Virus record (IMG/VR): IMGVR_UViG_3300030101_003884
Length of the DNA stretch: 56,623 nucleotides
Reading direction: 5' to 3' (one strand)
Source: an uncultured virus (IMG/VR IMGVR_UViG_3300030101_003884)
Taxonomy: Duplodnaviria; Heunggongvirae; Uroviricota; Caudoviricetes
Below are positions 1 through 56,623 of the stretch, one piece after another. The notes below the pieces were generated by a model that worked only from the letters and a program-made list of their open reading frames with translations, did no database searches and was not told the DNA's origin. The first letter of the stretch is position 1. Every line of letters starts with the position of its first letter. The translations under genes and the position numbers were made by a program.

Positions 1-334
1 TTACATCTAGTTGCTGTTTAGATATTCCTGTTGTTGTAACACCAGTAGTGTTTGTAACAGAATAGTTCTTGTACAAATCTGCTCTAGTGAAAGCCGCGTC
101 AGCATCAACTAAGAATACTGCATCTGGATCGTCTATGACGAATGCAGTAATATCGCTAGCAGCAATGCCACCAGGATAAAANNNNNNNNNNCCTAATGGT
201 TCAACCATTTCTCCTTGGAAAATCGCGTCACTGTATCCTGATGCAATCGTATATCTGTTTTGAGCTCCAGCTAAAGGTGTACCGTCTAGTTTTCTGTATG
301 GTCTTAGACCAAACTTTTCTTCGACATTAGCCAT
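1..334 (-). CDS. Partial structural protein, probably capsid decoration/minor capsid protein (runs off left end, contains N gap)
   Basis: Manual translation from ATG 334: MANVEEKFGLRPYRKLDGTPLAGAQNRYTIASGYSDAIFQGEMVEP..., resumes after gap as YPGGIAASDITAFVIDDPDAVFLVDADAAF...; GGAGA RBS upstream; lies between scaffold region and MCP. Confidence 0.7.
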   Translation of the reverse strand, partial: MANVEEKFGLRPYRKLDGTPLAGAQNRYTIASGYSDAIFQGEMVEPLXXXXFYPGGIAASDITAFVIDDPDAVFLVDADAAFTRADLYKNYSVTNTTGVTTTGISKQQLDV

Positions 335-392
335 AGTTGTTTCTCCTTATTATTATTAATCCAAGCTACATCGGGTAGGTAATGCAAAAAAA

Positions 393-839
393 TTATTTTT
401 TACGACTACCACCAAAGGTAACTCTAGACTGTCTATCAATATTGATAGGCATGTCCGGGTGTTGTTCCTTCATAAGATCCCGATCAATCGCGTCTGTTCT
501 GTCTTGAGTTATTTTTCTAAAATACTCAGCACGACTTTTCAATATCTCCTCCGGTATCCTTGCCAACACAAGGCCACCAATTCCGATTAAACCAGCATGT
601 TTACCTTCATAGATAACAGGATAATCATTTTCGCCTATCTCATTTAAAATGGTTTCGGCTTTAACAAATTCCCAACCTTCTCTAAGTTTTTTAGATACAT
701 TACCTGGATCATCAAAACCATTAGTAGAAGTTCTTATCCATCTGTGTGCATAACCTTGCGGCGCAGCTGGCGCATCCAAACTGGATGGTGGAGTCCAATC
801 TTTCTTTCTAGAAAGTTTTGTTCTAGATTCAGACTCGCG
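393..839 (-). CDS. Conserved head-module hypothetical protein (start lies in N gap 840-879)
   Basis: C-terminal part of ORF 393..1838 (WTPPSSLDAP...HRWIR...EGWE...GGLVLARIP), compositionally distinct from the upstream acidic coiled coil. Confidence 0.6.
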   Translation of the reverse strand, partial: RESESRTKLSRKKDWTPPSSLDAPAAPQGYAHRWIRTSTNGFDDPGNVSKKLREGWEFVKAETILNEIGENDYPVIYEGKHAGLIGIGGLVLARIPEEILKSRAEYFRKITQDRTDAIDRDLMKEQHPDMPINIDRQSRVTFGGSRKK

Positions 840-879
840 NNNNNNNNNNNNNNNNNNNNNNNNNNNNNNNNNNNNNNNN

Positions 880-1838
880 ACCCCTAATTTCTTAGCGATA
901 ACTACCTGTGATTTGGTGAGTTTCACAGACTTGCGTCCACCTGATCTTCTACTAACTGAAGCTACGTTTTGGACGGGTGTAGACTTAGTTTTTTCTTCTT
1001 GAGAAGAATCGGCAAATTTCTGAGGGAAATACTCCTTCATACGTTTGTTGATTTGATTATAGTATTCATCACTCTCCGCGTCAATTCCCTCCCCTAAAAG
1101 ATCTTCATGTATTCCCATAGCGGCTGAAGTTAAAACTCTATCACTGCCAAACCAGTCATTTTTTAATGCCCAATTTTGAGCTCTTTCACTAACTTGTGGT
1201 GTTGGTTGTTCTGTTGTTTTTTCAGCAGGTTGTGATTCTACTTCTTTTTTCTTTGACTCTTTATCTGCAAGTGTCATTGAAACTTTTTCTTTTTCTACAG
1301 CTAATTTTGTAAGCTTATCTTGTGCTTCCAAAATTTGATCTGTATCATTATTATCTAATGCACTTTTTAATTCAGATTTAGCTTTATCTCTTTCAGAATC
1401 AATTCTTGCATTATACTCTTTAAGATAATTAGTATCAGTATCTTCAAACTTTTTTTCAATACTTTCGTACTTATTTTTTAACCCTCTTGCATATTCAACT
1501 GCAGCTTTTTCTCTACGTTCAGCTTCTTTTGCTTGAAAAGTTAATTTTTTTATCCTTTTTTGAACTTTATCAGAATATTCAGCTAGACCTGGATCTTCTT
1601 CTTTTTGTTCAAAAGTAGGTTCAGGTTTTTCTTCTACTGATTCTTCTTTTTGTTCTTTTGTTTCTTGTAAAAGTTCTTTTGCAGTCTTTCCGCCAGTCAC
1701 ATCTGTATAACCAAGATCAACATCTTGTTTTTTTTCAAATGCTTCATTGGAAACTTCTGGAGCTTCTACATTTACTGTTTCTTCGTTTACGCCATCAGTA
1801 TCAATTTCTACTTCTGGACTTTTGTTTTCTTCAGCCAT
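880..1838 (-). CDS. Capsid scaffolding protein (end lies in N gap)
   Basis: Acidic coiled-coil protein ending VKLTKSQVVIAKKLG; GGAGG RBS; position upstream of capsid genes. Confidence 0.65.
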
Positions 1839-1848
1839 TTAGTCCTCC

Positions 1849-2301
1849 TTAATAATGGTGCAAAATATCATTTGGATCAGTAATAGTAGAAATGACTTCA
1901 TCATCATTTAATACTCTTACTTCTCCGCCTTCAATTTTGAATCTTGAACCTGCGTACCTACTAAAAATTATCCAATCATTTAGTTTGCACCATGGTCCTT
2001 TAGGAAATTTTTCTTTATCAAAATAACAAAGATCTCCCATTTTAAGCACAAGACCACATACAGTTGTCATTTGTATAGTTTCTTGTGTGGTATCAGATAA
2101 AATAATTCCACCTTTGGTTTTCTTTGGTCCTGCAAATGGCAAAACTAAAAGTCTATATCCAGTTGGTGTTGGTAGTTTATCTAATGTTGATTTATCGATC
2201 GCATTTGGATCTAGGACTGTTTCTATTTCTTCTTTAGCTTTATAAGCATCCAGAAGAGCTTCAGTCCGTTTCGGTGTCGCCGTGGACTTGTTCATCTTCA
2301 T
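1849..2301 (-). CDS. groES: Co-chaperonin GroES (Cpn10) with N-terminal extension
   Basis: PTGYRLLV, KTKGGIIL, FSRYAG, RVLNDDEVI motifs of Cpn10. Confidence 0.9.
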   Translation of the reverse strand: MKMNKSTATPKRTEALLDAYKAKEEIETVLDPNAIDKSTLDKLPTPTGYRLLVLPFAGPKKTKGGIILSDTTQETIQMTTVCGLVLKMGDLCYFDKEKFPKGPWCKLNDWIIFSRYAGSRFKIEGGEVRVLNDDEVISTITDPNDILHHY

Positions 2302-2479
2302 ACTCCGTTGTTGTCAGCAGGTCTTTAAGATCCTGTTGCAGGTCTTCTAAAGACCTGATTTGACCCCTAACATATTGTAGTTTCTCCATGGTGTCAACAC
2401 CATATATAGCGTGGTCTTTGAGTTGAAGAATTTTTTTCTTGATAGTTTTTTGAACTAATGAAATTGTTTCTATATCCAT
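2261..2479 (-). CDS. Hypothetical protein
   Basis: ORF, probable start MDIETIS; YVRGQIRSL motif typical of the small gene beside phage groES. Confidence 0.65.
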   Translation of the reverse strand: MDIETISLVQKTIKKKILQLKDHAIYGVDTMEKLQYVRGQIRSLEDLQQDLKDLLTTTEYEDEQVHGDTETD

Positions 2480-3081
2480 TAGATTCTTTCTAAACAAACT
2501 TTATGTTTGCCTTTTTCATTTATTTTAAAATCCCAATATGATATGGCAGCTCGAATTACTTCAAAATTACATAAATTATAGTCATCAATTACGATCCTTG
2601 AGCCTTTTCTTGATCTTTCGGCAAACCATAATGATTCGCGCAAAATATCTTTTGTTGTATGTGGTCCGTCTAAAAAAACAAAATCATATTTAATTTTACT
2701 CAAATTAAATATATCCATGTATTCAACATCAGTCATATTGTAAAATTTGAAATGTGGATTTGTAGCAAAATCTTTTACCATTTGATCTCTCATTTCATTA
2801 GAATACTTTGGTGCTTCAGATGTCCATTTGCCATCTCTTTTCCATTGTGGGTGATTATCAAAATGCTCGTATTCTAAATCACCATAAGGGTCTATTGCAT
2901 AATGTTGATAGTCAATTTTGCCGACTCTTTTTAAAATACTCATTATAATTATTTGAGAACCTAGACCTTCTCTTATTCCTACTTCACACGTAGTAACTGA
3001 TGTAGGTTTTTCAAAAAATGGTAATGTTTCACACCATTTTATCAAAAGTTCATATTCCGAACTGTCTCCACGAATGGTCAT
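2479..3081 (-). CDS. Class I SAM-dependent methyltransferase (Methyltransf_24-like)
   Basis: EVGIREGLGS motif I, AIDPY, DFVFLDGPH, IVIDDY. Confidence 0.8.
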   Translation of the reverse strand: MTIRGDSSEYELLIKWCETLPFFEKPTSVTTCEVGIREGLGSQIIIMSILKRVGKIDYQHYAIDPYGDLEYEHFDNHPQWKRDGKWTSEAPKYSNEMRDQMVKDFATNPHFKFYNMTDVEYMDIFNLSKIKYDFVFLDGPHTTKDILRESLWFAERSRKGSRIVIDDYNLCNFEVIRAAISYWDFKINEKGKHKVCLERI

Positions 3082-3102
3082 GATAAATTTATAGATTAAT
3101 AT

Positions 3103-3252
3103 CTATCTATTGCAATGAAATTTTTCTTTGATCTTAAGCTTTTTTATATCGCCTTTTGTAAGACCTGTTAAATCAACTTTTGGTTTAACTGAGTTAATTG
3201 TCGGTAAAACTACTTGCTTTGGAGTAAACAGTTTTTTTATCCATTTCCACAT
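3103..3252 (-). CDS. Small hypothetical protein (49 aa)
   Basis: Manual ORF MWKWIKKLFTPKQVV...FHCNR fills the gap between co-oriented genes. Confidence 0.55.
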   Translation of the reverse strand: MWKWIKKLFTPKQVVLPTINSVKPKVDLTGLTKGDIKKLKIKEKFHCNR

Positions 3253-3253
3253 T

Positions 3254-3604
3254 TTATGTCCTTACGTTAGTCGGTTTTGGTCCCACATTGGCAGCTGCCC
3301 GTTTCCTTGCAACGGCAGATCTTCTTTGGCCTTCTGACATTGATCTCGCTTTTGCAAGTGGGACACACTTCGGATACTTTCTCTTCGCATCTGCTTTTTG
3401 TTTTGATCTGCCACAAGGTGCGTAAGAACCATCTCCACGTTTGCTTCCAATATCTACCCATTTTTGTTTGAACCATTTTGTTAGTCCACCTTCTTTCATT
3501 TTTTTTGCAGATCCTGCTGGTACACAATTGGGAACCATTTTATTTCCCTTTTTTTTCATACCTGCTTGGACATAGCCTTCCCAACAAGTTCCACGTTTAT
3601 ACAT
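3254..3604 (-). CDS. Basic hypothetical protein
   Basis: CWEGY...MVPNCVP and GLTKWFKQKWVDI...YPKCVP motifs common in marine viruses. Confidence 0.75.
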   Translation of the reverse strand: MYKRGTCWEGYVQAGMKKKGNKMVPNCVPAGSAKKMKEGGLTKWFKQKWVDIGSKRGDGSYAPCGRSKQKADAKRKYPKCVPLAKARSMSEGQRRSAVARKRAAANVGPKPTNVRT

Positions 3605-4233
3605 TACATTAAATCTTTGTAATAGTCGGCCATACCACCGACTGATTTGCCTACAACAGTTTGTAAAGATTTTGCCTGAGCTTTATGTAGAGCTGATGCT
3701 TTCTTTAAACCTGTTATTACTTTTTTAATTTTTGCATCACCACCTTTATTTCTAGCAATAGGCATATTTTTTTGTATTATTAAAGGTGATTTTCTTCTGT
3801 TTTCAGGAGTAGTTCTAATGTTTTTTCGTTCATTTCTTTTTTGTTGTTTAAGTTCCCTTAATTCTCTTTTAGTATAAACTGGAGTTCCGTTATCATATGG
3901 ATTCTTTAATGGCATTCCGCCTGTATTCTTCTTTTCTACTTTTTCTGGTTTCTTTTTTCCAACACCAATTAAAATCATCAAAGCTCCTTTTTTAGCTTTC
4001 ATTAATCCTGATTTTTCTAATCTACCCATTCCTGATTGTGCTCCTGCAGTAACAGCCATACCAACTTTAGCACCCGCTGGTTTTGGTCCTCTAAAATCTT
4101 TTCTCTTTACACCAGATGGATCTTTAATTTTACCTGCACAAATTTTACTAGCATATGCGTTCGCGTATGCTGACGGATATACCTTGAATTTTCTTTTCGC
4201 GGCCGACTTACCTCTTGGACATAGTTTAGTCAT
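3604..4233 (-). CDS. Basic hypothetical protein
   Basis: MTKLCPRGK...YPSAYAN motif; Lys-rich; several xxGG motifs. Confidence 0.75.
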   Translation of the reverse strand: MTKLCPRGKSAAKRKFKVYPSAYANAYASKICAGKIKDPSGVKRKDFRGPKPAGAKVGMAVTAGAQSGMGRLEKSGLMKAKKGALMILIGVGKKKPEKVEKKNTGGMPLKNPYDNGTPVYTKRELRELKQQKRNERKNIRTTPENRRKSPLIIQKNMPIARNKGGDAKIKKVITGLKKASALHKAQAKSLQTVVGKSVGGMADYYKDLM

Positions 4234-4619
4234 TATTTTTTTCCTCCATTACGGAATATTTGTGTTCCCTTTATACCATATATTGATGCCACGACCAAGA
4301 TCCACAAATTAGTGAACCATGACGGGAGCTGCGAGAACATGTCGAAAAACAATTTTACCTTGTCCATGGCAGTCGGATCGTCCGATACCACTGCCCAGGC
4401 CAAAATCATGACGGGCGTTGAGAGAATTATCAAAACGGCCTCGTCCTTCCAATCTGATTGTCTAGCTTCTAATAATTTTCCCTGGTATTGTTCTTCACCT
4501 CGGGCCATCTTGGAGGCGTGCATGAGTTGTGCTTCAGACATTGCCATCTTTGTCTTTTGCTTATTCTCGTAAATTTTACTTCCTGCACTAACCGCTAATT
4601 TTATTGCACTTAACCACAT
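4233..4619 (-). CDS. Putative holin (3TM holin-like)
   Basis: SDWKDE motif followed by two hydrophobic helices, LPSWF...ASIYG. Confidence 0.65.
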   Translation of the reverse strand: MWLSAIKLAVSAGSKIYENKQKTKMAMSEAQLMHASKMARGEEQYQGKLLEARQSDWKDEAVLIILSTPVMILAWAVVSDDPTAMDKVKLFFDMFSQLPSWFTNLWILVVASIYGIKGTQIFRNGGKK

Positions 4620-4935
4620 TGTACTTGTCCTTCCTTCGTTGACACATATATTCTATCATTTTTCCAACAATTTCGAAAGCCCTCTTACCTGACATCTTCC
4701 ATTTCCAAGTTTGTTTCCAATTTGATTTACGAACTTTCACAGGTAATATTGAACCACCAAATAAATCTGAAAATCTTTGGATTATATCCTTATCACACAT
4801 CTCAACAGAACATTGAAATGATTTTCTACCACCACCTTTTCCCCAAATACCAAAACTTCCTTCTCCATCAAATAAACCAGCCAAGAAAATTATTTTATGA
4901 TTTTTTGGTAGATTTTCGTACAAGTTTTTTTGCAT
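4588..4935 (-). CDS. Single-motif LAGLIDADG homing endonuclease-like protein
   Basis: FLAGLFDGEGSF motif, followed by VEMCD...FGG...WKW pattern. Confidence 0.85.
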   Translation of the reverse strand: MQKNLYENLPKNHKIIFLAGLFDGEGSFGIWGKGGGRKSFQCSVEMCDKDIIQRFSDLFGGSILPVKVRKSNWKQTWKWKMSGKRAFEIVGKMIEYMCQRRKDKYNVVKCNKISG

Positions 4936-5047
4936 TTTTTGACCTAACTATTTTAATTCCTTGCGGATTTGGTCCTCTTTTAGGCGGTGGCCCAAATTTA
5001 ACTCCTCCACTAAGTCCTCTACGTTTGTTTTGTCTTTCTGATTGCAT
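4895..5047 (-). CDS. Small basic protein (50 aa)
   Basis: Manual ORF MQSERQNKRRGLSGGVKFGPPPKRGPNPQGIK...KKS. Confidence 0.6.
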   Translation of the reverse strand: MQSERQNKRRGLSGGVKFGPPPKRGPNPQGIKIVRSKNAKKLVRKSTKKS

Positions 5048-5321
5048 TTTTTCCTGCCTTAAATATTGAAGCTACTTGCATCTTACCCATAACTTTTGCC
5101 CTTTGTTCACCTACAGTCAAAATTTGTATCTTCCTTGCAAATGGTTTAGATATCTTTTTAACTTTTGCAACAGTCTTACGAGCATCAGTAGGAGTCGCAA
5201 ACTTAATTCCAACAGTATCTTTAGGATTCTCATCGGTGTATAGCCTCCTACCCGATCCTTTAGGTTTTTTTCCTGTTCCTATTTTTGGATCTTTATTTTT
5301 TCTCAAGTTTTTTCTCCGCAA
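5019..5321 (-). CDS. Basic hypothetical protein
   Basis: GTGKKPKGSGRRLYTDENPKDTV motif. Confidence 0.7.
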   Translation of the reverse strand: MRRKNLRKNKDPKIGTGKKPKGSGRRLYTDENPKDTVGIKFATPTDARKTVAKVKKISKPFARKIQILTVGEQRAKVMGKMQVASIFKAGKNAIRKTKQT

Positions 5322-7620
5322 TCTCTAATCTGTCGTCAGATTGTTGATCTTGTTGTGCAAGTCTATCATAATCAAACTCTAAACGCGCAGCAGCTCTTTG
5401 ATTTTCTTGATCTTGTCTAAATTTAGTCTCTTCGACTTTTCTTTGTAGGTCCATAGCTCTTAAATCTATTTCTTGTTGTTTAATTCTTACTAATGGATCT
5501 TGTTTTGCAGCATTTGCTTGCATTTCAGTCTGTGCAAGCTCTTGAGTTATTCTTGCAGCAGCTTTTGCAACTTCTCCTTCGAACATAATATTAAATTGTT
5601 CAGGATCAACTTGTGCCATTTGAGCCATTTCAGGTCTTTGCATTATCATAGCCTTCACTTCTGCTTTTGCTTTGAAAGAAATGTGATCAGATATATGTGA
5701 TTGCATTAAAGCATACACTTGTGGATTAATTTGAACCATTCTTGTAGCCATAAAAGCCATGTGAGCAGCAATATGTGCATCGTGATCTTGAAATTCAAAC
5801 GCAGTAAGTAGTTTCATTTGTAAAGCACGTGCATTTTCTTTAGCAGGATCTAATGGTTCAGGTTGTTTTGGTGGTGGTTTTAACAAAGCTTCAATTTGTT
5901 TTGTGCCTAAAGCCTCATACACACGTCTATAAGCTTCATGAATGTTGTGAATTGCAGGATTTGACTGTGCAATTTGCAATTGTGACTGTGCTAACGTAAC
6001 TCTTTGAGCCATAGACATAATATTTGGATCGGCTACAGGCAAGATATCGATCCTGTTGTCAAAATCTAACTGTTTAATTTCTCTTGGACCACCATAAACG
6101 TCATAAGGATACACAGGCGGTAGTGATTCACCACAAATTCTTGCTAAAATTTTAAATTCTAGACGCATTGCATAGTAACAACGCTTGTGAACACCACTCA
6201 TTACACGTGATCCACGTTCCATCATCGCCATTGTTGTACCAACAGCTCTATTTTGTAAGTCATTTCCTACATTTGAATCTGTTGTGTTAGCAAATTTTTG
6301 TCCTGCTTGTACAACAAAGCCCATTAAGTTGTACAAAGTTGGTGATGGCTCTGTAAATGGTAGGTTAAAAAACTGATCTCTAATGTTTCCACCAGGAGCA
6401 TCTACATCTCTAAACTCTCCAGGTTGAATAGGTTGATCATCATCTCTTACTCTCATACCTCTAGACTTAAATCCAGCAGGTAAATTTTTTAAAGTTCCTG
6501 CATCTATTAGTTGTCTTAAAGCTTGAGTAGCAGCTTGTGATAAACCACCTATCATGTGTGTTAAACCAAATCCATAAAAGCCTAAACCTGGTAAAAATTT
6601 ATAGTGAACAAAATATTCAACTCTTTGATAAGTTGGATCTTCAACTTTATAATTTCTATAAATAGATAATACTTCTCCAGAACCTTCATCGATTGTCACG
6701 ATGTAAGGTATTTTAATTTTTTTAGCTCTATCATCAAACTCTTCAAAATCATCAAGATTTAAATCGACATGCATTTCTAATATTGTGTGTAAGTAATCTG
6801 AACCTGTGCCTTTGATACCTTCAAGCTCGTTTAATTTTTTCTGTACTTGATCTGGTTCACTATTAGAATCTATTAAATTTATATCTCTGTAGAAACCTGC
6901 TGCCATTTTTTTTGTGACTTCGTTTTTAGTCATCTTAATAACATGAGTGATTCTCTCACAATCTTTTAGATCTGAAGCATAATAAGGAACTACTAGATCT
7001 TCAGCTGGTATAAATTTTGATACAGGTCTATCTAACATTGCATCAAAGTAAATTTTTTTAAATGTTGATCCTGATAATGGTAAATAGAATAACATTTGAT
7101 CCATATCAGTTGTGTAATCTTCCATTTCCTCCATCAACAAATAATTCATATAATCTTTAACTCTATCTGCTTGTTGTTCGGTGGCCGGTGTTACTGCACC
7201 TACAACTTGAGTTCTTACTGGTCCATCACTTGGCACTAATTCTTTATAAGCCTGTGCTTGAAATTGTGTGACAGATTCAGCTAATAAAGGATGAGTGACA
7301 CCGGATGCACCTTTAAAAGGTTTTGTGACTTCTTGATATTTAGTGCCTAATAAATCTAAACCTTTGATATAGGCATCTTCCCATTCTTTTCTTGAAGTTT
7401 TATCTTTTTTATATTCTTGAATAAGATCCATACCCATATCTTTAAGAGTACGTTCATCCATTCCCTCTGCAAGATTTGCGTTAAAATCATCTTGTGGTCT
7501 TTCTTCAACGACCTCTTCTTCACCCTCAATTTGTACATCAACAGGTAAACCCTCTGGTTGTTCCTGTTCTTCTTCAAAACCTTCTTGCAATTGTTCGGAT
7601 AATGTTTTTTCTACAGCCAT
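5293..7620 (-). CDS. Portal protein
   Basis: 775 aa, HPLLAESVTQFQA, LPLSGSTFKKIY, PGLGFYGFG, C-terminal coiled-coil barrel; downstream of TerL. Confidence 0.9.
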   Translation of the reverse strand: MAVEKTLSEQLQEGFEEEQEQPEGLPVDVQIEGEEEVVEERPQDDFNANLAEGMDERTLKDMGMDLIQEYKKDKTSRKEWEDAYIKGLDLLGTKYQEVTKPFKGASGVTHPLLAESVTQFQAQAYKELVPSDGPVRTQVVGAVTPATEQQADRVKDYMNYLLMEEMEDYTTDMDQMLFYLPLSGSTFKKIYFDAMLDRPVSKFIPAEDLVVPYYASDLKDCERITHVIKMTKNEVTKKMAAGFYRDINLIDSNSEPDQVQKKLNELEGIKGTGSDYLHTILEMHVDLNLDDFEEFDDRAKKIKIPYIVTIDEGSGEVLSIYRNYKVEDPTYQRVEYFVHYKFLPGLGFYGFGLTHMIGGLSQAATQALRQLIDAGTLKNLPAGFKSRGMRVRDDDQPIQPGEFRDVDAPGGNIRDQFFNLPFTEPSPTLYNLMGFVVQAGQKFANTTDSNVGNDLQNRAVGTTMAMMERGSRVMSGVHKRCYYAMRLEFKILARICGESLPPVYPYDVYGGPREIKQLDFDNRIDILPVADPNIMSMAQRVTLAQSQLQIAQSNPAIHNIHEAYRRVYEALGTKQIEALLKPPPKQPEPLDPAKENARALQMKLLTAFEFQDHDAHIAAHMAFMATRMVQINPQVYALMQSHISDHISFKAKAEVKAMIMQRPEMAQMAQVDPEQFNIMFEGEVAKAAARITQELAQTEMQANAAKQDPLVRIKQQEIDLRAMDLQRKVEETKFRQDQENQRAAARLEFDYDRLAQQDQQSDDRLEIAEKKLEKK

Positions 7621-7622
7621 AA

Positions 7623-9533
7623 TTAATTGTACCTTATTGGTTTAAACATATCTACTACAAGTCCGCCAAAAGCCTTGTAGGTTTTTTGTGTGCCTCTCAT
7701 TAGTGGGTTTACTTTAATAGCAAATGCATCAAAATACAAGGCAGGATTAGAAGAATCAATAAATGTATAACCAGAAACTTCATTTAAATTGGAATCTTCA
7801 TGATATATGCTTTTAATTTTTTTACCTCTTAATTTATGTTTATCAGGGTAAGAAAATTTATCTTCTCTAATTGATTTATAAGGTTTAGATGGATCAGATA
7901 GTGATATTTTTGTAGGACCGGCTTTTGAACCATATAATCTAGCAGCTCTTTTCATTAGATTTGGCATTACTGCTGAACCACTTTTATTAATTCCTTTACC
8001 AGTTGCATAGCCATAAAATCTTTCGTTACCAGCTTTATAGCCTTGACGGAAACTTAATTTGTCAAACGGGGCAACGGCTACATAATCAACATTCTCTCTA
8101 GCTGCTCTTTGCATTAAGTATTTTAATGCATGGTCTCCGTATTGATCTGCCTCAACCATAGGAAAATAATCTTTTGCATCAGTTGTTGACCTTTGACCTA
8201 ATTTAGATAATTGTTTTGTAGAGTTTGCTAATGCATTTGATATAGCTGTCACAAGATTATTATCTCCTTTAGCTAGAGCTTTTTCTAAATCTTGTGATAA
8301 TTTAAATCTTTCGTTTAACAATAGTTTTGTTTCTATATCTTTTTGAAAAGGATTAAATCTAAATTCATCTGACAACTGTTGTGCTTTTGATAATGATTTA
8401 GCAATATTTTGATTTACATCTGATTGTATTTCATTAATCATAAATACTTTTTTTCCATCTGGTGTAAATCTAGTATCAAATCTTACATGATAAATATTAT
8501 TTGTTTCTTTACCTAAAACATCTCCAAAGTGGCCACCTGTATTAAAAGGGTTTCTATTTGTTGGAATTGGTTCTGGTAGTGTCATAATAGTTTCTCTATA
8601 ATCTTTACCACCATCAAGTGTATAATTTCTTTCACCTCCATAATATGTTTTAGAATTTCTTAAAGGTGTCGCAGATTTATTTAATTCTGCTTCAGCTTGG
8701 TTTAATATAGCTTTGTCCTGTTCTCGCACATCAGGTCTAGCTTTAGCTCGTCTTAATGCATTTCTTAAATTTGCAAAAACCGCTGAACTTACGTCACCAT
8801 TTTTCATAGCCCCTAATTCATAAATAGCATCGTCAAAATTTTTAACTAAATCACTATCTGCTCTAAATTTATTTTTTAAGAGGTTAATTCTGTAAGTCAT
8901 ATTTGCGTGTGCCACATCAAAAGATTCTTTTGCTCCTTTTGGTGCTCCAAGTTCTACAGGTCTTAATCTATTTAATGGATTTAGTTTAATCATCGCACCA
9001 ATCTCATTCGCATTAAGTTTTAGACCAAACTTTTTAGCAGCAGCTAATAACCCTCCTGTAAGATCACCGGCTTCATTAAATACAGCTACATTGGTATCAA
9101 ACAATTCATCCTTTGAAATATTTACTTCTCTACCTACAAAGGGTCCTGAATCATATTTAAATTTTTTTTCAGATCGTTCTAATCTTGATGAGGGTCTTCC
9201 AAATACTTTAAAATTTACTTTTCGTGTTGAGGTTAAATGATCTAACCATTCATCTGCTGTGTAAGAGCCTCTTCCTTTTCTCATAACCCAATCATAAGTA
9301 GAAGAGCCAAATGAAGGTGAAATGTCATCACCCATTTGTAAAGGTTTAGTTTTTTTTAAAATAATGGGTGGGTTTTTTATTTCTCGTACAGCTAATTCTT
9401 GACCTTGAGCCTGTGATGGTTTTGGTTCGTAAGTAATTTGTTTTTGTTGTTGTCCGGTGGTCGGTGTTGCTGATTCTTTTTTACCACCAAGAATCCTACG
9501 TCCGATCCCTCGTAAAATGTTTTTAAGGGACAT
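7623..9533 (-). CDS. Large hypothetical protein with EIQSD motif (polyvalent-protein-like, probably virion-associated)
   Basis: HF...HVRFDTR...FMINEIQSD...GNERFY pattern; C-terminal AFGGLV. Confidence 0.6.
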   Translation of the reverse strand: MSLKNILRGIGRRILGGKKESATPTTGQQQKQITYEPKPSQAQGQELAVREIKNPPIILKKTKPLQMGDDISPSFGSSTYDWVMRKGRGSYTADEWLDHLTSTRKVNFKVFGRPSSRLERSEKKFKYDSGPFVGREVNISKDELFDTNVAVFNEAGDLTGGLLAAAKKFGLKLNANEIGAMIKLNPLNRLRPVELGAPKGAKESFDVAHANMTYRINLLKNKFRADSDLVKNFDDAIYELGAMKNGDVSSAVFANLRNALRRAKARPDVREQDKAILNQAEAELNKSATPLRNSKTYYGGERNYTLDGGKDYRETIMTLPEPIPTNRNPFNTGGHFGDVLGKETNNIYHVRFDTRFTPDGKKVFMINEIQSDVNQNIAKSLSKAQQLSDEFRFNPFQKDIETKLLLNERFKLSQDLEKALAKGDNNLVTAISNALANSTKQLSKLGQRSTTDAKDYFPMVEADQYGDHALKYLMQRAARENVDYVAVAPFDKLSFRQGYKAGNERFYGYATGKGINKSGSAVMPNLMKRAARLYGSKAGPTKISLSDPSKPYKSIREDKFSYPDKHKLRGKKIKSIYHEDSNLNEVSGYTFIDSSNPALYFDAFAIKVNPLMRGTQKTYKAFGGLVVDMFKPIRYN

Positions 9534-9541
9534 AGTCCCTC

Positions 9542-11059
9542 CTAATACATTTTTGTAGGTTTGTTTCTACCTAGTTTGCATTTTACTTTTACTGAAGTAC
9601 CAGATTTATAACCCATAGGCTTATTCATCATACCACCGCCCATTAAAGTTTTAGCTGTGTCTCTAAAACTTGCTTTCATATTATCTTGATATGCTTGCTT
9701 ACCAAATATTTCTTTTGTACCTTTTTCATACAATCTTGATGACGCTATAGGGGAAACTTTTTTCATCTGCTCGTCTAATTTTTGTGCCGCTCTCATTTTT
9801 TTAAGAAATTCTGATTTTTGACCCGCAAAAAATTTATCATATTTTTTTTCTTTCAATTGAGCATCTCTCATATCTGATGCTGTTAATTTTTTACCTCTAC
9901 CCATAGCTCTTGCCATTGGACCACCTTCAGATCTACTTTTTACTTTTTCTTTTATTTTTTTTGCTACTTCTCCTACTTTAATACCTAAGCCTAAAGGAGT
10001 TGCTTTAGCTGCCTGTTTACTAAGTTTCTTTAACAAACCTCTTCTTCTTGCGCTTTGGCCTGCTGTAAATCTTTCTTTTTTCATAGGAGAAACTCTATCT
10101 CCTCCTACAAGTTGAGAAATAATAGCTCTTCTCTTAGCGTCTTTTTCAGGAAAAACTTTTTTAACTTTTTCGTCAGATAGGTACATACCACCTCTGTCAT
10201 AACCCATAGGTTTTTTCATCATGCCTCCTCCCATTTTTTTATTTCTTCTTATCTTGCCATCCTCAATAATACCAGGGGCTCCTCTTTTTTCTAAAAATTT
10301 AGCAGTTCTTCTCTCGTTTTCTCCAATTTTATCTTTTGTTTTTAAAGAGTGTGCAATCATTGCAGTCTTTGGATCTGTAAATGTTCTAACTTCATTTCCT
10401 TTGTTATATTTCTTCATCATGCCACCACCCATTTTTTTCTTAGGTTCTACTTGTTCCTTTTTCATTTTAGATTTTAAATAATTGTAAGCACCAACTCCTG
10501 CTGCCGCTACACCTAAAGCTATTTTACCTCTAGCACCAGTAGCTTTAGCTGCTCTTTTAGCAAAAGCCTCCTTTGCTTTTCTTCTATTAAATTGTTCAGA
10601 GGTTTCTTGCTTACCGCCTATCATTTTGAAACCTTTTGCTTTTCTCATTTCTTCTAATGATTTAAATTTTTTTCTTTGACCAATAATTTGAGCACGTGGT
10701 TTAACACCAACGATTGCTGCAACTCTACCTTTGTGTTGAGGACCTTCAAATGGTTTTGAGTATCCACTGAAAATTAATCTAGAACCTTCTTTAGGTAATT
10801 TAATACCTGATCCTCTTTTGGCTTTCATAACTTTACCTGGTTTTACTTTTTCATCTTGTAAACCTTGGCCTCTGCCTTTTGCTTTCTCTGCTCTAAGTAT
10901 TTTAAAATCTTGTGCATCAATTTTGTTATTTTTATTCTTGTCTAATTTTGCTTGGCCACCTGTTAAATACATATTTGCTTTTGCTTTTTCTTTAGCTGCA
11001 GCACTCTCTCGAGTTTCTTTTTTAGATTGTCCTGGGCTCATCATAACTCTTCGTGGCAT
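9542..11059 (-). CDS. Very basic, repetitive protein with EF-hand-like loop
   Basis: 505 aa Lys/Arg/Met/Gly-rich; three MGGGMM repeats; LDKNKNNKIDAQDF. Confidence 0.75.
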   Translation of the reverse strand: MPRRVMMSPGQSKKETRESAAAKEKAKANMYLTGGQAKLDKNKNNKIDAQDFKILRAEKAKGRGQGLQDEKVKPGKVMKAKRGSGIKLPKEGSRLIFSGYSKPFEGPQHKGRVAAIVGVKPRAQIIGQRKKFKSLEEMRKAKGFKMIGGKQETSEQFNRRKAKEAFAKRAAKATGARGKIALGVAAAGVGAYNYLKSKMKKEQVEPKKKMGGGMMKKYNKGNEVRTFTDPKTAMIAHSLKTKDKIGENERRTAKFLEKRGAPGIIEDGKIRRNKKMGGGMMKKPMGYDRGGMYLSDEKVKKVFPEKDAKRRAIISQLVGGDRVSPMKKERFTAGQSARRRGLLKKLSKQAAKATPLGLGIKVGEVAKKIKEKVKSRSEGGPMARAMGRGKKLTASDMRDAQLKEKKYDKFFAGQKSEFLKKMRAAQKLDEQMKKVSPIASSRLYEKGTKEIFGKQAYQDNMKASFRDTAKTLMGGGMMNKPMGYKSGTSVKVKCKLGRNKPTKMY

Positions 11060-11067
11060 AAATTCTC

Positions 11068-12546
11068 CTAATAATATTTATACTCTTTTTCTAATTTCAT
11101 TGGTGGGTCGTCCCAATCGTCTGAATACGTAGAAACAAATCCACCTTGTCGATATCTTAACACAGCTTGGGTCATAGAATCAACATAGTCATCGTATTGT
11201 CCATTAGGAAATGCTGCACATTCCTCAATTACTTCTTGAGCAAAATGTTGGTCTAATGGAGCAAATACCATACCAGACTCAAAGACAGGTGCACAGCTAT
11301 TTATACGTGTATGCTTGTCTCTGCCCCTAGCAGGCACATAATCAACTACAGGAATACCTGCACGTCTTAACTCATGTATTAGTGGCTGACCACTAGCTTT
11401 AGCCTCTATTATAACTGTTTCAGGTTCCCAATAATTATATTGTTCTAATGCCAGATTTTTAAGATCAGGAAAATCATATCTACCTTTTTGAGCATCAAGA
11501 AGAATAATACATTTCTCATATCCTTCTACAGGTTCAAATATTCCCCAAGTTGTAATTGCAGAATAGTCCGCAGTTTCTTTTTTTGAAAATGCAGTATCAT
11601 AGGATTGTATTACGTGTAGCAGTTTTGGAAGATGTTCCTTATCATAGTCTTGCCACCACTCACGTTTTATAATTGCACCTTCCTCTGAAGTTGGGTCCTG
11701 CATATACTGTGCATTCCAATTTTTTGTTGAGATTGAAGCTTTGACAGAATCTAAATCTTCTTTACTCCAATATTCAGGCCATACGGGTTGATCGTTTGGA
11801 AGTATGGCAGGAAATTCTATAACGTCCCACTTATCAGCTTTAGGTTCTGATTGTGCTTTGATGAGCCTTCCTGTTAAATCATCAGTAGCCCAACGAGTCA
11901 TTACAACTAAAATTCTACCACCTGGTTGTAAACGTTGTCTGGGTCCTGAACTGTACCATTCATATGCACGTTCCATTGCTGAATCAGACATTGAGTCTTG
12001 TTCAGTATGTGGGTCATCAATAATAAGTAAGTCCGCCCCTCGTCCTGTGATAGAACCGCCAACACCCGCTGCAAAATATTCCCCACCATGATTGGTCTCC
12101 CAACGCCCTTTAGCCTTACTATCTTCTCTAAGTGTAACATTTCCAAATATCTCTTTATACTCTCTGGTATTCATTAAGTTTCTAACTTTGCTACCGAACC
12201 GGGAAGCAAGTTCAGCATTGTGTGATACCTGCATTATTTTTTTCTTTGGATACTTACCAATATACCAAGCAGGGAATAAATAAGATGCAAATTCAGATTT
12301 GGTATGTCTAGGAGGCATATTGATTATGAGCCTCTTTGCATCACCGTCAGCTATTTCTTCAAAAGATTCAGCTATGATTTGGTGGTGGCCATACTTCTTT
12401 GGGTCCTTTGTTTTACGATAAATAAAATCTTGCCAGACAGATTCAGCAAAAATTAAAAAGTTATCCTGGCATAACTTGATCCACTCTAATTGCTTTTTTA
12501 GAATAATATCTTTTAATTCTTCTTCACTAAGGTTTTCAATATTCAT
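11068..12546 (-). CDS. terL: Terminase large subunit
   Basis: MPPRHTKS Walker A, LLIIDD Walker B, QSYDTA nuclease, DDYVDS; likely start MNIENL. Confidence 0.95.
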   Translation of the reverse strand: MNIENLSEEELKDIILKKQLEWIKLCQDNFLIFAESVWQDFIYRKTKDPKKYGHHQIIAESFEEIADGDAKRLIINMPPRHTKSEFASYLFPAWYIGKYPKKKIMQVSHNAELASRFGSKVRNLMNTREYKEIFGNVTLREDSKAKGRWETNHGGEYFAAGVGGSITGRGADLLIIDDPHTEQDSMSDSAMERAYEWYSSGPRQRLQPGGRILVVMTRWATDDLTGRLIKAQSEPKADKWDVIEFPAILPNDQPVWPEYWSKEDLDSVKASISTKNWNAQYMQDPTSEEGAIIKREWWQDYDKEHLPKLLHVIQSYDTAFSKKETADYSAITTWGIFEPVEGYEKCIILLDAQKGRYDFPDLKNLALEQYNYWEPETVIIEAKASGQPLIHELRRAGIPVVDYVPARGRDKHTRINSCAPVFESGMVFAPLDQHFAQEVIEECAAFPNGQYDDYVDSMTQAVLRYRQGGFVSTYSDDWDDPPMKLEKEYKYY

Positions 12547-12690
12547 ACCGTTTGGGACCCTAGTATATTTATATATCCTACTTTGTAAACCCGTTCGCCA
12601 CGTTGTCGTGAGCCATCTCACGTGGAAATTTGTGGTGAAATTTTAAAAAGTAAAAAGTTAGATTTTTAGAGCCTTCTATGGCGTAGATAC

Positions 12691-12718
12691 ACCAATGGCG
12701 CAAACGTGCGCCATTGGT
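12691..12718. terminator. Perfect 12-bp hairpin ending the early-gene cluster
   Basis: ACCAATGGCGCA-AACG-TGCGCCATTGGT directly after ORF 12738; no clear U tract. Confidence 0.6.
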
Positions 12719-12737
12719 TAGTGTTTAATATTAATAA

Positions 12738-12998
12738 TTATTCTGGTTTGTGTAGTGCCTGAACTAATGTACTAAACTTTTTAAGTACATTGTCCTTAAA
12801 CTCGTCCACTACAGGGTTGCCAATGTTTTCAAGTATGTGTTTTTCACACTCACCCATTAACAACTGAAACATAATCTCATAGTTGAGTTGTTTCTTTTGC
12901 CCACTCTCAATAACCATATCGGATAATGATGTAGGTGCATTAGAGTTTAATCGTTCACTTAATACGTTTGCAATATTGATTAGATCATTATTTGGCAT
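12738..12998 (-). CDS. Hypothetical early protein
   Basis: ORF, probable start MPNNDL overlapping upstream stop. Confidence 0.7.
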   Translation of the reverse strand: MPNNDLINIANVLSERLNSNAPTSLSDMVIESGQKKQLNYEIMFQLLMGECEKHILENIGNPVVDEFKDNVLKKFSTLVQALHKPE

Positions 12999-13314
12999 TG
13001 TTGTCACCTATTGCTTTGTATTCACTATATTCAATCTCAGTAGTGAACTTGTTATACAAATCGTTATGAGCAATTTTAAAGTTTGCTGTTTCAAACTTTT
13101 TTCTCTTACGATTTATTTTTTGTAATCCAAAACTCTCACCATTCTCATCTTGAACAATGATAAGATTTTGTTTTGTTCTATCAAAGCAATCCACAATGTT
13201 TTGTTTCATAGTGTCTAACTCTTTTGTTAGTCTATTTTGTTTCAGCTTTAATTGAACATAAGCAAGAACTACTTTTTTTTCTTCTTGCTTTAGTCGTCTT
13301 TGTGCTTGTGTCAT
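12988..13314 (-). CDS. Hypothetical early protein (coiled coil)
   Basis: ORF with GAGG RBS downstream of promoter 13358-13385. Confidence 0.75.
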   Translation of the reverse strand: MTQAQRRLKQEEKKVVLAYVQLKLKQNRLTKELDTMKQNIVDCFDRTKQNLIIVQDENGESFGLQKINRKRKKFETANFKIAHNDLYNKFTTEIEYSEYKAIGDNNAK

Positions 13315-13357
13315 AAGACCTCTTTGTTAAGTTATGTATTCTTATGAATACTCCCTC

Positions 13358-13385
13358 GTCTTATCAGATCCCACTATTTATACAA
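13358..13385 (-). promoter_or_regulatory. Sigma70-like early promoter
   Basis: TTGTAT-N16-TAAGAC with extended TG and GTGGGAT in spacer; near-identical architecture at 14162-14189. Confidence 0.6.
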
Positions 13386-13388
13386 TAG

Positions 13389-13589
13389 TTAATTTAATTT
13401 TTTTTTATCTTTTTTATTAAGTCTATCAATAATGGTATTAACATTTGGTTCAACCTCTAGTTGTAATGATCTTTCTAAAAATTTCACAAGTTCCGTCAGC
13501 TGCCTTGTCATCTTATCTTGTTCTCGTTGTCCTGCACCACGAGAACGAGACGAGCCGACATTGTCGGCTCGTTTAATATCTTTCGGCAT
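13389..13589 (-). CDS. Hypothetical early protein
   Basis: ORF coupled to upstream stop. Confidence 0.55.
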   Translation of the reverse strand: MPKDIKRADNVGSSRSRGAGQREQDKMTRQLTELVKFLERSLQLEVEPNVNTIIDRLNKKDKKKLN

Positions 13590-14014
13590 TACCAACTACA
13601 CCAATACTCAACGACCTTTTTATCGTTGATTGCTTGCTGACAGAATTTTAAAAATTTTAAATCCTGCTCTTTGTACTCCTTGACGGAATCTTCTTGAAAC
13701 TGTTGTCCCCAGAAAAAACCATCTTCTGCGTGATAGTCGGCAAACCCTTTTTCTATTTGTTCGCCTAACTCCTTTACGACATCTTCCGTAATATAACAGG
13801 GTTCGTCTTGGTCAGAGTTGAAACCTAAATGTGCAAGGTGTCCCTCAACGCTTATAGCTGGGTTTTGTTGCGCCCATTTCTTTGCCATAAACTCTTGAAG
13901 TCTTGCGTGCTTTCGCCAAACGAAGACCTTTGATTCTTCTTCTTTGTCATCATCAAAGTATTTTTTCCAATCTACTTTATGACCTCGAAGATGTGCGTGT
14001 TGATCTAGTCCCAT
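13589..14014 (-). CDS. Conserved phage protein (MGLD...WRKH family)
   Basis: MGLDQ start, WRKHARL, GFFWG, YWCSW end; AAGGAG RBS. Confidence 0.8.
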   Translation of the reverse strand: MGLDQHAHLRGHKVDWKKYFDDDKEEESKVFVWRKHARLQEFMAKKWAQQNPAISVEGHLAHLGFNSDQDEPCYITEDVVKELGEQIEKGFADYHAEDGFFWGQQFQEDSVKEYKEQDLKFLKFCQQAINDKKVVEYWCSW

Positions 14015-14161
14015 ATCATTCTCCTTTTTTAGTTTATGGGTATGCTTTGGGTTAATCCCCTTGGTGATACCCTAACCGATGTGTGGGCATTTATTCGGTG
14101 TGATCAATTCACCTATAGGAAATTTTTAAGGCATTTCTATAGCACAGCCACCCACATCATT

Positions 14162-14189
14162 GTCTTATCATATCCCACCATTAACGCAA
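14162..14189 (-). promoter_or_regulatory. Sigma70-like early promoter
   Basis: TTGCGT-N16-TAAGAC with extended TG and GTGGGAT in spacer. Confidence 0.6.
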
Positions 14190-14198
14190 CAATTATCT

Positions 14199-14215
14199 TT
14201 TAGAATCATTCTAAA
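14199..14215. promoter_or_regulatory. Palindrome matching the Irr iron control element (ICE)
   Basis: TTTAGAAT-C-ATTCTAAA, full match to TTTRGAAYNRTTCYAAA; about 10 bp upstream of a -35 box. Confidence 0.65.
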
Positions 14216-14411
14216 CTAGCTTACCAAACCATTCTTCGTACCGAAGCCGTGTTGGGAGACCAGCACTGGAGTTCACCATACATCAACTCTTTCCTATCCG
14301 AGAAACGAGACCGAGCTTTAGCAAACTAATTTGCTACTACTTCCTGCGCAGTGACTGGGAACTTTGAGCACCATCAATGTAACTGGGATCCGCAGCTGGG
14401 ACGAGCGAGGG

Positions 14412-14513
14412 CTAGAAAATCCCCATCAGAACGAGAACGAGCACGGCGGTGCTGGCTAAAGTAAAACTTGGGAAAAGAAATAACAGACTCAAGTAAACGA
14501 GAATAAAGCCCAA
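14412..14513 (-). CDS. Small hydrophobic membrane peptide (33 aa)
   Basis: TTG start after AAGGAGG; MGFILVYLSLLFLFPSFTLASTAVLVLVLMGIF. Confidence 0.55.
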   Translation of the reverse strand: MGFILVYLSLLFLFPSFTLASTAVLVLVLMGIF

Positions 14514-14774
14514 TCACACCTCCTTATCAACCACACTGTACTCGAGCCAACCATCCATGGCCTCCACACCTTTCATGAATGCATCCTTCTCTGCAGCAGA
14601 AGCGAAGGTGTAGGTTCGTCTTTCTTGTTTCTCTCGGCCCCAATCAATCGTAACGGCATGTTCTCCCTGGACCTCGGACTCAGCCCAGCTGTTACCGTTG
14701 GCAATGCAGCGCGTGCCCCGAGCTCCTGTTAACGCGTACGTTTTACCAGCTTCAGGTTTATTATGATTTTTCAT
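14514..14774 (-). CDS. Hypothetical early protein
   Basis: ORF with AAAGGAG RBS; YTF...EKDAFMKGV...GWLEY. Confidence 0.75.
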   Translation of the reverse strand: MKNHNKPEAGKTYALTGARGTRCIANGNSWAESEVQGEHAVTIDWGREKQERRTYTFASAAEKDAFMKGVEAMDGWLEYSVVDKEV

Positions 14775-14862
14775 TTGCTCTCCTTTGTTAGTTAAGCCTG
14801 CACCACCCTTTCGTTTGTTACATAGGCGACTTGTTAATGTGCCAGCGTTACAGGCCAGATCT

Positions 14863-14891
14863 TACATAAGATATGATGGGACATCTGTCAA
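14863..14891 (-). promoter_or_regulatory. Sigma70-like early promoter
   Basis: TTGACA-GATGTCCCATCATATCT(17)-TATGTA. Confidence 0.65.
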
Positions 14892-15103
14892 CCCCTTTTT
14901 TTTATTTTCTCAAACCTTTCTTTCAAGGTAATGCTTCTACCCACATAAATTGGCTTCTCTAGTTCTTCAACACACGCTATCGCATCAGCTACCAGCTCCC
15001 TGAGATCCGTGTTTTGCTGCTGGAGCTCATCAATTCTCTTGTGGTAGGAACGAGATTTATTCTCTCCTCGTACGAGATCTAGTGCTTCAAAATCTACAGT
15101 CAT
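14888..15103 (-). CDS. Hypothetical early protein
   Basis: Probable start MTVDFEALD after AAAGGA. Confidence 0.7.
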   Translation of the reverse strand: MTVDFEALDLVRGENKSRSYHKRIDELQQQNTDLRELVADAIACVEELEKPIYVGRSITLKERFEKIKKRG

Positions 15104-15122
15104 TATAATCCTTTCTTTCTCA

Positions 15123-15151
15123 ACGATACGACATCGTGGGACAGCTGTCAA
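15123..15151 (-). promoter_or_regulatory. Sigma70-like early promoter
   Basis: TTGACA-GCTGTCCCACGATGTCG(17)-TATCGT; paralogous to 14863-14891. Confidence 0.65.
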
Positions 15152-15337
15152 CTAAACTTCTAACCTTACCGGGAGGGGGCTCTGCTCAGCGTAACCCCCA
15201 GCCCCATGTTTTTATTATACGAGAACGAGGTCTATCCGAGAACGAGAACGAGATCCTGCTGCACCATCCATGCCGTTACCGGGCCACCGACTACAAAGAG
15301 GTAAAAGGAGTCGGTGGCCGGGAAACGACAACGAGGA

Positions 15338-15748
15338 TCACGCTGCTTCGGGAGGAGATCCCAGCTCCGTCAGTAACCTTCGCTGGATGATGGGCCATTC
15401 AAACGGGAACGTGAACGAAGCAAACGACACGAGGGTACGAGGATCAGTAAACACGGACACCGGTCTGTACAGTTTAAGGAGTCTCTTCAAAGGGGTCTCT
15501 TTGAAGATAATTACCTTACCACCTGCCAAAATATACTTGTTGATCCAAACAATTTGCCATTTATTTAGCTTGGGATAACTTAATGAATCTGATTTAAGTT
15601 CAATCCAAAATACTTCGTTATTCATAACAGCGTGTATGTCAGGTATACCATTAATTGTGCTAGATTCTATGCGGGTTAGAAAGCAATCAGTCAGTCCTTT
15701 TTTTATCTTCTGCCAGAGTTTAGATTCGGGATTTTTAGATATTGTCAT
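15338..15748 (-). CDS. PD-(D/E)XK nuclease (VRR-NUC / Holliday junction resolvase-like)
   Basis: E...GIPDI...WIELK...Q..W. Confidence 0.8.
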   Translation of the reverse strand: MTISKNPESKLWQKIKKGLTDCFLTRIESSTINGIPDIHAVMNNEVFWIELKSDSLSYPKLNKWQIVWINKYILAGGKVIIFKETPLKRLLKLYRPVSVFTDPRTLVSFASFTFPFEWPIIQRRLLTELGSPPEAA

Positions 15749-16047
15749 TAAGTCAGTTTTTTAATTTCTTTGATGACTGAATTAGGTATTAATGTTGTAT
15801 TACCTATTGATTCAATTTCTGTTTTATTATCGTTATATGAGTAATCACCAAATATTCTTGTGACACCATTCTTTTGAGAAAGTAAGTGACCTTTAGTAAT
15901 ACATGTAGCCAATTTAGCTTTTTTAACATCAGAAAAACTATTCCATGAAGAGTCTGAAACAATATCAAACCATTCAACAGAAACCATAGGATATTTTTCT
16001 ATCTCTGTTTTAACTTTTTTTGGAACAGAAATTTTACGTTTAATCAT
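15748..16047 (-). CDS. Conserved hypothetical protein
   Basis: VEWFDIVSDSSW...C...G...IP pattern. Confidence 0.75.
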   Translation of the reverse strand: MIKRKISVPKKVKTEIEKYPMVSVEWFDIVSDSSWNSFSDVKKAKLATCITKGHLLSQKNGVTRIFGDYSYNDNKTEIESIGNTTLIPNSVIKEIKKLT

Positions 16048-16186
16048 CTACCTTCACCTTTATTTTACCAACATAAGAAACAATTTTAGAGTTATGTACT
16101 TGGTTAAAAACATTTAACCATTCAGACCAACTAGCTTTCTTCAATTGCTGCAACGTCTTGGGACTCAACCTCAATCGTTTTGGCAT
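16040..16186 (-). CDS. Small hypothetical protein
   Basis: 3' part of ORF 16040..16294 from MPKRL; fills the gap between terS and the next gene. Confidence 0.45.
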   Translation of the reverse strand: MPKRLRLSPKTLQQLKKASWSEWLNVFNQVHNSKIVSYVGKIKVKVDD

Positions 16187-16661
16187 TGTGCCCATCGATC
16201 TTGTCCGATAATTCCTGAAGTTTTTTTTCAAGTTGTTCACGTGACATACCCTCCAAACCACTGACTCTAACCTCTTTTCTATCAACATAAGCACCAGCTA
16301 ATTGACCTGATCGATACTCAGCATTAATAGCAGCTGCATATTGTTTATCCTTTTCGGCTTTGTCAGAAATTCTTTCTAATCTTTTATATCTTCTTAAGTT
16401 GTCACCTTCGTATTTTTTTACTTCTCTTTCAAATAATTTATCAAAATATTTAGCGATATGTGGGCTATGCTTTCTAGATAACATTCTAGATGCAACAGAT
16501 CCATAATCTTTCTCATTAGTGCAAACATAACCTGCACGTTTAAGTGCTTCAGCTTGTGTTATTGATCCCCAATCTTTTACGTATATCTCTACAAACATTT
16601 TTTGTTTAGGAGTAAGATCAAGTTCTGTTCTTGCAGATTTCTTTTTAAGTCCACCAGGCAT
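16131..16661 (-). CDS. terS: Terminase small subunit
   Basis: LTPKQKMFV...AEALKRAGY...ASRML HTH; AAINAEYRSGQLAG. Confidence 0.8.
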   Translation of the reverse strand: MPGGLKKKSARTELDLTPKQKMFVEIYVKDWGSITQAEALKRAGYVCTNEKDYGSVASRMLSRKHSPHIAKYFDKLFEREVKKYEGDNLRRYKRLERISDKAEKDKQYAAAINAEYRSGQLAGAYVDRKEVRVSGLEGMSREQLEKKLQELSDKIDGHNAKTIEVESQDVAAIEES

Positions 16662-16867
16662 TACTTTCTACCTGGTTTTTTCTTTGGAAATTCTTTTAAT
16701 GTTTTATTAATTGTTTCAGCTGATTCTCTAAAAGCAGAAGAAGTGCTTAAACCAGCAGCTCTGTTTTCACCATATTCTTTTTCAAACATTTTTTGAAATT
16801 TCTTACTCGCACCTTTTACGTAGGGCATCCCAAATTTATACGCTATACCAAAAAAATATTTACTCAT
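16661..16867 (-). CDS. Hypothetical protein
   Basis: ORF coupled to terS. Confidence 0.65.
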   Translation of the reverse strand: MSKYFFGIAYKFGMPYVKGASKKFQKMFEKEYGENRAAGLSTSSAFRESAETINKTLKEFPKKKPGRK

Positions 16868-16970
16868 AATTACCGCCTATTTCTTCTTTATCCCATAATA
16901 ACAACAGGAACAACACAAAGCTATAGGTTAAGGCTATGAATCCCAAAGATATTAAAAGATCAATGAACAT
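16860..16970 (-). CDS. Small membrane peptide (36 aa)
   Basis: Manual ORF MFIDLLISLGFIALTYSFVLFLLLLWDKEEIGGNYE. Confidence 0.5.
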   Translation of the reverse strand: MFIDLLISLGFIALTYSFVLFLLLLWDKEEIGGNYE

Positions 16971-16977
16971 TAATTTC

Positions 16978-17206
16978 TACTATATAGATTATTCTACCCT
17001 TTTAAAATAGTCCAAAAAACTTTCGATAACGTTCCCGCAAGAGTGGTGTATCCCAGATACACCATAGATACACCATAGATACACCACTAAAAACGATTAA
17101 AAGTGTTGGTATAGTTGAATAATAGTTCATTAGATACACCAGATACACCACTTTAGACCCCTGGGGTACTTTTTATTAATCAAAGGTCTAGAATATCTAT
17201 ATAGTA
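16978..17206. repeat. Iteron-like locus, putative replication origin
   Basis: Five direct AGATACACCA plus one inverted TGGTGTATC, bracketed by the inverted pair TACTATATAGATTATTCTA / TAGAATATCTATATAGTA. Confidence 0.7.
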
Positions 17207-17215
17207 TATTTTTAG

Positions 17216-17232
17216 ATTAGAATCGTTCTAAA
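17216..17232. promoter_or_regulatory. Second ICE-like box
   Basis: ATTAGAATCGTTCTAAA, 16/17 match to TTTRGAAYNRTTCYAAA; shares trailing CTA with the first copy. Confidence 0.55.
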
Positions 17233-17372
17233 CTATAATTATTGTTGTCCGGTGTCCGGTTTTCGTGTAAACTTGTGGTGTGTTTGTTTTTATTAACATC
17301 ATATCATTGATCCCTGGAGTAAGTCATAATTTAGCTCTCTTGATCGCTCCAGGGGTTTTACATCCCACATGA

Positions 17373-17765
17373 CTAGGTTAATTTTTTATTATTTTCTTTA
17401 ATTATAAGATCTCTAATCTTTCTTCTCTCTTCCTTACTATTAGCCTCTCGATACTGTTTATATAAACTTCGATACCGGATCCAACCTATTTGCATTTCAG
17501 TAAATTTAATTTTTCCATTATCTACCATTTTAAGATATTCACCTCTTACAAAATCAGGGTCAAGTTCAGCTCCCCAACACACCCGTTGAAAGTCATTTGA
17601 ATTGTCTACAAACCAACAATGGCTATCATGTTTATGATACGTTTCTTTTTTAAAATTAGAAATATTTGTAGCATCCTCCAGAGCCTGTACTAATATAGCT
17701 TGAAACAATCGCTGCTCTGCGAATGCTTTCGGTTTTGTAATTTCTAGGCTCAATTTAATGCCCAA
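17373..17765 (-). CDS. Conserved hypothetical protein (start uncertain)
   Basis: EQRLFQAILVQALEDA...WF...DF..VC..AELDP motif. Confidence 0.75.
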   Translation of the reverse strand: MGIKLSLEITKPKAFAEQRLFQAILVQALEDATNISNFKKETYHKHDSHCWFVDNSNDFQRVCWGAELDPDFVRGEYLKMVDNGKIKFTEMQIGWIRYRSLYKQYREANSKEERRKIRDLIIKENNKKLT

Positions 17766-17982
17766 AAATTTTAGTAAGCTTGGAGCACATGTCATAAGCC
17801 TTTTTTTTGTCCATTGTAAAGGATCGTGGAAGTTTCTTATAACCTGGCTCTTCATAAACTCTGTTATAAAGATCCCACATTCTTTCAAGATAATACATAC
17901 GCTCTTCACCTGTCATCAGAGCTAAAATAATAATAGATTCTTTTAATAATCCCTTATTCTTGATGTTCATTAGCATAACCAC
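17755..17982 (-). CDS. Hypothetical protein
   Basis: ORF in operon. Confidence 0.6.
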   Translation of the reverse strand: MVMLMNIKNKGLLKESIIILALMTGEERMYYLERMWDLYNRVYEEPGYKKLPRSFTMDKKKAYDMCSKLTKIFGH

Positions 17983-18020
17983 GATGCGGGAAAAGATGAT
18001 ATGGAAAAATTACACCGTGG

Positions 18021-18272
18021 TTAAGCATTTTTAACGACTAGCTTTATGCCCCTAGATTCAGCAGCACGTTTACGCCCTAATCGCCATCTATCCTCAATTT
18101 TATCAAGGAAAGAAAGACTGAAATTTCCTAAACCAAAGTCATTTCCACAATACAACTGAAACATCAAACTAGTTAACTCATCATAAGTTTTTTTGTTTGG
18201 ACACACCATTACTAGCTTATCCAACGCCTGATTTAATGCTTCTTCACTGCTTTTTTTTACAGCTTTACCCAC
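18021..18272 (-). CDS. Hypothetical protein
   Basis: Probable GTG start after AAAGGA. Confidence 0.65.
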   Translation of the reverse strand: MGKAVKKSSEEALNQALDKLVMVCPNKKTYDELTSLMFQLYCGNDFGLGNFSLSFLDKIEDRWRLGRKRAAESRGIKLVVKNA

Positions 18273-18468
18273 AAAATATCCTTTTATTAAAGTTAATTTT
18301 GTTTTTCGTTGTTCGGTGAAAATAAAGTGTTTTGAAAGCCCCACTTTTTCATTTAGGCTTAGGAATACATTTTAACCTATTATTAAATATGTGACTTAAA
18401 TGCAACAATTAAATTTAAAAAAATTGCGGGTATTAATTAAAGGGAGGTAATAATTATGGGTAATTAAT

Positions 18469-18500
18469 AAAAAGGTGGCGTTAGTCTCCCGTACGCCACC
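18469..18500 (-). terminator. Rho-independent terminator
   Basis: GGTGGCGT...ACGCCACC stem followed by TTTTT on the minus strand. Confidence 0.7.
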
Positions 18501-18540
18501 CCGATCTCTCGGTTCAAAGGTTAACCATCCAACCTGTGAT

Positions 18541-18756
18541 CTATTTACCTTTTAGAAGTTTGTTGCCTTCTGCAAGTAAATTCTGTTTCATTTTATCATA
18601 GCTAATATTTTGTTTTTTAGCTATTTTTTTGACTTCATCGTCTACCAATTTAGCTATCATATTACCAGGTCTTCTAAAACCATTTTGGCCCATAGCTCTA
18701 ATAATTGTATATGATTCAATATCAACTGCACAAGATTTCCATTTATTTATATTCAT
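18541..18756 (-). CDS. Putative ribbon-helix-helix DNA-binding protein
   Basis: MNINKWKSCAVDIESY... start after GGAGG; beta-alpha-alpha pattern. Confidence 0.6.
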   Translation of the reverse strand: MNINKWKSCAVDIESYTIIRAMGQNGFRRPGNMIAKLVDDEVKKIAKKQNISYDKMKQNLLAEGNKLLKGK

Positions 18757-18764
18757 GATTCCTC

Positions 18765-18872
18765 CTAATAAAATATTACGTAAAGCAAACCACCAAAAAT
18801 TCCTAATATTATTTTTGCTGGCAATAAAAACATAATTCCACAAATGATTGTTTTTAAAATTAAATTATTCAT
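18765..18872 (-). CDS. Small membrane peptide (35 aa)
   Basis: Manual ORF MNNLILKTIICGIMFLLPAKIILGIFGGLLYVIFY. Confidence 0.55.
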   Translation of the reverse strand: MNNLILKTIICGIMFLLPAKIILGIFGGLLYVIFY

Positions 18873-19128
18873 CTTCTTCTAGTCCTTTCAATTGGTCATA
18901 GCAAAGTTCTGCTGAAAGTTTTTCATTCAGTGGGTATATTGGAAACTCAACAAATTTCATACCACACTGTTGTAATTTACGCATAACAGTTTGAAACTCA
19001 TCATCAGAATATTCTAAAGGTTGACCTGTCACTGTATGTCTTGGAAGTTCACATAAAATATTGTCAACATCTTGACACCATTCTTTAAACACATCAGAGC
19101 TGTTAGTCATTTTAATTTTACTTGCCAT
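18865..19128 (-). CDS. Hypothetical protein
   Basis: ORF in operon. Confidence 0.65.
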   Translation of the reverse strand: MASKIKMTNSSDVFKEWCQDVDNILCELPRHTVTGQPLEYSDDEFQTVMRKLQQCGMKFVEFPIYPLNEKLSAELCYDQLKGLEEDE

Positions 19129-19402
19129 TGAATATCCCTTCCAAATCTTTAAATGGATTTGACTCTACAATACCTAATGCATCTTTCAACCTTTGATTTT
19201 CTTCTGTTAGTTTTTTTATGTTTTCATGTAATTCATCCATGTTTGCTAACAGCTTTTTTTGTGCTTCAGCTAGTTTCTCTAAAGCTTCACTTAAAGTATC
19301 ATCTTTAACTTCCATCTCTTTTGTTAAAACCAAAGGTGGTATATCGTTTGAAGTTGTCTGAGGCACTTTGTTTCCAGCTATTGTTTTTATATTTATTGTC
19401 AT
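19118..19402 (-). CDS. Hypothetical coiled-coil protein
   Basis: GAGGAG RBS; upstream promoter TTGCAT-ATCCCAT...-TATATT. Confidence 0.7.
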   Translation of the reverse strand: MTINIKTIAGNKVPQTTSNDIPPLVLTKEMEVKDDTLSEALEKLAEAQKKLLANMDELHENIKKLTEENQRLKDALGIVESNPFKDLEGIFNGK

Positions 19403-19489
19403 CTATACTCCTCTTTGTTATGATTTATAATATCCTAAATATAATTATTTTAATGGGATATGCAAGTAATTAATAAAAAAAGATAATAT

Positions 19490-19738
19490 ATGAAATATGC
19501 ACTAATCTTATACATGTGTTCAATGGCAACTCAAACTTGCCCAGATTACACTATTACTGGTATGTATTTTAATGATCACTATCAATGTGCTTTAGCAGGT
19601 TATAAATTATCACATAATACAATGAAAGAATTACAGCCTGAAGATGTAAATTTAGACAGATTAGCTATCAAATTTGAGTGTAAACCCTACGAAATTAAGG
19701 ATATAGTTCCCCCACCAAAGCCCAAGATACCCGCATAG
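19490..19738 (+). CDS. Hypothetical Cys-containing protein
   Basis: MKYALILYMCS...C...C...IKFEC pattern typical of pelagiphage small proteins. Confidence 0.7.
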   Translation: MKYALILYMCSMATQTCPDYTITGMYFNDHYQCALAGYKLSHNTMKELQPEDVNLDRLAIKFECKPYEIKDIVPPPKPKIPA

Positions 19739-19773
19739 TTGCATTTATATCACATTTTGTTATATAATAGCTT

Positions 19774-20040
19774 ATGAAGCTTTATCGCGTCCAAGCAAAT
19801 TATAAAAATATATATGTTGATGAGACGCTTGAGGCCAAGAACGATAAGGCTGCTCTTGAGTGTTTTGTAAAGAAGGTTGACTCGGGAGATATAATTGAAA
19901 AAGAAGGGCCAGGATTTCATGACCCAAATTTTCTTTTTCTAACCTTCGAGGAGGTAGACCGAGATGGCACTACAAAAGTTAATATCGGAGAAACTTCAAT
20001 TGGAGTCCAAGTGGGCAACACAAGCGTTGGAGCAGGGTAG
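19774..20040 (+). CDS. Hypothetical protein
   Basis: ORF after TTGCAT...TATAAT promoter-like sequence. Confidence 0.65.
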   Translation: MKLYRVQANYKNIYVDETLEAKNDKAALECFVKKVDSGDIIEKEGPGFHDPNFLFLTFEEVDRDGTTKVNIGETSIGVQVGNTSVGAG

Positions 20041-20152
20041 AGTGACTCCTGACATGAAGTGGATAGATATAAAGATCAAAAATCTTAAAGTTAAGATTAA
20101 TGATCAAAGTGTTGAAGACGCACAAATAGGTCTTTTAGACATAGCTAGTTAA
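19964..20152 (+). CDS. Hypothetical protein
   Basis: GAGGAGG upstream; coherent ORF. Confidence 0.6.
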   Translation: MALQKLISEKLQLESKWATQALEQGRVTPDMKWIDIKIKNLKVKINDQSVEDAQIGLLDIAS

Positions 20153-20335
20153 TTTAGCTAAAAAAAATCAATTTTTTTCCCAAGACTAATGCGCTCTAAA
20201 TTTTCGTAAAAAGCATTCAGTGTCGCATCTAGAATAAAACCCCTGCAACAGGCAGTCGTCTACTATTCAATAAAATAAAAAAGTGAAAAATTGCTCATGG
20301 TATAATAGTGAATAAAAAATAAAAGGAGAGCAAAA

Positions 20336-20449
20336 ATGTTTGAATGGAAACACCCAAGTTATTACAAAGAGTTAAGAAAATTAAGAGATGAAGCTGAAGA
20401 GGAAGTAAAAAAACAGGAAGAAGAAAAAGAGGAGGAGTCAGAAGAATAA
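20336..20449 (+). CDS. Small acidic protein (37 aa)
   Basis: MFEWKHPSYYKELRKLRDEAEEE...; AAGGAG RBS and TGGTATAAT extended -10. Confidence 0.6.
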   Translation: MFEWKHPSYYKELRKLRDEAEEEVKKQEEEKEEESEE

Positions 20450-20450
20450 T

Positions 20451-22319
20451 TTATTCTTTTGCTTCACCCCATGATTTACCAAGTGCAACATCGACTTTTG
20501 AAGGAACTTTAAAATCAGTAATAGCATTTTCCATAATCTCTTTAACATTTTTAATGTCGGATTCTTTATCAATTGAAAAACATAATTCATCATGTATTTG
20601 TAATAATGGTTTATAACCTGCTTTATAACAATCAATCATAGCTTGTTTTGTTTGGTCCGCTGCAGAACCCTGTATTAATCTGTTTAAAGCTTTATAAGTA
20701 AAAGCTCTTCTAATATTATTTCCATAAACCGCTTTAGCCTCCTCATATTGCATGGCTTTGTTCATTCCAAAGGTAGAGGGCTCCCACATGTCGAATCGGC
20801 ATTTACGACCCCTTATCGTGCGAATAAAGCCATATTTTGAAGCAGAGCTAGACACGTCTGTAGCTAATTGTTTAACAAAAGGGACTCTTTGGCCATATTT
20901 AATTAAAAGATTTTCCGCTTTATCTTTAGAAATACCTAATTCTTTTGCTAATTTTGCCTTCCCCATGCCATAAAATAGACCCAAATTAATCGTTTTAGCT
21001 TGTGTTCTTGTAATTTGTGCCATATCTGCAACTATTTGGTGAAAATCAGCTGACTCGTTCTTATAAGCTTCAATAAACTCTAAACTCCCAGAAAACTCAT
21101 TATTAGTAGAGGCAGCGTAATGAGCAACTATTCTTGGTTCTTGTTGTGAATAATCAAAACTACCCCATTGTCTACCTTCTTCAGGTAAAAATAAACTTCT
21201 TATTTTATTTCCATATTCTTTGTTTCTTGCAGGAATCTGTTGTAAATTGGGGTTAGAATAGGACAGTCTTCCTGACACAGTTCCTCCCTGATCAGATCTA
21301 AGTTGATTTATTTCTGAATGTATTCTACCTTTATGAACATATCTTTGAATGGAGTCTATGAATGTTGAATGGAATTTATTTATTTCTCTTGCTTCTCTTA
21401 TTAGTTGCGCTATCGGGTTATCACAGTTTACTAACCAGTTTTGGGTAAAGCTTGGTTCTCCGGTTTTCGGTGTCCGTGGGTAGTCTACTCCTATCCTATC
21501 AAACACCTGCGCTACAGATCTTGCAGCCCAAATATCTACATCAAGAGTAGTTTGTTTTTTTATATTATGTAAAACCTCTGATTCTTTTTTTTTAAATTCT
21601 TTTTTAAGCTTTGCTGCTTGAGCTTCGTCTACCCTTATACCTTTTCTTCTTGTTTCAATTAGTATAGGTAGGAGCTCCATCTCCATATCCCAAACATCAT
21701 TAAGACTTTGTTTAGAAATTTCTGTTTTAAATCTTTCCCATAGACGTAAAGTCAAAGCTGCATCTTGTTCAGCATAAAATCCAACATAGCCTGCAGGTAA
21801 TCTCCAAAGGTCAGCTTTCGGATCTATACCCCACTCTTTTGCTTTTTCATTTAAAAATGTTTCGTTTTTTATTTCACCAAGATAATCTTTGGCACATGCA
21901 TTAAGACTAAAACTATATCTGTTTTCGTTTATTAAAGCTGCAGCAATCATTGTATCAACTATTTGACCACGTATTTCAAAACCATTTACCAATAACCAAC
22001 CTACGTCATAACTTGCATTATGAAAAATTTTTGTAGCTGGTAATTTTAATATATCTTGAAACCACGCGCAGGTTATCGACAGATCCATATTACCACCTGC
22101 ATCGTGTTGAATAGGAAAATACCATTGTTGGCCAAGAGCTGCCACTGCAAAACCAACTATACCACCATCAAAAGTTGCCCAACCCGCACCTTTAGTTTTA
22201 ATGTTAGGATCTTTTGTTTCTAAATCGATCGCTATTTCTTTTGCTTGTGATAAATCAGGATATTCCGATGGACATATCCAGTCGCTATCGTTGTATATAA
22301 AATTAAGTTGATGAGTCAT
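20451..22319 (-). CDS. polA: DNA polymerase family A with 3'-5' exonuclease
   Basis: DLET ExoI, HNASYD, GRLS...PNLQQIP, DYSQQEPR, RTQAKTINLGLFYG, IHDE. Confidence 0.95.
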   Translation of the reverse strand: MTHQLNFIYNDSDWICPSEYPDLSQAKEIAIDLETKDPNIKTKGAGWATFDGGIVGFAVAALGQQWYFPIQHDAGGNMDLSITCAWFQDILKLPATKIFHNASYDVGWLLVNGFEIRGQIVDTMIAAALINENRYSFSLNACAKDYLGEIKNETFLNEKAKEWGIDPKADLWRLPAGYVGFYAEQDAALTLRLWERFKTEISKQSLNDVWDMEMELLPILIETRRKGIRVDEAQAAKLKKEFKKKESEVLHNIKKQTTLDVDIWAARSVAQVFDRIGVDYPRTPKTGEPSFTQNWLVNCDNPIAQLIREAREINKFHSTFIDSIQRYVHKGRIHSEINQLRSDQGGTVSGRLSYSNPNLQQIPARNKEYGNKIRSLFLPEEGRQWGSFDYSQQEPRIVAHYAASTNNEFSGSLEFIEAYKNESADFHQIVADMAQITRTQAKTINLGLFYGMGKAKLAKELGISKDKAENLLIKYGQRVPFVKQLATDVSSSASKYGFIRTIRGRKCRFDMWEPSTFGMNKAMQYEEAKAVYGNNIRRAFTYKALNRLIQGSAADQTKQAMIDCYKAGYKPLLQIHDELCFSIDKESDIKNVKEIMENAITDFKVPSKVDVALGKSWGEAKE

Positions 22320-22422
22320 TTAATAAATATCTCATTAAAGTTGTAGTTGGATTAAAATCATAATCTTTTACACAAGATGTCAAAATTACAGATACGCAAA
22401 TGATAAAAATTATTTTTCTCAT
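22303..22422 (-). CDS. Small putative lipoprotein (39 aa)
   Basis: MRKIIFIICVSVILTSC lipobox-like signal. Confidence 0.5.
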   Translation of the reverse strand: MRKIIFIICVSVILTSCVKDYDFNPTTTLMRYLLNDSST

Positions 22423-22595
22423 TGTTTTATTTTACTAAAATTAGTGTCCTCTATAACTTTCATTTTCTTAATTGGCAACCCAAGGTAAAAAATATAACAT
22501 TCAGCGCAGTAATAATCATACTTATAAACTGCAACTGCATAAGCATGATGACATCTTTCACAATTAATTAATTTAGTTTTTTTTCTTTTTTTCAT
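22419..22595 (-). CDS. Small Zn-finger-like protein (58 aa)
   Basis: Manual ORF with CERC...YCAEC. Confidence 0.55.
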   Translation of the reverse strand: MKKRKKTKLINCERCHHAYAVAVYKYDYYCAECYIFYLGLPIKKMKVIEDTNFSKIKQ

Positions 22596-22836
22596 CTCTT
22601 TTATCTTTAAGATGTTTAATCTCTAAGTCACAATAATGTTTTATTTTTTCTAAATCCTGTAATGGATTGCCTTTTAATAAATACCTACAAACGTATTTAA
22701 TTATATTTGCTTGCAATGGATTTAAATTATTTTTTCTTATAAATGTCCAAGGTTGTATAACAAATCTTTTATAATGAGATCCTCCGACTTGTTTACCATC
22801 TGGAAAGGTTTCATCGAACATATCTTTATGTGTCAT
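22573..22836 (-). CDS. DUF3310 / T7 gp1.7-like putative nucleotide kinase
   Basis: QVGGSHY, NIIKYVCR, DLEKIKHY. Confidence 0.8.
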   Translation of the reverse strand: MTHKDMFDETFPDGKQVGGSHYKRFVIQPWTFIRKNNLNPLQANIIKYVCRYLLKGNPLQDLEKIKHYCDLEIKHLKDKRDEKKKKN

Positions 22837-23036
22837 ATTTTAAATTCCTGTAAAATTTTAATTTTTTCTTCAGCTTGTGCTATTTTATCTACTAATTTAT
22901 CTACCTCATCAATATGTTGTGGATGTTCTCCTATCCCAACCGCTTTTTCAAAATATATTTTTATTGTAGCTTCAGCTTCTGATATCTGTGCATTATATCT
23001 ATCTTCCAAAGCATTTATAATTAATTTTCTAAACAT
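22833..23036 (-). CDS. Conserved hypothetical protein
   Basis: VGIGEHP motif. Confidence 0.75.
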   Translation of the reverse strand: MFRKLIINALEDRYNAQISEAEATIKIYFEKAVGIGEHPQHIDEVDKLVDKIAQAEEKIKILQEFKI

Positions 23037-24639
23037 AGTTTGCCTCGTATTGTTTAAAGTATTTTCCTAAAGGAAAGTTATATTGATGATAAGTACCTAA
23101 CAGATGAAGCGTTTGTTTACATCTAGTAGCACCAGTGTACCAAACTCTTAACTCTTTAACTTTATCTGCTAAATTTTTTTTATCAAAATGAGATGGGAAG
23201 TTGCATTTACTTGCTAAAACAACATTATCAGCTTCTCCACCTTTTACTTGATGTATTGTATCTATAATAATTTTAGGTGGTTGTGTTAAATCCACACCTT
23301 CTTTCATTAACTTTTGAAAATATTGTTTATCTTTGTCTTTAAATTTTCTTTTAAACACCTGATTCCATGAACTTTTTTCATCTCGCATACCACACCTTAA
23401 ATGTAATTCATCAAAAGTAAAGACTTGATTTGGATGTGCAAAACTCCACTTTTTACTATCTGATGACCGGTAGCCGTGATCTATGTTTAATAAATATTCA
23501 TACATGGTAACAGCTTCCTCTCTATTTATGCTGCCACCCTCACATATTTTTTCCCAATATTGTATTGCATAAAACTGATTCGGATCAAATGATTTATTAT
23601 TCTTTTGATCTTGGTAATATAAGCCAAGATTTTTAGCCTCTGTTTGTAATTCTTTTTTAACATCGTTTATTCTTGCAAGAACCATCCAACTCCCATCCAT
23701 ATCCCAAGGAACTTTTTTTAAACCATTCCATCTAAAAATAGCCCCGTCTTTGTCATTAGAATAAAATTCTTTTGGCACTCTATTGTCACCCATAGAATTT
23801 AATAAACATTTAGAAAAAAAGTGAATGTTTTTATTTAATCTTACTGATTTTTTTAACACAAGCGATTTTCCTGGAAAGGTTTGAAATAAAGATACATCAG
23901 CACCATTCCATTCGTATATTGCTTGATCGTCATCTCCTGCGATGTAAACACGTTCTACGCCTTCAGACATTTTTACAACCATATCCCACTGTAAAGGTGT
24001 AAGGTCTTGAGCTTCATCTACCATTAATACTTTAAAAGGCACTACTAAACCATCACTAATAAATTTTTCTACCATATCAGTAAAATCTAATCTATCCGGT
24101 GTCCGTTGTCCGTTCTCTAGTTCCATTGTTTTAAATTCTTCGTAGCCATTAATAATTGATTTAAATTGCTGCAACCTTACAGCTTTTCTAGATTGCTGTT
24201 TGTAAAGCCATACAGGATCTACCTTCATGTTTCTTGCTCTATCATATATTTGTAAAGACCAATTGTTGTAAACCTTTTGATCATCGTGGCCTTCTTTGTA
24301 TTTAATTTTAATTGTTCCATATTGTGTATGAAATATAAGCATATCTGCTTTTGGATCTAATACAGGTATTTCAGCAAACTGTTGTCTTGCAAGAGAGTGG
24401 AGTGTCCTAAAATATTTAAACGCATCTTCATCATAACCCTTAAATTTTTGTCTAACTCTAGTCACACATTCATTTACAGCTTTGTTTGTAAAAGATACAT
24501 AACATATCTCATCAGGAGAATATCCCTTTTCAAGATAACGTTTTACACGTTTCAAAAGGTTTTCTGTTTTTCCAGTGCCTGGTGGTCCAAAAATTTTAAT
24601 TGTCTTCCCACGCAGCCTTTGCTTTAACGAATTTGACAT
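23029..24639 (-). CDS. UvrD/Rep-like SF1 DNA helicase
   Basis: GPPGTGKT, VDEAQD, GDDDQAIY, TIHQVKGGE, YTGATR. Confidence 0.9.
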   Translation of the reverse strand: MSNSLKQRLRGKTIKIFGPPGTGKTENLLKRVKRYLEKGYSPDEICYVSFTNKAVNECVTRVRQKFKGYDEDAFKYFRTLHSLARQQFAEIPVLDPKADMLIFHTQYGTIKIKYKEGHDDQKVYNNWSLQIYDRARNMKVDPVWLYKQQSRKAVRLQQFKSIINGYEEFKTMELENGQRTPDRLDFTDMVEKFISDGLVVPFKVLMVDEAQDLTPLQWDMVVKMSEGVERVYIAGDDDQAIYEWNGADVSLFQTFPGKSLVLKKSVRLNKNIHFFSKCLLNSMGDNRVPKEFYSNDKDGAIFRWNGLKKVPWDMDGSWMVLARINDVKKELQTEAKNLGLYYQDQKNNKSFDPNQFYAIQYWEKICEGGSINREEAVTMYEYLLNIDHGYRSSDSKKWSFAHPNQVFTFDELHLRCGMRDEKSSWNQVFKRKFKDKDKQYFQKLMKEGVDLTQPPKIIIDTIHQVKGGEADNVVLASKCNFPSHFDKKNLADKVKELRVWYTGATRCKQTLHLLGTYHQYNFPLGKYFKQYEANYV

Positions 24640-26167
24640 CTTTATTTTTATGTTCAGTTTGTTTTGGTAAGTTTACTACCCAATGCCTAGTTTGTATCCC
24701 TTTAAATTTAGCTTTTGGTTTAGCACCACCTTGTTCTAAAAATCTTGTGCACTCTTTTTCATTCCAATTATAGCTCATTTTTTTCATAAAAGCTCTAAAC
24801 GTTTCAAGTTTGAATCTCATCTCTGTTTCATCACGCCATATATTACCACTATCTATTTGATCAAATTCAGTAGTATCCTCAACGTCTTCTAAAAACCTAC
24901 CCATTCTAGAATTAAATACATCACTACCTTCTTCTCCTGCATCGAACCCTTCCATATCTTGTTTGTTAGAAATTAATTCTTCTAACCAATCTCTATATGG
25001 ATCAGGATCTCTTTTTGTAGGCTTTAATGCCCTCCATACAATATCAAAATTTAAAAGTTGTTCTCCTAATAATTGTTGTTGATATAATTGTTTTGTTGAA
25101 AGTCTTATTGATTTACCTTGTATCGGTAAAATCCAATAAGGTTCAGGATATGAATTTACTTTAATAAGTTTACCAACTTCTGGTAGTGCTTCGTTTGCAC
25201 CAATACCTAATTTACGTTTTACACATTCACTTGATACACAATGCATTCGAGCAATTGAAGTTTTACATTTATAAGCATATTCTTTATTCTCTACTCCCTT
25301 AAATATATTTTGTAATTCTTTAGGATGTAATTTTTCACTACAAACTTTTGCCATCATCTCTCTTGTCCATTCTTCATACATAACAGGATCAGGATTAATT
25401 TTTTTTGCTAACACTGCTACGTTAAACATAGCGTCATTTCTACCTTCACCTTTTTGAACTTTGTTTTTCATAAAGTTTACAACACAAGGTGGATAGTCTT
25501 TTGTTTCATCATCTTGAAATATTTTTAATTTTTTAAAAGTGTTAGGATTTAATCTAAATTTTTTTACAAACTCAAATAAGTTTTCTAATTTAATAGAGTT
25601 ACAATTATCATCCATAGCAACTCTAGTTGTCATATTAAATTTTTGATATGGTAAGTTTACAAAATTACCTTTTCTCTTTTCATCCCAGTTTTCGGGAGTA
25701 AGATCTACTTCATCTTGTGCAGGAAAAATATCTGTAGTGGTATCATTAATACCAAGGTCGGAAGCTAACTCAATTAACTTTTTACGCATCGCAGATGCAG
25801 GAACTACACCTTCGATAAATAAAATTAAATGGAGTCCGTTGGATTTTGATCTGAATGGAATGAGTGGGTATTTCCTTTTCCGTATAACCGATATAATTTC
25901 CTGATGCTGTATATTATAACGATCAACATCGATGACCCCCCAACTGCATGTATTATCATCTCGAATGGGAACTGATCCATAGTAAGCTTCTCCTTTTAAA
26001 TGTTGCAACCAATGATCTTTTGTCATCGGAGAAGGTTCAACCCAATGTTTGAAATCTGCTTTCCCTTTAGAGTTTTTCTTACCCGTTGGTTTAGAAACAC
26101 CAAAATATGTAGTAGAGCCCTGAAAGAGTTCTATAAACTCTTCCAGGGTTTTGTCAAGTAGGTCCAT
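24596..26167 (-). CDS. Putative primase (AEP-like with PriCT-like domain)
   Basis: IDVD, RSKSNGLH, GNFVNLPY, PPC...GEGRND. Confidence 0.75.
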   Translation of the reverse strand: MDLLDKTLEEFIELFQGSTTYFGVSKPTGKKNSKGKADFKHWVEPSPMTKDHWLQHLKGEAYYGSVPIRDDNTCSWGVIDVDRYNIQHQEIISVIRKRKYPLIPFRSKSNGLHLILFIEGVVPASAMRKKLIELASDLGINDTTTDIFPAQDEVDLTPENWDEKRKGNFVNLPYQKFNMTTRVAMDDNCNSIKLENLFEFVKKFRLNPNTFKKLKIFQDDETKDYPPCVVNFMKNKVQKGEGRNDAMFNVAVLAKKINPDPVMYEEWTREMMAKVCSEKLHPKELQNIFKGVENKEYAYKCKTSIARMHCVSSECVKRKLGIGANEALPEVGKLIKVNSYPEPYWILPIQGKSIRLSTKQLYQQQLLGEQLLNFDIVWRALKPTKRDPDPYRDWLEELISNKQDMEGFDAGEEGSDVFNSRMGRFLEDVEDTTEFDQIDSGNIWRDETEMRFKLETFRAFMKKMSYNWNEKECTRFLEQGGAKPKAKFKGIQTRHWVVNLPKQTEHKNKDVKFVKAKAAWEDN

Positions 26168-26168
26168 A

Positions 26169-26963
26169 CTAGAATGGAGTTTTTTCTACTGATTCTTCTT
26201 TACCGTGGTTAACTCTTACTGCACCCTTCTTACAAGTTTCATAAAACTCATAAGCTGCTTTTATTGTTTCTTCGCTCTCCACTGTTCCTTTATGCTCTAT
26301 CTCCCATCCATACCAAGATCCAAGATTGTTTTTTTCTAAAACAGTCTTCATATTGTACATTTGAGTAAACGGAGCGGGTTTAAAGAACCCCTTACCATCC
26401 TTTTTCTTTGCTCTCAAAGACATCATCATAGAATTCCATTTTTTGGACTTCTTTCTTTGAGTTGACTTCATAGTAATTAATGCAGTTGAAGACTTATCTT
26501 CTTCTACAATCATTACATAATGAGATGCTGTCTCTTCTATGTAATTACCATTTTCAAGTCTATCTTTACCATCGTCACCTCTGGTAGTTTTACTCATGAT
26601 ATCCGAATCGGCAGGATATACATTTATAGGAGCAGAACTGCCTTCTTGTCCTCTATCTCTCCACTCAATGTATTCTAATTTATAATAACAAGGTATAACT
26701 GTAATTCCTTGTTGACCGTTGTAAAGTTCATCGGTCACTGTATTATAAATCATTCCAGGTCTTGCAGTTTCAATAAACTGACTATCTCCTTGAGTAACTT
26801 GAGGTGATAATTGTCCTAGAACTTTTAGGAATGGTAATGCTAGACTTTTTGAATCTACATTATCAAAACCTGTGTCAGCAAATTGTTCGATATTTATCGC
26901 TGCAACTGCTCCTGCTTCTTTTTTAATCGCCACTTGGTTCGATTGTCCGTCTTTTAGTTTCAT
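26169..26963 (-). CDS. Putative ssDNA-binding protein
   Basis: LPFLKVLGQLSPQ, YIEW, acidic C-terminus ending PF; replication context. Confidence 0.6.
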   Translation of the reverse strand: MKLKDGQSNQVAIKKEAGAVAAINIEQFADTGFDNVDSKSLALPFLKVLGQLSPQVTQGDSQFIETARPGMIYNTVTDELYNGQQGITVIPCYYKLEYIEWRDRGQEGSSAPINVYPADSDIMSKTTRGDDGKDRLENGNYIEETASHYVMIVEEDKSSTALITMKSTQRKKSKKWNSMMMSLRAKKKDGKGFFKPAPFTQMYNMKTVLEKNNLGSWYGWEIEHKGTVESEETIKAAYEFYETCKKGAVRVNHGKEESVEKTPF

Positions 26964-26973
26964 TTTTTACCTA

Positions 26974-27513
26974 TTATTTGTTAGTTATTTTTGTTTTTGT
27001 TGCGATGTACACACCAAACAAATCAAAAGGCAGTTCCTTACCGCCTTCAACTTGTTCTCTAACAAAAGCTTTTAAAGTCATTGGTTCTACTTTTTCTTTT
27101 TTGTTATAAGCAAAACCGTTATCTTCACAAACTTTTACTAGTTCCGAGACTTGATTGTCTTGACCTCTGCCGAAAGATGCCGTGATTGTATTTTTAATTA
27201 AATCTTCATGGCCTCTATTTCTTAACCAGCTGAAAGCCTCATCAACTCTTGATTCAGGAATTTTTGCTGCATAGAAGGGTTTTACTTCTACAGTAGAACC
27301 ATCTGCTAACTTCAACAAAGATACACCAGCTTCCTGCATCATCTCTGGAATTACTCTTTCTTCCATATCTCTAGCTTTATGCTTAAGTAATGAAAGTTTT
27401 TCTTCTTCTTGTTCGATTTGTCTATTTAAATCTTTTAAGTGATTGCATTTTTCAGAGATAGATTTAACACTATCTTGACTAATGTCTATATTAGACATTT
27501 TTTCTATATCCAT
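26974..27513 (-). CDS. Conserved replication-module protein
   Basis: AFSWLRNRGHEDLIKN, VEPMTLKAFVRE; GAGGA RBS. Confidence 0.7.
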   Translation of the reverse strand: MDIEKMSNIDISQDSVKSISEKCNHLKDLNRQIEQEEEKLSLLKHKARDMEERVIPEMMQEAGVSLLKLADGSTVEVKPFYAAKIPESRVDEAFSWLRNRGHEDLIKNTITASFGRGQDNQVSELVKVCEDNGFAYNKKEKVEPMTLKAFVREQVEGGKELPFDLFGVYIATKTKITNK

Positions 27514-27582
27514 ATTTTCCTCCTATGCGCTCATAAATTATTTAATTGATCTTTGCAACAAAAAAATATAAAAACTTTTTTG

Positions 27583-29010
27583 ATGTGGATATACCCTTAT
27601 AAAACTTTACCCTACGAACATCAAAGAAACGCATTAAAAGAATCAGCTGAAAAAAATAATTGGGCCTATTTTATGGAAATGGGTACAGGAAAAACAAAAG
27701 TAACTATTGATAATATTGGTTTTTTATTTTTACAAAGAAAAATAGATTCTTGTTTAATTATTGCACCTAAATCTGTGTATTTGAATTGGCAATCTGAAAT
27801 AGAAACTCATATGCCTGATGTTATAAAGTATAGGATATATAGATGGAATATAGATAAACCAAAAGATTATTTTAAATTAAATGAATTTTCTCACCTTAGA
27901 ATCTTTCTAATAAACGTTGAAGCTTTATCAACTAAAAGGGGATTTGAAGGATGTGTTGATTATCTTACTAAAAATAAATCAAACTTTGTAGCACTGGATG
28001 AATCAACCACAATAAAAAACAGACAAGCAAAAAGAACAAAAAACATTTTACAATTAGGAAAATTATCTCATAGAAAGCGAATATTAACAGGATCCCCAAT
28101 AACAAAATCTCCATTGGATCTTTTTACACAATGTCAGTTCTTAAGTCCAGAATTATTAGGTTTTAGTAGTTATTTATCTTTTAGAAATAGATATGCAGAA
28201 ATGACTGATATTCCAGTCGGTTCAGGTAGATTCATATCTGTGCCTAAATATTATAAAAGACTAGAAGAATTAGAGGAAAAAATGAAAGCTTTTGCCACTA
28301 GAATACGAAAAGATCAATGTTTAGATTTAAAACCAAAAGTACGTCAAAAAAGATATATTGAGTTGGAAGGTGAAGGTAAAAAAATATATGATCGTTTAAG
28401 AACTTCAGCACTAGCTATAGTTGAAGATAGCACAATATCATTTTCTAATAAACTCACAGAAATAATTAAATTACATCAAGTATGTAATGGATTTACTAAA
28501 GATGATGATGGTAAAATACTTAAATTACACAAGCAAAAACTTAATGCTCTTGAAGAAACACTGGAAGAAACAGATGGTAAGGTAATTATCTGGGCAAATT
28601 ATTTATATAATATACATGAAATTAAAAATTTTTTAATTGATAAATATGGTAAAGAATCTACAGTATCTATTTATGGAGAAGTTAGCGTTGAAGATAGAAA
28701 AAATGCTGTGGATCGTATACAAAACGATGACAGCTGTCGTTTCCTTATTGCTAATCCTTCTACTGGGGGCTTTGGTCTTACTCTTACCGCTTGTAATACT
28801 GTTATCTATTATTCGAACTCATATAATTTAGAAATCAGAATGCAATCTGAAGATAGAGCGCACAGGCTTGGTCAAAAAGGAACTGTGGTTTATATAGATA
28901 TTGTTGCTAGAAATACATTAGATGAAGCTATTATGAAGTCACTGACTAATAAAGGTAAACTAGCTGCAAAAACATTAGGTGAAGAAGATCTTAAGAATTG
29001 GCTTTTATAA
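27583..29010 (+). CDS. SNF2-family helicase
   Basis: MEMGTGKT, LDES, LTGSP, QSEDRAHRLGQ. Confidence 0.9.
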   Translation: MWIYPYKTLPYEHQRNALKESAEKNNWAYFMEMGTGKTKVTIDNIGFLFLQRKIDSCLIIAPKSVYLNWQSEIETHMPDVIKYRIYRWNIDKPKDYFKLNEFSHLRIFLINVEALSTKRGFEGCVDYLTKNKSNFVALDESTTIKNRQAKRTKNILQLGKLSHRKRILTGSPITKSPLDLFTQCQFLSPELLGFSSYLSFRNRYAEMTDIPVGSGRFISVPKYYKRLEELEEKMKAFATRIRKDQCLDLKPKVRQKRYIELEGEGKKIYDRLRTSALAIVEDSTISFSNKLTEIIKLHQVCNGFTKDDDGKILKLHKQKLNALEETLEETDGKVIIWANYLYNIHEIKNFLIDKYGKESTVSIYGEVSVEDRKNAVDRIQNDDSCRFLIANPSTGGFGLTLTACNTVIYYSNSYNLEIRMQSEDRAHRLGQKGTVVYIDIVARNTLDEAIMKSLTNKGKLAAKTLGEEDLKNWLL

Positions 29011-29659
29011 TATCATTGTATTGTTCAACTCTTATTAAAAATTTGTCCCCGTATTCTTTTAAATCCGATTCATTTAATTTAAATTCTTGATATTGAAGAT
29101 CTCTACTACACATAGATATTACACCTTGTTCAATAGGACCATAGTTTCTTTTGTGTGCTAAATAGTAAGCACCAAGTTGTAATTTGTAATCTTCAACCCA
29201 TTCTTCTTTTTTAGGTTTGTTGGTTTGTTTCCAATCAACAATACTAGGCTTACCGTAGCATATCGCTGTAAGGTCACAAGTTCCTGCAAATCTATTTTCA
29301 AATTCTAAACTTACTTCATTTCCCCAAATCTCTTCTAACTTTATATTGTTTAGAATTGTTTTAGCCATCATTCTTGGCTTACTTCCTTCTTCCATGGCAT
29401 TATAATAACCTTGTCCATTTAAAGTATATTCTAATACTTGATGCATTTCAGTTCCTATAGAAGATGCTTGTTTCATTATTCTATCTGCTTCAGCATCACC
29501 AACACGTCTTCGCCAGTTAGCTAAAAATCTTTTGTCACTTGTTGCTGAAAGAATTGTGGTTACACTTGGCACCTTAATATTATCAACTAAATATTTTCTA
29601 CCATTTGTGTCTGAAAATCTATTATAGTGCTTATAGGGATACTTTTTGATAAGCTTCAT
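28991..29659 (-). CDS. PD-(D/E)XK exonuclease (MGME1/phage exonuclease-like)
   Basis: PSVTTIL, GTEMH, E...AGTCD...VDWK...QLGAY. Confidence 0.85.
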   Translation of the reverse strand: MKLIKKYPYKHYNRFSDTNGRKYLVDNIKVPSVTTILSATSDKRFLANWRRRVGDAEADRIMKQASSIGTEMHQVLEYTLNGQGYYNAMEEGSKPRMMAKTILNNIKLEEIWGNEVSLEFENRFAGTCDLTAICYGKPSIVDWKQTNKPKKEEWVEDYKLQLGAYYLAHKRNYGPIEQGVISMCSRDLQYQEFKLNESDLKEYGDKFLIRVEQYNDIIKANS

Positions 29660-29668
29660 GAATATGTT

Positions 29669-29848
29669 TTAATGCATCATATTCATAAGTAAAGCTAATA
29701 TTATGGCTCCTCCTCCACCCATAATCATTCTTTCTATACGTGTAATTCTTTCTTTCATATCTTTGATCTGTTCAAATGTTTGCTTTTGCATGATTCTGCA
29801 AAGCTTTTCATGATCATCAATTCTTTGATTAGCCGATCTTTTGGGCAT
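29669..29848 (-). CDS. Small coiled-coil protein with C-terminal TM helix (XhlA-like)
   Basis: Manual ORF MPKRSANQRIDDHEKLC...RIERMIMGGGGAIILALLMNMMH. Confidence 0.6.
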   Translation of the reverse strand: MPKRSANQRIDDHEKLCRIMQKQTFEQIKDMKERITRIERMIMGGGGAIILALLMNMMH

Positions 29849-32800
29849 CGTTCCTCCTTGCTATTTCCTGAGATGTTGGATCATTAGGAAACAATGCAGC
29901 TACTTGTTGAGCTCTATTTTGTCCGGTGTTCGGTAGCGTTGGAGCTTCAGGAGGTGTTAAAACTGGACTTTCTAGTTGTAAGTCTCCCATGACTGAAGCA
30001 AACTCCTCTTGATCTCTTTCTGCCTCTTCTCTATCTACTACCGCATTATTTTGTAGTGATCTATCAATCATACCAACTAAATTATTATCTTCTTCAACAC
30101 TACCCGAAGATTTACTAAAATCATTAGCAAATAAAACTTCTTTAACTTTGTTAGGAACATTTTGTTCATACAAAGGTTCAGGTATAGACATGGGTAAGTT
30201 AGACAATTTATCAATTATTTCTGCTTCACTAATATTTTTAGGATCAACTCTAGGTATATCTTTATCTTCTTCACCTAAATAATTTATTAATCTAGCTAAT
30301 GCATCTCTTTTTCTAGTTAAACCTAATTTTAAAGCAGATTCAGTTACAGCTTTTGTTTTACCTAAAATAGTATTTGTCTTTAAAGCATCGACAATTGTAT
30401 TAATACTTCTTCCTGTATAATAATCTCTACCAGGTAAAAAAGTTGCTTTTGGTGTACCTGTTCCTAATTTTTCACCTCTTAAAAGCTTTAGTGTTTCTTC
30501 AGGTAGCAATGCATCGTTCATTGCTCTCAAAGCCACAGGATCTGTAAGTATTTGACCTGCTCTTCTTGTTAATAAAAGAAACGCAGCAGATGCTATTAAA
30601 CCAGCACCTCCAAATGCTAAACCTAAACCACCAACAACTCCGCCACCTAGTGTTAATCTTCTAGCTAAAAATTGTGATGGATCCGATACTTTTGTTTCAC
30701 CAATAGCTTTCATGTATGAAGCAAAATTGTAAAATTCTTCTGCACCTTTATTACCAAGCATATATTGAATTTTTCTTCTACCAGCCTCATCAAATGAATT
30801 TGCAATACCAAAAGATTTCATAAATTTATCTGCACTGAAATCTCCGAACTCATCACCACCAAATTTTAACGCTGTAGTATCAAATATACCGTTGTTTCTT
30901 TTTACAGTTTCAATACTAAAATCATTAAGATTTCTTTTTTGATCTCTTGTCATAACTTTAAGTGTGTCTGTTAAATATGAAGCTCCTGCTCTCACTGATG
31001 CGTCTTCATCAACAAAGTTTAAAACTGATTTAGCACCTGCATCAGCTGGCGCATTAAAAGCTCTTAAAAATTTATTAAAAGCGTATTTTGCTGTAACTGC
31101 TTTAAATAAATCTTTTCCGCCTTCTGTTGCTTTTGAACCTATTTCTCTTGATCCTTCAGCACCAATAAGTTTTTTAAATTGAACTAAAGCATCTACAGAA
31201 TCATTCTCAAATACTTCTCTACCTATATCTTTAAATAATTGATCTCTATATTGTGTTCCAGCTCCTTGAAAACCCTCTAAACTTTTTGCAGTAAATGCAT
31301 TTCTGTCAAATTTTTTTAAACTTTTTACTAGGGGTGACATTTGATAAAAACCTTGCACATCAGCAAATATTTTATTTGCTTTTAATAGTTGATCTTTAAG
31401 TTGTTCTGCTGCTTTTATATTTGTCTGTATATATTGATCTGCTAAATCTTTTCCACTTTGTTGTGTAATTGTATCATAAGTTGCTTTAATACCTTCATCT
31501 TGTAAATATTTAGATGGATTATAAATGTCTTCTCCAAACTTAGCAAAATCTGTTTCCATAGCTTCACGCATTATAAACATATTATCTTTCAAAGTTGCAT
31601 ATCTACTTCCTTCGATTGCATTATTCAACATAGTCATTACACCTTTAAATTGTTTAGGTGTAATCATATTATCTTGTAATTGAATCATTGATTTCATAAA
31701 CATATTTATTGGATCTGATTGCATAGTTAATATTTTATCTATATCAACTTGTTTAACAGGGGCAGCCCCTCTAAAACCAGATAAGTATTCTGAAAATTCA
31801 GGAAACTGTGCTTCACTTTCTTCTAAAAATTCTCTAGCAGCTTTTTGAGTTTTTTCTAATTTAATTATTCTTGGATTACCTGAAGTTGTGACTAAATTAT
31901 CAAAAGTTTTATAAGCGCTATTATATAAATCAGTGTTTTGAATAAATACCTTTTCAGCTTGTTGTCTAACAGCTGCATTTATAGCACTTACTTTGAGTAA
32001 TGGTGCATACGCTTGTAAATCAGATAAGTATCTTTTACCACCTGCAATCTCCGCTTCCGATTTAGCAATCTTACCTACAGGTGCTACTAGTGGAAATACC
32101 CCCATAAATTTAAAATAATTTTTACCAAGTCCAGAAAAAGTACCCTGACCATCTTTTAAAGCAGATAAAAGAGGTAATGGTAAACCTTTATCACGTGCGA
32201 ATGTAGCTAATTCTTTTTGTTTTGGTCCTACTGTTCCAAAACCTTTTCTTATCATTTTACCAAAAGGTCCAAAGATAAATGGAGATAACAAAGAGGCCCC
32301 TGTATTCCACATCAAAGCATTCTTCATTGCTACACCTGCATTAACTAATTGATCTCTTTCAACTTCTCCTTCAGGTATTTCAGATAAATCATCTGCTAAA
32401 GCTGATGCTATTTGTACTCCTGCTTGTTCATTTAAAGTATCATAAGTCAAAGATCCTACTCCTGCACCTGCAGTACCCCCTAATATCGATTGTACTTCTG
32501 TTTTTAATAGTGGTCCTCTATAAGCTCTTGAGAGTGGATCTACTAATTTTCCAACTGCTTTAATAGCACCTCCAAATAATTTAAATCTACCTGGTAATTT
32601 ATCTGCTATCTTTACAGCTTGTTGTGCAAAGTATCCTGGACCCTTACCAAATAGTGTTCCATCTTTTGCAGCTCTAAATATTTTTTTTCTATTATAAACA
32701 TATGGAAAAATACTACCTGTTATATCTCCCGCTAACTCATAAGTCGGCTGTCCAACACCTGTTCCTGCTTTTAAAGGATTTTGTAAAAATTCTTTTTCTC

Positions 32801-32975
32801 TAGCTACTTCTTCTGCAGCACCTTTTCGCATTTCAGACAACTCATTCATGCTTGGTCCTTTTAATTTACCACTTTGTATAAGTGCATCAATAATCATTCT
32901 TTGTTGTTGATTCAACTCATTTGGATTTAGAGTTTTATCATCTAATTTTTTCTGTAATTTATCTAACGTGCTCAT
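29829..32975 (-). CDS. Large internal virion/ejection protein
   Basis: 1048 aa, helical, with hydrophobic Gly/Ala segments; C-terminal LFPND; last gene of structural operon. Confidence 0.65.
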   Translation of the reverse strand: MSTLDKLQKKLDDKTLNPNELNQQQRMIIDALIQSGKLKGPSMNELSEMRKGAAEEVAREKEFLQNPLKAGTGVGQPTYELAGDITGSIFPYVYNRKKIFRAAKDGTLFGKGPGYFAQQAVKIADKLPGRFKLFGGAIKAVGKLVDPLSRAYRGPLLKTEVQSILGGTAGAGVGSLTYDTLNEQAGVQIASALADDLSEIPEGEVERDQLVNAGVAMKNALMWNTGASLLSPFIFGPFGKMIRKGFGTVGPKQKELATFARDKGLPLPLLSALKDGQGTFSGLGKNYFKFMGVFPLVAPVGKIAKSEAEIAGGKRYLSDLQAYAPLLKVSAINAAVRQQAEKVFIQNTDLYNSAYKTFDNLVTTSGNPRIIKLEKTQKAAREFLEESEAQFPEFSEYLSGFRGAAPVKQVDIDKILTMQSDPINMFMKSMIQLQDNMITPKQFKGVMTMLNNAIEGSRYATLKDNMFIMREAMETDFAKFGEDIYNPSKYLQDEGIKATYDTITQQSGKDLADQYIQTNIKAAEQLKDQLLKANKIFADVQGFYQMSPLVKSLKKFDRNAFTAKSLEGFQGAGTQYRDQLFKDIGREVFENDSVDALVQFKKLIGAEGSREIGSKATEGGKDLFKAVTAKYAFNKFLRAFNAPADAGAKSVLNFVDEDASVRAGASYLTDTLKVMTRDQKRNLNDFSIETVKRNNGIFDTTALKFGGDEFGDFSADKFMKSFGIANSFDEAGRRKIQYMLGNKGAEEFYNFASYMKAIGETKVSDPSQFLARRLTLGGGVVGGLGLAFGGAGLIASAAFLLLTRRAGQILTDPVALRAMNDALLPEETLKLLRGEKLGTGTPKATFLPGRDYYTGRSINTIVDALKTNTILGKTKAVTESALKLGLTRKRDALARLINYLGEEDKDIPRVDPKNISEAEIIDKLSNLPMSIPEPLYEQNVPNKVKEVLFANDFSKSSGSVEEDNNLVGMIDRSLQNNAVVDREEAERDQEEFASVMGDLQLESPVLTPPEAPTLPNTGQNRAQQVAALFPNDPTSQEIARRNDAQKIG

Positions 32976-35212
32976 TATTTAAAATACTCCGGTGGAAAAA
33001 TTTTTTCAAAATCTTCTTCTGTCATTTTCCCAATGTTATCAACTAATCTCTTAAACTCTTTACTTTCAAAATCAGTCATAGTGTCAATGGTCGTGGCTTT
33101 AGGCAATAGTCCATAAGCTTTTCTTTCATTTAATAAATATTCCGAAGCTCCACCAGCTCTTTCATATAACCTTTCCTGTTGTTTGATATCATCAAGAATA
33201 GTTTCTGCTGTAGCTGTTAATGATGCAATAACGTTTCTTTCACCTCTTAATAGTGGGAATACTTTAACAAGACCTTTAGCCATCTCAATATCTTTTTGAG
33301 TTAATCTGTCTTTTGCTTTTAATGAGTTTGCTAATTTGTAAACTAACACAGTTTCATTAATAGCTAATCTTTCATAATCAAGTGTGCTACCATCTTTTAA
33401 TCTATTTTTTGCATTATTTATTGCATCATTATAATTTGATTGATAAGAACCCAATCCATCTCTACCATTTAAATATTTTAAGGCGCTAGTAACATCTTTA
33501 AATTCACCAGAGGTTACTAAAGCATTTGCAACTTTCTTTTGCTCAATATTAAACATAGCTTTACCAGCTGATCTCAGTTCTGCTTTACTATCACCACTTA
33601 TACTTGCAAAAGAAAATACATCACCTAACGCCTCTGAAACACGGCCTCCATATAAACCAATCGCACCAGTAACACCCGCTTGGGCACCTCCGGATTCGAT
33701 GATACCTAAACTTCTATTAATTAAATTGACAGCTGCATATTTACCCGCGATACTTTTAGCTAATTCTAGTGTTTCTTTATTAGCATCTGTATTAGGTATA
33801 AAGTTTAAGCTAGGGTCTACTGTCACATAAGTATATAATCCAGTTCTTGGATCTGCTGCTCCAGAAGCTCTTTGTTTTGTACCATCTGCTAAAACTCTAC
33901 CAGGAACATTTACTATTCTTCCTGCTTCATTTGTATATTGTATTACCCCAATCTCTTTAGTGTCAGGCATATCATAGCCTTGGTTTTGTGCTTTTAAAAA
34001 ATCTGTAGAAAATTCTAGTGCTCTACCAAGAAGATTTTGTTCTATTTCATCTTCTTTCATTTTTACCATAACCATATTGTTTACAGCAGGACCTAATGCA
34101 GCTCCGAATACTTCTAAAGCGCCTCCAACTCCTGATCTTTTTGTTGTGCCTGTTAATAAACCAGAAGCAAGATTACTTAAAAAAACAAGATTTGCATTTG
34201 AAGTTCTTCCAACTCTCATTTCTTTTGCTATTTCTTTCGCTAAATCTAATTGTGCTTTGAATGTGGATGTAGCATTTACTGAATCTTGATTTGCAGTTCC
34301 TGTGCCTGTGCCTGTGCCTGTGTCTTTGCCTGTTTCATCTTTTTTATCATCATCATCTTCAGATATGGCAGGTTTTGGTAAATTAGCTTGTTGTCTAGCT
34401 ATCGCACTAGCAGAATCCCCACCTCTACCGCTATCAATATTTACAGCAGCATTTTCTGCTATTTTAGCAGTATCAATAACTTCATCAGTTCCTAATGTTG
34501 TTATGTTATCTGGAGCAGTTGCTATATCTACATTTTTTTCTTGATCAACTCTTAAATTTTGACGACCTGATCCTGGGTTAGGTATTGTAGTTCTTGGTTT
34601 CTTTACTATTTCATCAAGCTTACGTGGATCTATTTTGAACTGTCGGTCAAACATTTCATCATTTAAGTAGCCCTCTGTTCCAAATTGCATCACTTTTGAT
34701 TTATGAGCTGCTCTTTCTTCTGGACTCATATTTTTAATTCTTTCTCTTTCTTTTGAACCTGCATACATAAGATATGTTGGACCTGCTAGAAGAGCTGCAG
34801 AAGTCAAAGCAGGTAAACCTGCTAAGGCAGGTAATGCTCTTGAAGCCGCATAAGCTCCTCCCGTACCAAATGCCATTTGTCCAATTGGATCTTTTATGTT
34901 AAGAGCATCAGCAACTTTCATTCCTGCACCAAAACCAATTATATTAGGTATACCAAATATGTTTCTGCCAAAACTTTTTAAACCTGTTCCAGCTCTTTCC
35001 ATCAACGTTGGTTGATTTCTTAATGCCAATCCAGTGTTATATGTACCTCCAACAGGCACTCCCATAGGACTTCCTTGGTATATTGCAGGCACAGGTGGTC
35101 TATTAGGCCCTATTATACTTCTACCTGTTCTTGCCTTGATAGGTTTAAGATGGCCTTTTCTCAAAGCCTCTCTTCTAAACATGGGTCTATTTAATACTTT
35201 GTTTAAAGACAT
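32975..35212 (-). CDS. Internal virion protein
   Basis: 745 aa; N-terminal VLNRPMFR; position among ejection genes. Confidence 0.6.
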   Translation of the reverse strand: MSLNKVLNRPMFRREALRKGHLKPIKARTGRSIIGPNRPPVPAIYQGSPMGVPVGGTYNTGLALRNQPTLMERAGTGLKSFGRNIFGIPNIIGFGAGMKVADALNIKDPIGQMAFGTGGAYAASRALPALAGLPALTSAALLAGPTYLMYAGSKERERIKNMSPEERAAHKSKVMQFGTEGYLNDEMFDRQFKIDPRKLDEIVKKPRTTIPNPGSGRQNLRVDQEKNVDIATAPDNITTLGTDEVIDTAKIAENAAVNIDSGRGGDSASAIARQQANLPKPAISEDDDDKKDETGKDTGTGTGTGTANQDSVNATSTFKAQLDLAKEIAKEMRVGRTSNANLVFLSNLASGLLTGTTKRSGVGGALEVFGAALGPAVNNMVMVKMKEDEIEQNLLGRALEFSTDFLKAQNQGYDMPDTKEIGVIQYTNEAGRIVNVPGRVLADGTKQRASGAADPRTGLYTYVTVDPSLNFIPNTDANKETLELAKSIAGKYAAVNLINRSLGIIESGGAQAGVTGAIGLYGGRVSEALGDVFSFASISGDSKAELRSAGKAMFNIEQKKVANALVTSGEFKDVTSALKYLNGRDGLGSYQSNYNDAINNAKNRLKDGSTLDYERLAINETVLVYKLANSLKAKDRLTQKDIEMAKGLVKVFPLLRGERNVIASLTATAETILDDIKQQERLYERAGGASEYLLNERKAYGLLPKATTIDTMTDFESKEFKRLVDNIGKMTEEDFEKIFPPEYFK

Positions 35213-35220
35213 TAGACCTC

Positions 35221-36078
35221 CTATTTTGGTATAAATGGATTTTCATTTAAACCTTGATAAGCAGCAAATGCACCAATACCAGTTCCTACTGCTTGAGCCA
35301 AGGGACTAGTTGATGGTTGAGTTCCCATTGTGACTGCTGATTGAGATTTAGGACCAGCAGCATAAAGGTTTGCAAGAAACTCTGCTCTTTGAAATGGTTC
35401 AAATTGTTGTTGTAATGTTGATTGTCTTTGAGCATCGAGTGCTGCTTGTGCTAATTGTCTTTGAACACCACCGGATGCCATCAATTGATTTATATCACCT
35501 TGAGCCATTTGTTGTTGGCCTAAACCTAACTGACCTAACTGTTGACCTGCTTGTAATCCCACTGCTTGTTGTTTTTGAGCTGCACCTAACGCAGTATTAA
35601 AACCTAGAGCTTGTGCTCTGCCCATAGCATCTAACGTTCTGTTTTGTAATTCTGCTTGTTGAACACCTTCTCTACCACCACCAAAAGCTCCTGAGCCAAC
35701 TGCTTGTGCAGCTATTTGGTTTGACATAATTCCAGACTGTCTTGCAATTTCATCTGTCACATATTGTTGATACGGATTTAAAAATTGTGAAATTTGTGAA
35801 GCACCAACAGGGGCAGCTGCTCCTGTGACTTGATTAATACCTGCTTGAACTGTTGGAGCACCAACACCTGTTGTACCAGCTCGTTGCAATGCTTGTTGTT
35901 CTAATGCACCTAAACCAGCAACTTGAATATCAGGTAAATTTATTGGTTGTTGCGCTACTTGACGCGCAATATCCATCAATTCTATTTTTCTTTCTTCAAT
36001 ACCAGGAGCTTCTCTTACAAACTGTGTTTGCGATGATGGTGTTGCTGCTTGTTGTGATCTTCCGCTAAAAAAACTCAT
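35221..36078 (-). CDS. Internal virion / DNA transfer protein
   Basis: Gln/Ala/Gly-rich; FLNPY, GAFGGGR. Confidence 0.65.
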   Translation of the reverse strand: MSFFSGRSQQAATPSSQTQFVREAPGIEERKIELMDIARQVAQQPINLPDIQVAGLGALEQQALQRAGTTGVGAPTVQAGINQVTGAAAPVGASQISQFLNPYQQYVTDEIARQSGIMSNQIAAQAVGSGAFGGGREGVQQAELQNRTLDAMGRAQALGFNTALGAAQKQQAVGLQAGQQLGQLGLGQQQMAQGDINQLMASGGVQRQLAQAALDAQRQSTLQQQFEPFQRAEFLANLYAAGPKSQSAVTMGTQPSTSPLAQAVGTGIGAFAAYQGLNENPFIPK

Positions 36079-36082
36079 AATA

Positions 36083-36547
36083 TTATCCTATCCATTTTTC
36101 TAATTGTACATGTTTCTTTTTCCAACCCCATTTTTTAGATACTCTTTCCCAACCGGGTCTTGCCATAATACTCAATCTTTTGCATTTATTTGTTATTGCA
36201 AAATCTGTGACCGTTTTAATTAAATTATCTTCCCATAACTCTCTTCTTTTTCCTGTACAAATAACAATTTCATATTGATTAAAATTAGGCATGACACCAA
36301 TTCTTCCAATACAAATACCAAATACTTTATTCTCTTCTGATTCATCAGAACCAAACATAATCCAACTTTGCATCATATCTTTTTTTAATTCTTCTCTTAC
36401 CCAAGCAGCATCAGCATATTTTCCTGAATAGTTTAAGGCTTCAGCAACCATAAACTCTGCTAGAGGCCAAAATCTTTCAATATCCTTTGGCTCTAAAGGT
36501 AAAATACTTACTAAAGGTTTAATTGATTTTTTGTTTGCTGTCGCCAT
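36083..36547 (-). CDS. GNAT-like virion assembly protein
   Basis: C...ARPGW motif; position equivalent to T7 gp13-like genes. Confidence 0.5.
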   Translation of the reverse strand: MATANKKSIKPLVSILPLEPKDIERFWPLAEFMVAEALNYSGKYADAAWVREELKKDMMQSWIMFGSDESEENKVFGICIGRIGVMPNFNQYEIVICTGKRRELWEDNLIKTVTDFAITNKCKRLSIMARPGWERVSKKWGWKKKHVQLEKWIG

Positions 36548-37478
36548 TTCTATCCTTTAATAAATCAAATACTCTTTTGTATCTTCTTTGTTGTTCATAG
36601 AAATATTGGGCACCTTTTTCTCTCATATCTTTCATGCTATTTGGATTAGCTCCAGCTATGATTCCAGCACCTAATACTCCATCTGCTCTTGTTACAAACT
36701 CTCCGTCTGCTAATTGAGCTAACATTGTATCCTCGTCTTTATCACCTACTCCTGCCCCATCTTCAACATATCCTAATGCTCTAACATAATTGTTAGAATC
36801 GTTTTCATCGTGAGTCATTTTTGATGGAAGATAGTTTACACCACCTTCATTAAATTTTTTTATTTCTGCAAGTCCACCTGATCTTAATCTTTGTTGAACC
36901 ATAGAATATGGACCTACTCTTTTATCATCTCTACCTTGTTCTTCAGGAGCATAAACTTGTTGATATTCTTTTTCTTGTCCCGTGGTTGGATCAATATAAG
37001 TAAATTTAGGCCTTTTATCTCTTAGAGTAAGATAACTCATGTTATATCCTGGCATAAAAATATCAGTTGGTTGTGGGTCAAAAGCACCGCTTAGATATGT
37101 ACCTGCAGCTAATGCACTTGCAACTCTTGGAGCACTAAATTCTCCAGTTGGAGAACTGTCTTTTTTTAAGAAACGTAATATATTTTGTAAACCAAATTTA
37201 GATTGAGGATCAGCAGCGTTTGATGCTGCTACAGTGGCTAAATCCATACCACCTCCAGCTTGAGTAGCTCTTCCTAAAGTCTCTAATGATCTAATGTTAG
37301 CAAATGATGGGTTTACACCTGTACCTGGGAACATTGATCCTAGATTATAACCACCAAATGCTCCAGCCCCAGCACCTAATATTCTACCTATTCCAGAAGC
37401 TCCTGAATCTTTTGCAGATCTAAATCCTTGTATTGCGCCTAATGCTGCTAAAGCTTGAGGCAAAAATTGTATTGGCAT
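36519..37478 (-). CDS. Virion protein with tape-measure-like C-terminal motif
   Basis: FNEGG...GAGVGDKDEDTMLAQLADGEFVTRADGV. Confidence 0.6.
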   Translation of the reverse strand: MPIQFLPQALAALGAIQGFRSAKDSGASGIGRILGAGAGAFGGYNLGSMFPGTGVNPSFANIRSLETLGRATQAGGGMDLATVAASNAADPQSKFGLQNILRFLKKDSSPTGEFSAPRVASALAAGTYLSGAFDPQPTDIFMPGYNMSYLTLRDKRPKFTYIDPTTGQEKEYQQVYAPEEQGRDDKRVGPYSMVQQRLRSGGLAEIKKFNEGGVNYLPSKMTHDENDSNNYVRALGYVEDGAGVGDKDEDTMLAQLADGEFVTRADGVLGAGIIAGANPNSMKDMREKGAQYFYEQQRRYKRVFDLLKDRNGDSKQKIN

Positions 37479-37519
37479 TAATTCTCCTTTTAAGATCTTA
37501 AATGTAAAATAATACCATT

Positions 37520-38395
37520 TTACTTGGCTGATATCAACTCATCGTAGAACTTACCTTGATACTGGTGTTCTCCAACATGGACAATAGCATCATTGATATA
37601 AGCGTGACATTTACCACCCAAATCTCTCCATAGTTTACAAAAAGCAAAATCTTCACCATTATAAGTCTTTTCTTTCGGATCATGAAGAGTATCAAAAAAG
37701 TTCCACATATTAGGTTTATTAACGTATTTTCCATTTATGACTGTTTTTTGAACTATTTCTTTTTCTGGATACTTGTCTATCATTTTAAGAATAACCTCTC
37801 TCTTAATTAACATACATCCCGTTGGAGAATCTGTGACTTCCATTATACCTTTTTTTAATTCTATATTATTAGGATTAGGCACTTTCATTGGATAAGTATG
37901 TAAAGATCTTCTTATGTCATCAGGTGATTTTATTTTACCTTCTTGCATTTTTTTAAAAGCTTTTTCCCACATAAGAGTTTTAAGAGGATAGGGCACAGAA
38001 ATTATATCTTTATCCGCTTTTAACATTGTAAATATAGATTTACCTTGAAAATAAATGTCAGAATCAATAAATAATAAATGAGTGGCTTTTGACTCTAGAA
38101 AACCAGCAACTGATAAATTTCTACCTTGTGTTACTAGAGATGATTTTACTAAATGAAAAGAAACTTTTAACCTTTTTTTAAAACATTCTTTTTGAAATTC
38201 TATGAGAGCTTGTGTGTAATGAATAGATACTTCACTATGTACAGGAGTAGCAACAAAAACTTCAAATTTTTTAAACTCATCATTATTTTGTTTCCATAGT
38301 GGTTCTTTAGCTTTTTCATAGTCTGACTGTGTTTCAATACTTACCTCTTGTAATGTTTGGTATGTATCCTCATTTATATATTTATCGTTTGACAC
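37520..38395 (-). CDS. GT-A fold glycosyltransferase
   Basis: VATP, SLVTQGRN, THLLFIDSDI (DxD), TGCMLIKR, GEDFAFC, HVG. Confidence 0.8.
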   Translation of the reverse strand: MSNDKYINEDTYQTLQEVSIETQSDYEKAKEPLWKQNNDEFKKFEVFVATPVHSEVSIHYTQALIEFQKECFKKRLKVSFHLVKSSLVTQGRNLSVAGFLESKATHLLFIDSDIYFQGKSIFTMLKADKDIISVPYPLKTLMWEKAFKKMQEGKIKSPDDIRRSLHTYPMKVPNPNNIELKKGIMEVTDSPTGCMLIKREVILKMIDKYPEKEIVQKTVINGKYVNKPNMWNFFDTLHDPKEKTYNGEDFAFCKLWRDLGGKCHAYINDAIVHVGEHQYQGKFYDELISAK

Positions 38396-39311
38396 TTAGG
38401 GCTCCTTTCAAAAAATTTTCCCACTCTATGGCTTTCTTATCCCAACTATAAAAATTTTTATAATATTTTTGTTGTTCGTTTAAATGGTTTTGTATTGTAT
38501 TAGTGTGTAAATATTCTGAACATACATCAATAGCACCAGCAACACTACCTGCTAATAATTCTAAATTTTTACTATAATTTACATACACTGGCCATTCAGC
38601 ACATGTTTCAGGTAAAGCTCCAAAGTTAGTAGTAATGACATGAAGACCCGCAGCCAGAGCTTCTAAAGCTGATACACAAAAGGTTTCTTCAAAAATAGAT
38701 GGATAAACAAACAAATCATAATCAGTCATATGTTCTAAAATATATTCATTTGGTTTGTATCCTATATAATTAACATTAGGTAATTGTTTAGCTTGATTAA
38801 ATAAATCATTAAAGTCTTTGTTTGCTTTGTTAGCAAACTCGCTGCCATACACTTCATTTGAACTATAAACATCTAACACAACTTTAGGATTTTTAATAAG
38901 TTGCATAGCTAACAACAATACGTTTAAGCCTCTCCAAGGTGTACAATGATGTATTATTTTTATTGTTTCACCTTGTTTGTATATTTTTCTTTGAGGAAAA
39001 TGATTTGCACCATTTTTTATTACCATACATTTATCTTCAGGTATTTGAAAAAAATACCTAAACTTTTCATAGTTCCAATGTGAATTGAATACGTACCAAT
39101 CATACTCATGATGCCTATCTTTATTTCTAAAAAATGCTTGTAGGTTTGGTTGATCCCAAGAATTTTTTTGCCAAAGAATATTTATCTTATTAGGGTCTAA
39201 AGGTACTTTACCTGGAATAGATGTGCATATTTGAAATTTGTTTAACAAGTCTTTAGAAACATATTTTTCTAAAAATTCATGTTGAATTTCTGTTGCCCCT
39301 CTAGCTTCCAT
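38382..39311 (-). CDS. GT-B fold glycosyltransferase (family 4-like)
   Basis: GATE, PWRGL, YPSIFEETFCVSALEALAAG. Confidence 0.85.
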   Translation of the reverse strand: MEARGATEIQHEFLEKYVSKDLLNKFQICTSIPGKVPLDPNKINILWQKNSWDQPNLQAFFRNKDRHHEYDWYVFNSHWNYEKFRYFFQIPEDKCMVIKNGANHFPQRKIYKQGETIKIIHHCTPWRGLNVLLLAMQLIKNPKVVLDVYSSNEVYGSEFANKANKDFNDLFNQAKQLPNVNYIGYKPNEYILEHMTDYDLFVYPSIFEETFCVSALEALAAGLHVITTNFGALPETCAEWPVYVNYSKNLELLAGSVAGAIDVCSEYLHTNTIQNHLNEQQKYYKNFYSWDKKAIEWENFLKGALSVKR

Positions 39312-39314
39312 GTA

Positions 39315-39515
39315 TTATTTTTTTGTTTTAGCTCCTATAGCACCAGCTCTAGTAACTTTTATTTCAAGATCTTGTCTAAAATCATCACTAGTAGTGTCAG
39401 TGTTAGGATCAGCAACATCAGCATCAAAAGCTTCTTTGGATTCGTAAACTTTACCAGTTCTTTTATGTTTGATTATTTCTTTTGCTTCTACAGGTATTTT
39501 AGGTATGTCATTCAT
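39315..39515 (-). CDS. Hypothetical protein
   Basis: KHKRTGKVY...DVADPNTDT motif. Confidence 0.7.
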   Translation of the reverse strand: MNDIPKIPVEAKEIIKHKRTGKVYESKEAFDADVADPNTDTTSDDFRQDLEIKVTRAGAIGAKTKK

Positions 39516-39517
39516 AA

Positions 39518-39646
39518 TTATCTTCCTTGTCGATTATATTTCTTATACGATCTTTTTTCGGATTTTGAAAGACTTTTTTTATGTCTACCAGGCCGTTTTC
39601 GAGGCTTTGGTCTTGGTACAAAGTTTACAAATTTTTGTCTAGCCAT
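39518..39646 (-). CDS. Small very basic protein (42 aa)
   Basis: Manual ORF MARQKFVNFVPRPKPRKRPGRHKKS...YNRQGR. Confidence 0.65.
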   Translation of the reverse strand: MARQKFVNFVPRPKPRKRPGRHKKSLSKSEKRSYKKYNRQGR

Positions 39647-39980
39647 TTTCTTGAGATCTATCTAACAATGCATAAGATATAATACCTTGTATTTCATCAG
39701 CGGTACCTGCAGTCATTTTTAAAATATCACTAGCTTCTAAAATTAATGTATGATTTATAATATCTTTAGTGGCTGACCCTGTAACAGATTCATTAAATAT
39801 CCTAAATGTTGAAGAAGCTGATGTATCTGTGACTTGCACATTTAAATTTACAGCACCGGAAGAACCATTGTTAATTTGTATTTGTTTAATTAACACTGTT
39901 GCATCAGATGGCGCAGTAAACACACTTATTGTTCCTGTAGAGTTTAAATTTATTCCTTCATTCTTGTATCTAATTGTCAT
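39639..39980 (-). CDS. Beta-rich tail-associated protein
   Basis: Ser/Thr-rich; LEASDILK. Confidence 0.65.
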   Translation of the reverse strand: MTIRYKNEGINLNSTGTISVFTAPSDATVLIKQIQINNGSSGAVNLNVQVTDTSASSTFRIFNESVTGSATKDIINHTLILEASDILKMTAGTADEIQGIISYALLDRSQENG

Positions 39981-40141
39981 GATATAAACCAGGTAAATGT
40001 ATCTTGTTCATTTTTTAATTCTTGTTGGTAAGACGTATTTAACTTATCTTGCATAGTTCGTAAAGACTGATTTATTTGTCTTTGATTTTCTTCAGTATAT
40101 CTAGGAGTTGGTTCTGGTATAACTATATCTACTCTAGCCAT
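39977..40141 (-). CDS. Small tail-associated protein (54 aa)
   Basis: Manual ORF MARVDIVIPEPTPRYTEENQRQ...TWFIS. Confidence 0.65.
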   Translation of the reverse strand: MARVDIVIPEPTPRYTEENQRQINQSLRTMQDKLNTSYQQELKNEQDTFTWFIS

Positions 40142-40604
40142 GTAATGCTGCTCCTCTCTCGGCGGAGGTTCCTGTGCTTTGATTAGATGTCATTCCTCCA
40201 TTACCTGTATTATATTGTCCAGCTTTGTAGGCTTCTTGAGCTGTGGGTTGCATAGCCATTATACCTACGGGATAAGTCGTTACATTACCTTGAGGATCGT
40301 TAAGTCTTAATCTTCTTGCTTCTTTTTGAGCTCTTCGATTTGCTAAATAATCTGAAATACCTAATGATCTTCCTGTTAATGCAGAAACTAAACCCAGAGG
40401 TGCAAAAATTGATGAACCTATACCAAGTATACTGGCTAGACCAGAAGCTTGAGCCATGTTTAAACCTACTTTCCCAGCTGCATAATCTAGGGCTTTATTT
40501 TTCGCAACATTTAACGCCATTCCTTTAAAATCAGGTCTCTCTTCTGTAATTAAAGGTTTAATCCCCATAGGTTGTATAGATTGATTCATTATATCTTCTT
40601 CCAT
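40134..40604 (-). CDS. Hypothetical protein
   Basis: ORF in structural operon. Confidence 0.65.
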   Translation of the reverse strand: MEEDIMNQSIQPMGIKPLITEERPDFKGMALNVAKNKALDYAAGKVGLNMAQASGLASILGIGSSIFAPLGLVSALTGRSLGISDYLANRRAQKEARRLRLNDPQGNVTTYPVGIMAMQPTAQEAYKAGQYNTGNGGMTSNQSTGTSAERGAALHG

Positions 40605-42763
40605 TATCCCCTCATACCATCTAATTGAACATCTGCTCTAAAAGTTCCAAAGCGCCAATTTTCATCTGTGCTAGTATTTGCAATTTTTAAACTTGCAAAT
40701 CTAGCTCTTGCCCGTGTGTCTACTTTCTTTGTTGATCCGGTGACCGTGAATGGTCCTAGTGGAGACGATGTTTCTGTATCAGCAGGAAAATCTCTCAACA
40801 AAATAGTAATTTGAGCATTACCTTGTATTGTTTTAAAATCGGGTACAAACCTTCTCATGCTCATAAAGAACTCAGCATTTGTGCCATCAGGATTTAAACT
40901 AAAATCCCCAGATTCAATAAAAGCTGGTATGGCAGTTTTATTACCAGAGGTGTCTACTTCATTAACACCTTTTTCATGTTCAAAATATTTAGTAGACCCA
41001 TTAATATTTGTAATACCTTGAACAGTCGGAAACGTAGGTAAGCCTGTAGAATTAAATTCTGTTGCATATGGATTTTCGTAAAGATTAGCATCAACCCAAG
41101 TAGTTCTCGATAAAGAGCCAGTCACCCATGTTCCATCTTGGTAATTATAACAAACATATCTATCATTAAAATCAGATGTTGCTTGTGGATAGTACCAACA
41201 AATCTCTTCGTATAAATGATTAAGACCCGCATACACTGATTCCCCTGCAGAAAAATTTACTCCTAGATTATTACCATTTTTAGTTGTAAATACAAAATCT
41301 TCAACTGCACAAGGCAGTGATTTTACTGTGCCGTCATAAACAAAAAAACCGCCAGATTCTCCCATCCAATAAACAATACCATTAACATATTTCATAGCGT
41401 GTTGACCAATACATCCGCAATTAGAACCCACTTGTCTAATAGAAAAGGTAAAGGGTGGTCCAACAAATTGCATTACGTATGCAGCATTATCCGTAACAAT
41501 AAATGTGTAATCTTTACCATGAACTGCACCTACTATTTTTGTGCCTGAGTCTAATCTAAAAGTTCCTGCTGTATTAACTGAAGTAGGTGTGTAATCAGTT
41601 ATATCTTCTTGATCTGAAAATCTAATAAACATTTTGTCTTGTGTTCCAGGAGTTCCAATAGTAGTTTCAGTTCCAAACATAATTAAATGTCTATCCCTAT
41701 CCGAAACTAATGACATAACAGATGCAGTTGGTGCATTTGATATTATTGCTGCTCTGGTAGTTAAAGCATTAGGATTTGAATTAATAGGATTCCAAGAAAA
41801 AGATTGACCATTTTTTATAGTAGCAATTAACTGTTCACCAAAATTATCTAAAGACCAAGATGCAGGATCTATTGAAAGAGTTTGTGATAATGATTCAATA
41901 CCCCATCCTGTAAATACTTCAACACCTGCACCGCTTGAGTGCGCAGATCTAGTTCCCGCTGCAGCTCTTGTAATACCAGTAAGATCGTTTGATGAGATTC
42001 CTGTATATGAAATAAATTCAGCTCCTACTTTGATCGTGCCAGTTGATGGAAACCCTGATGTTGATGTAAGAGTAATCGCTGTGCCAGATCCTCCTGTTCC
42101 AGCAGTGTCATCTAACAAAGCTCCATTTAATGTGCTAAACACTTGTTGTCCACCACCCCAAAGTCCTGTTCCCCATCCAAATCCAAACGTTGAACCTAAA
42201 GCTCCTGGTTTTATGTATGGAGTGATTGTTGCAGATCCTGATCCGTTGACCGTTGTCCCTGCTGCGCTAGACATTGTAATTGTAAACTCGTCACTGTTAG
42301 GAACAGTAACTACTTGAAAAGGATTTGTTGTAAAATCTGTGCCTGAATATCCTGCACCTGTTGGAGGAGTCACAGATGAAAAAAGAAAAATATCTCCTGG
42401 CTCTAAACCATGTGCGGGTTTGTTTACAGTTACTGTAGTTGATGTATTAACAGTATCAAATGTAATTCCTGTGATTGCTGTACCTAAAGGGGTAATGTCA
42501 AAAAAGGCACCTTCGTAATAAATCACTAATACCTTATTTGTGCCTATTGCAGCATATTTTCTACCATCAAGATCAGCCCAAATAAATTGTTCTCTTGCTG
42601 CTCCTACTATAGTATTTTCTAAAAGTTGTTCCCAACCACCTATTTTTTCTGGAAGACCATATCTGAACCTTACAAAATCACCATCAGTCCATTTACCTTC
42701 AGCTCCAGTCTGAGTGACTTGTTTATTAAATCCAGGGGCTATTTGTACTTTTGTTAAAGGCAT
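40604..42763 (-). CDS. Tail stabilisation/nozzle protein (P22 gp10 / T7 gp12-like)
   Basis: 719 aa beta-rich; VRFRYGLPEKIGGW, FIRFSDQE, TRARAR...WRFG. Confidence 0.75.
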   Translation of the reverse strand: MPLTKVQIAPGFNKQVTQTGAEGKWTDGDFVRFRYGLPEKIGGWEQLLENTIVGAAREQFIWADLDGRKYAAIGTNKVLVIYYEGAFFDITPLGTAITGITFDTVNTSTTVTVNKPAHGLEPGDIFLFSSVTPPTGAGYSGTDFTTNPFQVVTVPNSDEFTITMSSAAGTTVNGSGSATITPYIKPGALGSTFGFGWGTGLWGGGQQVFSTLNGALLDDTAGTGGSGTAITLTSTSGFPSTGTIKVGAEFISYTGISSNDLTGITRAAAGTRSAHSSGAGVEVFTGWGIESLSQTLSIDPASWSLDNFGEQLIATIKNGQSFSWNPINSNPNALTTRAAIISNAPTASVMSLVSDRDRHLIMFGTETTIGTPGTQDKMFIRFSDQEDITDYTPTSVNTAGTFRLDSGTKIVGAVHGKDYTFIVTDNAAYVMQFVGPPFTFSIRQVGSNCGCIGQHAMKYVNGIVYWMGESGGFFVYDGTVKSLPCAVEDFVFTTKNGNNLGVNFSAGESVYAGLNHLYEEICWYYPQATSDFNDRYVCYNYQDGTWVTGSLSRTTWVDANLYENPYATEFNSTGLPTFPTVQGITNINGSTKYFEHEKGVNEVDTSGNKTAIPAFIESGDFSLNPDGTNAEFFMSMRRFVPDFKTIQGNAQITILLRDFPADTETSSPLGPFTVTGSTKKVDTRARARFASLKIANTSTDENWRFGTFRADVQLDGMRG

Positions 42764-42829
42764 AAGGTATTATACCCTAGAAAGAATATTATTTAAATAC
42801 TGTCTAAATTAAGATATATAACAAGCTTT

Positions 42830-43375
42830 ATGGATCATACTGAATTTATAATGGAGATTAAAAAAATAGTTTCCCCTGAATTTATCAAAATTATGAAACC
42901 TTTTATAGATCACAAAGCAAAAAAAAACCTTACAATTTTAAGTGGTATTAATAAAAATATTAGGGACGTAAGAGGATTTTCTTTAAATCTAAAAACTCCT
43001 ACCAATATATTTTATTGGAATTATGTAAAATCTGAAATACAAAGGTTATATACTTTTTACAAAATAAAGTTTCCACAAATGTCTAGTGAAAAAATTGATC
43101 AGATTGATTTGTTAAAATATTCAAGCGGTGGAAAATACGAGGTGCATACAGATCATTATACTACCTCTCCTAGACATTTAAGTATTATTATAAATCTTAA
43201 TAATGATTATGAAGGAGGTGATTTAATTTTTACAGATCAATATAAGAATGAAATAAAAAGATTAAAGCTAGATAAAGGATCTATAGTATTTTTTCCAAGT
43301 AATTTTATGTATCCACACTTAATTGAACCAATTACGAAAGGGACTAGATATAGTATAGTAGCATGGCTGCAGTAG
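42830..43375 (+). CDS. 2OG-Fe(II) oxygenase (prolyl-4-hydroxylase-like)
   Basis: HTD...YEGG...FPSNFMYPH...GTRYS. Confidence 0.9.
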   Translation: MDHTEFIMEIKKIVSPEFIKIMKPFIDHKAKKNLTILSGINKNIRDVRGFSLNLKTPTNIFYWNYVKSEIQRLYTFYKIKFPQMSSEKIDQIDLLKYSSGGKYEVHTDHYTTSPRHLSIIINLNNDYEGGDLIFTDQYKNEIKRLKLDKGSIVFFPSNFMYPHLIEPITKGTRYSIVAWLQ

Positions 43376-43875
43376 ATTATAAATTAATAAAAAACTTTTT
43401 TAATAAAGATGAATTAAAAGTTTATCAAAAATATTGTTATAATAGATTAGATCTAAATAAAGATTATGTTATAGGTAATCAATCATTTTCCCCCTCTTGG
43501 TATAAAGATCCATTAATGTCTTCTATATTGGAAGAGAAACTTACATTTGTAGAAAAATTATCAAATTTAAAATTATTTCCAACTTATGCCTATTGGAGAT
43601 ATTATATTTTTGGGGCTACATTATTAAAACACTCTGATAGAAAGGCTTGTGAAATAAGTGTAACTATCTGTATCAAAAAATATGATAATTGGCCTATAAT
43701 TGTTGAAGGAACATCTTTTGAATTAGAAGAAGGTGATGCTGTTTTATATGCTGGATGTGATCAAAAACATCAAAGACCAGGTGTATATAAGGGCGAAGGT
43801 ATGGCTCAATTATTTTTACATTATGTAAATCAAAACGGACCTTATAAAAATTACGCTTATGATAAATTAAATTAA
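43363..43875 (+). CDS. 2OG-Fe(II) oxygenase-like protein
   Basis: HSDRKACEISVT...GD...Y.G...HQR...QLFLHYV. Confidence 0.8.
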   Translation: MAAVDYKLIKNFFNKDELKVYQKYCYNRLDLNKDYVIGNQSFSPSWYKDPLMSSILEEKLTFVEKLSNLKLFPTYAYWRYYIFGATLLKHSDRKACEISVTICIKKYDNWPIIVEGTSFELEEGDAVLYAGCDQKHQRPGVYKGEGMAQLFLHYVNQNGPYKNYAYDKLN

Positions 43876-43880
43876 ATACT

Positions 43881-44453
43881 ATGCAATTTAGAATTATTGA
43901 AATAACCGAAACAGAAAAATTTCAATTTTTAAAAATTTTTAAAAATGGTAATACGAGTGTGCAACACTGTATAGAAGACACATATCCAGGAAAATTTTGG
44001 AATTCAACAGCACCTGCTGGAAAAAAACCTAGATTTGCAATTATTAGAGAACCTTACGAAAGATTTATGTCTGGACTTATTTATGATGCTGAAAATCATA
44101 AAATAAATATTAAAGACATTAACTTTAAAAAAATATTTACAACTAATGAATTTCATATAAGAAACCGTTTATTTGGAAATATTAATCATAGCAGTTCACA
44201 AATCCCTTATTTAATGAATACAGGAATTACACATTATATAGACTTAGATGATTTAGATATATTTTTAAAAATGCATTTTGGAAAAACTTTAAATTTATTA
44301 CAAAATAATTCTAAGGAAAAAACAAAAGAAATAGAAAAAATTTTGGACAAAAAAGAAATATTAAAGTATCTTCATTTAGATAATTTTGTTTATAACTCTA
44401 TTAAACATTCTCCCTTTTTATGGCAATGGCAACATGGTAAAATTTTCGAATGA
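43881..44453 (+). CDS. Sulfotransferase family (Sulfotransfer_2)-like protein
   Basis: FLKIFKNGNTS (5'-PSB-like) and IREPYERFMSG (3'-PB-like), H..SQ. Confidence 0.65.
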   Translation: MQFRIIEITETEKFQFLKIFKNGNTSVQHCIEDTYPGKFWNSTAPAGKKPRFAIIREPYERFMSGLIYDAENHKINIKDINFKKIFTTNEFHIRNRLFGNINHSSSQIPYLMNTGITHYIDLDDLDIFLKMHFGKTLNLLQNNSKEKTKEIEKILDKKEILKYLHLDNFVYNSIKHSPFLWQWQHGKIFE

Positions 44454-44977
44454 AAAATTATAGAATTTTTAAAAACTTTATAAACGAGGAGGAGTGCAAT
44501 ATTTTATCCAGTTGGATTATGGATAATAAAGATAATGTGTTTTTTACAGATGCAAATATGAAAGGTAGAAGATTAACTACTAGATATTCTAATAATTTTA
44601 AGTTTCCACCTATTTCCTATCAAATACAAAAAAAAATTATAAAAAAATTAAAATTAAAAAACTTTTATTTAGCTAATTTTAAAGACGGGATGGTTGCTAG
44701 TTATGCAGAACCAGGAGATACATGTTATCTTCATAAAGATCCTGTTTGGGTTGAGGATACTATTACCATACATGCAAATATAAAATTATCTAATAATGAG
44801 GGTGGAGAGCCTATTATTGAAGATGAAAAAATTAAATTAAATAAAAAAGATATGTGGACATATCCAGTATCTAATGTTAATCATGGTTCTGATATTGTTT
44901 TAGGAGAAAAACCAAGGATTATGTGGGTGTTTGGTTTTTCAATTAATAAAAAAACATGCCAATCTATTTATGAATGA
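44450..44977 (+). CDS. 2OG-Fe(II) oxygenase
   Basis: HKD...EGG...H...R. Confidence 0.75.
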   Translation: MKNYRIFKNFINEEECNILSSWIMDNKDNVFFTDANMKGRRLTTRYSNNFKFPPISYQIQKKIIKKLKLKNFYLANFKDGMVASYAEPGDTCYLHKDPVWVEDTITIHANIKLSNNEGGEPIIEDEKIKLNKKDMWTYPVSNVNHGSDIVLGEKPRIMWVFGFSINKKTCQSIYE

Positions 44978-45563
44978 AAAAACAGTAAATATTAACAATT
45001 TTATTGGTGTATACGATAACTACATAACACCTGAAGAATGTAACAAAGCCATTAAATTATACGAAGATCAAAATAAATTTAATAATACAGTTAATAGAAT
45101 AGGATCAGAGAAGTCTTCTATACTTCAAAAACAAGATCAACAATTTTTTGCAGCTCCTTGCAATCTTGAAATTTGGTGGGAGGATTTAAAATCAATGATG
45201 GTTAATTTTGATTTAGCTTGGAATCATTATATTAAAAATGTTGGAGCAGACGATGCATATGGAGTTCCGTTTAATTTTACTGATTTAAAAATACAAAAAA
45301 CTTTACCTACTGAAGGGTATCATGTTTGGCATATTGAACATGGTAAAGGACGTAGTAATGAGCCTAGAGCTTTTGTTTTTTCTATTTATTTAAATGATAT
45401 AGAAGATGGAGGAGAGACTGAATTTTTACATTTTTCAAAAAGAGTAAAACCTAAAACTGGAAGAATACTTATATGGCCTGCAGGTTTTCCGTATGTGCAT
45501 AGAGGTAATCCTCCTCTATCAGGTGAAAAATATATTTTAACCTCCTGGATGATGTTAAGGTGA
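44970..45563 (+). CDS. 2OG-Fe(II) oxygenase
   Basis: WHIE...YLND...GGETEF...WPAGFPYVHRG...KY. Confidence 0.9.
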   Translation: MNEKTVNINNFIGVYDNYITPEECNKAIKLYEDQNKFNNTVNRIGSEKSSILQKQDQQFFAAPCNLEIWWEDLKSMMVNFDLAWNHYIKNVGADDAYGVPFNFTDLKIQKTLPTEGYHVWHIEHGKGRSNEPRAFVFSIYLNDIEDGGETEFLHFSKRVKPKTGRILIWPAGFPYVHRGNPPLSGEKYILTSWMMLR

Positions 45564-46072
45564 TAAAAATAATTGATAATTTTTTTAACAATGATGAATT
45601 AAAAAAAATTCAAACACATATAACTACTAAAATATGTTTTACTCCTCGATGGCTTACGGGAAAAGAAAAAACAAAAGAAAATTACTATGGTGATAGATTT
45701 ATATTAAATCAAGACCCTAAATTAAAAGAAATTTTTATTAAACAAGCGGAAAATAAATTTAACATTAAGATAAATAAATTAGAGGATGACAGTGGACTTG
45801 ATTTAAGAAACTTAGATAATTTTCAACCTCATACAGATGGTATTTACAAAATAAATATTTTAGTAATGTTATATGGCCCTGTAGCTGTTACAAATGGTAC
45901 AGTGTTTTATCATGGAACTCCAGAAAAGTGTGAATTAGATATGCATGTTGGTTTTAGACCAAACAGAGCTATTTTATTTCCTTCAAATTGGATGCATTCT
46001 AGTCATGCAAGTAATGTTCCAAATCTGAAAAGATATACTGCTAGTTTATTTATAATTGATTATGAAGAATAA
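45560..46072 (+). CDS. 2OG-Fe(II) oxygenase-like protein
   Basis: IIDNFF, PHTD, GTVFY, NRAILF...H...R. Confidence 0.8.
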   Translation: MIKIIDNFFNNDELKKIQTHITTKICFTPRWLTGKEKTKENYYGDRFILNQDPKLKEIFIKQAENKFNIKINKLEDDSGLDLRNLDNFQPHTDGIYKINILVMLYGPVAVTNGTVFYHGTPEKCELDMHVGFRPNRAILFPSNWMHSSHASNVPNLKRYTASLFIIDYEE

Positions 46073-46437
46073 GAAGTGGGTCTTGCCCCTAATCTAGCGA
46101 TTTTATCTTCTTCGCTTTCTCCATCAACATTATCATTATCCCAATCTAATTGAAGTTGATTTAAATGTGCTGAATCCCATCTATTTGTAAATTCACTAAA
46201 ATCTCCTAAATTAGCTTCTGCATAACTACAATGAGGTGTTGTATCTCTATGTTCTACTTCATCAGATGCTGGGTTAGTACCATGTTGTATAGCCCAAATA
46301 TTAGAAAATTTAGAATCATTCCAAAAAGCATCATCTTCAATTACATATGATTGTGGACTACCATTATCTTGTTTTACTGAATGATTCATTATTTTTTTGT
46401 CATCAAATATTACAGTCCAATTTGCACTAGTTGCCAT
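46060..46437 (-). CDS. Putative tail fibre assembly protein
   Basis: Directly follows the collar-domain gene; IWAIQ...EVE. Confidence 0.55.
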   Translation of the reverse strand: MATSANWTVIFDDKKIMNHSVKQDNGSPQSYVIEDDAFWNDSKFSNIWAIQHGTNPASDEVEHRDTTPHCSYAEANLGDFSEFTNRWDSAHLNQLQLDWDNDNVDGESEEDKIARLGARPTSYSS

Positions 46438-46445
46438 TTTTTCTC

Positions 46446-47021
46446 CTAAGTTTTAATAATATATATCAAAGTTAAATAAGGTTGTAAAACAGAAGTTGAA
46501 TCACCAGTAAATGTTGCACTCATATTGTGTTGGTGTCCCGATCCAGAACCTGTATTTTCACTTGTTATCGATGGTTGAGATGTATTCAGTGTCCTTGCAA
46601 GTCTACCTGGAGCATAATTTCCTGGTCCTGATCCCCTAGGTACTTGGTGACTGTGTGATGCAAGTTGTGCGGTTGATAAAGAAGCGTTAGCTGTTGTACC
46701 TCCAACATTTCCTGTTGATTGAACCGTTTCAGCTCCACCAGTAGATGCTAAAGCTTTGTTATTTGATTTACTTAAAACAGTTCTGTCAGCTAAATTTGGT
46801 ACATTAAATGTTGAAGCACCATCACCAGATCCATAAGTTGTTCCTACGATTGCAAATAGTGCTGAGTAAGTTGATCTTGAAACTGCTGATCCATCACATT
46901 CTAAAAATCCAGTTGGCACTGAAGATGAGGACCATGGCACAATTGTTGCGGTAGGTATTCCCTCAATACCTGTAAGATTTGCTCCTGTAAAATCATATCT
47001 AGTTGCTTCGTAATTTGACAT
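46446..47021 (-). CDS. Tail fibre protein with phage tail collar domain
   Basis: PTGFLECDGSAVSRSTYSALFAIVGTTYG...FNVP; QPYLTLIYIIKT. Confidence 0.85.
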   Translation of the reverse strand: MSNYEATRYDFTGANLTGIEGIPTATIVPWSSSSVPTGFLECDGSAVSRSTYSALFAIVGTTYGSGDGASTFNVPNLADRTVLSKSNNKALASTGGAETVQSTGNVGGTTANASLSTAQLASHSHQVPRGSGPGNYAPGRLARTLNTSQPSITSENTGSGSGHQHNMSATFTGDSTSVLQPYLTLIYIIKT

Positions 47022-47022
47022 A

Positions 47023-47721
47023 TTATTTCTCCATATAAGTCCAGCCAACATTTGAACCAGAATAAACTAATCCAAATCCAGCTCCCTCAGTGTTAACGAC
47101 CAAGTCTGAGGATGCATTTGCTATTTTAGAACTGTTTCTACCTACAGTCAACGCATTAGAATCAAATGTAAATCTTGAATCTATAAAATGAACCTCATCA
47201 CCAACTGCTGGTGATGCAGGAAGTGTTGCAGTAACAGCTCCACCATTTGTATCTACAAAAAGTTTTGCACCTGCTTGAATTGTTTCAGATGCAGTAATAG
47301 TTCTCCATTTTCTGTATTCAACAGCTTTTTCAACATTAGTTCCATCAGAATAAAGAACATAACAATTACCTTCACAAAGTAAAACACCAGTTCCACTAAC
47401 TGTTTTAAAAGTTAATGTAAAACCAGCATGGTCTGTGCCATCAACAACATTATAAACTTTTTCTATACTATTTGGAATAGTCACAGTTCTGTTTGCTGCT
47501 AATGTGCCTGTTAATTTTAAAGTTGCATTTCTAGCATTTGAAATAGTCTTATCAGTCATTACTAATGCAACATCTGAAGAGGCTACATCTATTGCTTGAT
47601 ATCCAGCAATCGCTTGTTGAACTAAATTTAAATTATTGTTTGTAAGGTCACCCCAAGTACCAGCGTTTTCGCCGGTTACCATAAGTTCAAGTTTTAAATC
47701 GCTTGAAAAACTACTTGACAT
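47023..47721 (-). CDS. Tail fibre/baseplate-wedge-like protein
   Basis: GENAGTWG; VDT...TLPASPAVGDEV...GW. Confidence 0.75.
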   Translation of the reverse strand: MSSSFSSDLKLELMVTGENAGTWGDLTNNNLNLVQQAIAGYQAIDVASSDVALVMTDKTISNARNATLKLTGTLAANRTVTIPNSIEKVYNVVDGTDHAGFTLTFKTVSGTGVLLCEGNCYVLYSDGTNVEKAVEYRKWRTITASETIQAGAKLFVDTNGGAVTATLPASPAVGDEVHFIDSRFTFDSNALTVGRNSSKIANASSDLVVNTEGAGFGLVYSGSNVGWTYMEK

Positions 47722-47755
47722 AAAATTCTCCTAAATAATTACAATTATACATATA

Positions 47756-48733
47756 TTACGCTGCCAAATCAACCTCTGACCAAGTATTTGATACTCCTAG
47801 GTCTATTTCAGACCATGAAGTAATACTAACTGCGCCAATACTTGATGTCAACGCTATGCCTGTAAGGTCAACTAATCCATTTGCAGTAATACTATCTTCT
47901 CCTAAAGCTGAAGTAATTGACAATCCTGTGACATCCACTTCTACACCTGGTACACCTACAGCTGCACCAATTGACATATTTGCTATATTTCCACTAGGTG
48001 ATTCTGTTGTTGTTTGAACTAATGTGAAAGTGCCTAATGAAAATGAAGCTTGTATACCAGAAACATCTACTGGAGTTTTTAAACCACCAACCGTATTACC
48101 TTGAGATGATGTTATTGACTGTCCTGTGACACTTACATTTGCGTGTCCCTCAAAACTAAGAGTTCCAATTGTAAAATCAAGCTGATCTTCAGAAGCAAAA
48201 ACAGTTATATCTTGATCTATTTGTAATGAAATGCTTCCTAATGTAAACGAAGCTTGAACACCACTTACAGCTGCATCGAAACTTGCAGATCCTGTAGCAG
48301 CTCCAATTGAAGAAGTTATTGTTTGACCAGTAGGGATTACAGAAAAATTATCTCCCCATGCAAATTCACCCCATTCAGCTCTACCCCAACCTTCTCCTGT
48401 TAAAGTAGATTCATCTACAGTAGCAGCTCCTATACTTGAAGTCATAGAAATACCAGAAGTAATTGCACCTATTCCCACTACGGCTTGACCAACAGCCATA
48501 GATTCTAAACTTCCAGTGACTAATACTAAAGCAGAAGTACCACCAACAGAGGTTCCTTGTGACGATGTTAATTGAATTCCAGTAACATCTACATCTGCAT
48601 TTGCAGTGGTTGTGACTGAACCTTGGCTTGTAGTTATTGAAAGTCCTGATCCACCCCAGTCATTTGAACCCCAGGTAGATTGACCCCAATATTCAGAGCC
48701 TGGTGACTGTACTATAACTGTAATATCAGCCAC
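47756..48733 (-). CDS. Ser/Thr/Gly-rich virion structural protein
   Basis: WG..W repeats and VxVTG repeats. Confidence 0.7.
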   Translation of the reverse strand: MADITVIVQSPGSEYWGQSTWGSNDWGGSGLSITTSQGSVTTTANADVDVTGIQLTSSQGTSVGGTSALVLVTGSLESMAVGQAVVGIGAITSGISMTSSIGAATVDESTLTGEGWGRAEWGEFAWGDNFSVIPTGQTITSSIGAATGSASFDAAVSGVQASFTLGSISLQIDQDITVFASEDQLDFTIGTLSFEGHANVSVTGQSITSSQGNTVGGLKTPVDVSGIQASFSLGTFTLVQTTTESPSGNIANMSIGAAVGVPGVEVDVTGLSITSALGEDSITANGLVDLTGIALTSSIGAVSITSWSEIDLGVSNTWSEVDLAA

Positions 48734-48750
48734 TAGGCTCCTCCTTTAAA

Positions 48751-49194
48751 TTAAGCTAATCTTAATATGGCAGCAGAAGTTGTGAACGCAGGAAATTGAA
48801 TTGTAAAAGTTCCAGACGTTGCAGTTTTATCACCACCAAAATCTAAAACAGCTACAGCATCGGTTGTGTTAGAACCACCATCTGTAGTTGTGTTGTAAAT
48901 TAAAGCTCCTCTTGCAGTAAGAGTTACGTTTTGAAAAGATAAATCAGCAAAATCAGTAATCGCTACTGAAGATGAAACTTTAACACCTTGATTTACTAAA
49001 GCACTTCCACCAGCTGAATAGTTTGATGAAGATACTTCATTAGCAGTTGCATAGTTTGTTGTTGATTTACCTAAAGTTGCAGAACTTGTGTACATCGCTA
49101 ACTTGTAAGTGTCAGATGATGTATCAAAGTCATGCTTTCCTTGTAATAATTCTTTTTTAAAAGAATCACAGATTGCATTTGTTGTTATTGCCAT
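48751..49194 (-). CDS. Virion structural protein
   Basis: SFKKELL, ARGALIYN, VLDFGGDK. Confidence 0.75.
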   Translation of the reverse strand: MAITTNAICDSFKKELLQGKHDFDTSSDTYKLAMYTSSATLGKSTTNYATANEVSSSNYSAGGSALVNQGVKVSSSVAITDFADLSFQNVTLTARGALIYNTTTDGGSNTTDAVAVLDFGGDKTATSGTFTIQFPAFTTSAAILRLA

Positions 49195-49207
49195 AGTGGC
49201 CTCCTTA

Positions 49208-49870
49208 TTAATTTGTGTTCGGAGAAGGACTAGGAATTTTTATTCTTGGAACCCCATCGTCATACTCCGCTCTTCTTCTTCTACCCATTTGTTGTAGGGC
49301 AAAATTTTGTACTTCCTCATTATACTTGGTTTCATACAACTTGTACATATCCATAGGGCCTTTTAAAAATCTAAAACATTCTGCAAGTACGCCATGCAGT
49401 AACATAGATTCTTGGTATTTTGCTAAATAAGTTTGATTAGTAGATGTAAATTCAGGAGGATCTTTAATATAATTAATTTGAACTGTATCAGCAGCAGCAG
49501 GAGTAGGTGCTACAATTATATTAAATTCATCCCAATTTGCATAATATTTTGGAACTCCTTGTGTGCCTGTCCCATTAAATTCAGATATAAAACTTGTATC
49601 TCTTTTTTCTAAAAAACTTCTATTACCACTTGAGTCAAGATGTTCTACAGATCTTAAAACTAAAACATCTGATGGCATTGATACAGCCCTATTTCCTGCA
49701 GTAAAAACTGATGTTGCATATTTTCTTAAATCATCATAATCAACTTTACCAGCTACATCTAATTCAACGTTTCTGATAAATTCTTGTATTTGTGAATCTG
49801 ACAAAACGGTACTACTTACTTCTGTGTAGTTTCTTACTTGTGTTAAAAAATCTGAATGTGTAATTGCCAT
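49208..49870 (-). CDS. Head-tail adaptor protein
   Basis: PKYYA...APTP...LLHGVL motifs. Confidence 0.7.
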   Translation of the reverse strand: MAITHSDFLTQVRNYTEVSSTVLSDSQIQEFIRNVELDVAGKVDYDDLRKYATSVFTAGNRAVSMPSDVLVLRSVEHLDSSGNRSFLEKRDTSFISEFNGTGTQGVPKYYANWDEFNIIVAPTPAAADTVQINYIKDPPEFTSTNQTYLAKYQESMLLHGVLAECFRFLKGPMDMYKLYETKYNEEVQNFALQQMGRRRRAEYDDGVPRIKIPSPSPNTN

Positions 49871-50331
49871 TAATATCCTCCTACTGCTAATTTAGGTTTT
49901 ACTAATAAACCACCTTTCATTTTCTTTTGTGCTGGCATGCCTCTAATAGCTCCTTTACCTTTAGGATTAATTTTACCAGCTACTCTTGGGTTTATATCCA
50001 TTTTATTTTGAAGATGTCCAGCTTCTACACTTTTTCCATAAAGTTTTTTAAAAGTTTTTGGATCAGACATAGATTTTAAATCTATGTTTAAAAAAGTTAC
50101 ACCTCTTCTTCTTCTTTCAGCAGCTTTTTTCTTATAAACAGGATCTTGTTCTTTTCTTTTTCTAGTTTGAAATCTTCTTTTTAATTTTCTATTATATTCT
50201 TTTCTATTTTTTATTCTCTCAATAAATTTTTCTGATGCTTTTTTACCACCCTGAGACAATGCTTCTTTAGCTTTACTTTTATCCCTAGTTATTAGTAATT
50301 TACCTGCTGTGGTTGCTATTCTATAAATCAT
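49870..50331 (-). CDS. Basic hypothetical protein
   Basis: Lys/Arg-rich; ends KKMKGGLLVKPKLAVGGY. Confidence 0.65.
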   Translation of the reverse strand: MIYRIATTAGKLLITRDKSKAKEALSQGGKKASEKFIERIKNRKEYNRKLKRRFQTRKRKEQDPVYKKKAAERRRRGVTFLNIDLKSMSDPKTFKKLYGKSVEAGHLQNKMDINPRVAGKINPKGKGAIRGMPAQKKMKGGLLVKPKLAVGGY

Positions 50332-50795
50332 TATGAAATACTAACCTCCACTTGACCTATTAATGATAACATTTTTCTTCTTCTGTTTTGTAATGATGGA
50401 TCTTCTGGAACCATACTATGTATGATTGAAGTCTCTTCAACCCCATTAATAGTTCTTGTAATTTCAAAGTCTTGTGTTTTAAATGCAAAGTCACCAGGTA
50501 ATGTTAAGTTGGCAACTCCTACTGAAGCTCCACCTGAATTGGTAATTGTAACATCGCTTGTATTAGTATTTATAAAAGGTTGTATTGGTTGTTGAAACTT
50601 CATGTTTCTTGAATTTTGTAAAGCTATCGCATCCGCAGTATGATGTCTTCTTCTAATTTGTGGATGTTTAGGTTCGAATTCAGATGTATGTACTAAAGAT
50701 CCATTCCATTCTTTTACCATTTCAGTGTAAGGAAAAGCCATTCCAGATCTATCTGATATAGCTTGTGATCTTTTACCTGTTGCATATTTTGCCAT
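50331..50795 (-). CDS. Conserved hypothetical protein
   Basis: ISDRSGMAFPY..M..EWNG...EFEPKHPQ. Confidence 0.75.
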   Translation of the reverse strand: MAKYATGKRSQAISDRSGMAFPYTEMVKEWNGSLVHTSEFEPKHPQIRRRHHTADAIALQNSRNMKFQQPIQPFINTNTSDVTITNSGGASVGVANLTLPGDFAFKTQDFEITRTINGVEETSIIHSMVPEDPSLQNRRRKMLSLIGQVEVSIS

Positions 50796-50796
50796 A

Positions 50797-51492
50797 TTAT
50801 ATTCCTTGTGGGTAAAAAGATTGAGGAGTAATAAATGTAGATGCTCTTTGACCATCTTCATCAAGAGCTCTTTTTAATTGATCCTCATAAATTAATTTAT
50901 TTTGTTGTACTAATTGTGGTGCGTTTTTCATAGATAGATAGTATGCTAAACCTGCAACCATACATGGTAAAAATCTAAAAACCACATCAGCTTCATTTGT
51001 ATAATTACCAGCATCTTCAATTCTTTTAATTACATAATATTTAAGAGTTGTATAAGTGTTTAAATCTGGTGCCTGATAAAGATATATTTTTGGAGTTGTT
51101 TCTCTTTCAACATAATATTGGGATGGTTGTCCTGTAGCTAATTTGTTAGGAAGTGCAGCATATGCAGATCTATCAATTTTTGTTAAAGATACATCTTGTG
51201 TGTTTGCGTTATTAGATCCTGCAGCAGTTGAGGATACAAAAGCTTCTAAAACATCACTTACTCCAGCACTAACACTATATTCAGCTTGACCAGAAACTAA
51301 TGCGTTTTCATGAAGAGCCACTTTCCACAGGTGTATTCCTCTATTAGCCCATTCTGCAAATAATAAATTTAAACTTGTTCTAGCAGATTTTAAACTATGA
51401 CCACTAGTTGTAGTCATACCACATCTTTCATAAGCTTCTTGTATTATTTCCTCTATTGATAGGTCAAAACTAGTAGTTCCTGAAGTCGCCAT
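50797..51492 (-). CDS. Head-tail connector / tail tubular A-like protein
   Basis: EAYERCG, EWANRG, GQPSQY, RFLPCMVAGLAYY. Confidence 0.75.
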   Translation of the reverse strand: MATSGTTSFDLSIEEIIQEAYERCGMTTTSGHSLKSARTSLNLLFAEWANRGIHLWKVALHENALVSGQAEYSVSAGVSDVLEAFVSSTAAGSNNANTQDVSLTKIDRSAYAALPNKLATGQPSQYYVERETTPKIYLYQAPDLNTYTTLKYYVIKRIEDAGNYTNEADVVFRFLPCMVAGLAYYLSMKNAPQLVQQNKLIYEDQLKRALDEDGQRASTFITPQSFYPQGI

Positions 51493-51613
51493 TATTATCC
51501 TTTTTACGGTTGTACAATTTCTTGGATTGTATCACTTTTTGACTAAATTTTGAAGACCTTAGACTTTTTGCTATATAATTTGGCCAAGACACGTTTTTTC
51601 TTCTTTTTTTCAT
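51470..51613 (-). CDS. Small basic protein (47 aa)
   Basis: Manual ORF with VIQSKKLYNRKK. Confidence 0.45.
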   Translation of the reverse strand: MKKRRKNVSWPNYIAKSLRSSKFSQKVIQSKKLYNRKKDNNGDFRNY

Positions 51614-51674
51614 CTCTTGCGCCTCTCAGTTTACCTTCAACTTGTTTTCTTATTTGACCTCTACTTATTGGCAT
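51543..51674 (-). CDS. Small basic protein (43 aa)
   Basis: Manual ORF MPISRGQIRKQVEG... Confidence 0.5.
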   Translation of the reverse strand: MPISRGQIRKQVEGKLRGARDEKKKKKRVLAKLYSKKSKVFKI

Positions 51675-51675
51675 A

Positions 51676-52065
51676 TTAGTTTAATTTTTTCTTTTTAAGT
51701 TTTCTCATCATCATAGCTTTAGCTTTGGTATTCAAACTCTTTGCATAATCAGCTAATCCTCTTCTTGTTTTTCTCATTTCTCTTACAATTGGTTTTTTAC
51801 CTTTTTTTCTTGCGCTAAGTATAACAAATTGTGTCATGTCTACAAGTTTTTGACCTTTAGCTCTTTGTGTATCCAATTTTTGTAAACCTTTCATAAATTT
51901 TTTATCTTTCAAAGATTTTCTATCGGGATCCATTTGTGGTGCTTTTTTATATAAAGCAGCTGTTTTTTTCATAGCTTCTTTTCTAAATTTTTTATAAGGT
52001 TTTGAAGCTACTGCTGCTCTTAATCCTTTTGTTAAAAGTCCACCAAGTAACATTTTTCTGTACAT
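51676..52065 (-). CDS. Basic hypothetical protein
   Basis: Lys-rich; N-terminal KMLLGGLL. Confidence 0.65.
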   Translation of the reverse strand: MYRKMLLGGLLTKGLRAAVASKPYKKFRKEAMKKTAALYKKAPQMDPDRKSLKDKKFMKGLQKLDTQRAKGQKLVDMTQFVILSARKKGKKPIVREMRKTRRGLADYAKSLNTKAKAMMMRKLKKKKLN

Positions 52066-52268
52066 TATTTTTTAAATCCCTTCAGCATTTTGCCATAATA
52101 TTTTTCATAACTTTTATTGCTTATATACTTTCCGTCTATTTCAGAAGTGATGTAACTACCAATGTATGGCTCTTCCTTCATTTTAGTGCCTGGTGCTTTT
52201 GATGTAGTTTCACTGAATGCTGCTCTACCCATTGCAGCTTTAAATTTAATCCTGTGTTTGATAGCCAT
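52065..52268 (-). CDS. Hypothetical protein
   Basis: AAGGAG RBS; SNKSYEKYY. Confidence 0.65.
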   Translation of the reverse strand: MAIKHRIKFKAAMGRAAFSETTSKAPGTKMKEEPYIGSYITSEIDGKYISNKSYEKYYGKMLKGFKK

Positions 52269-52327
52269 GTTTCTCCTTTTTGCAGTTATACAACTTCTTG
52301 GATTGTATCAGTTTTAGTTTGTAAGTT

Positions 52328-52807
52328 CTAGACAAATAGATCTCTTGCATTTCCTAATATAGGTTTATATTTTGTTTTACCATCTTCTTTGAATGCATGT
52401 AAAAATGATGCTCTTGGTGTCCCTTCAATCCAGCTAGCATGAATCCATCCCGAGTTGGGTTCGCTGGGAGTATAAAACTCAAGAATCAATTGATCTGGTT
52501 CTAGATTATTTTTAATCCAATCAAAAAGTTCAACGTTGTCCACACCCGGACACTCGAAATCCGCCGCTTCTGCACGGGCATGTTGGCTGTTCGCTGAGCT
52601 GCCGATGGCTTGACACAAGATAGGACTACGGAACCCACTGGTCACCTTGACCCTTCCAAAATGGTCTCGGACCGGTTGAAGAATATTCTCACACAATGCT
52701 TTTAATTTTTCTATTTGATCAGCATTAGGATTATTATCTATGCCTTTACGTATCGCTGTGTCTGATTTAGTAAGCTCTAATAAGCTAAAGTTACGTGTCA
52801 AATTCAT
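52328..52807 (-). CDS. Endolysin, peptidase M15A family
   Basis: NFSLLEL, SGFRS, SQH...AAD, WIH zinc-binding motifs. Confidence 0.9.
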   Translation of the reverse strand: MNLTRNFSLLELTKSDTAIRKGIDNNPNADQIEKLKALCENILQPVRDHFGRVKVTSGFRSPILCQAIGSSANSQHARAEAADFECPGVDNVELFDWIKNNLEPDQLILEFYTPSEPNSGWIHASWIEGTPRASFLHAFKEDGKTKYKPILGNARDLFV

Positions 52808-53489
52808 TTTTTCCTCCGTTGTTTTCAAAACTTAAATCTTCAGCATTATTTTTTTCTTCCATTTGATAAAACATATTATCTGTATCTTCAGTCACCATTG
52901 TTGTATCCTCTGCATCCCAGTAAGTATTTTGCACTTTATAGTCAGGCCAACTGTTATCAACAGTGTAGCTATTAACATGCCACAAAATACGATTATTAGG
53001 CTGAGCTGCAAAATTGCCGTTAGTAAGAGCCAATATGTGTGCACACTTATGTTCTTGAGGAATTTCAGAATGTTCCACGTCCAAGATATTAGTATCTGGA
53101 TGGGCCCAATCAATAGTGAATAAATACTGTCCATGATAAAATTTTTTATCAATTCCCAAATATTTCCCATTTATACCATCCAACCAATCAAAACAATGAA
53201 CACTAGGCCAATAACTAAAACTATTCCACAATTCCAATTCTTGTACTGCCATATCTGGTACATTTGATCTTTCAAATTTTTTTTGGAAAAAAGCTGAAAT
53301 AGGTAATCGCCAATAACAAGCACCATTCGGTAACATAATGTTAAATAATAAAGCGCGACCTGAAATGGAAGTAAGACCAAAGACAACACAGTCACTACTT
53401 TGTTTTTTATATTTTTCGTCCATGTCATATAGATATTCTTTTCTTACTTTACAATATATCGGAGGTATGTTTGCGTTCAGATAAGCCAT
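52791..53489 (-). CDS. Conserved hypothetical protein
   Basis: YLNANIP, RLPISAF, YLFTIDW, EHKCAH, AAQPNNR. Confidence 0.8.
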   Translation of the reverse strand: MAYLNANIPPIYCKVRKEYLYDMDEKYKKQSSDCVVFGLTSISGRALLFNIMLPNGACYWRLPISAFFQKKFERSNVPDMAVQELELWNSFSYWPSVHCFDWLDGINGKYLGIDKKFYHGQYLFTIDWAHPDTNILDVEHSEIPQEHKCAHILALTNGNFAAQPNNRILWHVNSYTVDNSWPDYKVQNTYWDAEDTTMVTEDTDNMFYQMEEKNNAEDLSFENNGGKNEFDT

Positions 53490-53586
53490 GTTTATATTTT
53501 TCTCTCCAGTAGTTTTTTCTTTCTAAGACTCTAATACGTTTTTCTAATATATCAAATCCTAAAAGTTTTTTTAATAAATATATCAT
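53449..53586 (-). CDS. Small hypothetical protein
   Basis: MIYLLKKLLG...LERKNYWREKY. Confidence 0.5.
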   Translation of the reverse strand: MIYLLKKLLGFDILEKRIRVLERKNYWREKYKHGLSERKHTSDIL

Positions 53587-53804
53587 TATTCTATAATTAA
53601 TTTCTTGATAGATTTTGACCCATCTATATTGTTCTCTAATTCTGCCATAGATTTTATGCACTGGTACTTAACATGTCCATCAATTTTTAAACCACGTTTT
53701 GCAACTCTTTTGCCTTTCAAACACTCAGACATAGATGGTTGTATACGCGCTTCCTTGATCTCTCCCTGTACAATCATAAGTAAGGCTACCACTAACTCTG
53801 TCAT
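53586..53804 (-). CDS. Hypothetical protein
   Basis: VALLM...SECLKGKR...YQC. Confidence 0.7.
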   Translation of the reverse strand: MTELVVALLMIVQGEIKEARIQPSMSECLKGKRVAKRGLKIDGHVKYQCIKSMAELENNIDGSKSIKKLIIE

Positions 53805-53971
53805 ACTACCTTACCTTTGTTTTCACCTTGTTTAATAACATATTTTTGTGTACCATTCTTGCCGTGTTCAACAGATTTTTTTAAATCTTTTACATAATTC
53901 ATTTGTTTAGCTTCTTTATTTATGTGAGCTATGTAGTCTAAAACTTTTTTAGTGATTCGTCCCGTTGCCAT
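53801..53971 (-). CDS. Small hypothetical protein (56 aa)
   Basis: Manual ORF MATGRITKKVLDYIA...YVIKQGENKGKVV. Confidence 0.6.
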   Translation of the reverse strand: MATGRITKKVLDYIAHINKEAKQMNYVKDLKKSVEHGKNGTQKYVIKQGENKGKVV

Positions 53972-54332
53972 TTGCTCTTACCTTATCTTTTAAATCTTCA
54001 ATATCTCTTAAAGCTTTTTCTAATTGTGTGCTTAAAAATTCTATATTAACTTTGTTTGTCATATTTAACTCTTGAGTTTTTTCCATTTTCTCTACACTTT
54101 TATAAAGATCCTCGAGTAAAAAATGTTGCTCTTGGTCTACGGGGACCTGTTCAGATTTTTTTAATAAATCATTTTCAAACAACTCACGTGATGTCTCTAA
54201 CGAAACTAACCTGGCCGTCAGTTCGGTGTATGCGAAGACGCCAGCTGCGACGAGCAAAATCAGAGAGGCGACCGTTTTCATCGGCATCTGCACAGCCGCC
54301 GACTCCGAAATATTTAATGGTTTTTTTGACAT
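53949..54332 (-). CDS. Membrane-anchored coiled-coil protein (possible lysis accessory)
   Basis: N-terminal TM helix then coiled coil; near endolysin. Confidence 0.65.
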   Translation of the reverse strand: MSKKPLNISESAAVQMPMKTVASLILLVAAGVFAYTELTARLVSLETSRELFENDLLKKSEQVPVDQEQHFLLEDLYKSVEKMEKTQELNMTNKVNIEFLSTQLEKALRDIEDLKDKVRANGNGTNH

Positions 54333-54335
54333 AAA

Positions 54336-54419
54336 TTACCTAGTCCATAACCATTCTACTAACTTTTTCCAAGGCCAGCAAATGATATCCCACACCCATT
54401 TAATTATTTTTTTTATCAT
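54336..54419 (-). CDS. Trp-rich micro-peptide (27 aa)
   Basis: MIKKIIKWVWDIICWPWKKLVEWLWTR after GGAGG RBS. Confidence 0.55.
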   Translation of the reverse strand: MIKKIIKWVWDIICWPWKKLVEWLWTR

Positions 54420-54432
54420 ATTTTTATCCTCC

Positions 54433-55476
54433 TTAACATTTCCATCTTCTACGAGCTTGTCTTAATCTTGAATTAGGATCAGCTGCAGCTTTTGGAAATT
54501 TTTTCATTTGACCTGCTGATCTAGCGCAAAATGATTTTCTACGTTTAGCAGCTTTTGATCCTGGCTTTACTTTACCAGTAACAGCTGTTTGTAGTTTTGA
54601 ACCTGGATTTGCTCTTCTATAAGCAGCAACACCAGCTTTTGTCATTCCTGCTCCAGACTTTGTAGATCTAAAATTCTTTTTATTTCGAGCTGGCATAACA
54701 TCACCACCTCTTTTTTTGGTTAATATAAATGTAATTTTTCCACCTTTTGTAGTTACTTTTCCGCCTGGGTTTTCTGCCCTACCAACTTGACCCTCTATTC
54801 TTATCTTTTTATTACCTTTTTTTCCAACATTAAAATCTTTGTTATAAGTTAGATTTTTTTCTTTAACTTTAAATTCTTGTGATCCACTTTTGTGTGTTGA
54901 TTTAGTGTAGTCTAGACCTAGATTACCAAAACGAGTATAGGCATCTATTCCACCCCCTTGTTTATCTATTGTTTGTTGACCTGAAGTAGTTTGTTCTTTT
55001 TTTAAATAAGGTGCTAAAGTTACACCTTTACCCTTATTAAATTTTTTGATGGTTCCACCAAATGTTTTCTTTTTTACATCTGATAATTTATTTTTTAAAT
55101 ACATTTTTGTCATTCTATAATCTGTTAAACTTCCTCTTTGAATATCTTTTTTAAATAGTCTTTCTAAAGTCGGCATAGGAGAAGGTAATTTACCTTTTTC
55201 TTCCGTCCTAGCAGCTGCTCTTCCCTTTCTTGTTCTAACTTTGTGAACTTGAAAAGAGCTGCCTTTTTGTGATTGTTTTTTTACTGGAATAATTACGTTT
55301 TGAGCATCAGATGCTCTAATATTATATCTGCTTAAACTTTTAGTTCCTAGTCCTATTTTTTCTGCAGCCTTTTTAGATTTAGCTGATGATTTTCGATGTT
55401 TTATTTTTTTTAAAACATCTATTAACTTTTTTCCAGCAAATTTACCACCAGAAACTAAAAGTTTTGTTTTACTCAT
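54433..55476 (-). CDS. Basic multi-segment protein
   Basis: C-terminal GMTKAGVAAYRRANPGSKL...RRKSFCAR...RRRWKC domain. Confidence 0.75.
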   Translation of the reverse strand: MSKTKLLVSGGKFAGKKLIDVLKKIKHRKSSAKSKKAAEKIGLGTKSLSRYNIRASDAQNVIIPVKKQSQKGSSFQVHKVRTRKGRAAARTEEKGKLPSPMPTLERLFKKDIQRGSLTDYRMTKMYLKNKLSDVKKKTFGGTIKKFNKGKGVTLAPYLKKEQTTSGQQTIDKQGGGIDAYTRFGNLGLDYTKSTHKSGSQEFKVKEKNLTYNKDFNVGKKGNKKIRIEGQVGRAENPGGKVTTKGGKITFILTKKRGGDVMPARNKKNFRSTKSGAGMTKAGVAAYRRANPGSKLQTAVTGKVKPGSKAAKRRKSFCARSAGQMKKFPKAAADPNSRLRQARRRWKC

Positions 55477-55477
55477 T

Positions 55478-55768
55478 TTACGTAAATGTAATTGTTACAC
55501 CTGCTGTACCACCAATTGTAGCATGAATACCATCAACAAACAAAATACCACTACCTGGTAAATAAAGATCTAGTCCTTCAGTACCAAATAAATATGTTGC
55601 GATTGTAGTTCCAGATGCACCACCACTTTTAAAAATAATAGAACCACTTGCGTTACCTTTAGCTTGTATCGAAGTAAGTCTTGCTCTTTTATTTTGAGCT
55701 ACCATTTGCGCAGTAGATGTTGCATGGGCACTCGACTGGTCTGATGTAAAACTTCCGCCACCTGACAT
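55478..55768 (-). CDS. Small structural protein
   Basis: Beta-rich; PGSGILF..G. Confidence 0.7.
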   Translation of the reverse strand: MSGGGSFTSDQSSAHATSTAQMVAQNKRARLTSIQAKGNASGSIIFKSGGASGTTIATYLFGTEGLDLYLPGSGILFVDGIHATIGGTAGVTITFT

Positions 55769-55786
55769 AATATTCTCCTATAGTTT

Positions 55787-55806
55787 GTGGCTCCCGAAGG
55801 AGCCAC
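55787..55806 (-). other. cUUCGg tetraloop hairpin (mRNA stability element or weak terminator)
   Basis: GTGGCTCC-TTCG-GGAGCCAC, no U tract. Confidence 0.65.
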
Positions 55807-55816
55807 TAATTAATTA

Positions 55817-56371
55817 TTACGCTGCAAATGCAAACGCACCAGTAACAGCTGCCGCTGCACCAGTCATTTCAGTTGCAATGTGCCATGTGCCATCTTCGAA
55901 ACACATGAAAGCAATTTTACTTCCAGTTGTAAAACAGTTAGTTGCCGCGTCAGCTGGAGTGAAAACTAATTGTGTTTCACCTGCTGCTGAAGTATCAAAA
56001 GTTACTTCATTTGAGTTTCTTGACTCAATTAATGACCCTGTTGCCCAAACGTCAGATCCTGCTGCATTAAAAGTCAGAGTAGCAGTTCCGCCTGCTGTAT
56101 CTTTTGATTGAACGTAAACCGCAATCGCACCTCTAGTTGCTGCTGGAAGTGCCACAGCACATGCTGCTGCACCTGTGTAGTTTACAACTGCAATAATCCC
56201 ATCAGCGATTGCAATGTTTGCTGCTGTTGCTGTATCAGCTAAAACTAAACCTGTAAGATCAGGCATGCCTGAACTCATTCTAGTTGTTACTGCACCTGTT
56301 GTTGCATTTTTGGTAGCCATTTGAAAGCCACCTTCAGACCTTACCGGTCCGTTAAAAGTAGTTGATGCCAT
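55817..56371 (-). CDS. Virion structural protein (head fibre/decoration-like)
   Basis: MASTTFNGPVRSEGGF N-terminus; Ala/Thr-rich; follows MCP. Confidence 0.7.
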   Translation of the reverse strand: MASTTFNGPVRSEGGFQMATKNATTGAVTTRMSSGMPDLTGLVLADTATAANIAIADGIIAVVNYTGAAACAVALPAATRGAIAVYVQSKDTAGGTATLTFNAAGSDVWATGSLIESRNSNEVTFDTSAAGETQLVFTPADAATNCFTTGSKIAFMCFEDGTWHIATEMTGAAAAVTGAFAFAA

Positions 56372-56394
56372 AATTTTCTCCTTTGTATAGCGTT

Positions 56395-56455
56395 CGTTAT
56401 GTAGTCTCTATACCGTCTGCCTAGCCAGTCTACATAATAATTATTTTTCTAGGTC
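56395..56455 (-). ncRNA. Structured RNA downstream of MCP, probably Mu-gpT-DE-like
   Basis: TATGTAG/CTACATA stem, internal CTG/CAG hairpin, loop CTAGG complementary to upstream CCTAG. Confidence 0.55.
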
Positions 56456-56467
56456 TTAATATTATAC

Positions 56468-56501
56468 ATAAAAAAAGGGGCGATGTAAAACACCGCCCCT
56501 T
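56468..56501 (-). terminator. Rho-independent terminator after MCP
   Basis: GGGGCGGTGT-TTT-ACATCGCCCC followed by a T run on the minus strand. Confidence 0.85.
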
Positions 56502-56528
56502 CTCTAAAACCGATTAGGTTATTGACTA

Positions 56529-56623
56529 TTAACTAGTTGGTAAATTTCCATTACCAAAAATACATCTTGGATCAGAGAATCCAAAAGAGTATCTTTCTCT
56601 AGCTTTAAATCTCATATTACCTG
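56529..56623 (-). CDS. Major capsid protein, C-terminal fragment (Mu gpT-like)
   Basis: GNMRFKARERYSFGFSDPRCIFGNGNLPTS*. Confidence 0.85.
   Translation of the reverse strand, partial: GNMRFKARERYSFGFSDPRCIFGNGNLPTS

Follow-up and report, generated by a model that had tools for sequence, protein, structure and literature searches.

A conserved strand-polar tandem motif with a 7-nt phase in the genes of an HTVC023P-type pelagiphage

We detected a polar tandem motif embedded in the genes of an HTVC023P-type pelagiphage, of which a DNA stretch of 56,623 nt (hereafter, the window) was analyzed as a whole. The motif forms a dozen sites per genome, each composed of two to three YCGKT units at a 7-base phase on the same strand. 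Considering the rare codons used at these sites, their conservation, the presence of a non-coding copy and the lineage-specific word, the heptads represent a strand-polar signal at the level of the DNA rather than a by-product of coding, and it is very likely that they are a functional element. The phage belongs to the most abundant group among the SAR11-phages of the ocean, for which the available portions of the group's literature give a functional assignment to about 17% of the predicted ORFs.

The motif YCGK-N3-YCGK (YCGKNNNYCGK) occurs 14 times on the + strand of the window, with matches starting at 7178, 9454, 15311, 17249, 17256, 18306, 21460, 21467, 23467, 24096, 24103, 29923, 40737 and 42243. 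The - strand has 4 matches, in line with the strand bias proposed in the initial annotation. All 23 CG coordinates given in that annotation are indeed CG, in the contexts described, and its list of + copies overlooked the match at 18306. The scarcity of CG that it had pointed out is also observed (840 CG; observed/expected 0.53). Two YCGK are found on the + strand 14 times at a distance (d) of 7 nt and at most 6 times at every other d from 2 to 60; triples account for part of the excess at d = 14. Bare CG-CG pairs are ordinary at 7 nt (24, vs 39 at 6, 26 at 9 and 33 at 15 nt), and the period-7 enrichment is confined to the YCGK context, so that the earlier claim of CG tandems 7 nt apart holds for YCGK and not for CG in general. 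Ten of the 11 heptad loci are inside ORFs, mostly deep within them and far from gene starts, and the early and replication module has the highest density of sites. The strict matches are confined to 7.2-42.3 kb of the window, and the earlier description of the motif as genome-wide was thus too broad.

The comparison with codon-preserving shuffles had been set beforehand as the refuting test. In a null preserving the protein, the codon usage and the junction dinucleotides, none of 2000 shuffles reached the 14 matches of the window (mean 4.9), which agrees with the claim that coding does not explain the motif. Three kinds of shuffles (synonymous, junction-preserving synonymous and codon-order; 300 each) gave + strand means of 4.3-4.9 and never more than 9 matches; 3 fixed non-coding sites are counted in these means. 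The 4 matches on the - strand correspond to the shuffle mean of 3.3-3.6. The relatives G002 (12 vs a mean of 4.1), G003 (10 vs 3.4), G004 (13 vs 4.0), G015 (6 vs 1.5) and HTVC023P (8 vs 2.1) likewise exceeded their shuffles (each 0/500). Besides, a scan of every 4-mer at periods 4-15, with no preset motif, recovered the motif in four genomes, and CGGT at period 7 took second place in the window, with 5 occurrences vs 0.03 expected. The period-7 peak is also seen in relatives that are about 78-81% identical.

Individual sites differ in how widely they are kept. The pair TCGGTGGCCGGT (7178..7189, +) in the portal gene, where the sense codons are ACA CCG GCC ACC GAA, is kept in 63 of 74 covering relatives, where 61 of 72 Pro codons are CCG and all 61 Thr codons are ACC. 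Near the 5' end of a 636-aa gene (7623-9533), the pair CCGGTGGTCGGT (9454..9465, +) is kept in 39/39 relatives, with CCG, ACC and GGA each in 38/38, and has the lowest synonymous entropy among 400 windows of this gene. In the UvrD/PcrA-like helicase gene, the pair CCGGTAGCCGTG (23467..23478, +) is kept in 82/83 relatives, 43/83 having an extra third unit at 23460, and ranks third-lowest in synonymous entropy among 478 windows. The helicase gene also contains the triple CCGGTGTCCGTTGTCCGTT (24096..24114, +), with pairs in 41/83 and 50/83 relatives and three perfect CCGGTGT units in G004. The triple CCGGTTTTCGGTGTCCGT (21460..21478, +) of the DNA polymerase gene has pairs kept in 14/57 and 30/57 relatives and CpG retention of 21/55, 52/55 and 54/55. 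The pair CCGGTGTTCGGT (29923..29934, +), near the 3' end of a 1048-aa gene, is found in 16/22 relatives (CCG 14/14, ACC 17/19, GGA 19/19), and a weaker pair, TCGTTGTTCGGT (18306..18317, +), in gene 18021-18344, in 7/18. Two pairs are located in the virion structural protein gene: CCGGTGACCGTG (40737..40748, +) is lineage-restricted (15/66 relatives), and CCGTTGACCGTT (42243..42254, +) occurs in 36/63, its word being found again in the more distant G009, G012, G013, G014, G017, G018 and G020. An irregular heptad-like CpG cluster, TCCGTTTCGGTGTCGCCGT (2266..2284, +), has its outer units 14 nt apart; its CpGs are retained in 24-25 of 25 relatives, and G003 and G004 have a regular pair at 2298.

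The reverse-oriented copy reported earlier at 15451-15464 was found at 15453..15463 (-) as CCGGTGTCCGT, the sole conserved reverse pair, kept in all 6 covering relatives. The gene that contains it (15338-15748) codes for a PD-(D/E)XK-like nuclease, with the pair in the C-terminal part; codon-position mismatch rates favor the - strand ORF for this gene, and its residues 4-136 are conserved in G002 and G004. The pattern match at 15311..15321 (+), listed as a copy in the initial annotation, is probably no member of the heptads: it is lost in G002 and G004 and sits in an arm of a hairpin (15271-15292 / 15309-15330).

The constraint at the coding sites acts on codons that are otherwise rare. Across the genome, CCG makes up 6% of the Pro codons and ACC 6-8% of the Thr codons, whereas at the sites both are nearly fixed in relatives, with adjacent codons drifting. 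The retention of CpG at synonymous positions averages 0.70-0.73 for the motif (n = 16) vs 0.26-0.30 at the remaining 346 (p = 7e-7, Mann-Whitney), so that the check for synonymous constraint in homologues came out positive. The coding pairs occupy three reading frames (6/2/3), with 6 of 11 in the frame NCG-xxx-xxC-GRx, and the encoded peptides are mostly Pro/Thr-x-Thr/Asn-Gly/Glu (TPATE, TPTTG, TPKTG, LPNTG). Sites with the same word are newly placed at non-homologous loci in G002, G003 and G004. These patterns indicate that selection at the nucleotide level maintains the heptads regardless of the reading frame, and that the heptads turn over between lineages.

The proposed polarity is also seen beyond the window, with 93 + pairs vs 16 - pairs over 12 related genomes, which are kin and whose counts are thus not independent; most of the 16 are ACGAGA repeats or homologues of the 15453 pair. 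Of the 93 + oriented pairs, 78 are antisense in - strand genes. A triple specific to G009 (1 of 45 sequences) lies in an opposite-strand (+) SNF2 helicase gene and yet keeps the genome-wide orientation, and the 15453 pair is reversed inside a - strand gene. Because of these two cases, gene orientation alone would not account for the strand bias, the argument for genome orientation being based on the single lineage-specific site of G009. The word itself varies between closely related clades, while the positions are common to relatives: the clade of the window uses CGGT or CCGG at period 7 (mostly YCGGT), and HTVC023P uses YCGTG (CGTG at period 7, 7 observed vs 0.07 expected). One and the same host strain yielded both HTVC023P, with 8 sites, and HTVC027P, with no period-7 word and 0 sites.

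The copy outside genes is the triple CCGGTGTCCGGTTTTCGT (17249..17267, +), covered by no ORF, in a 505-nt non-coding stretch upstream of a small gene and terS; its first pair is kept in 7/9 relatives. About 100 nt away, there are five direct iterons, AGATACACCA, three of them at an 11-bp period, and one inverted copy (17044..17150, +), the iteron word having 16 matches at ≤1 mismatch vs 3.4 expected. The iteron layout and the position of the triple relative to it are the same in G002, G003 and G004, and HTVC023P has a different iteron word and a different heptad word at the same places. This region upstream of terS is a putative ori or pac region.

The evolutionary maintenance of heptads made of rare codons suggests that they are docking sites of a phage protein, and recognition by a protein is, on these grounds, probable. 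Terminase, DNA translocation or ejection, primase and anti-termination, named in the initial annotation, are all candidates for the process that would use the sites. The best explanation overall, put forward tentatively, is that of cis-acting tandem 7-bp sites for such a protein, preferably with strand-specific nicking. Each site has two to three 7-bp units arranged head to tail, with YCGKT as their core on one strand, and would be placed in coding sequence where the encoded protein allows, and a phage-encoded sequence-specific protein would bind cooperatively, with one protomer per 7 bp, as in omega (ParB) of pSM19035. Their role would be in a strand-specific DNA transaction, the mRNA not being the target. 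Under the preferred mechanism, a pair of nicks on the same strand, spaced by 7 nt, would release a heptamer, and the remaining short gap could be a loading site for the UvrD/PcrA-like helicase, PolA and PrimPol, or serve packaging; the replication genes of the phage encode a helicase of the UvrD/PcrA-like type and a PrimPol-like primase. It is rather unlikely in its full form that a nickase of an unrecognized family cuts both units, that the dozen one-strand gaps provide distributed replisome entry (UvrD-like, PolA, PrimPol) or packaging control, and that the word co-evolves with the enzyme.

Comparable sites have been described in other phages. Phage tf has fourteen nick sites on one strand, with consensus copies at similar positions in relatives but with a different word, and the nicks of phiKMV are on the non-coding strand, as described in the available part of PMC3517423. 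The localized single-strand interruptions of T5 and of the phiKMV-like and tf/LUZ24-like phages resemble the heptads in their short consensus restricted to one strand, in their number (some 10-14 in a podovirus genome of 40-60 kb) and in their common positions and lineage-specific word (PMC3517423, same part). They differ in being single words of 7-19 nt, and not two to three phased degenerate units, and in that the nicks are physically proven while the heptads are known from sequence alone (PMC3517423, same part); besides, the window phage has no recognized nickase gene. By analogy, it is possible, but on balance doubtful, that the heptads are nick or gap sites. The phage HNH nickase N.phiGamma cuts YCG/GT = AC/CGR, and the genes of this family adjoin terminase genes, as reported in the available parts of PMC4027164 and PMC3592412. 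Its strand-specific site is, letter for letter, the YCGGT unit of most sites in the window clade (PMC4027164, available part), although a match of only 5 nt may be due to chance. In contrast to that family, PF01844 HNH was found in 0/5 related genomes (E ≤ 0.1), and a tandem arrangement is not described in the available parts of PMC4027164 and PMC3592412.

The omega protein binds heptads (5'-WATCACW-3') with one RHH dimer per 7-bp repeat, with low affinity for a single unit and high affinity for two (PMC9499535, available part). The likeness consists of contiguous, non-palindromic 7-bp direct repeats and the need of omega for two or more adjacent units, whereas omega sites form arrays of 7-10 units overlapping promoters, as opposed to the two to three in-gene units here, and have no genome-wide polarity in the available part of PMC9499535. 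An RHH protein is confirmed for the omega system and none here. No candidate binding protein was supported: the most likely RHH-like protein (18541-18756) had no Pfam match at E ≤ 5, and its AF2 model (pLDDT 68.9, three helices, disordered N-terminus) had no Foldseek match at E ≤ 0.001. HNH and GIY-YIG domains were found neither by PHROGs (76 window proteins) or Pfam (47 window proteins), nor by Pfam among the additional ORFs of G002-G004 (72 of 102 scanned); the nuclease-type matches in the PHROGs and Pfam scans were a PD-(D/E)XK-like nuclease, a Cas4-like exonuclease and a weak LAGLIDADG only. Contig ends were not enriched at the sites (7/222 vs 4.7 expected; 20 of 21 runs, kept as contigs and not as reads), a comparison that carries no weight for or against nicks. 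A promoter scan gave 21 matches, no more than the shuffles (mean 24.1), and none that regularly accompanied the heptads. In the available portions of the group's literature (PMC9599517 and PMC12753301 among it), 'promoter' and 'nick' are absent, and 'motif' and 'repeat' (for 'repeat', PMC12753301 aside) concern Curli proteins only, in 4 places of PMC9599517.

Cluster A mycobacteriophages provide another precedent in their stoperators, asymmetric 13-mers of the L5 type at promoters and within transcription units, with more than 20 dispersed sites of consistent orientation that tracks transcription (PMC9283540, available part). A phage regulator could likewise block or pause RNA polymerase at asymmetric sites depending on their orientation, promoter-associated repeat arrays being part of the same control. 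The dispersed, asymmetric sites with a lineage-specific word, the antisense position of 78/93 + pairs, the density of sites in the early and replication module, the repeat arrays in spacers of the 13.5-15.4 kb segment and the heptad arrays adjoining TTGACA promoters in HTVC027P are consistent with this. However, stoperators occupy short gaps between the genes of temperate phages (PMC9283540, available part), whereas most heptads are deep in ORFs, distant from gene starts, of a group described as lytic in the available literature, and neither a repressor nor an integrase was found in the PHROGs and Pfam scans of the window proteins. Stoperators also follow the direction of transcription (PMC9283540, available part); of the heptads, the 78 antisense pairs are in keeping with this, but neither of the two informative sites is, the G009 triple being unflipped in an opposite-strand gene and 15453 reversed within a - strand gene. 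Such control is unlikely here. These same two sites, where the mRNA carries the complementary sequence, speak against an element acting in RNA, i.e., a sense ACCGR-NN-ACCGR through which a protein or small RNA would control mRNA stability or translation. That nearly all sites are transcribed in one sense and that 6/11 coding pairs share the frame NCG-xxx-xxC-GRx would fit it, but three frames are in use, the non-coding copy adjoins iterons in a DNA-type context, neither an Rfam match nor a tRNA was found, and a CCGG hairpin is impossible for CCGTT-type units; we consider it improbable.

A signal directed at the host, either Chi-like and taming an AddAB/RecBCD-type nuclease or shaped by host restriction, is quite improbable. 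Chi sequences are typically short, polar and over-represented pentamers, and the one-strand bias resembles the evasion of Type III restriction. Chi has no tandem 7-nt phase, restriction evasion would delete sites while here rare codons fix them, closely related clades differ in word, and two phages of the same host strain have 8 sites (HTVC023P) and 0 (HTVC027P). Finally, the motif might have no function, arising instead from peptide motifs, codon-pair bias or some peculiarity of mutation: the small-residue peptides encoded at many sites are alike (TPATE, TPTTG, TPKTG, LPNTG), and the motif was defined after examples were seen. This very improbable explanation is already largely refuted by the protein- and junction-preserving shuffles (0/2000 reaching 14), the unbiased word-by-period scan (four genomes), the fixation of rare codons and the CpG retention; the conservation of the non-coding copy also argues against it.

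Overall, the heptads are a clear case of overlapping information limiting codon choice, with rare CpG codons fixed despite a CpG-poor genome, and their recognition word is a lineage marker. A conserved polar signal within genes gives a concrete handle on replication, packaging or regulation in these phages. Should the sites prove to be nicks or gaps, marine phages would join T5, phiKMV and tf in showing this unexplained nick phenomenon, and the sites would offer a function that can be tested.

Each CG dinucleotide that the initial annotation had assigned to a genome-wide, strand-biased 7-nt YCG(G/T) tandem motif within genes is indeed CG in the context described there, and the strand bias was borne out, with 14 YCGK-N3-YCGK pairs on the + strand and 4 on the - strand. 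The bare CG spacing to which the annotation had also drawn attention proved unremarkable, the 24 CG-CG pairs 7 nt apart being outnumbered by those 6 nt (39), 9 nt (26) and 15 nt apart (33). Among the 260 YCGK words of the + strand, 14 pairs occur at spacing 7 and at most six at every other spacing from 2 to 60, and the same analysis gave no spacing-7 peak for the complementary word. The heptad signal (two or three head-to-tail YCGK(T) units) resides in the YCGK context, not in CG spacing alone. Genes were shuffled internally in three ways, 300 times each, by synonymous exchange, by synonymous exchange that preserved codon-junction dinucleotides, and by codon order; mean counts were 4.3-4.9 and the maximum was 9, and 0/2000 junction-preserving shuffles reached the observed 14, three of which lie outside gene calls and were hence fixed across all shuffles. 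Because the motif was defined post hoc, an unbiased scan of every 4-mer at periods 4-15 was also run; CGGT at period 7 took second place in the window, with 5 observed for 0.03 expected, and CGGT or CCGG at period 7 was among the top four in three relatives. One proposed site, 15311, matches the pattern and is not kept by relatives. It is contained in a hairpin at 15271-15330, whose 22-nt arms (86% complementary) enclose a 16-nt loop and which lies a short way downstream of a nuclease gene. Reading CCGG-NNN-CCGG itself as a hairpin was given up, as CCGTT and CCGTG units, which are conserved, are unable to pair.

Most sites encode Pro/Thr-x-Thr/Asn-Gly/Glu (peptides TPATE, TPTTG, TPKTG, LPNTG, TVTG and TVNG). 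The commonest reading in the gene frame is NCG-xxx-xxC-GRx, and the 7-nt spacing is therefore possible, a CpG at codon positions 2-3 being followed by one at positions 3-1 two codons on. The codons involved are rare, CCG making up 6% of Pro codons and ACC 6-8% of Thr codons. In relatives, CCG accounts for 61/72 Pro codons and ACC for 61/61 Thr codons at the portal site, for 38/38 and 38/38 in the gene neighbouring the portal, and for 14/14 and 17/19 in a 1048-aa gene; flanking codons vary freely, and portal variants with an altered peptide have lost both CpGs together. Synonymous constraint in homologues was also found: among the synonymous-position CpGs of all covered genes, those in the motif were retained at 0.70-0.73 on average (n=16), compared with 0.26-0.30 for other CpGs in the same codon classes (n=346; Mann-Whitney p = 7e-7). 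The 11 coding pairs use all three frames (6, 2 and 3), and the triple site 17249-17267 lies within a 505-nt stretch without an ORF. Coding is not the cause of the motif and the constraint acts on the nucleic acid, because of the CpG retention, the three frames and the site without an ORF. Coding as a sufficient explanation is rejected by the shuffles and the codon data, in line with the doubt about it voiced in the initial annotation. In a plain synonymous-entropy scan, AT-biased codons act as a confounder; in a rare-codon scan, motif windows took places 9, 14 and 20 among the best 25 non-overlapping of 9457 windows scored, several higher-placed windows being + strand calls judged spurious or the helicase/primase gene overlap. 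Within the DNA polymerase gene, a synonymous-conservation island (21339-21425) that lies 40-120 nt away from the heptad site includes CpGs 21408 and 21414, conserved in 49-51/54 relatives.

The gene content is podovirus-like according to PHROGs and Pfam scans of the window, which placed portal (5293-7620), TerL (11068-12621), TerS (16131-16661) and DNA polymerase A (20451-22319) on the - strand and also detected a Cas4-like exonuclease and several 2OG oxygenases. The scans further showed a UvrD/PcrA-like helicase (23029-24639) and a PrimPol-like primase (24596-26167) on the - strand, and a SNF2-like helicase (27553-29010) on the + strand. Judged by its portal, the window is an HTVC023P-type pelagiphage, since portal identity is 61% to Pelagibacter phage HTVC023P and 52% to HTVC027P. 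Crude gene calls put 62/77 genes on the - strand; GC skew tracks gene orientation and gives no origin. Megablast of 12 kb of the window against the phage collection returned no match, and no tRNA or Rfam element was found in the window. The left-end ORFs 2-334 and 393-1838 contain N runs at 182-191 (10 bases) and 840-879 (40 bases), and ORF 393-1838 was excluded from protein scans and shuffles. At 42830-46072, five or six + strand paralogues matching 2OG-Fe(II) oxygenase or 'ferrochelatase'-type PHROGs (GC 0.25-0.27) form a block whose content differs widely between relatives. A 77-bp 'terminal repeat' in the relative G002 seems to be a circular-assembly overlap, uninformative on physical ends.

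Three nearly complete relatives, with 78-81% nucleotide identity over aligned parts, carry 12, 10 and 13 pairs at spacing 7 over a background of 1-3, each count lying above all 500 shuffles. Some sites are conserved in position (23467 in 82/83 relatives, 9454 in 39/39, 7178 in 63/74 and 29923 in 16/22), others are lineage-restricted (40737 in 15/66, 21460 in 14/57), and relatives gain TTGT-YCGGT-RK-YCGGT consensus sites at places where the window has no site. HTVC023P has 8 pairs, on one strand throughout, in which the word is YCGTG (CGTG recurs at period 7 in 7 cases, for 0.07 expected), and HTVC027P has 0 pairs. The YCGTG sites of HTVC023P are near record positions 1479, 5349, 6191, 9660, 11615, 17983/17990 and 54944. 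In more distant records the words are YCGTG or YCGTT and the counts one-sided (5:0, 6:0, 5:0, 4:0 and 3:0); the genomes compared are related, and pair counts across them are not independent. Conservation, turnover and a changing word would together be the pattern expected of a site co-evolving with its recogniser.

Polarity extends across 12 related genomes, with 93 + oriented pairs versus 16 - oriented. The former fall in - strand genes (78), outside gene calls (12) and in + strand calls (3), while most of the latter are either homologues of site 15453 or ACGAGA(A) repeats from the segment at 13.5-15.4 kb. Site 15453, a reverse-orientation copy already noticed in the initial annotation, is kept in 6/6 relatives; the - strand gene that holds it is conserved from end to end and has a codon-position mismatch pattern that fits the - frame. 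A triple found only in the related genome G009 (1/45 aligned sequences) lies inside the opposite-strand SNF2 helicase gene and keeps the genome-wide orientation.

These two orientation cases, a very small sample, speak against an element acting at the mRNA level or strictly relative to transcription. They also weaken the case for an RNA element, as does the occurrence of pairs in three frames. Dispersed asymmetric sites and repeat arrays near promoters would suit a stoperator-like block of transcription, for which the stoperators of Cluster A mycobacteriophages are the comparison system (passages of PMC9283540), but the lytic lifestyle, the location of sites inside genes and the same two orientation cases weaken this explanation. 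A host-directed, Chi-like signal is unlikely because HTVC023P and HTVC027P, isolated on one host strain, carry 8 versus 0 sites. The unbiased scan, CpG retention, rare codons and shuffles largely exclude a functionless by-product.

Upstream of a small gene and of terS, 505 nt of non-coding sequence (16868-17372) contain iterons, then a palindromic arm, then the triple heptad. Five direct iterons AGATACACCA lie at 17055, 17066 and 17077 (11-bp period), 17132 and 17141, with one inverted copy at 17044-17053 and further exact copies at 12685 and 27319. The order of iterons, ~70-110 nt and heptads is common to the relatives G002, G003 and G004, and in HTVC023P the iterons at this place have a different word, TTTTCCTAGT (4 copies), with that phage's own heptad word after them. 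By its layout the stretch looks like a putative origin or packaging-initiation (pac) region, and the iteron-heptad arrangement links the motif with a DNA transaction. A promoter and terminator scan of 13.0-20.5 kb gave no excess (promoter-like 21 versus 24.1, terminator-like 5 versus 4.3) and no consistent partner element.

Other repeats were observed. The palindromic arm (17213-17244) and its partner (14187-14218), 32 nt and 81% complementary, bracket a ~3-kb terS segment whose heptad-like sites have reversed orientation; the terS gene of HTVC027P is itself inverted with respect to its neighbours. ACGAGA(A) hexamers or heptamers form a second + strand family (13536, 14302, 14428, 15216, 15239, 15322 and 15406). 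They lie for the most part in the spacers that separate small genes, in a segment with GC 0.40-0.43 versus 0.34, and CGAG at period 6 (6 observed for 0.03 expected) headed the unbiased scan. HTVC027P (record L091, ~16.5-17.7 kb) has CAAGCNN heptad arrays of ~3-6 units, two directly adjoining the TTGACA -35 box of sigma70-like promoters followed by Shine-Dalgarno and ATG; three more lie within gp32.

We are highly confident that the heptads are a functional element at the DNA level, and they are probably recognition sites of a phage-encoded, sequence-specific binder. That they are nick or gap sites is a tentative and rather doubtful extension by analogy. The phage protein would recognise contiguous 7-bp units, and a pair of nicks in one strand, 7 nt from each other, would open a small gap that could serve as entry point for a PcrA/UvrD-type helicase. 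Helicases of this type require such an entry point.

Similar systems offer partial parallels. The RHH protein omega/ParB of pSM19035 also binds contiguous 7-bp units, of which at least two copies are needed (passages of PMC9499535). Localized nick sites of podoviruses are dispersed, restricted to one strand and of lineage-specific consensus, with 14 on the top strand of phage tf and nicks on the non-coding strand of phiKMV (passages of PMC3517423). The heptad unit YCGGT coincides exactly with the site published for N.phiGamma, a phage HNH nickase, and its relatives (PMC4027164; PMC3592412). No HNH domain was found in five related genomes or in protein scans, and a candidate RHH binder, 18541-18756, gained no support. 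For 17373-17909, the atlas search matched only unnamed viral clusters; the PD-(D/E)XK-like nuclease 15338-15748 matched neither a PDB sequence (E <= 5) nor an NCBIfam family. Contig ends, taken as a proxy for nicks, showed no enrichment, falling within 25 nt of a site in 7/222 cases versus 4.7 expected, a weak test in which 380/2000 simulations reached 7.

In the portions of the HTVC023P-type phage literature covered, 'motif' and 'repeat' passages concern Curli proteins only (PMC12753301 lying outside the 'repeat' scope), and 'promoter' is absent, as is 'nick' from the covered part of PMC9599517. Overall, the heptads belong to the known class of polar, dispersed cis sites in phage genomes, within which they are distinguished by phased tandem pentamers inside ORFs and by the fixation of rare codons.
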